A stretch of DNA of 63,358 nucleotides, the filler included, from an uncultured Methanosarcinales archaeon (lineage in GTDB: Archaea > Nanobdellota > Nanobdellia > Woesearchaeales > JACPBV01): NCBI GenBank assembly GCA_964492935.1. It is 5 parts of 5 records of this genome, joined end to end, with 100 filler letters (N's around TTAATTAATTAA, not from the genome) between each part and the next. Parts side by side here need not be neighbours in the genome. Positions count along the whole stretch, not along the records: positions 1 to 17,796 come from CAZBLF010000027.1; positions 17,897 to 34,567 come from CAZBLF010000028.1; positions 34,668 to 47,657 come from CAZBLF010000031.1; positions 47,758 to 60,730 come from CAZBLF010000032.1; 1 more part is not named here. One strand, given 5' to 3'. Below the pieces are notes generated by a model, which did no database searches, was not told the origin of the DNA, and saw only the letters and a program-made list of their open reading frames with translations. Shown one piece after another: positions 1-63,358 of the stretch (position 1 is the stretch's first letter; each line of letters opens with the position of its first letter). Position numbers and translations under genes: made by a program.

Positions 1-2
1 AG

Positions 3-1151
3 ACTCAACTCATCAGTCCGCGATATGGATTGAGTGTTATTGGCTGTGTACAGGATGCTATTTCCGGTATTTATTTGTTGAGTAAGAAGAAGGAGATGAA
101 ACGTACGGATGCAGTTGATTTATTGGCTGCAACGGGCATTACTGCATTTGGGAGATTATCTAGTAAGGAGATGGTGAGTGGTAACGATGTTATCTCTGCT
201 TTATTGCCTGACGATTTTAACTTTACTGCTGAATCGAGAAAGCCTTTGAGTAAACAGGGTGGCGATGATGTGGATCTTACTGTTGAAATTAAGGCTGGCA
301 GGGTTATTTCCGGTGTACTTGATAGTAATAATCTTGGTGAAGGTACTGGATTGTTGTTGCGAACGATTCACAAGAAGTATGGTCCTGAGTTTAGTGTTGA
401 TTTACTCGGCAAGTTATTTAGATTAGGAATCGAGATGCTGCTTCGTAATGGATTGAGCGCAATTATTTCAGATACAGACCTTCCTGAGGATGCTAAGCGA
501 GCTATTCGCGAAACGCTTGAGGTTGCTGAAAAGGACGTTGTTGAGCTTATTGATTTATTCCATAACAACAAATTAGAGACGTTCCCAGGTAGAACATTGA
601 CGGAAACCCTCGAATTGAAGATTTTGGAAGTCTTGAACAAGGCCCGAAACCGAACGGGAGAGATTGTTGCTGAACATGCTGATCCTAACAGTCCGACGAT
701 GGTTATGGCGGAGTCTGGTGCACGGGGTAATTTACTGAACCTGGCTCAGATGGCTGCATGTGTTGGACAGCAGGCTATGAGAGGTCAAAGAATTGACAAA
801 GGATATGCTGGTCGAACTTTAAGTGTGTTTAAGGAAAACGATTTGAGTCCAAGTGCACGTGGCTTTATTACTAATGGTTTCAAAACAGGATTAGAACCTC
901 ATGAGTTTTTCTTCGCCGCAATGACGGGTCGAGACAGTCTTATGGATACTGCTTTGCGTACACCTAAGAGCGGTTATTTGTACCGAAGATTAGCAAATGC
1001 GATGCAGGATTTGAAGGTTGAATATGATAGCACGGTTAGAGACGCAGCAAAGCGTATTGTGCAGTTCTCGTATGGAGAGGACGGCATTGATGTATCAAAA
1101 TCAGAAAATGGAAAGCTTAACGTTGAACGCGTTATTCAATCGATGAAATAA
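3..1151 (+). CDS. rpoA1: DNA-directed RNA polymerase subunit A' (C-terminal part, 5' truncated)
   Basis: VQDAISG, SGARG, GQQ and [23 protein letters not shown] motifs; frame open from window start. Confidence 0.97.
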
Positions 1152-1152
1152 G

Positions 1153-2280
1153 ATGGCAGGAATAAACGACTACAAAGATAAATTACCTCCCTCAATTTTT
1201 GGGGCTCTTAGTGAGCGGACCAAGGAGATAGCTGCAGGTAAATTGAAAAGTATTGCGGATGAGATTGTTGAAGAATTTGCACTGGCACAGGTTGAACCCG
1301 GAGAATCAGTCGGTATTGTTAGCGCTGAAAGTATTGGAGAACCGGGAACACAGATGACTTTGAACACCTTCCACTTCGCTGGAGTTGCAGAGATGAACGT
1401 TACGATGGGATTGCCCCGTATCATCGAGATTCTTGATGGGCGAGCAAATATTAAGACTCCGATGATGGAAGTTTATTTGAAGGCTCCTCACAATAAGGGT
1501 AAGGACATTAAGCAGCTTGCAAATATTTTGAAGGAGACTTCTGTAAATGATATTGCAACTGGATTTTCCATTGATATTGCGGATCGTAAAATTACTATTG
1601 ATTTAGATAAGGATCAGCTTGATCTATTAGGAATCACGGCTGGAGCGGTGAGTACTGCGATGAAGAAGGGTGCAAAAGCATACACTCCAAGCGCAGTAGG
1701 TAACAGTGTTGTGTTGAAGCGCAAGGACAAGGATGACAGTATTAATGCGTTATACGTTGATAAGGAGAAGTTTAAGAGAATCATTATCAGTGGAATTAAG
1801 GGTATTACGCAGGTGTTGCCGGTTAAAAGAGATGAAGAATATCTCATTGTTACTGCGGGAACGAATATGAAGGACATTTTACCGTTAGAATTTGTGGATG
1901 AGACGAGAACTACGTGCAATGACATTTATGAAATTGCAAAAACTCTTGGTATCGAGGCTGCACGAGAGGTTATTATCCAGGAAGTGTACAAAGTTATTGA
2001 GAATCAGGGACTTAATGTCGATATTAGACACATCATGCTGGTTGCGGACACGATGTGTAACATCGGTTTGATTAAAGGTATAACCAGGTATGGTGTTGTT
2101 TCGGAGAAGGCATCGGTTTTAGCACGAGCATCATTCGAAACTCCGATTAAGCACATTATTAACGCTTCTTTGATTGGCGAGGTCGATCAGTTGGATAGTG
2201 TTGTGGAGAATGTCATGATTAATCAGCCGACTCCTGTAGGAACAGGATTGCCCGGCTTAGTAACGAAGGTGAAGAAATAA
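1153..2280 (+). CDS. rpoA2: RNA polymerase subunit A''
   Basis: [20 protein letters not shown] trigger loop, GLPRIIE, RASFET. Confidence 0.97.
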
Positions 2281-2546
2281 TGGAAGATGGAGAAAGTGCA
2301 TTACGTACTGTTTTGAAGGGAGACAAAGTGTTATTTGGTGTTGATCAGGCTTTGAAAGGACTTCGTAAGGGCGAGATTGAACAGGTCTTTTTGAGTTCTA
2401 CCGTTGAAAAACCGTCTAGAGAAACTCTTTTGCAATATGCAAAGGCTGATGGTGTACCGGTTCACGAATTAGATATGGCTAGTGATGAATTAGGCGTTTT
2501 CTGTAAAAAGGCATTTGGGCTTTCGGTCGTTAGTGTTGCGAAATGA
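2280..2546 (+). CDS. rpl30e: L30e/L7Ae-family ribosomal protein
   Basis: G...ALK.L and ELGVFCKK pattern; canonical position between rpoA2 and nusA. Confidence 0.8.
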   Translation: MEDGESALRTVLKGDKVLFGVDQALKGLRKGEIEQVFLSSTVEKPSRETLLQYAKADGVPVHELDMASDELGVFCKKAFGLSVVSVAK

Positions 2547-2956
2547 GCAAGGTGTTATTTGATGTTACTGTTTTGCAGCAGATTCAGCTCTTTGAAAAGG
2601 TGACGGGGGCAAGAGTTAAAGATTGTATTGCTTCGGATGTGCTGTTATTCATTGTTGAGAACGGCGATATTGGAAAGGCTATTGGCAAGGGCGGGAGTGT
2701 GTTGAAGAAAGTAGAAGGGTTGTTGAAGAAGCCTCTGAAAATTGTTGAGTTTAATGCTGATATTTGTGAATTTGTTAAAACGTATCTGAAACCTTTGCGT
2801 GTTACAGATATTTCGTGTAAGGATGATGTTGTGACTATTCGTGGCTTGGATGGTCCTTCTAAAGGTAAGATTATTGGTCGCGATAAAAAGAATTTGAACT
2901 TTCTTGTCTCTTTATTAAAGCGTTATTTTACGGTTGAACGAGTGGATTTAGAGTGA
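2543..2956 (+). CDS. nusA: Archaeal NusA (two KH domains)
   Basis: IGKAIGKGG and GKIIGRD KH loops; operon position. Confidence 0.9.
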   Translation: MSKVLFDVTVLQQIQLFEKVTGARVKDCIASDVLLFIVENGDIGKAIGKGGSVLKKVEGLLKKPLKIVEFNADICEFVKTYLKPLRVTDISCKDDVVTIRGLDGPSKGKIIGRDKKNLNFLVSLLKRYFTVERVDLE

Positions 2957-3036
2957 GTCGAGTTATGAAGTTGTCGTTAGAGGAGTCAAGTTTATAATCA
3001 TAAGGTTTAAAAAGCGATTGGGAACACTAGGTATAA

Positions 3037-3474
3037 ATGGGTAAAAAGACAAAAGGATTGGCAGCTGGAAAAGCGCTTCGTAAGAGAAGGGCAACCAACA
3101 GGTGGAAGGACAAGTGGTACACCCGTAAGGCTAAAGATCTTAAGGCAAAATCTGATCCACTAGGTGGCAGTTCACAGGCTAAAGGTATTGTTCTAGAGAA
3201 AGTACAGTTCGAGGCAAAGCAGCCAAACTCAGCTATGAGAAAGTGTTGCAGGGTACAGCTGGTTAAGAACGGTAAACAGGTTACTGCATTCTCACCGAGA
3301 GATGGAAGTACTAAATTGATTGACGAGCACGATGAAGTTATTATTGAATGTATTGGTGGAGCAATGGGAAAATCTAAAGGAGATATTCCTGGAGTTCGCT
3401 GGCAAATAATTAAAGTTAATGAACAGAGCCTGGACGCATTGCGCAAAGGACTGATCGAGAAGGCACGAAAATAA
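3037..3474 (+). CDS. rps12: 30S ribosomal protein S12 (uS12)
   Basis: [20 protein letters not shown]. Confidence 0.98.
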
Positions 3475-4073
3475 TGGCACAAATTCTTGCATTTGATAGA
3501 TGGGATACCAACGGCATCACGGTAGAGGATCCTGGCTTGGAACGATACATTAGTGTTGAACCTCGTTTAGTTCCTAAATCAGGTGCACGATATCATGGAA
3601 ATCGATTTCACAAGAGTAAGGTGTTTATTGTTGAGCGTTTAATCAACAAGGTTTTGGTTCCTGGACACAAAGGTAAGAAGCACGTTAGGTCTAGTAAAAC
3701 TATTACGGGAAAGGCACACACTGCTTACACGTTGGTGTATGATGCATTGGCTGTTGTTGAACAGAAGACGAAGAAGAATCCTATTGCAGTTTTTGTTAAG
3801 GCTATTGAAAATGCTGCTCCTCGAGAGGAAATTATCACTATTGAATATGGTGGAGCACGTTATCCTAAAGCAGTTGAATGTGCACCTCAGAGACGGATTG
3901 ATGTTGTGTTGAGATTAATGGTGCAGGGAGCACTTCAGAAAAGTATTAATTCTAAACTTACCATGGTTAATGCTCTTGCTGATGAGATCATTAATGCTCA
4001 TGGGTTGAATCAGGCTTCTAATGCGATTTCTAAGAAATTAGATGTTGAACGACAGGCAGACGCTTCTCGTTAA
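3474..4073 (+). CDS. rps7: 30S ribosomal protein S7 (uS7)
   Basis: IVERLINK, AIENAAPREE, ERQADASR. Confidence 0.97.
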   Translation: MAQILAFDRWDTNGITVEDPGLERYISVEPRLVPKSGARYHGNRFHKSKVFIVERLINKVLVPGHKGKKHVRSSKTITGKAHTAYTLVYDALAVVEQKTKKNPIAVFVKAIENAAPREEIITIEYGGARYPKAVECAPQRRIDVVLRLMVQGALQKSINSKLTMVNALADEIINAHGLNQASNAISKKLDVERQADASR

Positions 4074-4192
4074 AGTAAGATAATTGCTAGAATAAATCCT
4101 ACAACGATTCCTATGACGAATCCATGGACTAGTTCTTTGAGTCCGTATTCGATTTCATGTTCTACTTCTTTTGCTAATGATCTCTTTTTCAT
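4070..4192 (-). CDS. 40-aa single-TM small protein (not in ORF track)
   Basis: MKKRSLAKEVEHEIEYGLKELVHGFVIGIVVGFILAIILL; ATGA overlap with stop of upstream gene. Confidence 0.65.
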   Translation of the reverse strand: MKKRSLAKEVEHEIEYGLKELVHGFVIGIVVGFILAIILL

Positions 4193-4437
4193 CTGTTTTT
4201 TCCGGGTAATGCTTCTTTTAGCTCAATTGCTCCTAATGACCATAGTACGGCAGAGGTTCCGAATAAGAGGGGAAACATGAGGAATTCTTTTCCTTGTATT
4301 AAATATTCTAGAGAGCCGTAGAAGATCGGTCTGGATGCGCCCCACACGGCGATGTACATGCCTACTCCGAAAAGAGTTCCTGCGAGAAATTGTAATGTTA
4401 ATCCTATGATTTCGTGTGTTCTTAGGTTGCTCTTCAT
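4189..4437 (-). CDS. Small two-TM membrane protein
   Basis: Two hydrophobic helices; TATA-like TTTATA just upstream. Confidence 0.7.
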   Translation of the reverse strand: MKSNLRTHEIIGLTLQFLAGTLFGVGMYIAVWGASRPIFYGSLEYLIQGKEFLMFPLLFGTSAVLWSLGAIELKEALPGKNR

Positions 4438-4516
4438 TTCTTTACTTTTGGTTTTTGACTATATAAATATTCTGTTTAGGGAAAACTATTTATAGTTTGT
4501 TTGTGGGTACCGAGGT

Positions 4517-5809
4517 ATGGCTTTTCGCTTTGTGTTGTTGATTATTCTTTGTAGTTTTTTGGTGTTTGCGGCAGATGATTTAGGTCGGTCTTCTATTTTC
4601 GATGGTTCTTCAGATCGTTCCTTTTTTAATGAGATTGTTCAGGAGGATGTTACTGATGATCGTATTGGGCTTACGGATGAGTTTCTCAATGATGATGCTA
4701 CGATAGATGATGATGTATTAACTACGGAGATAGATGAGTCCTTGACACAGGATACTTTTCAAGACGAGGAGTTTGCTTTTGAAACAGGGGATGATTTTTT
4801 GGATGTTGATGATACTACCGCGGTGCGAGATGTTTTGATTGATGATATTACTTCAGATAATCCTGCTTTGGATAATACTGCTTTGACGGATCCTGATACG
4901 GTTGATGATTTTTCGGATGAGGAATTTGTTTTGGATGATGCTGGAATCGTGGTAGAGAGTTCCTCTGCTACTGAAATAGAGGTTTCGGAGGAGGTATTGA
5001 CTCGTGATGCTAGGGTGGATGAGGAGGCTTCGATTCAGGATGTTATTAAGGAGGAGGAGTTTTCATTTTCAACGGATGCAAATGCTACTGATAAAGATTT
5101 GACTGCTCGTATTTTTTTGACTGAAGAAAAGGATGATGTTGAATCTACTGAAAAGAGCTCTGAAGATTCTTTGCGTGATTTTGTTGTTCAAGAAGAGAAA
5201 AAACCTTCTTTGTTGAAGGAGTCTCTCAAGACTGAGGCTCAACAGGTGGAGGCGCAGATTGTTGAGCCTACGCTTAAGCGTTTAGAGTTTCTTGAGTTGC
5301 GTGGCTCGAGTTTGGTGAGTGATGATATTCGTGCTAGCTTTGCATCGGCAAGCGAGGCAGTTATTGTTCAAAAGTCGCTGGTGCCGGTAAAGAAATCTAG
5401 AACGGTGGAGCATACCAAGGTAAGTATTGTGATTCGTCCTACAAAATTGATTTATGATTTTGTGTTGTATGAAGATATTCCTAAATCGGTTGCGGAGCAT
5501 GTTTCCGAACTTGAATTTTCTAATCCTAATTATGTGGTGTTAGAAGACGATCCCTTGATTGCTTGGCAGTTTGCGGTGTTGGATGCTCCGGTGGAGCTTT
5601 CGTATACGGTGAAGAAGAAGATAGAGTTGCTTCCGGTATCGGTGGCGGCAGCAGGGTTGGTTACGAGGGAGGAGGCTCAGTATCGCTCTCCGGTTACTTC
5701 CTTGCGTCCGTTTCTACTGATCTTGTTCGGGATTATTGTGGTTGCACTGATTGGATTATGGTTTTCGCGTCAGCATCGCTCGGTGCAGCGGATGTATGAT
5801 TCTCTTTAG
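4517..5809 (+). CDS. Secreted acidic surface protein with C-terminal TM anchor
   Basis: Signal peptide, D/E-rich low-complexity N-half, beta-rich domain, C-terminal TM helix. Confidence 0.8.
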   Translation: MAFRFVLLIILCSFLVFAADDLGRSSIFDGSSDRSFFNEIVQEDVTDDRIGLTDEFLNDDATIDDDVLTTEIDESLTQDTFQDEEFAFETGDDFLDVDDTTAVRDVLIDDITSDNPALDNTALTDPDTVDDFSDEEFVLDDAGIVVESSSATEIEVSEEVLTRDARVDEEASIQDVIKEEEFSFSTDANATDKDLTARIFLTEEKDDVESTEKSSEDSLRDFVVQEEKKPSLLKESLKTEAQQVEAQIVEPTLKRLEFLELRGSSLVSDDIRASFASASEAVIVQKSLVPVKKSRTVEHTKVSIVIRPTKLIYDFVLYEDIPKSVAEHVSELEFSNPNYVVLEDDPLIAWQFAVLDAPVELSYTVKKKIELLPVSVAAAGLVTREEAQYRSPVTSLRPFLLILFGIIVVALIGLWFSRQHRSVQRMYDSL

Positions 5810-7689
5810 TTCTTTTGACCGTAGATGAAGATGTAGCGCCATGCAAGGCCTTGTTTACGTTCGATATTGACAGTAAATCCTGCGTTTTTGAAGGTTCTCT
5901 TGATGGTTTCATCTTTGTCGAGCCACTCTTTATTGGGAATGAGATCGAAGAATTTTTCATAATCTACGAACACGATTCTTGAGTGTTTTTTTAATCGTTT
6001 ACTCATATGTTTGAGGACTTGGTGGATGTCGTTGACATGTGCTAGGTTTCCTACGCTCACGACGTGATCGCAGTTTGGAACAGAAGGATGCACTTGCTTG
6101 TGGTGATCGTTATCGTGTATTGCTTTGACGTGGGAATGGTGGTGTTTTTTGATTCTCTTCTTTACAATTTCTATGTCTTTTTTGGAGATGTCGGTGGCGT
6201 ATATTTTTCCTTTCTTGCCTACTGCTCTTGCTAACGGCATGGTTAATGTTCCTACTGAACATCCGAACTCTAAGACTGTTTTGCCTTTGACAGGTCCTAA
6301 TAATTCTAATGTCTTTTTTCTTATGGACATCGGCAGAGAGAGACGCTCGGTTGCTAGAGTGACGTGTGCGAGCATGTCATAAGTCTTTCTGAGTGCTTTT
6401 GGATTGTAATAGAGTTCTAACATGAAATAGAGTGGGATGCCGAGAAAGATGAGCGAGAAGGCTAATCGTAGCAAACCAAATGCATTTTCCTCTATGACTA
6501 GCCACATGATGAGCATGCTGACGAGGATGATGATGACGCCTATCGGCAGGATTTTTCCTAGAGGTGCTTTATAGGGTCGCTTGAGGTTGGGTTTGGTGAA
6601 GCGCAATTTTACTAGTGCAATCAATACTGCGCAGTACATGACGAGGACTAGTGGGAGGAGCATTAGCAGGAGCGTTTGATAGGCTCCGGCTCCGATAAAC
6701 ACTAGTGCGGAGGTGAGAACGGTTTGGAAGATGATTGCTTTATAGGGAGTTTTGTATTTGGGGTGGATGGATGCGAGTTGGGTGATGAATAATCTATCGC
6801 GGGCCATTGCTAAGAGTAGTCTTGGAGCTGAGACAATCCAGCCTGCTACGGAACCGATGATTGCTAAGTATACTAGTAATGTGAAGACATCTTTTGCTTG
6901 ATCTCCGAAATGCATCTGTCCGAGATCTGATAATGGAGCTACGGAATTTCCGAAGATCTGCCAGGGTATTGTTGAAAGTGACGTTGTTACAAAGACGATG
7001 GAGATGATTGCGATGATGATGGTTCCGAGGATGAGTGCTTTCGGCATTACTTTCTCAGGGTTTTTGGTTTCTTCCGAGAGGAAGGTGGTGGTTTCCCAAC
7101 CGAAAAAGGTTTCTTGGATGTAGAATAATGCTAGCACTATGGCTGATGTTGGTAGGATGAAGAAGGGTTTGAGATTTTCTGGATGAAACGAGATAAGGCC
7201 AGGGATGATTAATGAAAAGAGGGTAGCGAGAGTGATGATTGAGAATGCAACGAGCATGACGCTGCTGGTTTTCATTCCTCTGTATGTTATGTAGTTGAAG
7301 ATGACGATGAAGAGGATGGAGATGCCGATTTTGGCTACGGGTGCGTTTACCGGTAGTAGATATTGGATTGCTCCGACGATGAGCATGGCGATGGTGACGT
7401 TTCCTGCTACGATGGTGATCCATCCTAAGATGAATGAGGTGAATCTGCCGAAAGCTTGCTTGGCATATTCGTAGATGCCGCCTGCTTTGGGAAACATAGA
7501 CACTAATTCGGCGAAACACATGCTGACGTAGATTGAAATTATTGCTATTATGATCCAGGAGATGATGGATGCTGGGCCTGCGATTTGAGCTCCTAATGCT
7601 GGTAGGAAAAAGATTCCGGTGCCCATGATTGCGTTAATGGTTATTAAGAGAATTATTTTGAAATCTAGTACCTTTTCTAGCTTGGACAT
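5806..7689 (-). CDS. APC-family amino acid permease fused to a class I SAM-dependent methyltransferase-like domain
   Basis: IMGTGIF, GGIYEY, GWET..SEE APC motifs; C-terminal VLEFGCSVG and YATDIS. Confidence 0.88.
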   Translation of the reverse strand: MSKLEKVLDFKIILLITINAIMGTGIFFLPALGAQIAGPASIISWIIIAIISIYVSMCFAELVSMFPKAGGIYEYAKQAFGRFTSFILGWITIVAGNVTIAMLIVGAIQYLLPVNAPVAKIGISILFIVIFNYITYRGMKTSSVMLVAFSIITLATLFSLIIPGLISFHPENLKPFFILPTSAIVLALFYIQETFFGWETTTFLSEETKNPEKVMPKALILGTIIIAIISIVFVTTSLSTIPWQIFGNSVAPLSDLGQMHFGDQAKDVFTLLVYLAIIGSVAGWIVSAPRLLLAMARDRLFITQLASIHPKYKTPYKAIIFQTVLTSALVFIGAGAYQTLLLMLLPLVLVMYCAVLIALVKLRFTKPNLKRPYKAPLGKILPIGVIIILVSMLIMWLVIEENAFGLLRLAFSLIFLGIPLYFMLELYYNPKALRKTYDMLAHVTLATERLSLPMSIRKKTLELLGPVKGKTVLEFGCSVGTLTMPLARAVGKKGKIYATDISKKDIEIVKKRIKKHHHSHVKAIHDNDHHKQVHPSVPNCDHVVSVGNLAHVNDIHQVLKHMSKRLKKHSRIVFVDYEKFFDLIPNKEWLDKDETIKRTFKNAGFTVNIERKQGLAWRYIFIYGQKN

Positions 7690-7733
7690 AGGTTCATTTT
7701 GTTTTTTGTGTTTAAATAGTAAGTGGTTTTTAT

Positions 7734-7897
7734 GGCTCTGTAGAAAGTCTCACTTCGTTCTGGTCACCAGCTTCGAAATCCTGCTTTTGTGTATTGAAGG
7801 CTGACATTCTCCGTAGGAGCCAACCCACTTGTCAGTTTGCTCTAGAGATCAATGGGATTTCGACTTTATGCCGGTGACCAGGACTTGCTACTGAGCC
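7734..7897 (+). repeat. Dispersed structured element, copy A
   Basis: CTTCGAAATCC(7771)-16nt-AGGCTGACA-[TTCTCCGTAGGAGCCAACCCACT]-TGTCAGTTT-15nt-GGGATTTCGA; outer stems CTGGTCACC/GGTGACCAG and GGCTC/GAGCC. Confidence 0.8.
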
Positions 7898-7952
7898 GGT
7901 TTTTATACCATACCTTTAAAAAGTTTAAGGGTTTACTTGATTAGGGAATTTC

Positions 7953-9017
7953 ATGTCATTGTTCAAGGATATTTTGTCTTCTGAGGAAAGCGTGTTTAAG
8001 AATGAGGTAGCTTTGGATTTTTCGTTTCAGCCGAAGATTGTTCCTTATCGTGAACAACAGCAAAGGCAGATTGCGGAATGTATTAAGCCTTTATTTTCTG
8101 AACGAAATGGAAAGAATATGTTTATTCATGGTCCGCCGGGTGTCGGCAAAACGGTTGCGATTAAGCATGTGTTGAAGGAGTTGGACGAGGAGGCAGAGGA
8201 CATTCATATTTTATATGTTAATTGTTGGCAGAAAAATACTACGTTTAAGATTTTTGTTGAGTTGTGTGAGCAATTGGATTATCCACACACGCAGAACAAG
8301 GGTTCTGAGGAATTGTTTAAGGTTGTGAAGAATGTGGTGAATAAGGGTAGCGCCGTAATTGTGTTTGATGAGGTCGATAAGGTCGAGGATATGGACTTTT
8401 TGTATAGTATTTTAGAGGAGGTTTTTCGTAAGTCGCTTATTTTGATTACTAACTATCCTTCTTGGTTACAGAAGTTGGAGCAGAGGATTGTTTCTCGGAT
8501 TAATTTGCAGCAGCTTCCGTTTAGTTATTATACGTTACCGGAGACAAAAGTGATATTGCAGCAGCGTTTGAAATATGCCTTTCACGAGAATGTGGTGGAG
8601 GCTGGAGTTCTCGATTTAGTTGCTGAGAAAACGTTTGCAAGTAAGGATATGAGGATTGGTGTTACGCTGTTGCGTGAGGCCGGGATGCAGGCTGAGGAGC
8701 GAGCAAGTCGAACGGTGTCGGTTGATGATGTTACGAAATCTCTTGAGAGTAAGTTGGATTTGGATAGTACTGCTTCTATGGCAGATGATTTGGTTATTTT
8801 ATTGGAGTTAGTTAAAGAGCATCCTGGTTTGAAGATGGGTGAATTATTTGAGCAATACACTGCGGGTGGAGGAAGTGCATCCTACAGGACGTTTGCGCGC
8901 AAGATCAATAAGTTGGGAGATACGGGACAGGTTGTTCTGGAGAAGAAGTCGGGTGGTGCGGATGGAAGTACTACTTTAGTTCGTTTGCCTGCTGAGAAGA
9001 AGTTGACTGAATTCTGA
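7953..9017 (+). CDS. cdc6: Orc1/Cdc6 family replication initiator
   Basis: GPPGVGKT Walker A, YVNC, VFDEVD Walker B, C-terminal wHTH. Confidence 0.92.
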   Translation: MSLFKDILSSEESVFKNEVALDFSFQPKIVPYREQQQRQIAECIKPLFSERNGKNMFIHGPPGVGKTVAIKHVLKELDEEAEDIHILYVNCWQKNTTFKIFVELCEQLDYPHTQNKGSEELFKVVKNVVNKGSAVIVFDEVDKVEDMDFLYSILEEVFRKSLILITNYPSWLQKLEQRIVSRINLQQLPFSYYTLPETKVILQQRLKYAFHENVVEAGVLDLVAEKTFASKDMRIGVTLLREAGMQAEERASRTVSVDDVTKSLESKLDLDSTASMADDLVILLELVKEHPGLKMGELFEQYTAGGGSASYRTFARKINKLGDTGQVVLEKKSGGADGSTTLVRLPAEKKLTEF

Positions 9018-9054
9018 TGGGAAGCTATAAATAGCTGCACGGTTGTGTTATAGT

Positions 9055-9441
9055 ATGGTGAAATGGTTCGATGGAGGGAGCGTACAATCGTTACAGGGAA
9101 GGGAGCTAGATCGGTTAGAGCGAGGATTATCCAGTCTTAAAAGGGAAACTGACATTATTACTCGTATGAAGCAGCTTGTTCGAAAGCTCTCTTCAGGTAA
9201 GATTTCTCGTGAGGAAGTAACTGCTGAAAGTAAGGAGCTTAATATCTTGATGGGTGCTTTGGCAAACGAGGAGGAGAATGCGTTTAGCAATATATCTAGT
9301 GCAGAGGATTATCTCAAGGAGCAGCAGGCAAAAACTCGCGATGAGCATAAGAATACTAAACTGTGTACTTGTGGTAGGGAGGTTCCTACACGCCAGAAAT
9401 TTTGTGAATACTGCGGTTACAGTTTTCTTAAGAAACATTAA
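9055..9441 (+). CDS. Hypothetical coiled-coil protein with C-terminal zinc ribbon
   Basis: CTCG...FCEYCG. Confidence 0.7.
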   Translation: MVKWFDGGSVQSLQGRELDRLERGLSSLKRETDIITRMKQLVRKLSSGKISREEVTAESKELNILMGALANEEENAFSNISSAEDYLKEQQAKTRDEHKNTKLCTCGREVPTRQKFCEYCGYSFLKKH

Positions 9442-9710
9442 TGTCTTGCTGCGAAGTTGACGTAGTCGTTGTGGGGTTCTTTCCATTGTTCTATTACTCC
9501 ATCTACTATCGCGTTATCGGGTCCTTTCTTGCACCATTCTATTAATTGTTTGAGTTTGTCTTCAGGACCTTCTGCAATGACTTCTACGTCTCCGTTGGGC
9601 AGGTTTCTTACGAATCCTTTGATTTGTAGCTTGTGGGCTTGTTTAACGGTGTTATGTCTATAGAAGACTCCTTGGACCTTTCCTTTTATTGTTAGGTGGA
9701 GGTGTTTCAT
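9438..9710 (-). CDS. acyP: Acylphosphatase
   Basis: GKVQGVFYR, GFVRNLPNGDVEV; start moved to MKHLHL. Confidence 0.95.
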   Translation of the reverse strand: MKHLHLTIKGKVQGVFYRHNTVKQAHKLQIKGFVRNLPNGDVEVIAEGPEDKLKQLIEWCKKGPDNAIVDGVIEQWKEPHNDYVNFAARH

Positions 9711-9906
9711 TGTTCTTTTTGAGGTGTATTGGTTTAAATTTGTGTTGTTTTTGGTCACTTGCCAACTAGGCGTGTCCAGTCTGTGAGGCTTGAATTCTTT
9801 GGTTTTAGGGTTTGTAGGGGTAAAATGGGGTTGCACTTGCCACTTGCCAGGTGCGGGCGCGAGGTATATAAGTGATGAATGTGTTAAGAGTAGTAATTGG
9901 TCATTA

Positions 9907-9958
9907 AGGGCAGGTAACCTTAACACACCCCCTGTGTCTTCCTGCCCTTTATTTTTTT
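9907..9958 (+). other. GC-rich hairpin plus T-tract downstream of a TATA box (leader/attenuator or small RNA)
   Basis: AAGGGCAGG...CCTGCCCTT with inner ACAC/GTGT, then TATTTTTTT; TATATAA at ~9865. Confidence 0.5.
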
Positions 9959-9974
9959 CCAATGAGGTGAAACG

Positions 9975-10049
9975 ATGGTTGATGTTAGTCATAGCGCTAT
10001 AAAAAAAATATTTTTTGAACAAATAAAAACGCTCACACTAGGAGCATAA
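9975..10049 (+). CDS. 24-aa small ORF
   Basis: GAGGTGA Shine-Dalgarno; MVDVSHSAIKKIFFEQIKTLTLGA. Confidence 0.45.
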   Translation: MVDVSHSAIKKIFFEQIKTLTLGA

Positions 10050-10062
10050 GAGGTGGTTGAAG

Positions 10063-10182
10063 ATGTACGAAGAAACGGTGGAGAACGATATTTACAGGGA
10101 GGCTGGAGTGCTCGATTACTCGGACAACGACGAGATCAGCGCTATGGAAGAGGGCTTTATGCTCGGATACTTGGGGGCGTAA
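10063..10182 (+). CDS. 39-aa acidic small protein
   Basis: GAGGTGG SD; MYEETVENDIYREAGVLDYSDNDEISAMEEGFMLGYLGA. Confidence 0.7.
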   Translation: MYEETVENDIYREAGVLDYSDNDEISAMEEGFMLGYLGA

Positions 10183-10184
10183 AG

Positions 10185-10301
10185 ATGTTTTGGAACAAAA
10201 AGACGTTTATGGATTGGGATGATTACAAGAATAGAATTGATTTTTTGGATGTTTTCCACTTTCAACAGAAATGTAGGAGAGAGGCTTTGGCGAATATATA
10301 A
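10185..10301 (+). CDS. 38-aa small ORF
   Basis: Starts 2 nt after previous stop; MFWNKKTFMDWDDYKNRIDFLDVFHFQQKCRREALANI. Confidence 0.5.
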   Translation: MFWNKKTFMDWDDYKNRIDFLDVFHFQQKCRREALANI

Positions 10302-10346
10302 TTTCAGTACGCAAAGTATAAAAAGCTCTTTCTCCTCTCTTCTTTT

Positions 10347-10913
10347 ATGAGAGTTTTAACCAAGGATGAATTCAAGGTATGCAGCCAGGAATTGTTTGAA
10401 CTGATCAACGAAGGCAATGCGTTTGTTTATCCTACGGATACGATCTATGGTCTTGGATGTAATGCCGAGATTTTTGAGGCTGTTGAGAAGATTAGGGAAA
10501 TCAAGGATAGGCCTGAGGCTGCTTTTTCTGTGATTGCACCGAGTAAGAATTGGATTCGGATGCATTGTGAAATAAATGAATCGGCTGAGGCGTGGTTGGA
10601 GAAGTTGCCTGGGCCATATACACTTATTTTGCCTGCCAAAGATGGGATTGCTGAGAATGTGGCTCCCGGTAAGAAAACGCTTGGTGTGAGGATGCCGCAG
10701 CACTGGTTCTTAGATGTTGTTGCCGAATTAGGTAAGCCGATTGTAACGACTTCTGCTAATAGATCTGGAGATAATTTTATGACTTGCTTAGAGGATATGG
10801 ATGATGTTGTAAAGCAAGGAGTTACCTTTATGTTTTATGAGGGTGAGAAGAATGGTGCGCCTTCGACGATTGTAGATTTGAGTGAACCGTTTGCTAAGGT
10901 CATTGAACGGTAG
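10347..10913 (+). CDS. tsaC: Threonylcarbamoyl-AMP synthase (TsaC/Sua5 YrdC domain)
   Basis: YPTDTIYGLGC, KDR, PGPYT, TTSANRSG, PSTIVD. Confidence 0.93.
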   Translation: MRVLTKDEFKVCSQELFELINEGNAFVYPTDTIYGLGCNAEIFEAVEKIREIKDRPEAAFSVIAPSKNWIRMHCEINESAEAWLEKLPGPYTLILPAKDGIAENVAPGKKTLGVRMPQHWFLDVVAELGKPIVTTSANRSGDNFMTCLEDMDDVVKQGVTFMFYEGEKNGAPSTIVDLSEPFAKVIER

Positions 10914-10968
10914 CTGTGAACGTAGCTGGAAGCAAACGTTTTTATAGATTTTTAGTGTTCTTTAGGTT

Positions 10969-11697
10969 ATGGTTGAGAAAAAGAAAGTTGCTAAGGAGCC
11001 TAAACTAAAGAGTGAGGGAAAGCTTAAGATTCTTGCAGCTGGAGACAGCGAAGACAAAAAGTCTTCTGGCCTCCAACAGCAAAAAGAAGGTAAATTGAAA
11101 ATTCTTGCTGCTGGAGATATACACGGAGACGTGGGATTGGCTGAGAAGCTTGCTGAAAAGGCGGAAAAGGAGCATGTTGATCTAGTCGTTTTATGTGGAG
11201 ACTTGACGATGATGGAGGAGTCGACGGACAACATCATTGGACCGTTTAAGAAGCGTGGAGAGAAGGTGTTGATCATTCCTGGAAATCATGAGTCTAACGC
11301 TACTGCTGATTTTCTTGCAGAATTGTATGATGTAAAAAATATTCATGGGTATGGCGTTAAGTATAAGGATGTAGGTATCTTTGGTGCGGGTGGCGCGAAC
11401 GTTGGGGTACATCAGCTAGAGGAGAAAGAATTGTATGACAAATTGAAAGAGGGACATGACAAGGTTAAGTATTTGGAGAAGAAGATTATGGTTACGCATG
11501 TTCATCCTAAGGATACTATTATGGAGAAGTTTACAACTTTCTTTCCTGGTTCGTCTGGGATTCGGAAGGCGATTGATACGTTTAAGCCTGCGGTGATGTT
11601 GTGTAGTCACGTGCACGAGGCTGATGGTATTGAGGAGAAGATTGGGAAGACTTTGGTTATTAATGTTGGGAAGAAAGGGAAGATCATAGAGTTGTAA
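10969..11697 (+). CDS. Calcineurin-like metallophosphoesterase
   Basis: GDIHG, CGD, PGNHE, THVHP, SHVHE. Confidence 0.92.
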   Translation: MVEKKKVAKEPKLKSEGKLKILAAGDSEDKKSSGLQQQKEGKLKILAAGDIHGDVGLAEKLAEKAEKEHVDLVVLCGDLTMMEESTDNIIGPFKKRGEKVLIIPGNHESNATADFLAELYDVKNIHGYGVKYKDVGIFGAGGANVGVHQLEEKELYDKLKEGHDKVKYLEKKIMVTHVHPKDTIMEKFTTFFPGSSGIRKAIDTFKPAVMLCSHVHEADGIEEKIGKTLVINVGKKGKIIEL

Positions 11698-11705
11698 GGC
11701 GTTCT

Positions 11706-14204
11706 TTACTCTATTGTTATGATGTGGAAATCTCCGCTTTTCTTTAATTCTTGTACCAGTCCCGGTTCGTGATCCTTTCCAAAAAACACCAGCCCGACCT
11801 TTCTTTTTACCTTTTTCAATCCCCTTAGGAATTTTTCAATCCCTACTTGGTTTCTTAACTCTATTATTATTTTTCTCATATCGTTTAGATTTGGTACCTT
11901 CTTTGGGAGGTTGTACAGCGTGTGAAAATTCTTTTTCTGCCTTTCAGCTAATTTTCCATATTCTCCCCCTTCTACCTTTGCGTTTTTGAATTCTCCAGTA
12001 TTTTTCTCACAATTTTCTATTATTTTAAGTGTTCTAAGAATCTTCTCTGAGAGTTTTAGATCTATTTTCGAAATGCGTTTGAGTGCCTCTCCTTCAAGGA
12101 AATCAACTATTTTTGTGTATGGGCCACTTACGTCAACCAAGGGGTTACCGTGGAGTATACTTAGTACATACCTCCTCTGTTCATTTGCAAGGTTGAGATA
12201 TTTCAAGGAAGTACCCATTTGCGTCAAGGAGGCGGCAATATTACTCTGAGCTTGACCTATTCGCTCAAGGATACGAAAGAACAAAGCCGTAGGCAAGTCA
12301 CTAAGAATCTGTATCCTTTCTTCCTCTAATCCGATGAAAGGTACTTTTCCCGGTACTTGACGTATTTCACTCATTGCGCAAGGTGTCAGATGAGGATTAG
12401 TTCCCTTTAGCAGAAGCTTCAAAAGTTGTTCTTCGGCATTTAAGATCCCTCGAGAATTCTTCCCTGCCCAGCCTTCGAATCCAGCAAGAGAGGGATTTAC
12501 AATTTCAATAATTTTTTTCAATTCCTTAAGGTCCTCTTCCACCGTTTCTTCTAATTCGGCTTGCATTTCCTTCTTTGATTGGGGTGATGATGGCTTTCCC
12601 TCCCACCGTTTCATTACTCTTTTAGTGGTTCCTGTATGCTTATCCTTTACTATCAGTACTAGTGGAGCAGATTCGTTTTCTGCGCATATGAGCTTTACGA
12701 TACTAAATGATGAGGTGTTGTCAGTATATTTTGCTTTTTTGAGCTCAGTCGCATAATACTTAGCGTCTCGTAGAGATATGCTTATGTCTGATGGATCGGG
12801 CTTTTGAACCTCTTCGGATTCTTGCCTTTTTTCATTATTTTCTGGAGGATTTATATGCTCCTTTGCAATGGGAAGGGAGTCTGCTGTGTTTAGATTATCT
12901 TTTTGATCATCTTTTGCCTTTTTAACCGATTCTTTGATTTCTACTTTTGCTCGTTTTACTATGCGTCTCAACGTCTTAATCTCTCTTTTTTCTTCTGGGC
13001 GTGATTGCTTATTCCGGGCTCTGACCGTTTTCCATGCTTCGTTTGCATCATCGACTGCCTTAGGGAATCTGACTGCTTGAGTGTAACTCATCCAAGATAT
13101 TAGAAATCCTCCAAAAAGAGTAATGAATGCGCGGTTTGTCCAAGTGCCCATTCGTTGCATCCTCCAATTTCTCGATGCTTTTCTCGATTCTATTCTGTTA
13201 TGATCATTATCTTGTATGCTCGTCTCCAGAAGTTTTTGATATTCTGGATTATTTAGAATTTCTTCCAAAATTTTTTTTAATTTTTGATTGAGTTTTCCTT
13301 CTTGAGCGTAAAGTGCTGTAAGTTGAGTGCTATCCTTATCGTCAAGGGCTTTTTTCTGGGCTTGCACAATACTCAAAAGCTCCCCCTCTTTATTTCCTGC
13401 TGCGTTTGAGAATGCTTCAATCAGAGGAAAGATCACCTCGAGTATTATTGGGATATTTGATTTATCCTTTATTTTTTTCTTATTTTTTAGCAATAAAGAT
13501 ACATTTTTGTTAAGGTAGATGAGTATGTGGAGTTGCCTCTCAATTGCAACTCTTAGCCGTCCTTTTACTTGATCAGTCATTAGTACTTTTTTACTTCCTA
13601 GACATAGACTTTTCTCTTTTTCGACCCAGACTGATTCTCGTGCCGCATATTCACACACGCCTTGGATGTGCTCGGGACTGAGAACTCTGGAGAGGGCGAC
13701 ACTGGTTTCCCCTTTCAGTGCTTCAATTGCTGCTCGTTCTTCGCCCAATATTTTTCCTTCTTCTCGTATAAGTAGGATTAACTGGGGCGCATGTTGTCGT
13801 TCAATCATTAATTTGTCATCGCTCTGAGAAAAAAATTCTAGTTGATGAGCTATGTTGGCCTTGAGATGACCTAATCCTTTTTGAATTTTTGAAATTTCTG
13901 TTTGATCCACCAAGGTTTCTAGTTCAGATGATTCTATTTTTTCTATGGATTTATCCAGATCGGATTCGAATTTAGCAACGGATTTCTTATCGATTTCATC
14001 GATATGGTGCATTGCTTTCATTAGCTTTCGGAGTTGATTTAGTTTTCCTTTGTCCCAAGTATCGAGAAAATTTTCTACCAGAGTTAGCTTTTTTTTGAAT
14101 TGATTCTCCATTTTAGCACAATCTTTGAGAATTTTGTGTACATCAACATTATCTTTTTTAAGAAAGCGACCTTTTTCTTTAAGGAAATCTGCAAACATGC
14201 CCAT
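11706..14204 (-). CDS. Large membrane-anchored hypothetical protein (coiled coil, TM, possible TraB/EreA-like C-terminal domain)
   Basis: 832-aa ORF; central TM; FEG, RN and FFGKDH motifs. Confidence 0.7.
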   Translation of the reverse strand: MGMFADFLKEKGRFLKKDNVDVHKILKDCAKMENQFKKKLTLVENFLDTWDKGKLNQLRKLMKAMHHIDEIDKKSVAKFESDLDKSIEKIESSELETLVDQTEISKIQKGLGHLKANIAHQLEFFSQSDDKLMIERQHAPQLILLIREEGKILGEERAAIEALKGETSVALSRVLSPEHIQGVCEYAARESVWVEKEKSLCLGSKKVLMTDQVKGRLRVAIERQLHILIYLNKNVSLLLKNKKKIKDKSNIPIILEVIFPLIEAFSNAAGNKEGELLSIVQAQKKALDDKDSTQLTALYAQEGKLNQKLKKILEEILNNPEYQKLLETSIQDNDHNRIESRKASRNWRMQRMGTWTNRAFITLFGGFLISWMSYTQAVRFPKAVDDANEAWKTVRARNKQSRPEEKREIKTLRRIVKRAKVEIKESVKKAKDDQKDNLNTADSLPIAKEHINPPENNEKRQESEEVQKPDPSDISISLRDAKYYATELKKAKYTDNTSSFSIVKLICAENESAPLVLIVKDKHTGTTKRVMKRWEGKPSSPQSKKEMQAELEETVEEDLKELKKIIEIVNPSLAGFEGWAGKNSRGILNAEEQLLKLLLKGTNPHLTPCAMSEIRQVPGKVPFIGLEEERIQILSDLPTALFFRILERIGQAQSNIAASLTQMGTSLKYLNLANEQRRYVLSILHGNPLVDVSGPYTKIVDFLEGEALKRISKIDLKLSEKILRTLKIIENCEKNTGEFKNAKVEGGEYGKLAERQKKNFHTLYNLPKKVPNLNDMRKIIIELRNQVGIEKFLRGLKKVKRKVGLVFFGKDHEPGLVQELKKSGDFHIITIE

Positions 14205-14236
14205 ATCAAGATTCAGGGAGTAATAGTATATAAATT

Positions 14237-15670
14237 CTAACCTTTAACAACGCCCATTGGTTTTAATTGAGCAATTTTATTTCCTATTCCTGCTTTATCG
14301 GAGACTTCGATGACTTCGTCGACGTCTTTGTAGGCGCCGGGAGCTTCTTCTGTTATTCCGCGCCAGGAGGCGGCTTTTACGATGATTTTTTCTTTCTCTA
14401 GCTCTTTTTTTAGGGAGTCTGCTTTCCAGGTTTCGTTTGCTTGTTTACGGGACATTACACGACCGGCGCCGTGAGCGGTGGAGCCGAAACTTTCTTCGTA
14501 GGCATGTTCAGTTCCTGCAAGCACCCAGGATGAGGTGCCCATGCTGCCGGGAATGAAAATAGGCTGTCCGGTTTTTTGATATTTATCGGGAATTTCTTTT
14601 CTTCCTGGGCCGAAAGCGCGTGTTGCACCTTTTCTATGGACCCAGACTTTCTTTTCTTTTCCGTCGATCATGTGCACTTCTTCTTTCGCGATGTTATGTG
14701 CTACATCATAGATGGTATGAATTTCAACTTTATCGCCGAAGACTTTTTTGAAGGCTTCTCTCGTTTGATGGCCGATCATATGTCTATTTGCCCATGCGTA
14801 ATTTGCTGCAGCGCACATGGCCGCGAAATAGTCTTTTGCGATTTCGGATTTGGCTGGTGCATAGATGAGATCTTTTTCTGGAAGCTTGGCAATGATGTCG
14901 GGAAAGGCTTCTTCCATCTTTCTTAAGTAATCTGAACAAGTTTGATGGCCCAATCCTCTGCTTCCACAATGAATTAATACTACTACTTGGCCCTCTTCGG
15001 TGATGCCGAAGGTTTTTGCTGTTTCCTTATTGAAGATTTTGTTGACGTACTGGACTTCGATGAAGTGATTTCCTGATCCTAATGTGCCGACTTGGCCACG
15101 ACCACGCTTTTTGGCAAGGTCACTTACTTTTGAGGGGTCTGCTTGCGTTAATTTACCATTTTCTTCGCAGTTTTCTATGTCTTCTTGAGTGCCATATCCT
15201 TTCTTGACGGTCCATTGTGCCCCTTCAACTAGGACTTCCTCTAATTCTTCTGGAGTGAGTCTGAGTTGTGCTTTTGCTCCTACGCCTGCAGGGATGTTTT
15301 CGAATAATGCATCTAGAAGTGGTTGAATTTTTTCTTGGACTTCGTCTTTATGGAGGTTTGTTTGTAGTAATCGTACTCCGCAGTTAATGTCGAAGCCGAT
15401 TCCACCTGGAGAGATGCAGCCGTCTTCTGCGTCGATTGCTGCTACGCCGCCGATAGAGAATCCATATCCTCTGTGGGCATCGGGCATCATAATAGAGAAA
15501 CCTTGGATTCCGGGTAATGAAGCAGTATTGATGCCTTGCTGTAGGCATTCGTCTCCTTCGATCTTCTTCATTAACTCTTCGTTAGCGAAGATTTTCAGAG
15601 GAACTTTCATATCGCCTTGTTTTTCAACAATGTACGTATGATCGTTTAGTTTTTTTGCTTTGATTGCCAT
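14237..15670 (-). CDS. rtcB: RNA-splicing ligase RtcB
   Basis: MPDAHRGYG, GFDINCG, GTLGSGNHF, HRKGATRA, HGAGR. Confidence 0.98.
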   Translation of the reverse strand: MAIKAKKLNDHTYIVEKQGDMKVPLKIFANEELMKKIEGDECLQQGINTASLPGIQGFSIMMPDAHRGYGFSIGGVAAIDAEDGCISPGGIGFDINCGVRLLQTNLHKDEVQEKIQPLLDALFENIPAGVGAKAQLRLTPEELEEVLVEGAQWTVKKGYGTQEDIENCEENGKLTQADPSKVSDLAKKRGRGQVGTLGSGNHFIEVQYVNKIFNKETAKTFGITEEGQVVVLIHCGSRGLGHQTCSDYLRKMEEAFPDIIAKLPEKDLIYAPAKSEIAKDYFAAMCAAANYAWANRHMIGHQTREAFKKVFGDKVEIHTIYDVAHNIAKEEVHMIDGKEKKVWVHRKGATRAFGPGRKEIPDKYQKTGQPIFIPGSMGTSSWVLAGTEHAYEESFGSTAHGAGRVMSRKQANETWKADSLKKELEKEKIIVKAASWRGITEEAPGAYKDVDEVIEVSDKAGIGNKIAQLKPMGVVKG

Positions 15671-15671
15671 T

Positions 15672-16094
15672 TTAGATGTCGTGGACTACCTGTAGTGTTG
15701 TTTGAGTTGGTGTTTCTTTAATAAACATATCGCTATAGGTGACTGACTTAATGTAGGTGTGGACGTCATAGTTATCACCGTTGTCGCCTAGGATGGTTGC
15801 TTTTAATTGGAAATTGGATTTGTTTTCTTTGATTTCAATTGCTTTTACTTTACTCAGCAGGAAACCTTCGATATCGGTTAATACAATGAGTTCTTCTAGG
15901 AAATCGTAGAGCAAGGATTCCTTCTTCTTCGAAGTTACCTTAATTGTTTTTTCTTCTACCGCTTTTACTTTCTTTACATCAGTCATCACGTCATAGGATG
16001 CTATCGCGGCATTGGCGAAAGCTTCTGCTAGGGTTTTGCCATAGGCTAGAAACTTTACATCTGCTGTATGGTCTAGGAATTCGTATTTTTTCAT
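15672..16094 (-). CDS. Archease
   Basis: YEFLDHTAD, IKSVTY, terminal HDI; adjacent to rtcB. Confidence 0.95.
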   Translation of the reverse strand: MKKYEFLDHTADVKFLAYGKTLAEAFANAAIASYDVMTDVKKVKAVEEKTIKVTSKKKESLLYDFLEELIVLTDIEGFLLSKVKAIEIKENKSNFQLKATILGDNGDNYDVHTYIKSVTYSDMFIKETPTQTTLQVVHDI

Positions 16095-16828
16095 TTGTAT
16101 GTTTGTAATGCCTCTTCTTCCATGAAATGTAGGTGCGAGGGGATGATTAAACACTGAGGATATTTTTGTATTTGTAATTTTGCTAGGTTCTTTGCGGTTG
16201 CTGCCTTAATGATGGGTTTGTTTGCTCCTAATTGTGCACATCCTACTGCTAATTGTGATGGCTTCATGCCTTGATCAAGTAAATAGGTCATTCCTTCTGC
16301 GAACGTCATCGTTTTTTTGTTTTCAACATCTAGATCAAGTAAGACTAATGTGTGGAGGTTGTTTTTGAGATTGTTTTGGATGACTTCGTAGGGGCTTTTG
16401 ATGTTCTTGTTTTCGAAAGGGATTGTTGTAGTTCTTCCAAATTTATAGAGATCGAGTCCGGTAATTGCGATTGCGGTGAAAATAGAGTTGTTTGGGATGA
16501 CGTCTACCTTGATGTTGAGTTCTTCTGCTCGTTGTTTGAGATCTTTGTGAGTTGTTGCAGACATTGCATCCCCTACCACTAGGAATGCTACTTTTCCTTT
16601 TTTTGCATCTTTGAGGATGGTGGTTTCTGCCTGGTTTTCGACTAGATTTCTATTTGCTTCGATGATTTTCTTTTTATAGAATTTTTCTAGGTCTTTTGTT
16701 GTTGCATTTGTTAGGAAAGAGGTGTAGGTTTCTAGGTAGATGGTAGATGCAGCTTTAACTGCCTCTAATCCTGCTACGGTGATGCATTTCTCATTTCCTA
16801 ATCCTAATCCGATGATTGTTAAGCTCAT
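16091..16828 (-). CDS. dph5: Diphthine synthase
   Basis: IGLGL, YLETYTS, GDAMSATTH, YKFGRTTTIPF, LHTLVLLD. Confidence 0.95.
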   Translation of the reverse strand: MSLTIIGLGLGNEKCITVAGLEAVKAASTIYLETYTSFLTNATTKDLEKFYKKKIIEANRNLVENQAETTILKDAKKGKVAFLVVGDAMSATTHKDLKQRAEELNIKVDVIPNNSIFTAIAITGLDLYKFGRTTTIPFENKNIKSPYEVIQNNLKNNLHTLVLLDLDVENKKTMTFAEGMTYLLDQGMKPSQLAVGCAQLGANKPIIKAATAKNLAKLQIQKYPQCLIIPSHLHFMEEEALQTYK

Positions 16829-16866
16829 GTGGTGAAAGTGCCTCGTTTTCTTTTAAATGTTTACTT

Positions 16867-17490
16867 TTAGGTTGCAATCTTATAGTCAATCTTTGGCGAG
16901 TAGAATTCTATTGGTTTGTAGGTTGGAAGTGAATAACTATTGGTTGTTTCGAAGTTTTCTGTCATGAATGACTTTATCGTTGGACCATAGCCCCAGGCGA
17001 ATTGTTCGTCTGGCATGTCTAGGAGAGTGGGAAGGTCGATTAACTTTCTTGGTCCGGCATCGTGTTTTGAAGGTGCTGCTTTGATGGTCTCCCATTCGGC
17101 TTCATCTTGAATGATTACGGTGAAAATGTAGGTGTCTCCATATTCTGAGCTTACTTTTTTGTAGTGTGACTTGCCTTTAAGGTATTGTATGATGATTTCT
17201 CCTGCTTCCTCGCCAATTTCTTCTGAAATCTCTCGTATTACTGCTTCAAGTGGGGATTCTTCAACTCCATCGACTCGGTCGATATGTCCACCATAGGGCT
17301 GGATTTTTCCTTGTTCTTCGCCATCGTGTTCGCTATTTTTTACTTCATAGATGGATTCTCCCTCATAGGCAATAATAACGATGGATCCGTCATTAGTGGA
17401 TTCTCTTTCCTCAGAGACCATTTCTTCTAGGGATTCCTCTGAACATTCGTCTTCTCCAGAATCTCCTTCTGCAGCTGCTTCTTCTGACAT
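16867..17490 (-). CDS. NUDIX hydrolase
   Basis: GGHID...EESPLEAVIREISEEIG Nudix box. Confidence 0.8.
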   Translation of the reverse strand: MSEEAAAEGDSGEDECSEESLEEMVSEERESTNDGSIVIIAYEGESIYEVKNSEHDGEEQGKIQPYGGHIDRVDGVEESPLEAVIREISEEIGEEAGEIIIQYLKGKSHYKKVSSEYGDTYIFTVIIQDEAEWETIKAAPSKHDAGPRKLIDLPTLLDMPDEQFAWGYGPTIKSFMTENFETTNSYSLPTYKPIEFYSPKIDYKIAT

Positions 17491-17539
17491 AGCTCTCAGA
17501 GGTGGATTTTTCTTTAAAAAGTTGATGTACAGTAGGAGT

Positions 17540-17796
17540 TAGTGGTTAAATCCAGTCATTCCACTAGTGTGTTCACCAGTGGTTCACATATCAGTTCCAT
17601 TCGGGAGTCAAGAACCACTTATCTGATAGTTAGAGTACCCACATGCCATTGGCCTATTGACCGGTGGTTCTTGACAAAGAAAAAAAAGACCTTCATGGAA
17701 ATCATCTTGGGGGTGGTTAACATGAAGGCTTAAGAATGTGATTCTTGGCCTCTCCTGGTCTGGTTTAAAGGAGAATTCCGTACTCTGCTTTAGCAG
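17540..17796 (+). ncRNA. Candidate structured RNA region truncated by contig end
   Basis: 12-bp IR GTCAAGAACCAC (17607-17618)/GTGGTTCTTGAC (17664-17675); CCTTCATG/CATGAAGG; TCTCCT/AGGAGA; TAGTGG/CCACTA. Confidence 0.35.
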
Positions 17797-17896
17797 NNNN
17801 NNNNNNNNNNNNNNNNNNNNNNNNNNNNNNNNNNNNNNNNTTAATTAATTAANNNNNNNNNNNNNNNNNNNNNNNNNNNNNNNNNNNNNNNNNNNN
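17797..17896. other. Artificial contig linker
   Basis: N44-TTAATTAATTAA-N44. Confidence 0.98.
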
Positions 17897-18903
17897 CGAT
17901 TAAAGATGGACCATATCCGGTTGAAGCTGCAATTAATGTTCCATCTGCGAAAATGTTTCTGTTGCTAATCACTCGTAAGATGCTGTTTCCCTGGTTGTTT
18001 TGTATATCTAGCAAGACGGCATTTTGAGTACCTGAACCTCCTTGTTTTATCTTTACGATATTTTCCGTGTCCCCTGAACCTAGAAGATCCAGTTTTGCTT
18101 GCGGAGTGTTGGTGCCGATGCCGACGTTGCCTCCGTTGAAGAAGGAGTTGCCTGTTGCCATGACTTTTACGGCTATTGCTGGAGCGGTTGCGCCATTATA
18201 CATCGTAAGAGTCCCAGTCTGACCGTTGTCTCCACCAGAGATGAAAACAAATCCCTGTAGTGGATTCGCTGCAGATTGCTTTCTAATCATGAGTCCACGG
18301 TTCGACCTTACAACCCCATTATTTTGGAGGCTGCCATTACCAATTGCGTTAATGGTGCTTACGGATTGGTCGGGTTTTGGCCCTACCAGAAGATTTCCTC
18401 CTTCAATATGGAGTCTTGCTTGGGGGGTCTTGGGTGCCGATGCCTACTTTTCCGGAGTCTCGGAAGGCGTTGCCATTTGATTCTTGCCAAACGCTTGAAC
18501 CGCTAGATATGGCTGTTCCGTCAGTTTTTATGAATCTGTCGGCAAGTATGGTGCCTCTGACGTGTAAGTCTGCTCTGGGATCTGTGGTGCCGATGCCTAC
18601 TCTTGCGCCAACCACATTAATGTTATCTCCCTTCCTATTCCATAACGCTACTCCTTCATCGCTGCACATTGCCATTTCTTCATCGCTGACCCAATAATTG
18701 AGGATGCCCATGACCTGGGCTACACCTACCTTGGTTTGGCAATTTCCGGTGGAGGGTGTTGTAGTAGATGATGTTGATGAGGGTGCAGAAGGTTCTGGAG
18801 GTAGATCGTCGTCAGCATTTGCGGCAAGAGCGGATGCTGATGCTAGTACAACCAGTAATGATAGAATAAATGCTATTCTTGTTCTAGAGGTTCCTTTTCT
18901 CAT
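17897..18903 (-). pseudogene. Secreted VGIGT-repeat (tail-fibre/adhesin-like) protein, frameshifted at G6 18422-18427, truncated at contig end
   Basis: Signal peptide; VGIGTTDPRADLHV and VGIGTNTPQAKLDL; removing one base restores VGIGTQDPQARLHI and joins the two ORFs. Confidence 0.8.
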
Positions 18904-19013
18904 GCTTACTCCTTTTTTGGAGACTGAGTATATAAAAGTTTCCTCGCGTAGACGTAAACTTAGTTTATTGTATAAGCGTAAATTATATATAATGTTGTCT
19001 TTGCATGATCTGT

Positions 19014-20396
19014 ATGGCGAGCGCGGTTATTGTGATTATGGGGATTACTGGAGATTTGAGCAAACGGAAACTCATTCCGTCGATGTATCGGTTGTTGAAG
19101 AACAAGAAAATTAAGGATTTTGCTATTATTGGTATTGGCAGACGGGAATTATCGGTTGCAGATATTATAACTGGTTCTCGGAAATTTATTTCTAAGCCGG
19201 ATGCTAGTGTTTTGAGTAGCTTGGAGAACAACATATCGTACCTACAAGGAGATTTAGATGATAAGAACACGTATGATGCATTGAAGAAGCGTTTAGCTGG
19301 GCATGCCAAGAAAGGATTGACGAATGTCTTGTTTTATCTTGCTACATTACCAGGACATTTCGATCCGATTGCTCAGAATTTGAAGTCTTCGGGTTTGAGT
19401 AAAAGTAGTAAGGGTTGGGTTCGTGTTGTTTTTGAAAAACCGTTTGGAAGTAATTTGGAGGATGCACAAGAATTGAACGCCTCGATTAAGAAGGTTTTTT
19501 CTGAAGATCAAATTTATCGGATTGATCATTACTTAGGTAAGGAATTGGTTCAGAATATTGCGGTGTTGCGGTTTTCAAATACGGTGTTGGAGCCGTTGTG
19601 GAATAAGAATCATATCGATCATATCCAGATCATCTTGAATGAGGACATTGGCGTCGAGGATAGGGGTGGATTTTACGATAAATATGGTGCTATTAAGGAC
19701 GTAGTGCAAAATCATATGATGCAGCTGCTTGCTTTAGTTGCGATGGAGGCCCCATCAAGTTTTAATGCACTTCAGATTAGGAATGAGAAGTTTAAAGTTT
19801 TGCAAAGTACACGTTCGGTGGACGCACATGATACTATTTTAGGTCAGTATTCTGGTTACGGTCAGGAGAAGGATGTTGCTGCTGGTTCTAATACGGAGAC
19901 GTTCGCTGCGATGAAGCTGTTTGTTGATAATATGCGGTGGCAGCATGTGCCGTTTTATTTGAAGACGGGGAAGAAGATGAAGGAGAAGAAATCTTTAATT
20001 TATATTCAGTTTGAGGAGGCGCCGGGAGTTTTGTTTAAAGAAGGTGCGAAATTGGAGCCGAATCATTTGGTGATAACGGTGCAGCCTTCAGAGGGATTCT
20101 ACATGACGTTGAATGCTAAATCGCCTGGATCTCTTGATTTGACTCAGGTGAAGATGGACTTTTGTCATAATTGTAAGTATGGTGCTAATACTCCTGAAGC
20201 GTATGAGACGTTGTTGGAGAGTGTTTTGGCTGGCGATCAATCGGTGTTTGTACGATCGGATGAGGTCGAACAGAGCTGGAGAATTGTGGATAAGGTGATT
20301 GATACCTCATTGAAGGTGCGTTCGTATGCTGCTGGAAAGGATCCTAAGTCTGCAACTGATTTTATTGCTAAGGATGGAAGAAAGTGGTTTGTTTAG
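19014..20396 (+). CDS. zwf: Glucose-6-phosphate 1-dehydrogenase (bacterial type)
   Basis: GITGDLSKRKL, EKPFG, RIDHYLGKE, DVVQNH. Confidence 0.97.
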   Translation: MASAVIVIMGITGDLSKRKLIPSMYRLLKNKKIKDFAIIGIGRRELSVADIITGSRKFISKPDASVLSSLENNISYLQGDLDDKNTYDALKKRLAGHAKKGLTNVLFYLATLPGHFDPIAQNLKSSGLSKSSKGWVRVVFEKPFGSNLEDAQELNASIKKVFSEDQIYRIDHYLGKELVQNIAVLRFSNTVLEPLWNKNHIDHIQIILNEDIGVEDRGGFYDKYGAIKDVVQNHMMQLLALVAMEAPSSFNALQIRNEKFKVLQSTRSVDAHDTILGQYSGYGQEKDVAAGSNTETFAAMKLFVDNMRWQHVPFYLKTGKKMKEKKSLIYIQFEEAPGVLFKEGAKLEPNHLVITVQPSEGFYMTLNAKSPGSLDLTQVKMDFCHNCKYGANTPEAYETLLESVLAGDQSVFVRSDEVEQSWRIVDKVIDTSLKVRSYAAGKDPKSATDFIAKDGRKWFV

Positions 20397-20623
20397 TTAT
20401 TTGATTCTGTAAAGTCTCGGGCCAAAGTAGTGGATTTTTGTATGTAGCTATCTTGAACATTTGTTGCTCTGTCTTCCAATAGCCACCACAGTATTGTTGC
20501 TTTATTGGTCAATTCTTCTTGCTCATCGTGGAATTGGAGATCCCTCGCTACATGAGAACTTTTTTCTAATTGTTTACATACTCTATCGAGAGTAGCCCTA
20601 TTCCTATTGACTAAAGTTAGCAT
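20393..20623 (-). CDS. Hypothetical protein
   Basis: ORF directly downstream of gap. Confidence 0.45.
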   Translation of the reverse strand: MLTLVNRNRATLDRVCKQLEKSSHVARDLQFHDEQEELTNKATILWWLLEDRATNVQDSYIQKSTTLARDFTESNN

Positions 20624-20630
20624 GGTATTG

Positions 20631-21632
20631 TTATTTCGCAACCAGTTTTACCATATCGACCATGCGGCAGGAATAGCCCCACTCGTTGTCGTACCAGGCG
20701 ATTAAGACGAGCTTGTCGCCTACGCATTCGGTTAACTCTGAGTCGAAGATGCAGGAATTGGGGTTGCCGATGATGTCGCTTGATACTAGCGGGTCTTCGG
20801 AATATTCTAGAATGTTTTTTAGTGTGGATGCTGCATGTTTCTTGAAGAGTGCGTTGATTTCCTCTGTTTTGCAGGTCTTCTTGTTTTGGTTTAATGTTAC
20901 GACAAGATGTACTAACGAGCCATCAGGAGTTGGAACACGGACGGCTGAACCGATTAGTTTTCCTTTTAGTTCTGGAATGACTACTCCTATTGCGGTTGCA
21001 GCGCCGGTTGAAGTCGGAACCATGTTGATTGCTGCGGATCTGGATCTTCTCATGTCTGAGTGTGGCGCGTCCAAAAGATGTTGGTCGTTGGTGTAGGAAT
21101 GGATGGTGGCCATGACGCCTGATTCAATGCCGTATTCGTCATTAAGAATTTTTACCATGGGTGCTAGGCAGTTTGTGGTACAGGAGGCGTTGCTTACGAT
21201 GTCTTCGCCGCCATAGGTATCGTCGTTGACGCCCATTACGATCGTTTTTACAGGATCGTCGCCTTTTGCGGGTGCGCTCATAATTACTTTTTTTGCTCCT
21301 GCCGTTAGGTGAGTGGAGGCTTGTTCTTTGGTTCTGAAAATTCCCGTTGATTCTATGACTACATCTATTTTGAGCTCTTTCCAGGGTAATTTTGTAGGGT
21401 CCTTGATTGCGAAGACTTTGATTTCTTTATTATCTACCTTGATGGATTGAGGAGTAGAGGTGACGTCTCCAGGATACTTTCCATGGACTGAATCATACTT
21501 GAAGAGTTGCGCTAGGGTTTCTGCATTGGTAAGATCGTTAATTGCTACAACCTCGATTCCTTTTTCTTCAAGTGCTCGTTTAAAGACTAATCTTCCTATT
21601 CTTCCGAAACCGTTGATTGCTATTTTTGTCAT
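20631..21632 (-). CDS. gap: Type I glyceraldehyde-3-phosphate dehydrogenase
   Basis: INGFGRIGR, ASCTTNCL, WYDNEWGY. Confidence 0.98.
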   Translation of the reverse strand: MTKIAINGFGRIGRLVFKRALEEKGIEVVAINDLTNAETLAQLFKYDSVHGKYPGDVTSTPQSIKVDNKEIKVFAIKDPTKLPWKELKIDVVIESTGIFRTKEQASTHLTAGAKKVIMSAPAKGDDPVKTIVMGVNDDTYGGEDIVSNASCTTNCLAPMVKILNDEYGIESGVMATIHSYTNDQHLLDAPHSDMRRSRSAAINMVPTSTGAATAIGVVIPELKGKLIGSAVRVPTPDGSLVHLVVTLNQNKKTCKTEEINALFKKHAASTLKNILEYSEDPLVSSDIIGNPNSCIFDSELTECVGDKLVLIAWYDNEWGYSCRMVDMVKLVAK

Positions 21633-21772
21633 GGGATGCACCTCGTTTGTTGGTGTTTGTGGACTGGTTCAGGTATATAAGTATTTCTGCTTTGTAGTCT
21701 TTAGACTGTTTTAACGAAAAAAGTAAACTATATAAAGTTCTTTGAGTTGTTGAGTTGGATGGAGGGTGTACT

Positions 21773-23140
21773 GTGAGTTTTGAAACTGTTAATCCTAGTA
21801 CTGAGGAAGTTATTGCCTCTTATGAGTTGATGGACGCTGGTACGGTGATGGGATTTGTTGAGAAATCTAGCGTTGCTCAGAAAAAATGGGCTTTGGTACC
21901 GGTAAAAGACCGGGCTGGTTATTTTGTGAAGTTGGCTGCTGTGTTGAGAAAGAATGCAAAGAAGTATGCTGATTTGATGACGTTGGAGATGGGTAAATGT
22001 ACTACCGAGGCTCAGGCAGAGGTTGAGAAGTGTGCTTGGTCGGCTGATGTGTATGCTGAGAACGCCGAGAAATGGTTAGCGGAAGAAAAAGTTAAGGCTG
22101 ATGGCAAAGAACACTTTGTTCGTTTCGAGCCGATGGGTGTTATTTTGGCGATTATGCCGTGGAACTTTCCGTTCTGGCAGGCATTGCGGTTTGGAATTCC
22201 TACGTTGCTGGCAGGGAATGGTGGTGTATTGAAACACTCGAATGTTGTGCCGGGGTGTGCGGTGGCGATTGAGGAAGCATTTGCAGAGGCAGGATTTCCT
22301 AAAGGATTATTTAAGACGGTTATTACGGGTCATGATGCTGTAGCTGAAGCTATTGCATCGCCTTTGATTGCTGGTGTTTCTTTGACGGGAAGTACTGGTG
22401 CGGGAAAACATATTGGAAAGGCGGCTGGCGAGGCTATTAAGCCGTGTGTTTTAGAGTTAGGAGGGAGTGATCCGTTCATTGTTTTAGAGGATGCTGACAT
22501 TGCTAAGGCGGCTAAGGCGGCTGCGGGTGGTCGGTTTTTGAATGGGGGTCAATCGTGTATTGCTTCAAAGAGATTCTTAGTTCACAAGGATGTTGCTGAG
22601 GAATTCTCGAAGGCGTTTGCGGATGAAGTTTCGAAAATAGTGGTTGGCGATCCGATGGACGCAGCTACTAAGATGGGGCCGCTCGTCAATAAGGATGCGT
22701 ATGATGACATGTTGAAATTTATTAAGGATGCGGTTGCGAAAGGGGGTAAGATACTTACAGGTGGGAAGAATCCGTTCGACAAAGGGTATTTTATTGAGCC
22801 TACGGTGATTGCGGATGCTGATGGAACAATGAGGATTATGTCTGAAGAGGTATTTGGACCGATTGCGCCGATTCATGTGGTTTCGAGTGAGGAGGAAGCT
22901 ATACAGATTGCAAATGATTCTGAATTTGGGTTAGGAGGGAGTGTTTTTACCCAGGATCTGGAGCGTGGCAAAAGGGTTGCTGAGCAAATTCAATCGGGAG
23001 CGGTGTTCGTTAATAATTATACTAAATCTGATCCTCGAATGCCGTTTGGTGGGATTAAAACTTCAGGTATTGGACGTGAATTGAGTCATTATGGATTAAA
23101 GGAATTTGTTAACATCAAGGGGTATAGTATTTATGAGTAA
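21773..23140 (+). CDS. NAD(P)-dependent aldehyde dehydrogenase (succinate-semialdehyde dehydrogenase-like)
   Basis: IMPWNFP, LELGGSD, GQSCIA, EEVFGP, PFGGIK.SG.GRE. Confidence 0.93.
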   Translation: MSFETVNPSTEEVIASYELMDAGTVMGFVEKSSVAQKKWALVPVKDRAGYFVKLAAVLRKNAKKYADLMTLEMGKCTTEAQAEVEKCAWSADVYAENAEKWLAEEKVKADGKEHFVRFEPMGVILAIMPWNFPFWQALRFGIPTLLAGNGGVLKHSNVVPGCAVAIEEAFAEAGFPKGLFKTVITGHDAVAEAIASPLIAGVSLTGSTGAGKHIGKAAGEAIKPCVLELGGSDPFIVLEDADIAKAAKAAAGGRFLNGGQSCIASKRFLVHKDVAEEFSKAFADEVSKIVVGDPMDAATKMGPLVNKDAYDDMLKFIKDAVAKGGKILTGGKNPFDKGYFIEPTVIADADGTMRIMSEEVFGPIAPIHVVSSEEEAIQIANDSEFGLGGSVFTQDLERGKRVAEQIQSGAVFVNNYTKSDPRMPFGGIKTSGIGRELSHYGLKEFVNIKGYSIYE

Positions 23141-24791
23141 GAAAAAAGCCTCGGATGTGTTTGTTGAGTGTTTGGAGAATGAGGGCACGGAATATGTGTT
23201 TGCGGTGCCGGGAGAGGAGAATCTTGATATTGTTGAGAGTTTACGAACTTCGAAGATTAAGCTTATTGTGAATAGGCACGAACAGGGGAGTGCGTTTATG
23301 GCTGCAACCTATGGTCGGTTAACGGGAAAGGTCGGTGTATGTATGTCTACGCTTGGGCCTGGTGCAACGAATTTAGTGACGGGTGTTGCGTATGCTCAGC
23401 TTGGTGGGATGCCGTTGCTTGCGATTACTGGTCAGAAAGGAATTCGAGAGAACTGGCAGGGAAATTTTCAGATTATTGATGTTATTGGGATGATGAAACC
23501 GTTAACGAAAAATGCTGTTTCGATTAAGGGTCCTAAGATGATTTCACAGGAGATTCGGAGTGCGTTTAAGCTTGCAACGACGGAACGGCAGGGAGCGTGT
23601 CATATTGAGTTGCCGGAGGATGTTGCATCTGAGGATGTTGATACTGCGTTTGGGCCGCATACGCCTGGTGTGTTGAGGAGGCCGAATGCCGATGCTAAGG
23701 CTATTGCGTTGGCTGCTGATAAGATTAGAAAGGCTAAACATCCAGTGATTATTGTTTCCAGTCGAGCACAACGAAGAAAGGTGAGTGCTGCGTTAAAGAA
23801 GTTTTGTGATGGTACGAACGTGTATGTTATTCACACGCAGTTGGGAAAGGGAGTACTAGGAGATGATCATAAGAATTCGCTCTTTGCTTTTGGTATTCAC
23901 AAAAAAGATTATGTGAATTGTGTTGTGGAAAAGGCTGACTTGATCATTACGGTTGGTTATGCAACGATTGAGCATCCGCCGAGTGTTTGGAATACTGATT
24001 TGAAAAAAGAGATTCTGCATATTGATTTTACTCCTGCTGAGCCTGAGATTTTTTATGAACCCTCTGTGGAATTGGTGGGTGATGTAAGTGCTTCCTTGGA
24101 CGCATTACGACGTGCGTTACCTGGATTTAAGCACACCGGTACCTATGAGGAGAAAATTAAGAAGGATCTTGAGGAGCGGTTGTTTGTGGAAGGAAGTACT
24201 GATGATAGTTTTCCGATGAAGCCTCGTAGAATAGTTGCTGATTGTCGAAAGGTGTTGGGAAAGGAAGATATCATCTGCATGGATAATGGAATTTACAAGA
24301 TGTGGTTTAGTCGGCATTACAAGACGTTTGGCATTACCACGTTTTTGATTGACAATACACTTGCAACAATGGGTGCGGGATTGCCGAGTGCGATGGGCGC
24401 TCAATTGGTGCATCCGAAGAAGAAGGTGCTTGCTGTATGTGGCGATGGTGGATTTATGATGAATTCGCAGGAGTTGGAGACGGCTGTACGATTGAAATTA
24501 CCGGTTGTGGTGTTGATATTAAACGATAATGCGTATGGATTTATTAAATGGAAGCAGCAGAATTTTAAGTTTGGTGATTTTGGGTTAGATTTAGGGAATC
24601 CTGACTTTGTGAAGTATGCTCAGGCGTATGGAGCTAAAGGGTATCGCGTTACTAAGGCTGAATCTCTCGTACCTATCTTAGAGAAGGCGTTCCGGCAGCG
24701 CGGTCCGGTTATTGTGGAATGTGCAATTGATTACAGTGAAAATAAAAAGGTGTGGAACCAGGAGCTTGACACATTTACGTGTCCGACGTGA
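23133..24791 (+). CDS. Acetolactate synthase large subunit-like TPP enzyme
   Basis: PGEEN, RHEQ, GPGATN, GDGGFMMNSQELET. Confidence 0.92.
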   Translation: MSKKKASDVFVECLENEGTEYVFAVPGEENLDIVESLRTSKIKLIVNRHEQGSAFMAATYGRLTGKVGVCMSTLGPGATNLVTGVAYAQLGGMPLLAITGQKGIRENWQGNFQIIDVIGMMKPLTKNAVSIKGPKMISQEIRSAFKLATTERQGACHIELPEDVASEDVDTAFGPHTPGVLRRPNADAKAIALAADKIRKAKHPVIIVSSRAQRRKVSAALKKFCDGTNVYVIHTQLGKGVLGDDHKNSLFAFGIHKKDYVNCVVEKADLIITVGYATIEHPPSVWNTDLKKEILHIDFTPAEPEIFYEPSVELVGDVSASLDALRRALPGFKHTGTYEEKIKKDLEERLFVEGSTDDSFPMKPRRIVADCRKVLGKEDIICMDNGIYKMWFSRHYKTFGITTFLIDNTLATMGAGLPSAMGAQLVHPKKKVLAVCGDGGFMMNSQELETAVRLKLPVVVLILNDNAYGFIKWKQQNFKFGDFGLDLGNPDFVKYAQAYGAKGYRVTKAESLVPILEKAFRQRGPVIVECAIDYSENKKVWNQELDTFTCPT

Positions 24792-24796
24792 TTGTT

Positions 24797-25489
24797 ATGG
24801 AAATAATTAAAGGTGAGAGAAAAGAGGCAGAGCGAAAAGCGGCCGATGCAATTGCTGCAGAGATCAATAATTTGTTGACGCAGCAGGATACGGTTACGTT
24901 GGGATTGGTTGGCGGTACGTCGGTTGCGGGAGTCTATGATTGGCTTAAAGAAACGGTTGTTGACTGGAAAAAGGTGCTGGTGTTCTTGGTCGATGAGCGG
25001 ATGGTTGATGTTGATAGCGATGAAAGTAATTTTAAATTGATTCGAGGTGCGTTTACGCATGATCTCGTTACTTCGGGCAAGATGCCCCAGGAGAATGTGC
25101 ATCCTTTTGTGTATAATGCTGAGGTGCAGGATTTAGGAGTTGTGAAATATCTTCGCCAGATGGAGGATATTGGGAAAAAGTATGATGTGATTGTGGTGAG
25201 TGCTGGAGAGGATGGGCATATTGGTGCATTGTTTCCTCGGCATGATTCATTGGCATCGGATGCTGACTGTTTATTGGCGATGGATGATAGTCCTAAACCT
25301 CCTGCTCGACGTTTGACGATAAGTCGCGCGATGGTGTTGCGATCACAGGTTGGCTTTGTCTTGTTTTTTGGTGAAGGGAAGAAAAAAGCATATGCTGCGT
25401 TTTCAGATTTGGATACGAAGATTGCGGATTGTCCTGCTTCGTTGTTGCATCACTTACCTAAGGCGTATGTGGTTACGGATCTTTCTTAG
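24797..25489 (+). CDS. pgl: 6-phosphogluconolactonase
   Basis: GGTS, DERMV...SN, GEDGHIGALFP, SPKPPARRLT. Confidence 0.92.
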   Translation: MEIIKGERKEAERKAADAIAAEINNLLTQQDTVTLGLVGGTSVAGVYDWLKETVVDWKKVLVFLVDERMVDVDSDESNFKLIRGAFTHDLVTSGKMPQENVHPFVYNAEVQDLGVVKYLRQMEDIGKKYDVIVVSAGEDGHIGALFPRHDSLASDADCLLAMDDSPKPPARRLTISRAMVLRSQVGFVLFFGEGKKKAYAAFSDLDTKIADCPASLLHHLPKAYVVTDLS

Positions 25490-25653
25490 NNNNNNNNNNN
25501 NNNNNNNNNNNNNNNNNNNNNNNNNNNNNNNNNNNNNNNNNNNNNNNNNNNNNNNNNNNNNNNNNNNNNNNNNNNNNNNNNNNNNNNNNTGCTTCGTTGT
25601 TGCATCACTTACCTAAGGCGTATGTGGTTACGGATCTTTCTTAGTTTATATGT

Positions 25654-25773
25654 GCATAGCATCTTCGAAATTCTTGCTTCTGAATCTGAAGGCTCTGTCT
25701 TCCCGTAGGGTGCGACCCCTGACAACGAGCCTGATTTGGGAAATGATAGAATTTCGAACCTGGGATGCTATAC
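25654..25773 (+). repeat. Dispersed structured element, copy B
   Basis: ATAGCAT-CTTCGAAATTC(25663)-16nt-AGGCTC-TGTC-[TTCCCGTAGGGTGCGACCCCT]-GACA-AC-GAGCCT-16nt-GAATTTCGAA-CCTGGG-ATGCTAT. Confidence 0.85.
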
Positions 25774-25855
25774 CCATTCTTAGCTTCCGTTAGTGGTAAT
25801 TCTGTTACGATATCTTTAAATATGATTCTGGCTTAACGATTGTTAAGTTATTACG

Positions 25856-26695
25856 ATGATTGAAAGTTTTTTGATTACGTCCCGGGAAACGTTGGAAGTT
25901 AGTTTAGTTGTGGGTATCGTCTTATCCTATCTTACGAAAACTGATAATGCAAAGTATCGTAAGAACGTGTATTATGGTATTGTTGGAGGAATTGGATTTA
26001 GTATTGTGGCTGCGGTGTTGTTTAACTTCTTTGCTGGCGGTTTTACTGGGAGAGGTGAGGCGTTATTTGAAGGTTTTACGATGTTGTTAGGTGCTGGGTT
26101 GCTTACTACGATGATTTTGTGGATGATGAAGCAGCGGAATATAGTTGAAAAATTACATGAACGGATGAGTGCTCATTTAACGTCAGATAGTTCGTTTTTT
26201 TCTGCGTTTGGTATCTTTTTCATTATTTTTATCGCGGTGATTCGTGAGGGTGTTGAAACGGTCATCTTCTTGAACGCTGCTCAGTATGCAGGTGGATTGC
26301 ATCTTTTTGGTGGGTTGATCGGTGTTGTTGTTGCTATCGTCCTGGGATGGCTCTTTTTTAGAAGCACCCGGAATATCCAATTAAAGAAGATGTTTACTGT
26401 GAGTGGTGTGTTGTTAATTTTATTTGCGGCAGGTCTTGTTGCTCATGGAGTTCATGAATTTGAGGAGGCTGGGGTTGTTTCGGGTATGGTTACTCCATTA
26501 TATGATATTAATCCTGCGTTGCATGCAGATGGGAGTTTTCCTGCGTTGCATGAAAAAGGGGTTGTGGGCAGTTTCTTGAAGGGTTTGTTTGGTTATAATG
26601 GAAATCCTAGTTTATTGGAGGTTTTGGTGTATCTTTTGTATCTGGGAGGGATTGGTTTCTGGTATTTCCGTTTGCAGACTGCTTCAAGAGCCTGA
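25856..26695 (+). CDS. FTR1/EfeU-family iron permease
   Basis: Two RExxE motifs (RETLE, REGVE), multiple TM helices. Confidence 0.93.
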   Translation: MIESFLITSRETLEVSLVVGIVLSYLTKTDNAKYRKNVYYGIVGGIGFSIVAAVLFNFFAGGFTGRGEALFEGFTMLLGAGLLTTMILWMMKQRNIVEKLHERMSAHLTSDSSFFSAFGIFFIIFIAVIREGVETVIFLNAAQYAGGLHLFGGLIGVVVAIVLGWLFFRSTRNIQLKKMFTVSGVLLILFAAGLVAHGVHEFEEAGVVSGMVTPLYDINPALHADGSFPALHEKGVVGSFLKGLFGYNGNPSLLEVLVYLLYLGGIGFWYFRLQTASRA

Positions 26696-26758
26696 TGAGT
26701 TCATCATATACTTTTGTGGAAACAAATCTTTATAAATTGAATATGGTTGCCCCTCCTT

Positions 26759-27178
26759 ATGAAGATTCTTGGTCTGGTATTGGTTGTTTTTCTCGTCTCC
26801 TGTATTCCACTAGAAAATGATGCTACGCGGATGGTTCCTAAACAGGGAGATGAGCGTATTGTTATTGCTGATAGTGAGTTGAGTAATGGGAGTGAGGTTG
26901 TTGTTAAACAACCGGTGCAGGTTGCGGCAAGTGGTCTATTTCATGAAATCACGATTGATGATCTCAAGTTTTTTCCCAATGAGTTGAAAGTAGGATTGGG
27001 TGATGAGGTTACGTGGTTGAATGAGGATAGTGTGGATCATAGTATTGTGATGGGTGAGATTGAAAGCCCTGTATTGAAGCCCGGCGGTTCATTTACGTTT
27101 ACTTTCTTGAAGAGAGGTACGTTTGCGTATAGTTGTGGGATTCATCCCTCAATGACAGGAAGTGTTGTTGTTTCTTAG
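26759..27178 (+). CDS. Cupredoxin (plastocyanin/azurin-like) lipoprotein
   Basis: LVSC lipobox-like; H...CGIHPSM type-1 copper ligands. Confidence 0.88.
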   Translation: MKILGLVLVVFLVSCIPLENDATRMVPKQGDERIVIADSELSNGSEVVVKQPVQVAASGLFHEITIDDLKFFPNELKVGLGDEVTWLNEDSVDHSIVMGEIESPVLKPGGSFTFTFLKRGTFAYSCGIHPSMTGSVVVS

Positions 27179-27242
27179 GTTAATTTTTTGTCAAAAGTAA
27201 ATTTTATAAAGAGTCAGGATAATAGCTGATTAGGTTGTCCAT

Positions 27243-28526
27243 ATGGGAAAATTTTTCGATAATTCAAAGAAACTGTTTGAAAACGCTTTACAATACGTTA
27301 CGGTGAGTGAGGATGCGGTGAAGACGCTGGAGCATCCGAAACAGATTATTCAGGTCAGTATTCCGTTACGAAAATTGAATGGGGATTTGGAGATCTTTAC
27401 CGGTTATCGAGTGCACCATAATGATTTACTCGGGCCAACAAAGGGAGGTATTCGTTTCCTTTCTACGGTGGATTTGGATGAGGTTAAATCACTTGCATTC
27501 TTGATGACGTTTAAGTGTGCGGTTGTGGGTATTCCTTTTGGTGGTGCGAAGGGTGGTGTTGTTGTTAATCCTAAGAAATTGAAGAGACACGAGATTGAGC
27601 ATTTGAGTCGTGGATATATTCGAGGGATTTATGATTTTATTGGTCCTGATGTGGATATTCCGGCGCCGGATGTGTATACGAATGAGATGATTATGGGCTG
27701 GATGGCGGATGAGTACAATAAGATTTCTCGGAAATTGACGCCTGCAGTGATAACGGGTAAACCGGTATCATTAGGGGGTAGTCTGGGAAGAGATGATGCT
27801 ACTGCGCGGGGAGCATATTATGTGTTGCGTAGCCTCGTCAAAAAGAAAAAATTGGATCCTAAGAAATTGACGGTTGCGATTCAGGGATATGGTAATGCTG
27901 GATATCATCTTGCCAAATTATTGCATGATGATGGATATAAAATTGTGGGATTGAGTGATTCAAAGGGAGCCATCTTTACGAAGAAAGGGAATTTGGATCC
28001 AGATAGTGTTATGCGACGTAAGCGAGAGGCTGGGAAATTAGAGGCAGTATATTGTAAGGGCACGGTCTGCGATATTATCAAACATGATAGGATAACGAAT
28101 GAGCAGTTGTTGGAGTCAGATGTGGATATTTTGGTTCCTGCTGCATTAGAGAATCAGATTACTAAGAAGAATGCTGCGAAAATCAAGGCTAAGATTATTT
28201 TGGAGGTTGCGAATGGACCAACGTCACACGATGCTGATGCAATTCTTGCTAAAAACAAGCAGATTGTGATTCCCGATATCCTGGCTAATGCGGGCGGGGT
28301 GACGGTGAGTTATTTTGAATGGTTGCAGAATCGGAGTGGAGATTATTGGAGCCTTGGGGCGGTGCATGAGAAACTAGAAAAAATTATGTTAGATGCGTAC
28401 GGTGCGGTGACGAAGGTTCAGGAGGAGTTGAAGATTGATATGCGGACGGCTGCGTATGTTGTTTCTGTTAGGCGGTTGGTGAGTGCTATCAATGCAAAAG
28501 GTACTGCTGAATACTTCAAAACATAG
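27243..28526 (+). CDS. gdhA: Glutamate dehydrogenase (Glu/Leu/Phe/Val family)
   Basis: GPTKGGIRF, PFGGAKGG, DIPAPDV, QGYGNAG, ANAGGVTVSYFEW. Confidence 0.96.
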   Translation: MGKFFDNSKKLFENALQYVTVSEDAVKTLEHPKQIIQVSIPLRKLNGDLEIFTGYRVHHNDLLGPTKGGIRFLSTVDLDEVKSLAFLMTFKCAVVGIPFGGAKGGVVVNPKKLKRHEIEHLSRGYIRGIYDFIGPDVDIPAPDVYTNEMIMGWMADEYNKISRKLTPAVITGKPVSLGGSLGRDDATARGAYYVLRSLVKKKKLDPKKLTVAIQGYGNAGYHLAKLLHDDGYKIVGLSDSKGAIFTKKGNLDPDSVMRRKREAGKLEAVYCKGTVCDIIKHDRITNEQLLESDVDILVPAALENQITKKNAAKIKAKIILEVANGPTSHDADAILAKNKQIVIPDILANAGGVTVSYFEWLQNRSGDYWSLGAVHEKLEKIMLDAYGAVTKVQEELKIDMRTAAYVVSVRRLVSAINAKGTAEYFKT

Positions 28527-28591
28527 TTTATCAAAAGTAAATTTTGAAGCTTAAAGTAAGGTTTATTAAGAAGTGGGGTGTACATACAACT

Positions 28592-29239
28592 ATGGGATAC
28601 AAAGTAATTGCGCCGGTTGGCGATAATCTAAAAGCGTTGTTCGTAGGTATTAAGGAATTTCCCACGGAGATGGTGTACTTGGTTGCACCTAAGGGAAATG
28701 CTAAAGAGGCTCATGAGCTTGCTTCTAAGTTGGATGAATTTACTATTAAATCTAAGATTCTGGAGATTGATGGTAATATGATGGAGGAGATGTTCCGTAC
28801 GTTTGGGGACATTTGTTCGTTGCACGATGAGGATGATCTTATTGTGAATGTTGCTACTGGCGATAGAATTAGTACGTGTGCCGCGTTATCGGCTGCGTTT
28901 GCGAATGGGTTGAAGGCGTTTGGTGTGATGGATGATATGGCGATGATGTTACCGATTATGAAATTGAGTTACTATAATGAGTTGAGTGATAATAAATTAA
29001 AGATTTTGAAACATCTTTCACCGGATGACTTTACATCATTGAAAGAGTTGAGTGAGAAGGTAACAATGTCGATTTCGTTGTTGTCTTATCACATCAATGG
29101 AAATTACAAGTATAAAGGCTTGAAACAGTTTAGATTGGTTGAATTAAAGGGAGAGCACAATAATTTGTACATTAAGTTGTCGCAGCTTGGTAATTTGTTG
29201 TTAAAGGGGTATATCAAGAGGTATGACAAAAAGAAATGA
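28592..29239 (+). CDS. CARF-like (Csa3/DUF6293-type) domain plus wHTH transcriptional regulator
   Basis: Rossmann-like N-domain with VNVATGDR; C-terminal SLKELSEKV..SISLLSYHI wHTH. Confidence 0.7.
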   Translation: MGYKVIAPVGDNLKALFVGIKEFPTEMVYLVAPKGNAKEAHELASKLDEFTIKSKILEIDGNMMEEMFRTFGDICSLHDEDDLIVNVATGDRISTCAALSAAFANGLKAFGVMDDMAMMLPIMKLSYYNELSDNKLKILKHLSPDDFTSLKELSEKVTMSISLLSYHINGNYKYKGLKQFRLVELKGEHNNLYIKLSQLGNLLLKGYIKRYDKKK

Positions 29240-30186
29240 GTTCTACGATAGTTGTTCAGGAAAGTAAACCTGGAGTTGTTAGCTTTAAGCAGGTCGCAGG
29301 AAAACATAAATTAGATGATCTGTGGTTTATGGTGGGAAGTCGCTGTAATTTATCGTGTAAGCACTGTTATGTGGGGAGCAATCCAAAGAATGATAGCTTG
29401 CAGCAGATTACGCTTTCGGAAGTTATCCCTTTCTTGGATGAGGCTGCTGCTTATGGGGTGGAACAGATCTATTATACGGGTGGCGAGCCGTTTATCAATA
29501 CACAGATGCTAGATATTATTGATGCCTCTTTGAAGCGAGCGGATGTTACGATTTTGACGAATGCTACGTATCCGATTAGAAGGTTGTTGAAGGAGTTGCC
29601 TTCATATCGAGAGCGGCATGGACATTCGCTTTCGTTTAGAGTTTCCTTGGATCATTATGATGAGGCAAAGCATGATGCGATTCGTGGTGAAGGTATGTTT
29701 ACTCTGACGGTTGAGAATGTGTTGTCGCTTTCTGCAATGGGATTTAAGCCCATTATTACTTCAACTGCTGTGGTGTATGAGAATAATACATTAGGTGTTG
29801 ATGCGATTGAACAGAAGTTTAAGGATGTTTTTTCTGCTCATGGTGTTTCGGTTGAGGTTAAACTGTTACCTTATAACTTGGAGATGGGTACTAACTTGGA
29901 TAGAATTGAGATGCCGTCGAAGCATGTGTTGATAACTGAGGGATGTATGACGAAACCCGGTATAACCCAGGAGATGTTTCAATGTCATAATGGTCGGACC
30001 ATTGAAAAAATTGAGGGGAAGATGATGGCGCCTTTATTGGTGCTTGCTTTGTTGTCTTCCGGCAAAAGTCAGGCTTTTATTTCTTGGTTGACGGCTCGGA
30101 AAAGGGGTTTGAACTTGGTTGCTGGGCTGGTAATGCTGGGAATCTCAGTCTATTACTTGTTTTTTGTATTTAGGATTCTTGGATAG
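29236..30186 (+). CDS. Radical SAM protein with apparently chimeric hydrophobic C-terminus
   Basis: CNLSCKHC, TGGEPF, ILTNA, VSLDH; abrupt TM tail after ~30022. Confidence 0.85.
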   Translation: MSSTIVVQESKPGVVSFKQVAGKHKLDDLWFMVGSRCNLSCKHCYVGSNPKNDSLQQITLSEVIPFLDEAAAYGVEQIYYTGGEPFINTQMLDIIDASLKRADVTILTNATYPIRRLLKELPSYRERHGHSLSFRVSLDHYDEAKHDAIRGEGMFTLTVENVLSLSAMGFKPIITSTAVVYENNTLGVDAIEQKFKDVFSAHGVSVEVKLLPYNLEMGTNLDRIEMPSKHVLITEGCMTKPGITQEMFQCHNGRTIEKIEGKMMAPLLVLALLSSGKSQAFISWLTARKRGLNLVAGLVMLGISVYYLFFVFRILG

Positions 30187-30295
30187 GTAAGCTGGATGGG
30201 GAGATTTTGAGTCAATGAATTTATTAGTCAGCAGTAAAATGTATGCTCCTTTGATCGTTCTGATAAGATTTCGATATTTTTTCCCTTGATCTTGA

Positions 30296-31087
30296 TCAAG
30301 ATCTGAAAACCCCCCTTTCGAATTCTTGCTCCGAATCTGCTAGTGACGTTTGAATTATCTTGCTGTTTAGGATTCCTAATAAAGAAGGCTCCCACCCACC
30401 CAGTCTTTGCAATGGCATTGTTACTTTCACGCCGAAATCTTCATGGAGATCTGCCAAATCGTCCAGGATTGCCGCCCCTGCGAATAATGATTCCAGGAAG
30501 TTGCTATATCTGTCAAGGTCGTATTCTATTCTTGCGCTCAGGATCACCTTAGCGATCCCACCATAAGCACTCCCTATTTCTGCCCTCACATCTACTCCAG
30601 GGTTTGGAGATGTATCTTCTTGTGTAGCGGCATTAGTCAACCGGTCTATCCCTGATATGAATTCTTCCTTCCTCTGTGGAATCTGGTTGTAGATGTACTC
30701 GAATAACAGTGCTGCTGCCCTTACATCCTCTGAGTGACTCTCTGACAGTTTTTCTCGATTTCTGAGAGCTCCTACGATTTCATCTGTATGATAGGACTCC
30801 CTTCTCGTGATTGATCCCTCTGTCGTGTCATCAATAATTGCATTGCCAAGACAGAAGGCTGAAAATGCGAAATCAGCGGTGTTTGGCTCTCTCTTGATCC
30901 CCAGCGTATCAAGAATGATCGGCATAATAACTCCCCCTTTGCTCACCATCTCTCTCCTTTCCGCCTTTTCCGCGATGGTCGATTTGATATCTGGATCTGT
31001 ATGAGTCAGGATATTAGCTAGCTCCGCCTTCCATTTTGGACCGTACTCCTGGAATTGGCGATAGTAGAGATATGATGCTTTAATCAT
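30296..31087 (-). CDS. Class I isoprenoid synthase/prenyltransferase-like protein (possible 3' frameshift)
   Basis: IIDDTTE and ILDDLADLHED aspartate-rich motifs. Confidence 0.65.
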   Translation of the reverse strand: MIKASYLYYRQFQEYGPKWKAELANILTHTDPDIKSTIAEKAERREMVSKGGVIMPIILDTLGIKREPNTADFAFSAFCLGNAIIDDTTEGSITRRESYHTDEIVGALRNREKLSESHSEDVRAAALLFEYIYNQIPQRKEEFISGIDRLTNAATQEDTSPNPGVDVRAEIGSAYGGIAKVILSARIEYDLDRYSNFLESLFAGAAILDDLADLHEDFGVKVTMPLQRLGGWEPSLLGILNSKIIQTSLADSEQEFERGVFRS

Positions 31088-31293
31088 ACGTTCAGAAACG
31101 GATTTTCAGTTATAAAACCTGCTTATATTGTGAGCGGCATGTTCACTTCGTTTTTCGGATTTTGGGGTAAATTTATGCTTTTAGAGGGTAATAATAGAAG
31201 CATTTAAAAGTGGATATTGTTTCTCTCCACGTTATCAGGAGCATCTCAAGGGATGCTTCTAGTTAAAAAGTAAGTATATTGGAGGAATAGAAA

Positions 31294-31647
31294 ATGAAAG
31301 GAACAGTAAAGTTTTACAACGAAATGAAAGGATTTGGTTTTATTGCAGGAGAGGATGGCAAAGAATACTTTGTTCACCAGACTGGATTAGAACAGGGTGT
31401 GTCAATCACTGAAAATGATGAAGTTAACTTCACAGTTACAGAAGGCGACAGAGGACCTAAAGCAGTTAGCGTAACCAAAGGAGATGCACCAGCAGAAGAT
31501 GCAGGTCAGGAAGAAGAAGCTCCTATGGAAGACGAAGCTACCGAAGAAGAAGCTCCCGCTGAGGAAGAGGCTACTGAAGAAGAAGCCCCTGCCGAAGAGG
31601 AAGCTCCTGCTGAAGAACCTTCAGACGAAGAAGAAAAGACTGAGTAA
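31294..31647 (+). CDS. Cold-shock domain protein with acidic repeat tail
   Basis: KGTVKFYNEMKGFGFI, YFVH; EEEAPA/EEEAT repeats. Confidence 0.95.
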   Translation: MKGTVKFYNEMKGFGFIAGEDGKEYFVHQTGLEQGVSITENDEVNFTVTEGDRGPKAVSVTKGDAPAEDAGQEEEAPMEDEATEEEAPAEEEATEEEAPAEEEAPAEEPSDEEEKTE

Positions 31648-31691
31648 GTCTTTCTTTTTTTATTTTTTTTCTTAATTTTCTTTTAGAATTT

Positions 31692-32066
31692 TTACATGAA
31701 ATCTAATTCATCTGACCTAACTACAGTTTCTGTTGGTGTAAATGAGGATTTGTATTGCGTTTGCTTCTTCTTTTTTGGTTTTTCTTCTGTTTGTGGTGGA
31801 GGTGTTGTTATATCGGTTGCATTGGGATTGAGTTCTAGGCCTTTATTGAAATTGAGGTTGCCGCAATTCATACAGGTGAAGTAGGGTCCGAATTTTCCCT
31901 GTCTTAGGTCTAGATAATCTCCGCACATGCACTTGCAATCGTTTAATGTTGCTTCCTTGTGATTGGTGCAGACTGGAATTCCTTGCTTGCTTTGAGTAAT
32001 GGATTGTTTTCCGCAGAAAGGGCAGTGATTGACCTTGGATTGACCGTATTTTTTGGGAATGCGCAT
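31692..32066 (-). CDS. Zinc-finger hypothetical protein
   Basis: CPFC, C..H, CMC, GPYFTCMNC. Confidence 0.75.
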   Translation of the reverse strand: MRIPKKYGQSKVNHCPFCGKQSITQSKQGIPVCTNHKEATLNDCKCMCGDYLDLRQGKFGPYFTCMNCGNLNFNKGLELNPNATDITTPPPQTEEKPKKKKQTQYKSSFTPTETVVRSDELDFM

Positions 32067-32067
32067 G

Positions 32068-33828
32068 TTACTGAAGCTCTAGGGTGCTATTTATGGGTTG
32101 TGATTTGAAGATTGTTCGTAGCCAGGTAAAGAATTTCTTTAATGAGTTGGGTGTTGTTTCTGGAGTTTCTGGATCGGGTGCTTCAATCTTGATGGTAGTA
32201 GCTGCTTGTTGTTGATCTGCGAGTGTTGTTACCGGTACAATTGCATCTGTTACTTGTAGTGTATCGCTTCGCTTAAGGATGGTGAGTGCATCATCGATCT
32301 TGGTGCTGAGTGTGGTTTTGAATTCTATTTCGTTCTTGTCGTAGTCTTCGGGAACGGTGAGGGAGTAGGTGTAGACTTGTAGTTCCTGATTCGGTTGGAG
32401 TGTTTCGATGAGCGTTGTTACCTCTCCTTCTAAGGAAGGTCTTATTTCTTTTGGGAAATTATCGAAAAGGTCGACGTTGGTTATTTCTTTATTGAGTTTG
32501 TTTTTGATACTTACTTGCACTTGTACGGTGTCTCCTCGTTTTAATTTTTCTTTGTTGAATGTTCTGAATATTTGGATGACTTGAGGGGTTGGTATGATCT
32601 TGGTGGTCGCTGTTTGCTTGAATGATTTGTTCTTGCCGGAAGCGGTGGCATAGTAGCCGGTTAAGGTGGTGGTGTATGTTTGCTCGGCGTCTAGATAGGG
32701 TGCGGTGAGTTTTTTGTTGAAGATGGTGTAGGTAGCTTTTGCTTCTATCTTCTTGTTGCGCACCATCGAATCGATGAGATCGCTTTTGACATTCATTTGG
32801 ATTGATTCTATTGCATCTTTTCCTGCGTTCTTTGTTGCGATGTAGAAGTCATACTGAGTATTTGCCTTAATTTCTGAGGGAATCTCGATGATGGGGATGA
32901 TATCTGAGAGTCCGATGCTGATTTCTTTTTCTAGGTGTTTGGTGAACGTGCTTAGGAGTTGGGCATCTAGCGTAATGCTCATGGTGCCTACTTTTGAGGA
33001 TGCTAATTGGATGATGAAGGTTTGGCGCTCGTTCTCTTCTAGTGAGCCGGCGTAGGTTAACGTGTTGCCGTCTTGCTTTAGCGTACGAGGAGCATTCTTG
33101 ATGTCCATTTTTGCAGGGATGATGATTTTTAGGGTGTTGATGTCTAGTTTTGTTTCACCTTTATTGATGAGGGTGACGTTATAGAATATGCGTTCGTTCT
33201 TTTCTGCGCTTTCTACGAGGGAATGGGTTAGAGTAAATGGCTCTTGTACTTCGATGAGGATTGTTTTGGATGATTTTGTCTTCTTTTTTCCATCGAAGTC
33301 GTAGGAGATGCTGGCTTGGGAATTGATTTTTTCTATTGCGAGTGGCGTAACGGTATAGGTGATTATTTTTTCCTCTCCGGGATTGAGGTTTCCTTGCCAA
33401 TCTGATGAAGTTTTCTTGAACTTTGAGGTGTAAGGGTCTTCGTATACTACGTTTGATGCTCTTTTATCACCGTTGTTGGTTATGGTTGCTATGATGTCGA
33501 TTTCTTCGTTAAGCAATGGCTTTTTTGTTGAGAAATCTCTTTCTATTTCTATATCTGGTGCTAGGGAATTAATTAATAACTTTACTTGCACGAGATTTGC
33601 TTCGATGAAACAGTATTCTATGTCTTCTCTCTTTTCGCACTCGTCTATGTCTAGGAGTCCTCCTAGACCGTCCATTTTCATGACGAGTTTTTCTTTGGAA
33701 TCGATGTATTGTACCGAGAATTCGTGGTCGGCTAGCGTGAAGGTTGAGGGATGGTCGACCCAGTCGTCTAGAAGGGTTTCTGCGGATACTGCAGGTAGGA
33801 GGAGAAGTAGGATGAGTAGCTTTTTCAT
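32068..33828 (-). CDS. Secreted multi-Ig-like surface protein (BatD/DUF11-like)
   Basis: Signal peptide; repeated TITNNG and LNPGEE beta-sandwich motifs. Confidence 0.75.
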   Translation of the reverse strand: MKKLLILLLLLPAVSAETLLDDWVDHPSTFTLADHEFSVQYIDSKEKLVMKMDGLGGLLDIDECEKREDIEYCFIEANLVQVKLLINSLAPDIEIERDFSTKKPLLNEEIDIIATITNNGDKRASNVVYEDPYTSKFKKTSSDWQGNLNPGEEKIITYTVTPLAIEKINSQASISYDFDGKKKTKSSKTILIEVQEPFTLTHSLVESAEKNERIFYNVTLINKGETKLDINTLKIIIPAKMDIKNAPRTLKQDGNTLTYAGSLEENERQTFIIQLASSKVGTMSITLDAQLLSTFTKHLEKEISIGLSDIIPIIEIPSEIKANTQYDFYIATKNAGKDAIESIQMNVKSDLIDSMVRNKKIEAKATYTIFNKKLTAPYLDAEQTYTTTLTGYYATASGKNKSFKQTATTKIIPTPQVIQIFRTFNKEKLKRGDTVQVQVSIKNKLNKEITNVDLFDNFPKEIRPSLEGEVTTLIETLQPNQELQVYTYSLTVPEDYDKNEIEFKTTLSTKIDDALTILKRSDTLQVTDAIVPVTTLADQQQAATTIKIEAPDPETPETTPNSLKKFFTWLRTIFKSQPINSTLELQ

Positions 33829-33897
33829 ACTCTGTATATGGGTTTTGTCTTATATAAAGGTAGCGGGATTTTTATAGGTACCTGGGTTCTTGAGTTG

Positions 33898-34368
33898 ATG
33901 GAATCACTTGAAGAAAAAGTAGATGTGGGTGTAGCTCGCAGATCGGCTGATTTTAGTAAGAGAAATATCATTAGATGCTATAGATTTTTCAAACGAAATG
34001 TTGATTATTTGCTTTCCGATGGTTTCGCAATGGGTGCAGGATGGAGTGCTGGTGGTTTGACTACTTTTGCGATGGATTATGTCGATGCCCCTGACTGGCA
34101 GAATGCTATTTTGACTTCGGCTGTTAAATCTGGAGTTTTTATTATTGCTAAAGTGAGTAGTCAGCGAGATGAGAAAAAGAAGGTGCTTCAATCCTCGATC
34201 GAATCTACTGTAGGTAAATCGTTAGCTGATGCATTCGTGCATTATACAGTTAAGAGTGCTACGGATCTTGGCCCTACTGCGTCTTTTGTCTCTGCTTATC
34301 TCTCCACCGGGCTTTTGGCAACCGGTTATCGCTATATTAGAGATTATCGTAATGGTGTGATGAAGTAG
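33898..34368 (+). CDS. Hypothetical membrane protein
   Basis: ORF with hydrophobic segments. Confidence 0.6.
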   Translation: MESLEEKVDVGVARRSADFSKRNIIRCYRFFKRNVDYLLSDGFAMGAGWSAGGLTTFAMDYVDAPDWQNAILTSAVKSGVFIIAKVSSQRDEKKKVLQSSIESTVGKSLADAFVHYTVKSATDLGPTASFVSAYLSTGLLATGYRYIRDYRNGVMK

Positions 34369-34403
34369 ATAGATATTTATAGTTTGATTTCTTAGTTGAG
34401 TGT

Positions 34404-34567
34404 ATGGATGCTACTTGGGTTGGCTCGATCGGGGTTGGATTATTGTTATTGGCGTTCTTTATGCACCTGTTTAGTTTCTGGAATCGAGAGGATAAACGAT
34501 ATATTGTACTGAATGTTGTGGGTGCTGGATTGGCCGGGTATGCTTCGTATTCTATTGGTTTTATGCC
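34404..34567 (+). CDS. Small membrane protein (CBU_0592-like), truncated
   Basis: GSIGVGLLLLAF..Y..LNVVGA. Confidence 0.65.
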
Positions 34568-34667
34568 NNNNNNNNNNNNNNNNNNNNNNNNNNNNNNNNN
34601 NNNNNNNNNNNTTAATTAATTAANNNNNNNNNNNNNNNNNNNNNNNNNNNNNNNNNNNNNNNNNNNN
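34568..34667. other. Artificial contig linker
   Basis: N-TTAATTAATTAA-N. Confidence 0.98.
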
Positions 34668-34827
34668 ACGCATCCAGAGAATTGTCTACCGCTTCCTTGA
34701 TGGTAGTAAGAAGAGACTTCCTCTTGTTATCGAAACCCAACAAATGCCGGTTTCTCTCGAAAAACTGAGAAATACTGATATCCCTCTGCTGTTCCGCCAT
34801 CGAATGCGCGATAGGTTTTTTTGCCAT
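34668..34827 (-). CDS. top6B: DNA topoisomerase VI subunit B, N-terminal fragment
   Basis: [16 protein letters not shown]...[10 protein letters not shown]. Confidence 0.93.
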
Positions 34828-34948
34828 CAAAATTCTCGAAACTAATCTTCTTTATAAATCTAAGTATTCGGACAAAATTGCTTATAAATAAATCATAAAC
34901 AATTAACTACACCAAAAGAAACCTCTACCGTCGATAAAAATACAAAAA

Positions 34949-35518
34949 CTACTCCTTAAACTCTTCCTTCAAATCAACGCCCATTAATTGTTGTCTTTTC
35001 AAGTCTCGTCTTTTGCGCTCCAACATCTTAAACACATTCGCATGTGGGCTTCCGGAAAGCAACATATCGACGGCAGCGCGTGCCACAGGAACGAATTCTG
35101 CTAACCCTACAATGCCCACCGTCTTGCCATACACAACAACATACGTCTCCGTTAATTCCTCAATCAACTGTCTACTTTTACCTTCACGACCAATCACTCG
35201 ACCACGAATTCTCTTCAGATGATCTTTAGACTTTCCAACATAGTCAGCCATGTTAACCGTATCATACACATAATCCGGTTTCAATAAGTTTAATGCAACA
35301 TCTGGGTTAAACCCTCGCCCGATTGCAGTAACAACCTCGCGAGCAGCATATAAACCAAGAGCGTCTTTTCCAGTAAGCGTAATTTCACCCTCTTTACTAT
35401 CGATATCTACTTTGGTTTTAGTATTCTTCTCAATATGATCTTTAGTAACTCCTTCCTTACCAATAATAACTGCAATCCGGTCTTTCGGTACCCGCAATTC
35501 ATACATGAATTCTTCCAT
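34949..35518 (-). CDS. KH-domain ribosome biogenesis protein (Dim2/Pno1-like)
   Basis: IIGKEG, AIGRGF, GRVIGREG; rio1-KH-top6B cluster. Confidence 0.9.
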   Translation of the reverse strand: MEEFMYELRVPKDRIAVIIGKEGVTKDHIEKNTKTKVDIDSKEGEITLTGKDALGLYAAREVVTAIGRGFNPDVALNLLKPDYVYDTVNMADYVGKSKDHLKRIRGRVIGREGKSRQLIEELTETYVVVYGKTVGIVGLAEFVPVARAAVDMLLSGSPHANVFKMLERKRRDLKRQQLMGVDLKEEFKE

Positions 35519-35549
35519 ATCAATCGTAACTCGTATAATGTTTAAAAGC

Positions 35550-36263
35550 CTACGTCTTTTTACCAGTTATTTTCTTCAGTACCTTTTTCTCATCGACATT
35601 TAAACCAATCTTAGTAAAATACTGACACACATTGTGAATATCTCTCACCAAAAACTCATGAAAACGCTGGTGTTTAGAAGTAATAGTCTGCGATAAATCA
35701 ATAAAAACAGGATCCTCATCGTATAAAATATTAAAGGCAGACAAATCCGCATGCACCATCTCCGCATCGTACAACTTTTTTATATTATCGACAACCGAAT
35801 CAAAAAAAGCTTTTTTCTTCGGAGGAACCACCGAAACCAAGCGCGGAGCAACGTCTATATCTCCCCCAATATAATCCATCACCAAAACATTCTTGTTAAA
35901 CGTAAGAGGTGTCGGCACCGTAACGCCTGCATCCCGGGCCTTCAACAAGTTACGATACTCACGCTGCACCCAATGAAAAATAACCTTCCTTTTTTTACCC
36001 TTCAATAAAGCATAGCGAGGATCCTCCCTCAAATAATCATACATCTTGTTGAAATCCGATGTTTCCAAACGATAAATCTTCACAGCCACCCGCGTACCAT
36101 CTGATCGCAGTGCTGAAAACACATTCGCCTCCTTACCCAATGCTATAGCACTTTCTATACCCTCAAAATAGCCCTGGCGAATCAATTTGTGTAAAATATT
36201 ATTCGTAAATCTATCAAAAACAGCATGTTCAGTCTTGAACTTCTCCTTCGGATAATGAGGCAT
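35550..36263 (-). CDS. rio1: RIO1 serine/threonine kinase
   Basis: GKEANVF, AVKIYR, VHADLSAFNIL, IDLSQ. Confidence 0.93.
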   Translation of the reverse strand: MPHYPKEKFKTEHAVFDRFTNNILHKLIRQGYFEGIESAIALGKEANVFSALRSDGTRVAVKIYRLETSDFNKMYDYLREDPRYALLKGKKRKVIFHWVQREYRNLLKARDAGVTVPTPLTFNKNVLVMDYIGGDIDVAPRLVSVVPPKKKAFFDSVVDNIKKLYDAEMVHADLSAFNILYDEDPVFIDLSQTITSKHQRFHEFLVRDIHNVCQYFTKIGLNVDEKKVLKKITGKKT

Positions 36264-36332
36264 ACAACAGCAGAAGAAAACTGGTTATATAAATGTTGTG
36301 AGGGCAGCTTCATAATCAAAGAAAAAAGAATT

Positions 36333-36947
36333 TCACTTTTTACCAAAAAAATTCCTAATGTCTGATGTAAGCCATCCAGCAGAAATTACTAACCCCATAA
36401 GAAGAAGAAGATTAACATAGGACAAAATCAAATTAAGAGCAGTTGCGAATGGGCTCCATGAAATTAGATTTTTATTATAATTTACAGGTATGATTCCATC
36501 TACAGGTAGAATCTCATAGGTCAAATCAGTAACAGGCGAGGGTCCTCCAGAAAGCGCACCCAACCCACCTAGTGCCGACAAAGGCGACAGAAGAATAGTA
36601 AGTAGTCCTACCACAACTGCCAAACTAACTAAACCTGAAAGAAAGAATTTATGTTTCCACCATTTTGAGAAGAAAAACAAAAACCCAAACATGCCAATTA
36701 TCGCCGCGATCCACCCTGCGACTAAATCAAGAGTATTTAGGGGAGCATGATAGTTATCAGTAGCAACCTGATAAAGAGAACATCGATTGTATAATGAAAA
36801 AGAATCCTCGTTTCCTATGCCCTCAACTTCATTAATCGAAGTAATCCCGCAATGAACCATCTGTTGACCAAAGAAGAAATACCAGAAAAGGAAAAGGAAT
36901 GCAAATAATGGAATTTTCTGGTTGAATCTATCCTTAAAATCAGTCAT
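36333..36947 (-). CDS. Hypothetical multi-TM protein
   Basis: About 4 hydrophobic segments; start at MTDFKD. Confidence 0.65.
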   Translation of the reverse strand: MTDFKDRFNQKIPLFAFLFLFWYFFFGQQMVHCGITSINEVEGIGNEDSFSLYNRCSLYQVATDNYHAPLNTLDLVAGWIAAIIGMFGFLFFFSKWWKHKFFLSGLVSLAVVVGLLTILLSPLSALGGLGALSGGPSPVTDLTYEILPVDGIIPVNYNKNLISWSPFATALNLILSYVNLLLLMGLVISAGWLTSDIRNFFGKK

Positions 36948-37044
36948 AATGTAATTAAGAAGACATGTTATATAAAAGTTTCCAATATACCACTTAACAG
37001 TGATAAATAATACAAACATTTATATAGTACTTCGTCTAAGTAAT

Positions 37045-37200
37045 ATCTACAGGGTACGAAATGTCCCCTGTGTATGACTAGCTCATGCACAAAACACCTC
37101 TTTCCCAGAAACATCCCTGCAAGGGGAGATTTTTGGGTATTATTGAGGGATTAAAGCTCAAATTCACCCCTTTTTGACTAAAAAGGAACATTAAGGAGCC
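37045..37200 (+). ncRNA. Candidate structured ncRNA
   Basis: TTTATATA at ~37019; consecutive hairpins including TCCCT-GCAA-GGGGA (GNRA) and TGTGTATGA/TCATGCACA. Confidence 0.4.
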
Positions 37201-37301
37201 CTTTGCTACGTCAAATCAAAAAAGCCTCTTTAAACAAAAAAAGATAGGTTTATATAACACAATAACATCCTAAAACCAGATGAAACGCAAGTTTTATCGA
37301 T

Positions 37302-37373
37302 GCCCGACACGAGAGTACTCAATGGAGCTTACGCTAAACGCAAGCAATGAGCTTGGGAGTTAGTGTCTCGGGC
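37302..37373 (+). other. Long hairpin in dnaG leader or separate small RNA
   Basis: GCCCGACAC...GTGTCTCGGGC with inner ACTC/GAGT and GCTT/AAGC; TTTATATA at ~37249. Confidence 0.4.
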
Positions 37374-37530
37374 TACATTTACTATTACAAGCATAAAAAC
37401 CACAGAAGAGCAAGATTAGAACGCCAAATCATTTAACATTCACTAAAATTCATCAAATAGCAAAAAGAAGCCTTATTGGCTCAGATAGAGTGGCCGTCTA
37501 GTCTCGTTCTAACAGTGTGGTGGAGGAAAA

Positions 37531-38775
37531 ATGGGAAAAATTAGTCCAGTATCATCAAAATACATAGTCCATGCATCTATTGACATCGAAGGAGTCGTAG
37601 ACAGACCTGATGTCATCGGAGCAATCTTTGGACAAACAGAAGGGTTACTGGGAAGTGACCTTGAATTAAGAGAACTGCAAAGATCAGGAAGAATCGGAAG
37701 AATCGAGGTTAATGTAGATACCAGAAACGGTAAAACTACAGGATCAATCATCATTCCATCATCCCTGGACAAAGCAGAAACCTCTATTGTAGGAGCATCT
37801 CTCGAGATTATCCAAAGAATCGGACCCTGCAATTCTAAGATTAAAGTACATAAGATCGAAGATGTACGTATATCCAAACGAGAATTCGTTGTAGGACGTG
37901 CAAAAGAACTTCTAAGACATATGATCGACACCGTAGTTCCAGACTCACAAGAACTTGCTGACGAAGTAGCATATTCCGTAAGAGTCATGGAAATCCAAGA
38001 GTATGGAAGTGAAAGACTTCCTGCTGGACCGGGAATTGACGAAAGCGAAGAAATTCTAGTAGTAGAAGGACGCGCAGACGTCTTAAATCTGTTAAAACAC
38101 GGATTCAAGAACGCGATCGCCATGAATGGTACCTCCGTGCCCAAAACAATTATCGAACTTACGAAAAAGAAAGTCGTAACTGCTTTTGTTGATGGAGATC
38201 GTGGTGGAAAACTGATTTTAAGAGACCTTACCACAGTAGGTGAAGTCGACTTCGTTGCCATCGCTCCTGATGGAAAAGAGGTAGAAGAAATCACCAAGAA
38301 GGAAATCCACAAAGCTATCCGTGGTAAAGTTTCAGCAGAACAAATGAAGATGGAACTCAAGAAAAGTGTGGATAGAATTGAAAAGCCTCGCTTCAGTGAT
38401 AAACGTAGAGCTGCACCCGCTAGAGCACCCGTCAGGGCTGCTGCAACACGAACCGCTGCACCTGCAAGAACTGCACCCGCAAATGCTAAGGAAAAAACAG
38501 CATTCAAGGGGATGCTAGAAAATCTAGTCGGAACTCGTGGAGCGCACATCATTGACGATAAGCTAAACATTCTTGGCAAAGTTCCTCTGTCGGAACTTCA
38601 AACCACGCTAAAATCTCTTTCATCTGGAGTACATGCAATCGTATTCGATGGAAGCATTGAAGCTGACGTGGTGAAGGCTGCTGAACAATCAAATGTGAAG
38701 TTCCTTGTCGGAATGGATACCAAAGTCAAACCAACCGAAACAAGAATTAGTTTACTAACCGCATCCGAGCTCTAA
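37531..38775 (+). CDS. dnaG: Archaeal DnaG-type primase/exosome-associated protein
   Basis: GVVDRPDVIGAIFGQTEGLLG, VEGRADV, DGDRGG (TOPRIM). Confidence 0.97.
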   Translation: MGKISPVSSKYIVHASIDIEGVVDRPDVIGAIFGQTEGLLGSDLELRELQRSGRIGRIEVNVDTRNGKTTGSIIIPSSLDKAETSIVGASLEIIQRIGPCNSKIKVHKIEDVRISKREFVVGRAKELLRHMIDTVVPDSQELADEVAYSVRVMEIQEYGSERLPAGPGIDESEEILVVEGRADVLNLLKHGFKNAIAMNGTSVPKTIIELTKKKVVTAFVDGDRGGKLILRDLTTVGEVDFVAIAPDGKEVEEITKKEIHKAIRGKVSAEQMKMELKKSVDRIEKPRFSDKRRAAPARAPVRAAATRTAAPARTAPANAKEKTAFKGMLENLVGTRGAHIIDDKLNILGKVPLSELQTTLKSLSSGVHAIVFDGSIEADVVKAAEQSNVKFLVGMDTKVKPTETRISLLTASEL

Positions 38776-38803
38776 ACTCGGCTCTTTTCTTTTTCTTTCA
38801 TTT

Positions 38804-38921
38804 GAATTAAGCATTTTGAAGTCGAAATCTATCAGGAATATATCTAGCTCGTCGTTGGGGTGGTGCCATCCGGGCCACAGAGCCCCCTAGAATGAGGTAG
38901 GATTTCGAAGATGCCTAATTC
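38804..38921 (-). repeat. Dispersed structured element, copy C (inverted)
   Basis: Reverse complement: GAATTAGGCAT-CTTCGAAATCC-14nt-GGGCTC-TGT-[GGCCCGGATGGCACCACCCCA]-ACG-AC-GAGCT-15nt-AGATTTCGA-CTTCAAA-ATGCTTAATTC. Confidence 0.82.
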
Positions 38922-38967
38922 TTTCATTTTTCAATAGTTTAATAAAGGTAATAATCAAAAACAGAGT

Positions 38968-39507
38968 ATGAATAAGCACGAACTCCATCACAAAACCGAG
39001 CTTCTCATCGACAAATTAATACCCTGGATGCTGCTCCTGCTTTTTGGAATTATTGCCGCAGAGTTTTTTTTTGAAGAAGTGGTAGCAAAATACCATCTTC
39101 ATCCCTGGATCATAGCAGCCGACACCCTAGTCGTAGCCGTCTTCATTGTCGACCTGGTCTTCAAATATCAACGTGTTATGAAAGTAGACAAATTCATTAA
39201 AAAATACTGGCTGGAAATCTTAGCAGTGTTCCCCTTCATCCTCTTCTTCAGATTCTTTGAAGGAATCTTTAGCTTCTTTATTGCAGAAGAAGCGCTCAAA
39301 CATTCACAATCAATTATTCACGAAACCCTAGAACTAGAAAAGGGGGGAGCAAAGATTTTCAGAGAGGCAGAAAAGGCATTCAAAGTTTCACGAACACGCG
39401 CCTTTACAAGATTCATTAGACCACTCGCCAGAACTCCGAGATTTCTAAAATATATGCCTCGACTCGGGAAATATCTTCACTTCTACGAAAAACCTACAAA
39501 ACACTAA
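38968..39507 (+). CDS. Ion-transport (voltage-sensor-like) domain protein lacking a pore
   Basis: VFIVDLVFKY (S2-like), KKYWLEILAVFPF (S3-like), Arg-periodic RTRAFTRFIRPLARTPRFLK. Confidence 0.7.
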   Translation: MNKHELHHKTELLIDKLIPWMLLLLFGIIAAEFFFEEVVAKYHLHPWIIAADTLVVAVFIVDLVFKYQRVMKVDKFIKKYWLEILAVFPFILFFRFFEGIFSFFIAEEALKHSQSIIHETLELEKGGAKIFREAEKAFKVSRTRAFTRFIRPLARTPRFLKYMPRLGKYLHFYEKPTKH

Positions 39508-40970
39508 GAAATCTGAGAAGTAAGAGTGGTGCTACACCCAGCAACCGCATTAAATAAGCAATAATTCTCCTTAATGCTATCTGGAGAATGAATGCCTCCA
39601 AACTTAACATGGTTGTTAATCACAAAGGTAGGATACGTACTAATAGCAAACTCATCCACCAATGACTGTGCATTTGCATTAACCAAGCGCTCTGTAAACG
39701 TGATATCTCCCTTAAATAGATCTACAACCGGCTGCACATTCCTCATTGTTCGATCACGAACGTCAGCAGTAACAAAAACAGTCAAGGTCTTTGCTCTTGG
39801 CTCACGCCCAGCGAAATACGATGCACCAGATGCCTGTGGCGTCACAAAGTAACCACCATCAACAAGCGCTAGAGCTCGAGAAAAAAGATCAAAATGGGCT
39901 GCATTACCTACCTCCTCTCCTATAAAGTAAGCAGGAAGCAAAGAAATTTGTTGTCTTAGTGCTAAAGCACTCCCCTCATCCGAAGCGAAAGAAAGACGGT
40001 TAACAACAAGATTAGGGAAAACCTCCCTTAACGTCTGCTCCATACGCGTGCTATCACAGAGTGCACAACTCGGATCATCTATAATAGTAAGATGAACCTC
40101 AGAATCCTCAACAAAACTACAAGCTGCATCTGAGGTAGCTGCATCCGAGCAACTACCAATCATCCGATCCTGGCTGCAATCACTATCACGATAACAGGCA
40201 GGTTCAGTCACAATTTCAGATTGCGCAAGTAATTCTATAGGCTGGTCCATCGAGCCAGATCGATCTCCAAAAAGATTTCCCTTGAACAGAAAAAATAATC
40301 CAAAAGCAATAACTAAAACAATAAAAGCATATTTTCCTAATGAAGAACGCTCAGATGAATCTTTGCTAGCATAAGCGGGCTCACTTTTGTGCTCCTCCGT
40401 AAGCGGTACATCCTCCTCGCCCGCTTTAGTATCCTCAGTAACTTCCTCGACAACCTCAGCCTCCTTGACCACCGGTTCCTCGACAGCCTTTTCCTCAACC
40501 GGTTCCTCTGAATCAGTAGAATCTTTCTCCTCCTCAATAACCTGCTCTTTCGCAGGTTCCTCAGCAATAACTGCCTCAACAACCTCTTCCTTTTCTTCCT
40601 CAACAACCTCTTCAACCGTATCTTCGGTTCTGTCTTCAGTAACTTCAGGTTCCTCTTCAGTTTTTTCTTCCTCAACCGATTCAGGCTTCTGAGAAACTTC
40701 TTCAGCAACCTCTGCCTTCTCTTCTTCAACCGGTTCAGCCTCAATCTCCTCGCTAACCTCTTCGACGATATCAGTAGCATTCTTTTCCTGAGCAACATCC
40801 TCCTGCTCCTCGGGAGAATCCTTTTCCTCTACTACATCCTTCTCAGAAAGTTGAGACTGAATACGTGATTCGCCTCGATTAAACTCCTCTTGCGAAATAA
40901 TACCGGACTCCATACTGTCCTTTAAGAATTGAAGTTCCTTCTCCAGTTTCTCCTTTTTTTCATCATCCAT
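39504..40970 (-). CDS. Acidic membrane-anchored protein with thioredoxin-like domains
   Basis: E-rich N-terminus, TM, CALC, YPTFVIN. Confidence 0.7.
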   Translation of the reverse strand: MDDEKKEKLEKELQFLKDSMESGIISQEEFNRGESRIQSQLSEKDVVEEKDSPEEQEDVAQEKNATDIVEEVSEEIEAEPVEEEKAEVAEEVSQKPESVEEEKTEEEPEVTEDRTEDTVEEVVEEEKEEVVEAVIAEEPAKEQVIEEEKDSTDSEEPVEEKAVEEPVVKEAEVVEEVTEDTKAGEEDVPLTEEHKSEPAYASKDSSERSSLGKYAFIVLVIAFGLFFLFKGNLFGDRSGSMDQPIELLAQSEIVTEPACYRDSDCSQDRMIGSCSDAATSDAACSFVEDSEVHLTIIDDPSCALCDSTRMEQTLREVFPNLVVNRLSFASDEGSALALRQQISLLPAYFIGEEVGNAAHFDLFSRALALVDGGYFVTPQASGASYFAGREPRAKTLTVFVTADVRDRTMRNVQPVVDLFKGDITFTERLVNANAQSLVDEFAISTYPTFVINNHVKFGGIHSPDSIKENYCLFNAVAGCSTTLTSQIS

Positions 40971-42013
40971 TATATCGTCAATTCCCCAATAATAGTTCGA
41001 AATCCCTCTTCCTCCTGAATGAGGCTACTATAATAATTGCCCTTTCTAGCCTGAGTACATCCGAACAGATAAAACGGAACCTTGCCCTCATTATTAAATG
41101 CTTTGAAAAGTTCTAGTGCCTGACGCGAAACGCCCGTCTCTTTCTCGAGTGTGGTCAAATCATCGCCCGTATCAAGCTGCCATCGGTGTAAAGTAACACC
41201 TTCAAATCCATCAACAGCACGAACCAATGCCGGCTCTATCCAAGTGCAAGCCTCACAGGTACTTGTAGTAAAGACGTGCAGCAGAATCTTTCCCTCGTCC
41301 ATACAAACAGTCTCATCAATTTCCGTAAAACCAGCTCTCCCATCATCCTGGGGTTCACCCTCTAAGACGATATTGCTTGTAGAACGTAATTGACTCAAAT
41401 AAAGTGATACAGCAGCATTTGTTTGCTCAAAGAGAAGTTGCTGTCGAATAGGATCTGCAATCTGCTCAAAAGGAAGTGCTACTCCATCAACGGTAAACTC
41501 CTCTAATCGGGAATTGTAAAAATCTAACACCTCTGCCTCACTCACCTCGAGAGAGGGGAGAATGGTAGCGTCAATCAATTTATTAATCAAAAGCTGATCA
41601 TGCAAATCACTACGTAAATTATCTCGAGTTAATCCTTGTTGGTCTAAAAAATCATCAAGTGAGGTACCTTCCGGAATCTGATCCTCGAGCAAAGCAAAAG
41701 AATCCTCTAATTCCTCCTCACTCACCACCTCACCTTTTCGAATAGCCTCCTGAATCAACAATTTTACATCAATAAGTTCACTCAAAAACTCCTGCTCACT
41801 AAGAACCTCTGAATACTCTGCTGGAAGCTGAGCATACCGAGTGCTCAATTCACGAGCCGTAATCTTCTCGCCATTAACCAATGCTACAGTAGGGTTACCA
41901 ATCGAAAGTGTTCGTAACCCAAAATAAACAATCACACCGAGTACAATAACAAGGATGCCTACTACAAGAACTTTCTGAGAAAAAAGCTTTTTGTTTTTTG
42001 TTGTTTCAGTCAT
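40970..42013 (-). CDS. SurA N-terminal domain plus thioredoxin-like protein
   Basis: VALVNGEKIT, LLIQEA; CEAC. Confidence 0.75.
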   Translation of the reverse strand: MTETTKNKKLFSQKVLVVGILVIVLGVIVYFGLRTLSIGNPTVALVNGEKITARELSTRYAQLPAEYSEVLSEQEFLSELIDVKLLIQEAIRKGEVVSEEELEDSFALLEDQIPEGTSLDDFLDQQGLTRDNLRSDLHDQLLINKLIDATILPSLEVSEAEVLDFYNSRLEEFTVDGVALPFEQIADPIRQQLLFEQTNAAVSLYLSQLRSTSNIVLEGEPQDDGRAGFTEIDETVCMDEGKILLHVFTTSTCEACTWIEPALVRAVDGFEGVTLHRWQLDTGDDLTTLEKETGVSRQALELFKAFNNEGKVPFYLFGCTQARKGNYYSSLIQEEEGFRTIIGELTI

Positions 42014-42128
42014 CTGAGTTAATAGTCTACCAGAACCTCTTAAAAGAACAAAAAATTGACGATATATAAAGATTTCTGATTATCTTCACTACCCCTAAGT
42101 TCAAAATAAGCTAATTTCCAATAACTTT

Positions 42129-43475
42129 ATGTACTCCTATGCTCCAAATCAACAGATGTATGACGTAGTAGTGGGAAGAAGCGAGTCAGATAAAAAAAAG
42201 TTCGGGACCAAAGGCGCAGTTTTCATGGGCAAACACTATGTCCACATGGGTTCCACCACCTCCCTCTCAAATAAAATCTATCTTGACGTGACGAGAAGCC
42301 ACGTAGTTTTCTTGTGCGGCAAAAGAGGATCTGGAAAATCGTATACCATGGGAGTAATTGCAGAGGGAGTTGCAGATCTCCCAGTAGATGTCAAAGACAA
42401 CATCGCAATCATCATGCTCGACACCATGGGAGTCTATTGGCCGATGAAATACGCCAATAAAAAGGAAGGCGATCTGCTCAAGGAATGGGATCTAGAAAGC
42501 AAAGGACTAGACATCAAAATCTATACTCCTAAAGGATACTTCCAAGAGCAACTCGACAAAGGCATTCCCACCGATGAACCTTTCTCCATCAAACCAGCCG
42601 AGTTAGATGCAAGCGATTGGTGCCTCACCTTCGAAATCGAGATTAGTAGCCCAGAGGGCGTACTGATTGAAACCACCATCAACGATCTGCTCGATACAAA
42701 CAAACCCTTCGATCTCGAAGACATCAAAAAAGCGATCAAAAATCAAAAAGGGGTAGAGGACCACGTAAAACAAGCCGTCATTAACAGGTATACTGCCGCC
42801 AACAAATGGGGACTCTTTGACAAAGATGGAACACCCCTACACGAACTCGCTAAAGGAGGCCAAGTCACCGTTCTTGACGTGAGTTGTTATGCAACCGCTC
42901 CCGGAACGCAGGGGTTAAGGGCATTAGTCATCGGATTAGTAGCTGAGAAACTCTTTGTAGAACGAATGATTGCCCGTAAGGAAGAGGAGATCCAACAAAT
43001 CAAAGAAAAGGAACACGTCATGCGTGAAAAAGTACAAAAAAAACAAAAAGATCCGTTGGTATGGTTAGTAATTGATGAGGCCCACGAATTCCTTCCAAAA
43101 GAGGGTCAAACAGCAGCATCACATCCCTTAATCATCATCCTACGAGAAGGCCGACAACCCGGAATCTCACTCATCCTAGCAACACAACAACCGGGAAAGA
43201 TCCATACCGACGTCATGACCCAGTCCGATATCGTCATCTCCCATAGGTTAACTGCGAAGATGGATGTAGAAGCCCTAGGAATGGTCATGCAGAGCTATAT
43301 GCGTGAAGGTCTCGATAAACAAATCAACAACCTCCCCCGTCTAAAAGGTTCCGCAGTAGTCTTCGATGACAACAACGAAAGAATGTATGCCATGCGCGTC
43401 CGTCCAAGATTTACGTGGCACGGCGGCGAAGCTCCAACCGCAATGAAAGAAGATAAAAAAGTGTTCGACTTCTAA
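42129..43475 (+). CDS. HerA/FtsK-superfamily ATPase (DUF87-like)
   Basis: GKRGSGKS, LVIDEAH, REGRQPG..LATQQP. Confidence 0.88.
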   Translation: MYSYAPNQQMYDVVVGRSESDKKKFGTKGAVFMGKHYVHMGSTTSLSNKIYLDVTRSHVVFLCGKRGSGKSYTMGVIAEGVADLPVDVKDNIAIIMLDTMGVYWPMKYANKKEGDLLKEWDLESKGLDIKIYTPKGYFQEQLDKGIPTDEPFSIKPAELDASDWCLTFEIEISSPEGVLIETTINDLLDTNKPFDLEDIKKAIKNQKGVEDHVKQAVINRYTAANKWGLFDKDGTPLHELAKGGQVTVLDVSCYATAPGTQGLRALVIGLVAEKLFVERMIARKEEEIQQIKEKEHVMREKVQKKQKDPLVWLVIDEAHEFLPKEGQTAASHPLIIILREGRQPGISLILATQQPGKIHTDVMTQSDIVISHRLTAKMDVEALGMVMQSYMREGLDKQINNLPRLKGSAVVFDDNNERMYAMRVRPRFTWHGGEAPTAMKEDKKVFDF

Positions 43476-43476
43476 T

Positions 43477-43677
43477 CTATTTTTTCTTACCCATTTCCGG
43501 CAACACCGGAGAATACGTCATCGAAATCATCGAAGCAATAAACATCAAGATAAAGAACAACGAAAACGTGAATCCCCAAGTCCTACTAAAAGAACTAATG
43601 TAAAAGATTGAAATCATAATACCTAAAATCGAAACCGCTGCAAAAGCATTATTTAATGGTGCCACTCTTGGTAACAT
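43477..43677 (-). CDS. Small two-TM protein
   Basis: GAGGTGG SD, hydrophobic. Confidence 0.7.
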   Translation of the reverse strand: MLPRVAPLNNAFAAVSILGIMISIFYISSFSRTWGFTFSLFFILMFIASMISMTYSPVLPEMGKKK

Positions 43678-43797
43678 ACTACCACCTCAAGTGACTTCCT
43701 AGGTAAGGAGTATATAAATTTTTGGAAAAAGTTCAGTACTATACGGATATTACAATTGTGCGAAAAGCTTTTATAATAGAAAGTCCAGAAAATATTC

Positions 43798-44309
43798 ATG
43801 TGGCCATTTAGTAACATGTGGAGAGCGGTAAGTCCAAGAGCTCGAGCAGCTCATGTCGGGAGAATCATTGCCGAGAGAGAGAGCGGAAGGGCGCAAGATT
43901 TCTCGAATTAAAGAAAAACGACCCAAAGATGAGAAGGAAATTTGAAAGAGATGTGAACAACCTTCTCGCTATAGGTCACTTCAATGACTTTTTTTCGATG
44001 TCCATAGATACAGGTAGCGAGAGTATGGGTACTAGGGACGGCGATGTATACGGGAGAGCAGGGAAAAGGACAAAACACCAAACGTTCATGTTGGATCACT
44101 TTAAGGGGAGAGTAAATCAAGTAAAAGGTATGGCCAGTAAAGAGCGAGTCTTCAAAGATAAAGCAAAAGACTTGCTAGAAAAAGCGTTTGATGAGCTTAA
44201 TGCATCAAAAAGTAGGTTTAGGGGAATAAAAGTTGCGAATTCTGGAGATATTGAAGGTTACCTCCCCCAGTTTAGAAGAATTATCAGTGAAGTAAGTAGA
44301 TACAATTAA
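43798..44309 (+). pseudogene. Hypothetical protein probably frameshifted at (GA)5G 43873-43883
   Basis: TATA-proximal ATG 43798 (MWPFSN...) joins the long ORF if one GA unit is removed. Confidence 0.5.
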
Positions 44310-44361
44310 AGATTCCCCATTCTAACTATTTTTTCAACTGAACAGATCTTTGCGAAAGAGA

Positions 44362-45573
44362 TCACTCATACCTCAAAGCATCAACCGGCTTCTGCCGAGA
44401 CGCATGCAATGCAGGAAGAAAACCAGAACCGGCTCCCACCAAAAAAGCAAACATCAAACAGCCCACAATTAACCACCACGGAAATGCCGGTTTCAATAAA
44501 CCAAGCCCTGCCTGTGCAGCCGCGAAACCTCCAATCGAAGCAATCAAATAACCAAGAATAATCCCAATCACACCACCAACAAGCCCCAACAATCCCGATT
44601 CAACAACAAACACCGTCAAGATGCTCTTATTACGCGAACCCACTGCCTTCATAATGCCGATCTCCTTCGTCCGCTCCAACACTGCAGTATACATCGTGTT
44701 CATGATATTGATAGCTGCAATCACCAAAGAAATCAATGCAATAAGCACCAAAACCCCATTCAAAACAACAATCACATTCGTAAAAGCCTCAATAAATTGA
44801 TCAAAGGTCTGGACAAAAAAGTCCTCCTCACCCTCCTTCTGTCCCTTCCGCTTCCTAAATTTCTCCTCAGCCCGCTCAGCAACCAGTACCGGATCTTCAC
44901 CCGGACCGGCCTGCAGCGTTACCATAGCATATCCTCTGTCCCCAAAAATCTCCAAGAAACCCTCCTCACTCAGATAGACATTACGATCATCCTCTGGATT
45001 TCCAAGCGATTCAAAGAAACCCACAATCTCCACCTTCACGCCATTCACAAAAATCCGGTCTCCCAGATGCAAAGCTTCCGGAAAAACCTTGTCAGCAAGC
45101 TGGTAATTATATCCAACAGCGACCTTCAACTTATCACCGCCCTTCAAATTTCGTCCAGACTCAATATCTACATTATAGACTGCTTCAATCAGATGTCGGC
45201 TAGAATCCGTAGGAGAACCTATTACATACACATACCGCGGCAACTCATCCTCCTCCGCTCTCACCTCAGCATTCACGAAATACATTCCCGCAACATCAAC
45301 AACCCCTCTAATCTTAGAAAAAAAATCTACATCCTCATCCGAGAAAGTAACCCCGCTACTTCCTGGCGGTCCAAAACCCCGAGCCTGCACCACAAGCTTA
45401 TCCGTCCCCAACTCCTTAGAGAAATCATCAATATACTGCTTCATCCCCTGACCAAAACTAACAAGTGCAAAGATCGCCATAATCCCAATAAGAATAGAAA
45501 GCACCGTCAAAAAACTCCGCATCTTACGTTCCCAAATATTACGCAACGAATACACCAATAAATCCATATTCAT
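44362..45573 (-). CDS. MacB/FtsX-family ABC permease
   Basis: RSFLTVLSILIG, NTMYTAVLERTKEIGIMKAVG, PVDALRYE. Confidence 0.93.
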   Translation of the reverse strand: MNMDLLVYSLRNIWERKMRSFLTVLSILIGIMAIFALVSFGQGMKQYIDDFSKELGTDKLVVQARGFGPPGSSGVTFSDEDVDFFSKIRGVVDVAGMYFVNAEVRAEEDELPRYVYVIGSPTDSSRHLIEAVYNVDIESGRNLKGGDKLKVAVGYNYQLADKVFPEALHLGDRIFVNGVKVEIVGFFESLGNPEDDRNVYLSEEGFLEIFGDRGYAMVTLQAGPGEDPVLVAERAEEKFRKRKGQKEGEEDFFVQTFDQFIEAFTNVIVVLNGVLVLIALISLVIAAINIMNTMYTAVLERTKEIGIMKAVGSRNKSILTVFVVESGLLGLVGGVIGIILGYLIASIGGFAAAQAGLGLLKPAFPWWLIVGCLMFAFLVGAGSGFLPALHASRQKPVDALRYE

Positions 45574-46793
45574 TTACCAGCCCTCAACGCATCTACCGGA
45601 GGCAATTTAGCAGCCCGCATCGCTGGAGTAATCCCGAACACCACCCCAATAACAAAAGAAAACAATAAAGCCCCTACAATGAGTCCAACACTAAACTGAG
45701 CCTGAATAAGATCGCTACCCAATGCAATACTTCCGAGAGCAGCCATACTCGAAGCGCCAATAACACCAATTGCCACCCCGACAATCCCTCCTACAATACC
45801 TAACAAACCCGATTCCAAAAAGAACAACAAAAAAATAGAACTATTCCTAGCACCAATCGATTTCATGATACCAATTTCCTTAGTTCTCTCCAATACCGAG
45901 GTGTACATAGTATTCAAGATCCCTATCCCTCCAACAATCAAAGAAATGCTAGCAATAATAATAACAAAAATATTAATTCCCAACAAGATAGAATTGATGT
46001 TCTCAATCGCAGCCGCAGCCGTTTCAACACCAAAATCCTCCTCTCCTTCCTTAACATCTCTCTCCTTGCGCAAAAATCTTTCAACAGAATCCCTAATCTC
46101 CTCTGCCTCATCTTTATCTTCAGCCCGTATCGCAATCATATCGTACTGCTCTTTCGGAATCTCAAAAAGATCTCGCATCGGCTCCTCATTCAATACAATA
46201 GAGCCATCAAAAAGAAAGCTTCCCTGACTCTTCAACACACCAACCACCTTGAACGGTTTACCCTCAATCTCAACCTTTGCACCCGGCAAAATCTCTTTGC
46301 CAAATGAATCTTCTTCAGCCACTGCGCTCCCAACAACCACTGAATTACCATCACCATCTCTCAATAATCTACCCTTAACAACTTCATAATTTATAGCCTC
46401 CTCAATCTCCTCCCGATCCTCTCCATCCGGCATACTGAGAGCTATCCCAAAACCAATCTGATCGTTAAATCGTAAACTACCGGGTCGCGTCAATCTCCCA
46501 GCAACCATCCTCACCCCTTGAATATGCTCAATGCCCTCGACATTAGATTGCGTTAACGGATTGGCAACCACCGTAGTTCCAGGAGGTGCTAAACTATTTC
46601 CTATACTCACCCTAATCAAATCAGGACTCAGAAAACCGAATTGTGAATTTATACCTGAACGCAGACCCTCGCCCAATGAAATCAAAGAAACAACCGCAGC
46701 AATTCCAATAAAAATACCTAATAGCGTCAGATAGCTGCGCAATCTTCTACTACGTAAATTGTCTATGCAGAAAGAGAGATAATCCTGGAACAT
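45570..46793 (-). CDS. MacB/FtsX-family ABC permease (paralogue)
   Basis: RSYLTLLGIFIG, ERTKEIGIMKSIG. Confidence 0.93.
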   Translation of the reverse strand: MFQDYLSFCIDNLRSRRLRSYLTLLGIFIGIAAVVSLISLGEGLRSGINSQFGFLSPDLIRVSIGNSLAPPGTTVVANPLTQSNVEGIEHIQGVRMVAGRLTRPGSLRFNDQIGFGIALSMPDGEDREEIEEAINYEVVKGRLLRDGDGNSVVVGSAVAEEDSFGKEILPGAKVEIEGKPFKVVGVLKSQGSFLFDGSIVLNEEPMRDLFEIPKEQYDMIAIRAEDKDEAEEIRDSVERFLRKERDVKEGEEDFGVETAAAAIENINSILLGINIFVIIIASISLIVGGIGILNTMYTSVLERTKEIGIMKSIGARNSSIFLLFFLESGLLGIVGGIVGVAIGVIGASSMAALGSIALGSDLIQAQFSVGLIVGALLFSFVIGVVFGITPAMRAAKLPPVDALRAGK

Positions 46794-46802
46794 CCAGCAA
46801 CC

Positions 46803-47657
46803 TCATTTCTTTTTCTTTTTCCATCTACGGTAGCCATACAGTCCCCCTCCCACAATAAGTAACATGATGAGGAATCCACCAAAGCCGCTACCTTCCTTTA
46901 AGCCAAGCTTCTTAGCCTGGGATGAACTATATAAGCGAAGAACCACATCAACCTGCTCCTCAAACAGATTATTATTAGCATCTCGATATTCAAGCAACAA
47001 CGGAACACCCACCTGACTACCCTTCACACGTTCAAGCGCAAGATCAAAAGAAGCAGTTTCATAATCATCACTATCCACGTTACCCACATACACTTCGGGC
47101 TGCGACAACACCGCATAGGTATCACTTTCAAGCACCGAAGCCCTCAAAAATTTAATATCCGTGACGCCATGATTCACAAAACGAACCGTTACCTCACCTG
47201 TTTGTGAGGAACCATACACGTCAGATGTATCCACATACGCCAATAATTCAGGAACCCCTCCAATAATGATACCTACCGTATCATTTCGAGTGTAGATAGT
47301 TCCCAACCGATCGTTATACGTCAATTCAACAGGAAGTTTGTATAAGGAAGACGCTGCATCCGGTTCAGCCACAACCGTAAATTCCAAAGTAGTACGCTCA
47401 CCGGCATCCAAGAAGGAAACAACCTCTTCATTGGTTCCTCGCAATGTCGCAATCGGCAAACCATCCAGATTCAACACAACACGAATATTTCTAAAAAAGG
47501 CTGATGCAAGATTTACCAATTCAACCCTCAACTTCGCCTCACTGCCCTGATGCAACTGACTCGGTATCGTGGTTACAGATTCGATATGTAAGATAGCGTG
47601 ACTCGGCAACACCTCAATCACAAAAGGATCCGGCTTCACCCAGACCGTTTGAAGGCT
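46803..47657 (-). CDS. COG1361 S-layer-like protein, 5' truncated
   Basis: Ig-like repeats, VGNVDSDDYETA, C-terminal TM plus basic tail; upstream of MacB permeases. Confidence 0.75.
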   Translation of the reverse strand, partial: SLQTVWVKPDPFVIEVLPSHAILHIESVTTIPSQLHQGSEAKLRVELVNLASAFFRNIRVVLNLDGLPIATLRGTNEEVVSFLDAGERTTLEFTVVAEPDAASSLYKLPVELTYNDRLGTIYTRNDTVGIIIGGVPELLAYVDTSDVYGSSQTGEVTVRFVNHGVTDIKFLRASVLESDTYAVLSQPEVYVGNVDSDDYETASFDLALERVKGSQVGVPLLLEYRDANNNLFEEQVDVVLRLYSSSQAKKLGLKEGSGFGGFLIMLLIVGGGLYGYRRWKKKKK

Positions 47658-47757
47658 NNNNNNNNNNNNNNNNNNNNNNNNNNNNNNNNNNNNNNNNNNN
47701 NTTAATTAATTAANNNNNNNNNNNNNNNNNNNNNNNNNNNNNNNNNNNNNNNNNNNN
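47658..47757. other. Artificial contig linker
   Basis: N-TTAATTAATTAA-N. Confidence 0.98.
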
Positions 47758-48015
47758 GCTACGTTTATTGGGTTGGTGAAGAAGGCTGAGTTTGCACGGA
47801 AGCAGTCGCGGGCATTGTATAAGAATTTGGAGATTCTGGAAAAGAAAAAGTTGATTGTGTATAAGAATAAGGAATTGATGTTGACGGCGCGTGGAAAGAA
47901 ATTGTATGGCTCTATTGATGCTCGTGTGATGCCGTATGTGGATGTGGTGAGTCGATTACGGGAGAGCAATGTCAGTACGTCTGCTAAGAAAGTGCAGACG
48001 GTGTTTGCTTCGTAG
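47758..48015 (+). CDS. Winged-helix protein, C-terminal fragment
   Basis: RALYKNLEILEKKKLI...LTARG. Confidence 0.7.
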   Translation, partial: ATFIGLVKKAEFARKQSRALYKNLEILEKKKLIVYKNKELMLTARGKKLYGSIDARVMPYVDVVSRLRESNVSTSAKKVQTVFAS

Positions 48016-48066
48016 CGTAACATTTAAATAAGGGTTTTTCTCATAGAGCATTAAGTTGGCTACTTT

Positions 48067-48104
48067 GCGTGTGGATCTTTCTACACGTTTTTTTTTATTT
48101 TTTT
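48067..48104 (+). terminator. Hairpin plus poly-T terminator-like element
   Basis: GCGTGTGGA-TCTT-TCTACACGT followed by T-tracts. Confidence 0.55.
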
Positions 48105-48116
48105 CTTTGTTCTATA

Positions 48117-48242
48117 ATGTGCTTAGCGTCTTCAAAATTCGAGTCCTTTGATTATTAGGTGCTGCGTTCCCGATGGAGCGTCCCCTCGCGACGCACTCGC
48201 TGTTTATCTGAATGAATTTTGACCTAAGGAAGCTATGCACAT
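48117..48242 (+). repeat. Dispersed structured element, copy D
   Basis: ATGTGCTTAGCGT-CTTCAAAATTC(48130)-16nt-AGGTGC-TGCG-[TTCCCGATGGAGCGTCCCCT]-CGCG-AC-GCACT-16nt-GAATTTTGA-CCTAAGGA-AGCTATGCACAT. Confidence 0.82.
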
Positions 48243-48288
48243 ATTTGTTCTAGAAACGTTTATTAAGAGGTTTCTTTTCTGTTGGTTT

Positions 48289-49614
48289 ATGACGATATTC
48301 AAGGCATATGATATTAGGGGAGTGTATGGTGGTGAGTTGACTGCTGAGCATGCCTACAACATAGGACGAGCATTTGTTAGTTTTCTGGCTGCTAAAACCG
48401 TGGTAGTGGGTCGAGATATGCGTAGCAGTGGTGAGGAGTTGAATGAGGCGCTACTTCGTGGATTGACGGAGGCGGGTGCCAAGGTGATTGACATTGGTGT
48501 TGTTTCGACGCCGATGGTGTATTTTGCTTGTGGAACATTGCAGGTAGATGGCAGTATTATGATTACGGCCTCACATAACCCTGCTGCATATAATGGGTTT
48601 AAGATGACTCGTGAGGATGCTATCCCTATTAGTGGAGATACCGGTATTCGAGATATTGAGAGAAGAGTTCGTGATGGTGACTTTATTACCGCTGGGTCAG
48701 CGGGAACGGTTGAGAAGAAGGATATGCAGACTGCGTATAAGCGGCACGTCCTGAGTTTTGTGCATGGTGTCAAGGGTAAAAAGATTGTTGTGGATGCTGC
48801 GAATGGGATGGGTGGATTAGAGACGAAGAAGATTTTATCTGGAATTGGGTGTAAGATTATTGAGATGTATACTGATTTAGATGGTCGATTTCCGAATCAT
48901 GAGGCTGATCCGCTGCGAGAGGAAAATACGGCTGCATTGCAGAAGCGTGTGGTTAAGGAAAAGGCAGATTTGGGGATTGCATTTGATGGGGATGCCGATA
49001 GAGTGTTTTTTGTTGATGAAAAGGGTAATCGCGTTCCAAGCGATTTTATTACGTGTTTGATTGCCCAAGATATTTTAGCTGATAAGCAGGGGGAGACGTT
49101 TCTCTATGATTTACGGAGTAGCCGTATTGTGGCTGAAATCATTGAACAGGATGGCGGGACGGCACATATGTCGCGAGTCGGGCATGCATTCATTAAGGAG
49201 CAGTTGCGTCGGGAAAAAGCTGTTTTTGCTGGTGAGTTGTCGGGTCACTTTTACTTTAAGGACAATTACTATACCGATTCTGCAATTATTGCTGCGTTGA
49301 AGGTGATTGAGTTGTTGTGTAGAAAGGATGAGTTGTTGTCTTCGTTAGTTTCACACCTGCACGTCTACTTTCATTCGGGAGAGATTAATAGTAAGGTTCT
49401 GGATGTTGAGAAAGTGATGGATGCTCTTCGTTCGCATTATGAATCGGGCGTCCCTTCTAGTTTAGATGGATTGCGCATTGATTTCGATGAGTGGTGGTTT
49501 AATGTGCGTGCTTCGAATACTGAGCCTCTTTTGCGGTTGAATGTTGAGGCTGCTACTAAAGAGATGCTTGATGAGAAGAAAAAGGAATTGTTGAAGATTA
49601 TTCGTTCTGAGTAG
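48289..49614 (+). CDS. Phosphomannomutase/phosphoglucomutase
   Basis: FKAYDIRG, ITASHNP, FDGDADR, GELSGH, RASNTEP. Confidence 0.96.
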   Translation: MTIFKAYDIRGVYGGELTAEHAYNIGRAFVSFLAAKTVVVGRDMRSSGEELNEALLRGLTEAGAKVIDIGVVSTPMVYFACGTLQVDGSIMITASHNPAAYNGFKMTREDAIPISGDTGIRDIERRVRDGDFITAGSAGTVEKKDMQTAYKRHVLSFVHGVKGKKIVVDAANGMGGLETKKILSGIGCKIIEMYTDLDGRFPNHEADPLREENTAALQKRVVKEKADLGIAFDGDADRVFFVDEKGNRVPSDFITCLIAQDILADKQGETFLYDLRSSRIVAEIIEQDGGTAHMSRVGHAFIKEQLRREKAVFAGELSGHFYFKDNYYTDSAIIAALKVIELLCRKDELLSSLVSHLHVYFHSGEINSKVLDVEKVMDALRSHYESGVPSSLDGLRIDFDEWWFNVRASNTEPLLRLNVEAATKEMLDEKKKELLKIIRSE

Positions 49615-49616
49615 AA

Positions 49617-51041
49617 TTATGCCTGCGGAGAAATATCTAGACTATTGGAATGGATGATTTGTTTCTTGCGGTTGACGTTGTAGCTGCCTACGGCTTGTGC
49701 TAATTTAAATTCGCCAATGATGGGAAGGTGTGACTTTATTTTGTAGGTGATGACGCGCTCGTCGCCTGGACCGAGTTCGTCGATGACCCATTTGAGGATG
49801 GTTCCTTTTTGGTCGTGCTTCTTTATTTTGATGGGTCTTAAGGTTCCGATGGAGATGTCGCCTTGTAAATCTGCGATATTCGGAATTCGATCGAGGACTT
49901 CGATTTCTTTTACCGTTGTCTTGCCGCGATTATGGATGTTGATCATGAATTTCATTTCTGAGACGCCGCCTTCTTTGAATTCAATTTGGGTTGCGAGTTT
50001 TTTCATGTCTACTTTTGCGCGATAGCTGAAGTAGAAGAGTGCTCCAATGCCAAGGAAAAAGAGGATTGCGACCAGTGCAAGGTAATTCTTCGTTATTCTC
50101 CAGGTGAATTCCTCTCCGGGGTCGAGTGCGACATCTAAGGATAAGAATCTGCCTTCCTCGGAATTAATGAAGGTTCCGCGGGGTGATGAGGAAAGGAAGA
50201 GGCGTTCAATTAATGTTGTTGGAATTTTTACGAGTCCCTCATATCTTACGTTTCCTTCATTCTTGTAGCGAATGACGCGTGTTTGCTTGAGAACGGTGGA
50301 GGTGGATTCATCGTATGGTCTTATTCTTCGGAATTTATTGATCTGAATGCGTTGTACCTTGGTATCTAATACTCGGTCGCCGTACATGACTTTGAGGACG
50401 GCTGTATCGATTTGAGGCGGGGTCTGGGGGTCGATGGTTTTGATAAAGGAAATGGTCTTCTTTTCCTTCTTTCCGAGCGGGATCTTTATTTCGTGGCTGA
50501 ATAATGTGCTTTCGACGGTGATTTTTAATTCTTCATAGTCGATTGCGTTTTGGTTGTCTACGCGCACTTTGATAGGAATTTCCTTAGAAGGATTTAATTG
50601 ATTTTCAATGATGAGGGATCCGATAACGGTGTCTTGATATTTCCCGGGTTCGGGTGAGACGATGGTTACTCGAATAGGTACTGTTTTTTCTTGATTGAGG
50701 CGCTCGTTCTTTACCTGCAGGTTGACGTTGTAGGCTCCGATTTCGTTTTGTTGTACCGGTTTGATGTAAATGTCAATACTGTTTTCTCCGTTTGGAGGTA
50801 CGGTTACTGTAATAGGGCTGGTGAGTGGTTTCGTGGTGATGTCCCAGAGCGGAAAATCTAGTGTTTTTAATCTGATAATTTCTTCCGTTGAGAGGTTGTT
50901 TTGAATGGTAACCGTGTATTTAGCTTCTTGAGATGCGGTGATGACGCTTTCTTGGGCTTCAGTTGACACATCAAAGGGGAAGGCGGTAGCTAGCGTTGAA
51001 AGAAGTACGAGCGCTAGGATCATGGTTACTTTATTTTTCAT
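49617..51041 (-). CDS. Secreted/membrane Ig-like surface protein
   Basis: Signal peptide, beta-sandwich repeats, internal TM. Confidence 0.7.
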   Translation of the reverse strand: MKNKVTMILALVLLSTLATAFPFDVSTEAQESVITASQEAKYTVTIQNNLSTEEIIRLKTLDFPLWDITTKPLTSPITVTVPPNGENSIDIYIKPVQQNEIGAYNVNLQVKNERLNQEKTVPIRVTIVSPEPGKYQDTVIGSLIIENQLNPSKEIPIKVRVDNQNAIDYEELKITVESTLFSHEIKIPLGKKEKKTISFIKTIDPQTPPQIDTAVLKVMYGDRVLDTKVQRIQINKFRRIRPYDESTSTVLKQTRVIRYKNEGNVRYEGLVKIPTTLIERLFLSSSPRGTFINSEEGRFLSLDVALDPGEEFTWRITKNYLALVAILFFLGIGALFYFSYRAKVDMKKLATQIEFKEGGVSEMKFMINIHNRGKTTVKEIEVLDRIPNIADLQGDISIGTLRPIKIKKHDQKGTILKWVIDELGPGDERVITYKIKSHLPIIGEFKLAQAVGSYNVNRKKQIIHSNSLDISPQA

Positions 51042-51223
51042 TTACTCCCCACTAGCGTTGCTACAGTAAAGTGAAGTATATAAACTTTTCGTGGGTTTGG
51101 TGGGATGTGTAGTTGTACCCAAACATGTCAATAACTGGAAGTTATTGAGCACATTTCCTTCCCTCGCGAAATGTGCGAGGAAAACAAATGTTTATAAATG
51201 GGTCGGCTACTCTGAGTCTTACT

Positions 51224-51526
51224 ATGCAGAGAAAAGGCGGAAAAAGACGTAAGACGCGACACTTGTCTACTAAGCACTATAGGAAGAAGGGTAAGGTTTC
51301 GATTAGTAAGTACTTTCAGACCTTTGAAACTGGAACAAAAGTACGTTTGTCGGTGGAGCCTGCGGTTAATGAAGGTATGTATGATTATCGCTTTTATGGT
51401 AAATCAGGAATTGTAGAGAGTAAACGTGGTAGATGTTACTTAGTAGCATTCAAAGATGGTGGTAAGGCGAAGCAGCTGATTGTTCACCCTATACACTTGG
51501 AGGGTATGAAACATGTCAACGTTTGA
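51224..51526 (+). CDS. rpl21e: 50S ribosomal protein L21e
   Basis: RRKTR, RFYGKSG, GGKAKQLIVHPIHL. Confidence 0.95.
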   Translation: MQRKGGKRRKTRHLSTKHYRKKGKVSISKYFQTFETGTKVRLSVEPAVNEGMYDYRFYGKSGIVESKRGRCYLVAFKDGGKAKQLIVHPIHLEGMKHVNV

Positions 51527-51842
51527 AATTATTGAGGAGAGACCTATTGATCTTACTGAGTTAAAGTCTGAACTTGAGAGTATTAAGAAAAGAGATAAGG
51601 AGCTTGGGTTTCGAAGTAATAGAACTAAAGAGTATTTAGAGCAGATTGGTGTTGAAGGAGATAATAAAGCTCTTATCAAGAAAATTGTTGATTTAGGTGT
51701 GCCAAGGTTAAAGGATTTGCACATTGTTAAGATTGTTGATAATAAACCTGAGACGGTAGAGGATCTGAAAATGGTTCTGCAAGGATATCCGCTAACGGTG
51801 AATGCTGACAATCTTAAGAAGATTGTTGAAGCCATCAAATAG
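51513..51842 (+). CDS. rpoF: RNA polymerase subunit F (Rpo4)
   Basis: KIVDNKPETVEDLK; L21e-rpoF-DUF655 operon position. Confidence 0.85.
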   Translation: MSTFEIIEERPIDLTELKSELESIKKRDKELGFRSNRTKEYLEQIGVEGDNKALIKKIVDLGVPRLKDLHIVKIVDNKPETVEDLKMVLQGYPLTVNADNLKKIVEAIK

Positions 51843-51910
51843 CGTTCTTTTTTGTGCAGTAGCACAAAACTTATATACTTTATTCGTTATCCTATTTATA
51901 CGTGAAACAG

Positions 51911-52480
51911 ATGGAAGAAGTTCAAGAAACCAGGAAAGAGGAAGTTGCGATTATCTTAGATTTCTTGCCAAACGGCTATCCCTTTGATGATAGGCCTATT
52001 CATTTGAAAACACCGATTGCACAGGCACTTGGAAAGGAACGTTTTGTTTTATTGGAATTAGTTCCTAAGAAGGATGTACATTTGAAGGCGTTTCAAGAGG
52101 TGTACATTGGAGAGGGAAAGCGCGATCAGATTCATCATATTTCGGGTAAGTTGCCTGTAGATAAGTTGACACAGACGGCTAAGTCGGAACTAGAATTCGT
52201 GATTAAGGATATTATCAAGAAGAATGAATCGTATTTTATTGACTTTTTTAATAAGGCTCGGCCTCTCGGTACTAGAATGCACCAGCTTGAGTTATTGCCG
52301 GGATTAGGTAAAAAACACATGTGGGAGATTATCGAGGCTCGGGATGATGAAGACTTTAAGAGTTTTGAAGATTTGAAGAAACGAGTAGCTTTGATGCCTG
52401 ATCCTGAAAGGACTCTTTTGAGGCGTATTTTGAAGGAGATTGAGGGTGACGAGAAGCACCGAATCTTTGTTGATGTTTAG
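51911..52480 (+). CDS. DUF655 putative RNA-binding protein
   Basis: ILDFLPNG, AQALG, RMHQLELLPGLGKK. Confidence 0.9.
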   Translation: MEEVQETRKEEVAIILDFLPNGYPFDDRPIHLKTPIAQALGKERFVLLELVPKKDVHLKAFQEVYIGEGKRDQIHHISGKLPVDKLTQTAKSELEFVIKDIIKKNESYFIDFFNKARPLGTRMHQLELLPGLGKKHMWEIIEARDDEDFKSFEDLKKRVALMPDPERTLLRRILKEIEGDEKHRIFVDV

Positions 52481-52515
52481 GCAGTTTTTTATACTTTTCT
52501 AGATTCACTTTCTCT

Positions 52516-53085
52516 ATGATTCAACGTATTAAGGGTTTGATGCAGGTTAAGGACGATCTTGATACGGTGCGGAAGAGTGTGGCGGATCAGGCGGCTTCGG
52601 TTACTTCTTTATCGGATGGGGTTTTAGCATTAGGTAGACAGCTGGCCGAGGTGCGGGAGCAGCAGAATGAGTTCTTGGTTACGTTTAAGGCAGATTTGCG
52701 AGTTATTAGTGAGGCGAAAGAGGATTTTGAGCGCGAGGTATATGATTTTAAGTTGTTGAAATCTCAATTACAAGGTAAGATCATGAAGAAGTTTGAGGAG
52801 GAGTTGGATAAAGAATTGCAACTGCAGATGGATCAGGTGAAGCATGATGCTGAAACGTACGATAAGATGAACAATCAGTTGTCTACATTGGTTAGTCAGA
52901 CTGCTTCATTGGGCGGTGAATTGGAAACATTCAGGGATATTAGCAAAAGTATTAAAAAAGAAGATTTCCAGTTAGAGAGTTATGCTAAGTTGCTTGAACG
53001 TGGAGATAGGGAGAAATTGGAACTGATGCGGAAAATTGATACGTTGGAACGGCTTTGTGCGAAGATGCGTCGTGATAGACGATGA
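52516..53085 (+). CDS. Coiled-coil hypothetical protein
   Basis: Heptad-rich ORF. Confidence 0.7.
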   Translation: MIQRIKGLMQVKDDLDTVRKSVADQAASVTSLSDGVLALGRQLAEVREQQNEFLVTFKADLRVISEAKEDFEREVYDFKLLKSQLQGKIMKKFEEELDKELQLQMDQVKHDAETYDKMNNQLSTLVSQTASLGGELETFRDISKSIKKEDFQLESYAKLLERGDREKLELMRKIDTLERLCAKMRRDRR

Positions 53086-53726
53086 ACCAGGCCTATCCTA
53101 TGCATGGGGCTAAGCCCATACAAATTGGAAAGATTGCTACGTCGCGTCATGAGATTAGAGATTTAATTAAAGCGTGGATTGTTATTTCGTTTGCGTTTGC
53201 TATGGTGTTGTCCGGTTCGTTTCTTAATGAAGCATTTTCTGGTTTTTTTGTTATTTCGGCATTGACGGTAGGAATTGGGTTTATCTTACATGAGCTTGCG
53301 CATAAGATCGTTGCGCAGCGCTTTGGGTGTTATGCTGAGTTTCGGGCTTTTAACGGGATGTTGATGATGGCGGTTTTACTTAGTTTTCTTGGTTTTATTT
53401 TCGCTGCGCCTGGTGCGGTGATAATTGCGGGTCCGGTTGGTAGAAGACGGAATGGCAAGATTGCGGTTGCGGGTCCGGTTACGAACTTGGTTTTGGCAGT
53501 TGTGTTCTTAGGTTTATTTTCTGTGTATCCTAGTGGCTTTATGTCGACGTTTGCTCGGTATGGATTTATGATTAATACGTGGTTAGCATTATTCAATATG
53601 ATTCCTATCTGGCAGTTGGATGGGAAAAAGGTGTTGGCGTGGAGCAAGCCCATCTATTTTGGTGTGTTGGCATTTGGATTTGGATTGCATGTTGTGGCGA
53701 CGGCGTTGCCGCGCTTATTGAGTTAG
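53082..53726 (+). CDS. Site-2 protease (peptidase M50)
   Basis: HELAH, AGPVTN, FNMIPIWQLDG. Confidence 0.92.
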   Translation: MNQAYPMHGAKPIQIGKIATSRHEIRDLIKAWIVISFAFAMVLSGSFLNEAFSGFFVISALTVGIGFILHELAHKIVAQRFGCYAEFRAFNGMLMMAVLLSFLGFIFAAPGAVIIAGPVGRRRNGKIAVAGPVTNLVLAVVFLGLFSVYPSGFMSTFARYGFMINTWLALFNMIPIWQLDGKKVLAWSKPIYFGVLAFGFGLHVVATALPRLLS

Positions 53727-53743
53727 GATTTAGGAGAATTACT

Positions 53744-54499
53744 ATGGACACGATGCAAGCAAACCTGGGAGCAGTTATCTGGAATATGGCTAATGGGACT
53801 ATGGCCGAAAATCTTGCTAATCCGGATTTTACAAACTCGGTTGATAAGTTAACTCGGGAGATTTATGAGGATCCAACAACAATAGTTCAGTTTCCGTTGG
53901 ATAGTCTCCTTATGTTGTTAGCGATTAAGACTTTTTATGTGGATAGGAGACATAACAATCCGGATACCATTTCGTATATTGGTCGATTACTTGATAGTTT
54001 TACGAGGACGGACAGCGCTCCTGAGGCGGTGCGTCGCTTTAGGGAGGGATCTGAGGATGCGGCTAGTAGTGTTGACCCAGTATACATGGTTGATGTTCTA
54101 CTTAAGGATGCCTCCGATTCTAGATCGGTCATGGCACTTCACCGCTATATTGCTGATCATAGTCTGTTTTGGGCAGGCACTTTTCCTGACGCGGATCCGT
54201 CAACTTCCTCGTTTGGAGAATCTTGTTATTACACGTTGTCGCGCTTCAGATATACTTCCTCTTACGATCGAGAGGTGTATTCTGAGCTTTCACGAATTTT
54301 TCCCTATTATGTAGAAGGCATGAATGATTTGGCAAGAAATTTTCTTCATGCTCCTAACAGGGAAGTTCTTACCGATCTTATGCTAGATGCAGTGACACGG
54401 AGTAAGGTGGACGATCAACGTGAAGCGACTCAGGCAAAGGAGGACGCAATTGCCTATGCTCGTCTTCTCCACTTTCCTAGTCCGTTTGGTAGTAATTAG
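53744..54499 (+). CDS. Hypothetical protein
   Basis: AGGAG SD; RYIADHSLFWAGTFPD. Confidence 0.7.
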   Translation: MDTMQANLGAVIWNMANGTMAENLANPDFTNSVDKLTREIYEDPTTIVQFPLDSLLMLLAIKTFYVDRRHNNPDTISYIGRLLDSFTRTDSAPEAVRRFREGSEDAASSVDPVYMVDVLLKDASDSRSVMALHRYIADHSLFWAGTFPDADPSTSSFGESCYYTLSRFRYTSSYDREVYSELSRIFPYYVEGMNDLARNFLHAPNREVLTDLMLDAVTRSKVDDQREATQAKEDAIAYARLLHFPSPFGSN

Positions 54500-54533
54500 G
54501 TTTATCATTTGTAATAGCAATAGAGGTGGAAAC

Positions 54534-54779
54534 ATGGGAAAAGCAAAACCGGTTGCGGCTGGAATGGCCGTTGGATTAGTATGGGGATTGGGCGTGTTTT
54601 TTATTACGTTGTTGGCGCTTGTGTTCTCGGGATATGGAAGTGCATTTACTGATATTCTGATATCTTTGTATCCGGGCTACACTGTTTCGGTGCTTGGATC
54701 ACTTATCGGGATGTTTTACGGCTTTGTCGATGCATTTATCGGCGGATGGATTGTTGTTTGGTTATACAATCGATTTTAG
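54534..54779 (+). CDS. Small membrane protein (putative holin-like family)
   Basis: GAGGTGG SD; LYPGY...GFVDAFIGG..WLYNRF. Confidence 0.7.
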   Translation: MGKAKPVAAGMAVGLVWGLGVFFITLLALVFSGYGSAFTDILISLYPGYTVSVLGSLIGMFYGFVDAFIGGWIVVWLYNRF

Positions 54780-55519
54780 AAGTTGATGGTTTGTAGATCG
54801 AGAAGAGGGATGTTGTTTTTGTTGGCTTCCTCTTGTTGTTGCTCGTTGCAGTAGCCCCAGGTTGCTAGGCCTACTTGGATTCCGAGATGTTTCGTGTTTT
54901 TTAAGTGTTCTACTTGGTCATCGATGAAGAGTAGGTTGTTGAAATCGCATTGTTCTAGGTTTTTGATGTGCTCCATGATTTTCACTTTTTCTTTTGCGAA
55001 GTTGCAGTCGAAGATGTTTTCTTGTGGAAATTTGATATTGTGGAAGTTGAGCATTTCGATGATGGTCTTTTTTTCGTTTGCGCTGGCGATGTAGAGTTTG
55101 TTTTTTGTGGTGTTCATTAATTGCATTATTTCTTTGAAGGGTGGGGAGAGGTGCATCCATCCTTCTAGATCGTCTTTCATGATGAGGTCTCTACTTACAT
55201 GTACCTCGTATGACCATTTGTCAATCTTGTCTTTGAATTGCTCTCTTAACTCGGTGAATTGTTGCATTGTTGTTATTTGTAGTTGTTTGTCGATGGCGTA
55301 ATGCATGAGGATGTAGTCTCCGCCGTATTTGAGGAAGGGTCTTAGTTTTCTGAATTGTTCAATCTGTTGAGGGTTCGTTTTTTGTAGTTCGTGCATGTCT
55401 TTTACTAGGAAATCTTTCTTTGCGTCTTTAAACTCCTTGAGAAAGGTGTCGTAGGAGATGATGAAGCCGTCTAAAACACTATCAACTACTACTCCATCGA
55501 AATCTAGGATTGGAATCAT
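54776..55519 (-). CDS. HAD-family hydrolase
   Basis: LDFDGVVVDS, FIDD, ATWGY. Confidence 0.88.
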   Translation of the reverse strand: MIPILDFDGVVVDSVLDGFIISYDTFLKEFKDAKKDFLVKDMHELQKTNPQQIEQFRKLRPFLKYGGDYILMHYAIDKQLQITTMQQFTELREQFKDKIDKWSYEVHVSRDLIMKDDLEGWMHLSPPFKEIMQLMNTTKNKLYIASANEKKTIIEMLNFHNIKFPQENIFDCNFAKEKVKIMEHIKNLEQCDFNNLLFIDDQVEHLKNTKHLGIQVGLATWGYCNEQQQEEANKNNIPLLDLQTINF

Positions 55520-55539
55520 GTTGTTAGAATTTTGTACTG

Positions 55540-56202
55540 CTATAAAACATCTTTGATTTTTTTGATTGAACTGAGGACGGCATGTGCTCCTTGTTCTTTC
55601 ATGAGCTGTTTGTTTTCTTTTCCCTGGATGACTGCTACATAGGGGATTGAAAGTTCTTGGGAGACTTGAAGTCCATTGGAATGACCGCCGATGAAGAGGG
55701 TTGACTCTTTAGTTGCCTTGAGCTTTTTTATGGATTTCTCGATGTAGGATGCGGGTGGGGCTTCTTCTTCTAGATTATTGTAGCTGACGATGTGGGTGAA
55801 ATAGGGTAGGAGTCCTGCTTTCTCTAGGCAGAATTCTGCTTCCTTGTCACCGCGCTCGGTTGCTATTGCAAGGGTGTAGCGTCTCAGTGTTTTGAGCAGT
55901 TTTTCGTCTACGAGTGGCTTTTCATCTAGAATATAGCCGTTGAAATTTCTTCCTTGGTAGTATTCTTGGAATTTTTTGGTGATGGAATGTGCTCTTATGG
56001 AATGTCCACCATTATTGATAATTAATTTTTCGCAGGCTTCGTAGCATTCGTCTAAACCGTTGCCGGGAGACTGGGTGATGATGTCGTCGTCCAGGTTTCG
56101 TCCGAGAAAGAACTCTGCGGTTTTCTTGATGGCTGCGCATGACGCCTGATCTACATCGAAGAGAACTCCGCTGAGATCGAAAAGAAGCAATTTTGGTTTT
56201 AT
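55540..56202 (-). CDS. HAD-like protein (degenerate motifs; probable ATA start)
   Basis: LLFDLSGVL; GGTGA SD 4 nt before ATA. Confidence 0.75.
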   Translation of the reverse strand: MKPKLLLFDLSGVLFDVDQASCAAIKKTAEFFLGRNLDDDIITQSPGNGLDECYEACEKLIINNGGHSIRAHSITKKFQEYYQGRNFNGYILDEKPLVDEKLLKTLRRYTLAIATERGDKEAEFCLEKAGLLPYFTHIVSYNNLEEEAPPASYIEKSIKKLKATKESTLFIGGHSNGLQVSQELSIPYVAVIQGKENKQLMKEQGAHAVLSSIKKIKDVL

Positions 56203-56256
56203 TGTTTCACCCTTTTTGTAAATGAGGTAGGGTAGGGTGATATAAATAGTTTTGGT

Positions 56257-56394
56257 TCACTCTTTAGGATGTTTTTTTGGATGATTTTCTTCTTTAGGTG
56301 CGAATTGTGCGTTGTGCTTCCATTGTCCCATTAATGCCCAGTAGACTGCTAATAATCCTATTACAGAGAGAATTGCTAGAAGTGCATCATTCAT
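56257..56394 (-). CDS. 45-aa single-TM small protein (not in ORF track)
   Basis: MNDALLAILSVIGLLAVYWALMGQWKHNAQFAPKEENHPKKHPKE; overlaps glutaredoxin stop. Confidence 0.55.
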   Translation of the reverse strand: MNDALLAILSVIGLLAVYWALMGQWKHNAQFAPKEENHPKKHPKE

Positions 56395-56641
56395 TGTCTA
56401 GATGGTCGATCATGTCCTGGCTGTCGGTGAATTTTGTTTGTTCGATGATCATTTTAGGAATACTGATGTTGTTGTCGAAGAGTTCTCCAAATGTGGTGTC
56501 TTTGTATTTTGTAGCAGGTCGTTCTTCTCTATCCATAGGAATTTCTACGAACTCGTACTCTTTGTTGTGTTGTTTTAATGTAGCTATTACTCTCTGACAG
56601 TACGGGCAGCTTTCGTTTGCGAATAAGGTTATTTTTTCCAT
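56387..56641 (-). CDS. Glutaredoxin-like protein
   Basis: CPYC; IP motif; DSQDMIDHL. Confidence 0.85.
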   Translation of the reverse strand: MEKITLFANESCPYCQRVIATLKQHNKEYEFVEIPMDREERPATKYKDTTFGELFDNNISIPKMIIEQTKFTDSQDMIDHLDNE

Positions 56642-56698
56642 AGGTTTGTTGTATTGTGATGCTATATAAAATTATCTTTTGAATGGGGAGCAAAAGCA

Positions 56699-57538
56699 TT
56701 ATGCTTTGTAGACGAGTGCATCCCCTAATGAGAATCCTGCGGTCTCTGCAAGACTATTAAGACCCATCATGTTTTTTGCTATAAGCGTCATATGGAGCGG
56801 TAGGGCCAAGTTGTTGCGTCTAATGGTGTGGAGCATGTTTCGTAGATATTGGACGTCCTGGTGTTGTGAGAATACGTCTGTGAGTTCTTGTCTAAATTCA
56901 TCAGTGATTGGGGCAGTATTGTGAGATGCAAGATAGTTGGCCATGGCCTTCGCTCTCTTTTTGGGTGAGCCTGTGGCGATGTTTCTCAGCAATAATCGCT
57001 CTCCCACCGTTAGTTCTAGGAAGTAATTTCTGTCTAGTATTGCGATTTCCTTATCATCTGTTACTCTGAAATTTCCTGGATGTACGTCGGAATGAACGTG
57101 GCCCCTTTCGATTTGTTTCACATAATTTTGCGCGATGGTGGCGACTATTTCTTGGAGATTGTGTCCTCGTTGCTCGAGCTCTTCGGGATGAGTAAGATTT
57201 ACTCCGTCGATAAACTCCTCTCTTTTGAAGTATCTGTTTTCAGTACCTACTGATTTGGGAACCCTCATTGCATAGGTGGAGCCTCTTAGGCTAAATTCGT
57301 TGTTTTTCCTATAAAATGTGGAATCTTGGTCTAGGAATCCTGTGAAATTGATATCGTTTTCGGGTAAAACACCAAACTTGGCTTTCCACTCATTTTCCAA
57401 ATACTTTGATACGTATTGCTTATCGCCCATTATAGCATACATGTTGGAGTTTCTTTTTAAAGATACTGCTTTTTTGTCATTACATAGTGGTACTTTTACA
57501 CTAAGTATGTGTTGAGTCTCTTCGTTGTGCAAAAGCAT
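56699..57538 (-). CDS. ABC1/AarF/UbiB-like kinase domain protein (possibly truncated)
   Basis: EEFIDG, HSDVHPGNF, ILD. Confidence 0.7.
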   Translation of the reverse strand: MLLHNEETQHILSVKVPLCNDKKAVSLKRNSNMYAIMGDKQYVSKYLENEWKAKFGVLPENDINFTGFLDQDSTFYRKNNEFSLRGSTYAMRVPKSVGTENRYFKREEFIDGVNLTHPEELEQRGHNLQEIVATIAQNYVKQIERGHVHSDVHPGNFRVTDDKEIAILDRNYFLELTVGERLLLRNIATGSPKKRAKAMANYLASHNTAPITDEFRQELTDVFSQHQDVQYLRNMLHTIRRNNLALPLHMTLIAKNMMGLNSLAETAGFSLGDALVYKA

Positions 57539-57566
57539 TATAAAATGGAAGTCATCTTAATGGAGT

Positions 57567-58349
57567 ATGGGCGGAAAAATTGGTTTTATTGGCGCTGGGA
57601 ATATGGCTTCGGCCTTGGCTGCTGCTTTTTCTTCTGTAGCTGATGAAATATCGGTTTCGGATAAAAGTGCTGAGAAATTGGAGCATTTGCGGGGTAAGGT
57701 GGAGGTTTTGGTATCGCAGTCTAACGTTTCGGTTGTGCAGGAATCTGAGATTGTGTTTATCTGTGTTAAACCGAAAGATGTTGCGAGTGTTTTGGATGAA
57801 ATCAAGGATCATGTTGCTGGTACATTAATTGTTTCTATAGCTGCTGGTGTTACGTTGAAAACACTTGAATCGGTATTGGATTGTTCTGTTATTCGTGTGA
57901 TGCCGAATACTCCGTGTTTGGTAGGCGAGATGGCTGCTGGTTATGCACTTGGTTCAAAGGTTACTAAAAAAGAGGCTCAACAGATTGATGAGTTGTTGAA
58001 TGTTGCCGGGGTTGCAGTTAAGGTTAATGAGAAAGATATTGATGTTGTTTCTGCTTTATCTGGTAGCGGTCCTGCGTTTATGGCTTATTTGTTTAAGACT
58101 TTTGTAAAGGCTGCTACAAAACAGGGTTTATCTTCTGAGTTAGCTTGGAAATTGATGTTGCAGACTGCTCGCGGGACAGCAATACAAATGCAGAAGACGG
58201 GAATGTCGGCGGATGATCTGATTACCATGGTTTCTAGTCCAGGTGGTTCAACTATTGAAGGTCGAAAGGTGTTGGAGAAAAGTGGATTGGAGAAAGTGTT
58301 TAGTTCTACGTTAGATGCTGCGGTTAAGAAGAATAAGAAGTTGGGTTAG
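57567..58349 (+). CDS. proC: Pyrroline-5-carboxylate reductase
   Basis: GFIGAGNMA, VKP, RVMPNTP, SGSGPA, VSSPGGST. Confidence 0.96.
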   Translation: MGGKIGFIGAGNMASALAAAFSSVADEISVSDKSAEKLEHLRGKVEVLVSQSNVSVVQESEIVFICVKPKDVASVLDEIKDHVAGTLIVSIAAGVTLKTLESVLDCSVIRVMPNTPCLVGEMAAGYALGSKVTKKEAQQIDELLNVAGVAVKVNEKDIDVVSALSGSGPAFMAYLFKTFVKAATKQGLSSELAWKLMLQTARGTAIQMQKTGMSADDLITMVSSPGGSTIEGRKVLEKSGLEKVFSSTLDAAVKKNKKLG

Positions 58350-59998
58350 AGTTTGAGTTCTTTCTTCCAGAAGCTGCAGATCTTTTCTACTTTAGAAGCG
58401 GCTATTCCGGTGTAGTTTTCGGGTTTTTTTAGGATTTCTAGTTGGGTTTTGTTGAATTTTGCTAGATATGGTTTGATTTGCTTGTCTTTAAAGAGCAATT
58501 CGCTAAAGGATTTCTTTGTCTTTTGTGCTTGCAGTGTTAATTCACGCACATACTCATGCGCATCGGGATGGCCATGTGCTGCTAACAGGATATAGGCGGG
58601 TTCTGCTGTGATTAAATCTTTATGGAGATCGAAGTTTCTTTCTAGGTTGGGTTTATCTACCACTAATTTACTCATGGTTCGTTGTAATCGGGTTGTTGAG
58701 AGGTAGAGTCCTGCTAATGATTCTGTTACAAATCTTTGGGAGGCGCTATTGGTTAGATCTCTCTGATGTTCTGAGATTTGATCCATGTAGAGTGTGGACA
58801 TGCGCGGCATGAAGACTTTCCACATGCTCTTTACGTTCTCGAAATTGATGGGGTTTCTTTTGTGGGGCATGGTTGAAGAGCCGACTTGTTTAGCTTCGAA
58901 GAGTTCTGCTACCTCACTTATTTCGGTTCGTTGGAGATTGCGCATATCATCTGCTAGATTTGCTAGGACGCCGAAGCAGCTCGTTACTGAATGCATGAAA
59001 TCTGCGAAGTACTCTGCTTCGACTACTTGAGTGCTGATGGGGCTGGGTTTAAGACCCATTTTAGCTAGAACTTTACGTTCGAAGTCTTCTGGGTCGTCAA
59101 AGAAAAGCGTGGATGCATTGTACGCTCCTACGGCTCCTGCGATCTTTCCTCTTAGGTTTTTTGCAGCTTTTTGTATTTGCTTGATTCTTGATCCTACTCT
59201 TGAAACGTATTGTGCGATGGCGAAGCCGAAGGTGATGGGTTCTGCGTGTTGGCCATGAGTACGTCCAATTTGTAGTGTGTTGCGTTCTCTTTCTGCGAGA
59301 TGGATGAGTGATTGTGTTAATTGTTGGAGTGCTGGGACTAGAATTTCTAGAGCGAAATCCTTGCATCTCGCTGCATCTGCGGTACAGATGATGTCGTGCG
59401 AGGTTGTGGTGAAATGGACGTACGGTTTTGCAGTTTCTGAGACTCTATCTCTGATTGCATTTGCTAATGCTCGGATATTGTGCTTAATTCGATCTTCCTC
59501 TTTGTAGACTTCTTGTGCGGTAATTTGGGTTGCAGCTTTATTGACTTCCCAGGCGATTTCTTTGCTGCAGATTTTCATTTCGGCTAGGGTGTTGGTTAGG
59601 GCTGCCTCAGCTTTTGCTAGATACTGTACGAAGGCTTGTTCGCTCAGGTAGGGTTGCAGCTTTTTCCTTACTTTTTCGTTTCTTCCATAATATCTGAAAT
59701 CTAAGGGTGAGATGGTGTCAAAAAGATCGATACTGGTGTCTTCTCTCTGTTGCTGGTTGTTGAGCATGTTGTCGAGTCCCTTTAGAAGATCGCTTATCGT
59801 GTTTAGGGTGATGACTCTTCTGTTTTTGTCTTTCTTTTCATTGATGAGATTGTGTTTGCTGAAGATATTGATTGCGGTGTGTACTTTTGCGGGTGAAATC
59901 TCTAGTTTATCGGCGATTTCTCTGAGATGGGAGGGGCCTTGTTCTAGTAATTGGAGAATTCTGAGGTTGTGTTTTGTGAATATCTTTTGTATTTCCAT
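58346..59998 (-). CDS. purB: Adenylosuccinate lyase with N-terminal wHTH
   Basis: ISPLDFRY, GRTHGQHA, GSSTMPHKRNP; N-terminal HLREIADKLEIS HTH. Confidence 0.92.
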   Translation of the reverse strand: MEIQKIFTKHNLRILQLLEQGPSHLREIADKLEISPAKVHTAINIFSKHNLINEKKDKNRRVITLNTISDLLKGLDNMLNNQQQREDTSIDLFDTISPLDFRYYGRNEKVRKKLQPYLSEQAFVQYLAKAEAALTNTLAEMKICSKEIAWEVNKAATQITAQEVYKEEDRIKHNIRALANAIRDRVSETAKPYVHFTTTSHDIICTADAARCKDFALEILVPALQQLTQSLIHLAERERNTLQIGRTHGQHAEPITFGFAIAQYVSRVGSRIKQIQKAAKNLRGKIAGAVGAYNASTLFFDDPEDFERKVLAKMGLKPSPISTQVVEAEYFADFMHSVTSCFGVLANLADDMRNLQRTEISEVAELFEAKQVGSSTMPHKRNPINFENVKSMWKVFMPRMSTLYMDQISEHQRDLTNSASQRFVTESLAGLYLSTTRLQRTMSKLVVDKPNLERNFDLHKDLITAEPAYILLAAHGHPDAHEYVRELTLQAQKTKKSFSELLFKDKQIKPYLAKFNKTQLEILKKPENYTGIAASKVEKICSFWKKELKL

Positions 59999-60086
59999 AC
60001 CTGTAGAAAATGTTCACTATTTATAAACCTTTCTAGTTGTTAGATGGTGTAGTGTTCAGTAAAAAAAGAAAAGAAAAAGAGGCTGC

Positions 60087-60305
60087 TTATGCAGCTTTCT
60101 TTGCTTCAGCCTGGTACTTCTCAGCGTCATCTTTGCCAAGTACTCTCCAACATTCGTGGGTTCCAGCTGGTGATTTTGCTACTGCAAAAAATCTGGTTGT
60201 GGTGTTTCCTGTGTTTTCGTTTGTTGAAGTCTTCTCTCGTACTTCAAAATCGCTTGTCTTAAACTTGTCCTTTGTTTTTACGTCGTAAAATTCTACTTCT
60301 GTCAT
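60087..60305 (-). CDS. Chromatin protein CC1 homologue
   Basis: FYDVKTKDKF.T..FEV.EK....FAVAKSP.....WRVLGK resembles Thermoproteales CC1 as recalled (FYDIKAKQ.FETD.YEVIEK...FAVAKSPYTG..YRLLGK). Confidence 0.75.
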   Translation of the reverse strand: MTEVEFYDVKTKDKFKTSDFEVREKTSTNENTGNTTTRFFAVAKSPAGTHECWRVLGKDDAEKYQAEAKKAA

Positions 60306-60469
60306 TTTTTCCACCTACGTTTAGTATATGAGCTTTAGTTTATAGTGCTCCTAAATCCCCTTAATTGATGAAATAGGCCCATTTGGTATATAAACTTTTT
60401 GCAACTTTTAACGTAAAAGGCCAAAAATCAGGGATTTTAGGTTTGTGTAGAATTTGGCGTAGAATGGTG

Positions 60470-60730
60470 TTATTCTGACTTTTCCTTAGCTTCTTCTTTA
60501 GCTTCTTTAGGTTCTTCTTTAGCTTCGGGTTTGGATTCTTCTTTTGATTCTTTAGCTTCAGGTTTTGATTCTTCCTTGGATTCAGCTTTTTCTTCTTTAG
60601 CTTCTTTTGCTTCGGGCTTTGCTCCGTCCTTTGCTTCGCCTTCGCTCTTTTCGCTTGATGGGAATTCGGTGTATCCAGAATGGCCACAGGTTGAACGATC
60701 TTTGTGCTTTGCCATAAAGTAGCCTTTTCC
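60470..60730 (-). CDS. rps27ae: 30S ribosomal protein S27ae, C-terminal part with acidic repeat tail
   Basis: GYFMAKHKDRSTCGHSGYTEF followed by EAKE/ESKP repeats. Confidence 0.85.
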   Translation of the reverse strand, partial: GKGYFMAKHKDRSTCGHSGYTEFPSSEKSEGEAKDGAKPEAKEAKEEKAESKEESKPEAKESKEESKPEAKEEPKEAKEEAKEKSE

Positions 60731-60830
60731 NNNNNNNNNNNNNNNNNNNNNNNNNNNNNNNNNNNNNNNNNNNNTTAATTAATTAANNNNNNNNNNNNNN
60801 NNNNNNNNNNNNNNNNNNNNNNNNNNNNNN
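60731..60830. other. Artificial contig linker
   Basis: N-TTAATTAATTAA-N. Confidence 0.98.
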
Positions 60831-60832
60831 AA

Positions 60833-62806
60833 TCAGATCAGAAGAAGATCATCTTTGTTACCTATCAGAGCAGTAAGAAGCTGATCGAAGGTGCACGTGC
60901 GGTTGATTTCGAATTTGGCCTTACGATTCTTGATGAAGCTCACAAAACAGTGGGCTACCGGGAAAAAAATTTTGCAGCACTGGTTGCAGATGAAAATTAT
61001 CAGACGAGATATCGGATCTTTTTGACTGCAACTGAAAGAGTGCTTAGTGGTCAAAATGATGATGTGCTTTCAATGAATGACAGTGCGGACTATGGGGAAA
61101 CCATCTTTCAGATGACATTTGGACAAGCAATCTCTTCTGATCCTCAAATCATCAGTGACTACAAAATCGTTACGATTGCAGTTTTAGAGACCCGAATAAA
61201 ACAGCTAATGGATGAAAATGCTTCCCTCTTTGAGGAGGGAGGTGAATTTCATTATGCAGAAGCAAAAGATGTAGGTTCGTGTTTAGCGATGCTTGACTTG
61301 TTTGAAAAGCACTCTGGGAAAAAAGCCATATCCTTTCACAGCAGTATCAAACGATCGGAAGATTTCAAAAAGCTTAGTAAAAAAATATGTACATTAACAG
61401 GCACCAGTTCCATAGAACACTATACAGTATCAAGCAAACTTTCATCGGGCAAAAGAGCTTCCGTAGTCAGAGAATTTGCTCAATCCAATCAATCCCTGAT
61501 AACAAATGCTAGGTGTCTTACTGAAGGTGTCGATGTGCCTGCAGTTGATACAGTAATCTTTGCTGATCCCAAGACATCTGTAGTTGATATTGTACAGGCT
61601 TCTGGGAGAGCTTTAAGGCTTCATGAAGGAAAAGAATTCGGGCTCATCCTACTCCCTTTAATTGTCCCTGAGAATTTAGACTTTGATGAATTTGCCGAAC
61701 AAACAGAATTCAGACACATTGCAAGAGTTGTTACCTCGTTGTCAGTACATGATGAAAGGATAGTAGAACAATTTCGATTCATTGACAGAGATGAAGGAGG
61801 TGGTGGGGGAGGAGGTCCATTCATACCTCCAGAAATAGATAAGCAAATAAAAATTAACCTTAATCAATTCAAAGAGTATTTGAATGCTCGGTTATGGAGC
61901 AACATTGGGAGAGCCAATTGGAGACCTTTTGAGGAGGCAAGAGAGTTTGCTAGATCACTAAATTTTAAAGAGCAATCTGCATGGTTTAAATTCTCTAAAA
62001 CAAAAGACAAGCCACCAGACATTCCTTCAGCACCTAGGGGGGTTTATGCTCTTAATTGGATAAGCTGGGGTGACTGGTTAGGAACAGGTTTTTTTGCCAC
62101 TTCTCAAAGGGAGTATATGTCATTTAAAGAGGCAAGAACCTTTGTGAATAAACTTAAATTATCAACATTTCAAGACTGGAGAAAGTATTGTAACGGAGAA
62201 TTCCCTAATCTGATTTCTTTGCCAGATGATATACCAGTAAATCCCCAAAGAACTTACCAAAAAGAATGGATAAGTTGGGGGAATTTTCTTGGCTCACAAA
62301 GAGTAGCGACTCATCTTAAACAATTTCGTGATTTTTATGAAGCAAGAGAATTTGTTAGAAAACTAGGATTAAAATCTGAGAAAGGTGGACGTGACAAGGA
62401 AAAGATTTACATGTCTTGGAGACATTACAAAGCAGATTTGTTAAGAGATAAGATCGGTTCAATACTCTCCGATATTCCTAAAGACCCACTAAAAGCATAT
62501 CCAGATGAGTGGATTAGTTGGCCTGATTGGTTGGGTACATCAACAAAACCTAGAAATCTAGATTATTTATCTTTTGAAGAAGCAAAATCATTTGCATCAA
62601 AACTAGGTTTGCTCGATAGAAATATAGTGAGAGATCCAGAAAAAAGAAAGAATAGCGCTAGAGAAAAATGGAATGACTACTGTCATGGTTGTTACACCGA
62701 CTTGCCAACTAAACCTGTAAACTTACCTGCATCAATTCATTATGCGTATAAGGGTAAAGGCTTTAAAGGATATAAAAATTTCCTTAATGATCCACAAATC
62801 ATCTAG
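60833..62806 (+). CDS. SF2 DEAH helicase (type III restriction Res-like) with C-terminal W-rich repeats, 5' truncated
   Basis: TYQS, DEAH, TAT, LTEGVDVP, QASGRALR; 4x FEEAREF...W.DWLG-like repeats. Confidence 0.88.
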   Translation, partial: SDQKKIIFVTYQSSKKLIEGARAVDFEFGLTILDEAHKTVGYREKNFAALVADENYQTRYRIFLTATERVLSGQNDDVLSMNDSADYGETIFQMTFGQAISSDPQIISDYKIVTIAVLETRIKQLMDENASLFEEGGEFHYAEAKDVGSCLAMLDLFEKHSGKKAISFHSSIKRSEDFKKLSKKICTLTGTSSIEHYTVSSKLSSGKRASVVREFAQSNQSLITNARCLTEGVDVPAVDTVIFADPKTSVVDIVQASGRALRLHEGKEFGLILLPLIVPENLDFDEFAEQTEFRHIARVVTSLSVHDERIVEQFRFIDRDEGGGGGGGPFIPPEIDKQIKINLNQFKEYLNARLWSNIGRANWRPFEEAREFARSLNFKEQSAWFKFSKTKDKPPDIPSAPRGVYALNWISWGDWLGTGFFATSQREYMSFKEARTFVNKLKLSTFQDWRKYCNGEFPNLISLPDDIPVNPQRTYQKEWISWGNFLGSQRVATHLKQFRDFYEAREFVRKLGLKSEKGGRDKEKIYMSWRHYKADLLRDKIGSILSDIPKDPLKAYPDEWISWPDWLGTSTKPRNLDYLSFEEAKSFASKLGLLDRNIVRDPEKRKNSAREKWNDYCHGCYTDLPTKPVNLPASIHYAYKGKGFKGYKNFLNDPQII

Positions 62807-62886
62807 AATGTTCAAACTTAACGATAGGTATGATTATTAGGATCAGACACTACATAAAGATTAGCTAAGACTCTTCTGGGTCTTAT

Positions 62887-63333
62887 TCATCCTTTTAATT
62901 CATCTACATGTTGTTTCCTCACATCAACTCTCATTTCGTGCTGAAGATGAACTTTGTCTGAGAAAAACTTCGGATACATCTTTGCCGCCAACCACTTCCT
63001 CGCATCAATAGAGACTCTCGCAACTTGAGGGTCAATCTTTCCAGACTCCACATCTTCAAGAATTTCCTCAATCTTTGCTGCATGAAAGTGTGCTCGAGAC
63101 ATTTTAGCATCTTCATAAGCTGCTTTCCTTGTATCGTCAATCATGATTGCTGACCAAACCGTTTTAAAAGGGATACCTAGGTCCCTAGATACCCCACGAA
63201 GCGACTCTCCATTTCCGATACGAAAGAAAAACTCGTTCCAAAATTCTTCTCGCTTGAGGGTCCTTTGCCTTTTATCTGAATTTAAGTCAGCATGAGTTTT
63301 TTGGGGATTGATAGGAGTATAATGACAATATTT
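62887..63333 (-). CDS. Phage terminase small subunit-like protein (start unresolved)
   Basis: RIGNGESLRGVSRDLGIP..TV HTH upstream of first ATG; ARVSIDARKWLAAKMYPKFFSDK. Confidence 0.75.
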   Translation of the reverse strand, partial: KYCHYTPINPQKTHADLNSDKRQRTLKREEFWNEFFFRIGNGESLRGVSRDLGIPFKTVWSAIMIDDTRKAAYEDAKMSRAHFHAAKIEEILEDVESGKIDPQVARVSIDARKWLAAKMYPKFFSDKVHLQHEMRVDVRKQHVDELKG

Positions 63334-63358
63334 TCACTCTTATTCGCTAAGCTTCGAT

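Follow-up and report, generated by a model that had tools for sequence, protein, structure and literature searches.

What are the four diverged, structured loci that lie between genes in the 63,358-nt stretch of archaeal DNA analysed here (hereafter, the window)? A sequence-only reading had seen in them one shared architecture, kept by compensatory changes, and had proposed for them either a family of non-coding RNAs or a non-autonomous mobile element of DPANN archaea. The shared architecture was confirmed: a covariance model of the family (R1) matched all four loci, copies A, B, and D on the + strand and copy C on the − strand, with 104.6–122.5 bits (B, 122.5; D, 120.8; A, 108.1; C, 104.6), while the opposite strands of these loci gave only 13.6–29.1 bits, and the stems covary. 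A fifth copy is absent, the next best place in the whole window scoring 9.9 bits with R1. The anchor pattern of that reading found three matches against 0.01 expected, its exact form missing copy C. All four copies lie between ORFs, and the neighbouring genes are those named before, i.e., permease/Cdc6, FTR1, a Toprim protein, and PGM/PMM.

Copy A (7734–7897, + strand, 164 bp; R1 match over 7755–7887) belongs to a long-terminal subfamily, has the termini GGCTCTGTAGAAAGTC... and ...GAGCC, a terminal type also seen in the copies of genome G028, and carries an additional outermost helix with the 5′ bulge TCACTTCGTT. Its left target-site duplication, GGTTTTTAT (7725–7733), is repeated on the right (7898–7906), both being read directly in the sequence; 8 bp of this 9-nt flank repeat are a true duplication and 1 bp is ambiguous. 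Copy C (38804–38921, − strand, 118 bp) has shorter termini, GAATTAGGCATC... and ...GCTTAATTC, which are unlike those of the IS66-type insertion sequence described below, and an exact 8-bp duplication, AAATGAAA, at 38922–38929 and 38796–38803. The boundaries first proposed for A and C were kept, but the flanking duplications moved those of copy B from 25654–25773 to 25648–25778 (+ strand, 131 bp) and those of copy D from 48117–48242 to 48114–48243 (+ strand, 130 bp). Copy B has an IS66-type terminus on the left, ATATGTGCATAGCATC, and a decayed one on the right; its core is intact (the copy folds at −45.3 kcal/mol, z = −5.29), and the flanks CTTAGTTT and CTTAGCTT are identical at 7/8 positions. 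This copy is separated by 4 bp from a 100-N gap of the window itself. Copy D has termini of the IS66 type on both sides (ATAATGTGCTTAGCG... and ...GCTATGCACATA) and an exact 8-bp duplication, TTTGTTCT, at 48106–48113 and 48244–48251; the likely start codon of the PGM/PMM gene, which was recognised by Pfam, follows ~46 nt downstream.

The same kind of flank was found throughout the family. Direct repeats abut the termini, judging from the flanks of 80 distinct copies. Exact 8/8 duplications are present in only 20 of 78 copies, which is a limit on the MITE reading given below, compared with a mean of 1.0 and a maximum of 4 in a control in which the upstream flank of one copy was paired with the downstream flank of another; 7/8 duplications are present in 21 further copies (control mean, 12.6). 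Copies A, C, and D of the window are of the exact class and copy B is of the 7/8 class. The fixed length of 8 bp is as expected of a MITE, and so are the size of 118–183 bp without coding capacity and the terminal inverted repeats of 13–16 bp, helix 1 being paired in >90% of cells. In genome G001 the terminal motif occurs 53 times forward and 50 times in reverse. Insertion of the element duplicates 8 bp of the target site, and the element ends in terminal inverted repeats; what had been described as an outer stem is, in most copies, such a transposon repeat. We consider, with a probability of roughly 85%, that the four loci are copies of a non-coding MITE family with an IS66-type transposase as its mover. 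The sequence-only reading was therefore right in kind about a mobile element of DPANN archaea, given the duplications, the inverted repeats, and a matching autonomous element, whereas neither its single-stranded DNA mechanism nor its independent RNA genes were supported. A further limit on the MITE reading is that no empty site or insertion polymorphism was seen: contigs of four DNA runs contained no joint skipping copy D, and no relative is near enough to compare sites, the best DNA identity to the flanking gene being 75%.

The two commonest subfamilies have the same termini of 13 bp, and the same duplication length of 8 bp, as insertion sequences of ~1.6 kb that carry genes for a DUF2080 protein and for an IS66-family DDE transposase. 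At locus L187 of G001, GTATTTGTTTAGC is found at position 800 and its reverse complement ends at 2389, and the interior contains a 45-aa DUF2080 ORF (31 bits; cut-off, 21.5) and a 450-aa ORF matching DDE_Tnp_IS66 (113.6 bits). L192 in G026 is a complete insertion sequence with ATTTTTGT on either side as its 8-bp duplication, and at L188 in G073 GTATGTGCATAGC lies ahead of a homologous ORF; these three loci provide an autonomous element for two subfamilies. The partner transposases match PF03050 with 113.6–129.8 bits (cut-off, 23.1). The IS66 family makes 8-bp duplications and has termini beginning with GTAA, and its canonical form has three genes, including the accessory tnpA and tnpB. The duplication of the partner is likewise 8 bp and its termini begin with GTAT, GTAA being found in L186 and in the MITEs of G092. 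Accessory tnpA/tnpB genes were not found; the partner is a one-transposase-gene variant of IS66 because only the 45-aa DUF2080 ORF precedes the transposase gene.

Among the window copies, B and D have the IS66 terminal type; the termini of A and C are of other types, as are those of the subfamilies in G028, G053, and G008. A partner was found neither for the terminal types of A and C nor for the GGCTCTGTAG type, and the window itself contains no transposase. The R1 core was not found inside the IS66-type insertion sequences. The MITE reading is also limited by the detection of PF03050 in just two of five MITE-rich genomes, by the co-occurrence of transposase homologues and MITEs in 6 of 101 genomes (expected, 3.4; odds ratio 2.7; one-sided p = 0.086), and by G026, which has the complete insertion sequence but gives no R1 match. 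We infer that an IS66-family transposase, supplied in trans, would bind the shared termini and move the MITE.

Many copies per genome had been predicted, and this holds in relatives: R1 has 93 matches in G001 and 28 in G002 (3 of the latter are opposite-strand duplicates), the number of copies per related genome ranging from few to about 90. In a sample of 101 genomes from one order, 23 had a match; in a phylum sample, 11 of 151 genomes did so at E ≤ 1e-15. These elements make up ~1% of some small DPANN genomes (in G001, 93 matches of ~135 nt in 1.4 Mb). As is expected for repeats, contig ends are where many of the copies are located.

The termini enclose a core of ~100 nt whose sequence does not come from the insertion sequence; this core is found again between termini of several kinds. 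On one strand it forms a long, bulged hairpin in which the terminal stem is followed, from the outside in, by a bulge of 5–7 nt on the 3′ side, a stem of 9 bp, a large internal loop, and an inner stem that has an AC bulge; a small pyrimidine/purine hairpin forms the cap. The wobble pairs of the inner stems, with counts given below, point to strand-specific folding. The compensatory changes claimed for the stems are real, both sides having changed at 20 of 36 predicted pairs among six sequences. Among 79 copies, 88.5% of cells are paired versus 70.7% in shuffles (0/500 shuffles reach this value), although shuffle tests, here and for the head below, overstate independence because the copies are related. 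Double changes are seen at 32 of 38 pairs in the same copies, slid controls give 34–47%, and the column pairs with the highest mutual information are Watson–Crick partners. Insertions of 40–60 nt occur in the head loop or the linker and leave the three head strands intact, and the head is the best-conserved part across subfamilies. The 14–16 nt segments that had been called variable are not hypervariable; by eye, they are conserved like the rest in near-identical copies. Broken core pairs are only slightly more frequent in copies with decayed duplications (1.68/20 vs. 1.10/20, p = 0.08), a result compatible both with and without selection after insertion. Under the MITE reading, the fold would be selected for helping the element to spread, and it may pair the two element ends or serve as a single-stranded intermediate; alternatively, the core may act as RNA after transcription.

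In the head, the purine strand of the small hairpin has behind it, at a constant spacing, another pyrimidine run that is the mirror image of the first. Such an order fits a putative short pyrimidine-purine-pyrimidine triple helix of 4–5 layers (C+.G-C and U/T.A-U/T), and the mirror repeat could be read equally well as a purine-motif triplex on the opposite strand. At a +9 offset in parallel register, a matching pyrimidine stands opposite 238 of 278 purines, a signal that amounts to about five distinct purine patterns. A faces T in 33/54 cases at this offset versus 0–21/54 at eight other offsets, and in 23 of 36 cases among 43 distinct head types, against a shuffle mean of 8.3 (0/5000 shuffles reach it). 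The two informative columns read GC 48, AU 16, other 2, and GC 44, AU 13, GU 3, other 7, respectively. Five low-scoring copies of G008 mostly lack the signal by eye.

The best-surviving alternative is that the core is a functional structured RNA, such as a stability element, a protein decoy, or a small regulator, carried as transposon cargo. It overlaps with the MITE reading, as the element is mobile in both and only the purpose of the fold differs. The absence of an insertion-sequence origin for the core, its occurrence between several terminal types, and the conservation of the head across subfamilies all speak for such a cargo. So do the wobble pairs of the inner stems, which are strongly one-sided (G.T 57 vs. 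A.C 10; at one pair 24 vs. 0) while those of the terminal repeats are not (G.T 14 vs. A.C 20), the tertiary-type covariation and the confinement of insertions to loops, which are typical of folded RNAs, and the core of copy B, which is perfect despite the decay of its right terminus and duplication. We nevertheless regard the cargo as doubtful: by eye there is no conserved promoter inside the element or at a fixed distance from it, Rfam has no match, the patchy presence among relatives (23/101) is more in keeping with a selfish element than with a host function, and the orientation relative to neighbouring genes is unbiased (20 sense vs. 25 antisense between co-directional genes), which argues against a role dependent on read-through transcription. 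Possible at a similar level, and no more favoured, is that the core is a self-contained, triple-helix-capped RNA or single-stranded DNA module captured between at least four kinds of transposon terminus and spreading as cargo among DPANN genomes. If true, the core would be a non-coding, folded module living off several transposases, and it would have its own activity, for instance in RNA stabilisation, protein capture, or catalysis.

The sequence-only reading had matched the loci to no known RNA class, and indeed no Rfam match was obtained for the whole window at gathering score, nor for copies A and B in E-value mode; a G001 copy gave one chance-level match on the opposite strand (RF02844, 16.7 bits vs. 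a gathering score of 49). No published description of the family was found. Much less probable than a cargo is a non-mobile family of small RNA genes (H/ACA-like or C/D-like guides, or a ribozyme), each with its own promoter. The hairpin with its large internal loop and the AT-rich, TATA-like stretches seen by eye ~25 nt upstream of A, C, and D would suit such genes, and neither a tRNA nor any other known RNA in the window accounts for the loci. However, the termini are common to an insertion sequence, the AT-rich stretches fall beyond the duplications and show no conservation in 80 copies, and the target-site duplications flanking the copies contradict the proposed non-coding RNA, ribozyme, or guide-RNA genes as independent units. 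H/ACA and C/D guides were rejected, as neither an ACA box 3′ of the lower stem nor a GA/GA kink-turn was seen by eye; no guide-like variable loops were seen either, the internal-loop strands being conserved rather than diversified between close copies.

IS200/IS605 and REP/RAYT-like elements are not known to have target-site duplications or terminal inverted repeats, and they rely on sub-terminal hairpins and a Y1/HUH partner. A hairpin-recognised single-stranded DNA element of this kind, which the sequence-only reading had put forward and which the whole-element hairpin and the one-sided wobble pairs might suggest, is the least probable of all, since the 8-bp duplications, the inverted repeats, and the IS66-family DDE transposase encoded by the matching autonomous element indicate ordinary DDE transposition.

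The family resembles MITEs mobilised in trans in that it is small and ORF-free, with inverted repeats identical to those of an autonomous element, the same 8-bp duplication length, and tens of mostly intergenic copies that are patchy among relatives. The interior of an ordinary MITE, a deletion derivative, drifts; here, in contrast, only 13 terminal bases are in common with the insertion sequence, and the interior is an unrelated, conserved structured module that also occurs between other termini. ERIC/IRU of enterobacteria and Correia (nemis) elements of Neisseria are imperfect palindromes of 100–155 bp that give long RNA hairpins when transcribed. The present element is likewise an imperfect palindrome of similar size with a long hairpin, but its sequence is unrelated, its duplication length and partner are different, and we know of no triple-helix-like head in ERIC/IRU or Correia elements. 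Pyrimidine-motif base triples are found in telomerase RNA pseudoknots, ENE/MALAT1-type elements, and SAM-II-type pseudoknots, mostly as U.A-U stacks in pseudoknots or with A-rich tails. The head shares with them a pyrimidine strand parallel to the purine strand, with G facing C and A facing U, but the predicted stack is mostly C+.G-C, has just 4–5 layers, and is built of strands that continue both strands of the supporting stem; we see here a resemblance of putative mechanism, not membership. Another comparable case is bcr1 of the Bacillus cereus group, which a review describes as a mobile, transcribed element of ~155 bp with an RNA structure kept by compensatory changes (PMC3184786). Both are dispersed elements of ~130–160 bp with short flanking direct repeats and compensatory stem changes, while bcr1 is bacterial and has 5-bp direct repeats, a cruciform-like two-stem fold, and documented transcription (PMC3184786), and the present element is archaeal, with 8-bp duplications, an IS66-type partner, a single long hairpin, and a triplex-like head. 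The same review also mentions nemis.

These elements break assemblies, many copies being at contig ends, and they lie directly upstream of housekeeping genes. A model of the family would improve annotation and binning and would prevent copies from being mistaken for RNA genes. The well-kept fold is of more interest than an ordinary repeat: unlike that of ordinary MITEs, the interior is structurally better conserved than the termini, occurs in elements whose termini differ, and shows covariation of a tertiary type. Should the fold help transposition, it would be relevant to end pairing by IS66-family enzymes, which to our knowledge has not been worked out. If its action is at the RNA level, the fold would represent a structured RNA spreading in archaea on DNA transposons.

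The family is a transposon. When 80 distinct copies were printed with their flanks, 8-bp direct repeats were seen to abut termini of the form GTAT...ATAC. In a scripted test of 78 copies these repeats were exact (8/8) in 20 and matched at 7/8 positions in 21, compared with means of 1.0 (maximum 4) and 12.6, respectively, in 200 control trials that paired the upstream flank of one copy with the downstream flank of another. Among the four window copies, the duplication is exact in copy C (AAATGAAA), in copy D (TTTGTTCT) and, with one base ambiguous, in copy A (GGTTTTTAT), and 7/8 positions match in copy B. The flanking repeats thus set the element ends at 7734-7897 (copy A, + strand), 25648-25778 (copy B, +), 38804-38921 (copy C, -), and 48114-48243 (copy D, +). 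A mobile element moving as a single-stranded DNA hairpin was among the proposals of the sequence-only reading; the 8-bp duplications bear out the mobility, but these duplications and the DDE transposase partner described below lead us to reject the Y1/HUH kind. No joint that removes copy D, such as an empty site would leave, was found in the contigs of the DNA runs X6, X9, X10, and X12.

The partner that we propose is an insertion sequence of the DUF2080 + IS66 type. The IS66-family DDE transposase domain (PF03050) was present in two of the five genomes searched (G001 and G073) and was not found in the other three (G075, G058, and G060). At locus L187 of G001, a 450-aa ORF with this domain (113.6 bits) overlaps an upstream 45-aa DUF2080 ORF (31 bits), and the two ORFs lie between GTATTTGTTTAGC on one side and its reverse complement, at the contig end, on the other. 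A complete element of ~1.6 kb surrounds a 55%-identical transposase homolog at L192 of G026, where the 13-bp termini are the same as those of L187 and ATTTTTGT is duplicated on both sides, while the left terminus at L188 of G073 is GTATGTGCATAGC. The terminus types of these three loci are those of the two commonest subfamilies of the small non-coding element (MITE). Past these 13 bases the MITE bears no relation to the insertion sequence, and R1, the covariance model of the family, detects no core within the insertion sequences. No transposase was found in the window. Across 101 genomes, transposase and MITE were shared by 6 vs 3.4 expected (p 0.086). Insertion sequences are known to be lost in MAG assembly, so this weak co-occurrence counts neither for nor against the link. 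Two other candidate partners were rejected, namely IS1595 (0/5 genomes searched) and ISL3 (1/5, in G073, with termini unlike any MITE type). Within the insertion sequence, immediately upstream of the start codon of DUF2080, the terminal core TTAGCTA is seen again as a small pair of inverted repeats (L187:870-889, and the equivalent place in L192); these internal pairs may serve as additional sites for transposase binding or for regulation.

The window is composed of six assembly pieces with N/TTAATTAATTAA linkers between them, and its G+C content is 42%. The account of four structured loci given in the sequence-only reading matches the sequence as read directly, and its anchor pattern occurs three times in the window vs 0.01 expected. 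R1, which was trained on the four window copies and two relatives, recovered all four (104.6-122.5 bits on their own strands vs 13.6-29.1 bits on the opposite strands), and no further place in the window scored above 9.9 bits. The copies were not linked to each other by BLASTN of the window against itself (E<=1e-5). The claim that pairing is kept through compensatory changes was upheld by RNAalifold on six sequences, with compensated double changes at 20 of the 36 pairs. The proposed novelty agreed with Rfam, which gave no match across the window at gathering score and, in E-value mode, none on copies A and B and a single chance-level match on a G001 copy. By the measure of ARAGORN, which detects no tRNA in the window, the copies are not odd tRNAs.

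The 100-N gap lying 4 bp upstream of copy B is flanked by identical 55 bases (25435-25489 and 25590-25644), indicating an assembly break with overlapping ends between two contiguous pieces. Around copy D, the summed contig depth of four DNA runs at 47758-48190 was 3-8 times that of the rest of the piece, and in all four runs one contig departs from the window sequence at 48104, together with an odd 56299->48087 joint; the T-rich stretch that precedes copy D may be common to another locus. At 48235-48289, the longest ORF of the PGM/PMM gene opens with an ATG that falls within the right end of copy D; its Pfam domain does not start until residue 20, which makes the ATG near 48290 the probable true start. 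The ORFs beside copy D (47760-48023, -) and copy C (38968-39504, +) had no Pfam match.

The ~100-nt core between the terminal repeats has a conserved fold. In 79 copies with the corrected structure, 88.5% of 2943 cells were paired vs 70.7% in 500 shuffles, double changes were found at 32/38 pairs, and the covariation score was 0.499 vs 0.174 (reached in 0/500 shuffles), although these controls overstate independence because the copies are related. Slid controls were 34-47% paired, and mutual information, independently of the shuffle test, ranks the Watson-Crick partners first. The inner stems contain 57 G.T vs 10 A.C; at one of their pairs, which also takes G-C, U-A, and A-U, the counts are 24 and 0. 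The terminal repeats contain 14 G.T and 20 A.C. This asymmetry indicates that one specific strand of the interior is the one that folds and that the termini act like double-stranded binding sites.

The head of the core consists of a pyrimidine run, a 3-4 nt loop, a purine run, a 4-nt linker, and a second pyrimidine run that leads without a break into the inner stem on the 3' side, and mutual information ties its columns in a parallel, not antiparallel, manner. Counted from R1-aligned columns at a fixed offset of +9, a Hoogsteen-compatible pyrimidine stands opposite a purine in 238/278 cases, and A stands opposite T in 33/54 vs 0-21/54 at eight other offsets. For 43 distinct head types, A stands opposite T in 23/36 vs a shuffle mean of 8.3 (0/5000 shuffles reach it), a triplex-like signal made up of few independent events. 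The two informative positions are GC 48, AU 16, other 2, and GC 44, AU 13, GU 3, other 7. The distinct patterns are GGAG/CCTC, GGGA/CCCT, GGGG/CCCC, and GAGG/CTCC, plus GGAA/CCTT at offset 8; five copies of G008, judged by eye, mostly break the offset rule. Large insertions are confined to the head loop or linker. Watson-Crick pairing cannot account for this mirror repeat. A short pyrimidine-motif triple helix can, its strand order fitting provided that the stack is bridged by the 4-nt linker, and the opposite strand could form a purine-motif equivalent.

The same core is found with different ends. In low-scoring copies of five further genomes the ends are GGCTCTGTAGAAAGTC in G028 (also the terminal type of copy A of the window), GTAAGTATAAAGTC in G092 (where one copy has an exact duplication, AATTTTTC), GGCTATTATGAAATCC in G053, and further types in G008. 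These long forms carry the terminal repeat as an additional helix outside all others, and the stem that serves as terminal repeat in short forms is a freely covarying helix. A partner for the GGCTCTGTAG type was not found via "unpaired" terminal motifs in G028, whose neighbors are not transposases but RtcB, an unannotated ORF, and a gene resembling aspartyl-tRNA synthetase. In G001 and G073, unpaired termini likewise proved to be ordinary or nested copies. A second small module containing TTAGGAGACCGCAGTCGAG, often beside a TGAGTGCGCTCACA palindrome, was seen within MITE copies of G001 (L136:1092-1266, L153, L154, L157, L155, and three times in L172:499-829) as an insertion of ~40 nt, in either orientation, that splits the linker of the head or separates the core from a terminus, and it may be a nested mini-element. 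In G073, a 450-bp element (L180:449-898) with GTATGTGCATAGC termini has a different, GC-rich and highly self-complementary interior, and is another passenger between these ends.

Species-representative genomes were scanned with a pattern and the resulting loci with R1. The scan gave at least 119 loci, and among the matches listed only two (L021 and L077) fit R1 and 117 do not; these two belong to the archaeal MAGs G001 and G002, respectively. R1 found 93 matches in G001 among the 150 of 312 candidates scored and 28 in G002 (three being opposite-strand duplicates), many of them touching contig ends. In the order of G001, 23 of 101 sampled genomes had a match at E<=0.001, with per-genome counts up to at least 33, and in the phylum 11/151 had one at E<=1e-15. 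Viral contigs gave at least 100 pattern loci, with none among the matches listed fitting R1. The Toprim gene flanking copy C matched in 362/401 genomes of the order, including genomes flagged unpublished, with DNA identity never above 75%, indicating that the window has no close relative among the genomes searched.

As for what the fold is for, we rank first a putative cis-acting aid to the spread of the element, through end pairing or a single-stranded intermediate. A putative RNA-level role comes second and is rather unlikely. The orientation of copies relative to neighboring ORFs is unbiased, and no conserved promoter was seen among the 80 copies with flanks; one subfamily alone has, by eye, a TATA-like stretch in its 5' loop, which was rejected as an internal promoter. 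Copies with decayed duplications have just slightly more broken core pairs. Independent RNA genes are rejected because of the target-site duplications and the termini common to an insertion sequence, and the guide-RNA proposal fails because close copies show no diversification of the loop strands.

A MITE whose structure is kept via compensatory changes is a kind already known. According to passages of PMC3184786, compensatory changes keep the structure of the bacterial bcr1 repeat, a mobile element that resembles the present family in this respect. No description of the present family was found in the literature searched, and passages of PMC13343696 and PMC3189936 held nothing specific to it. 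New here are the group of hosts, the partnership with a DUF2080 + IS66-type element, a core that is not IS-derived and is common to several terminal types, and the triplex-like covariation of the head.
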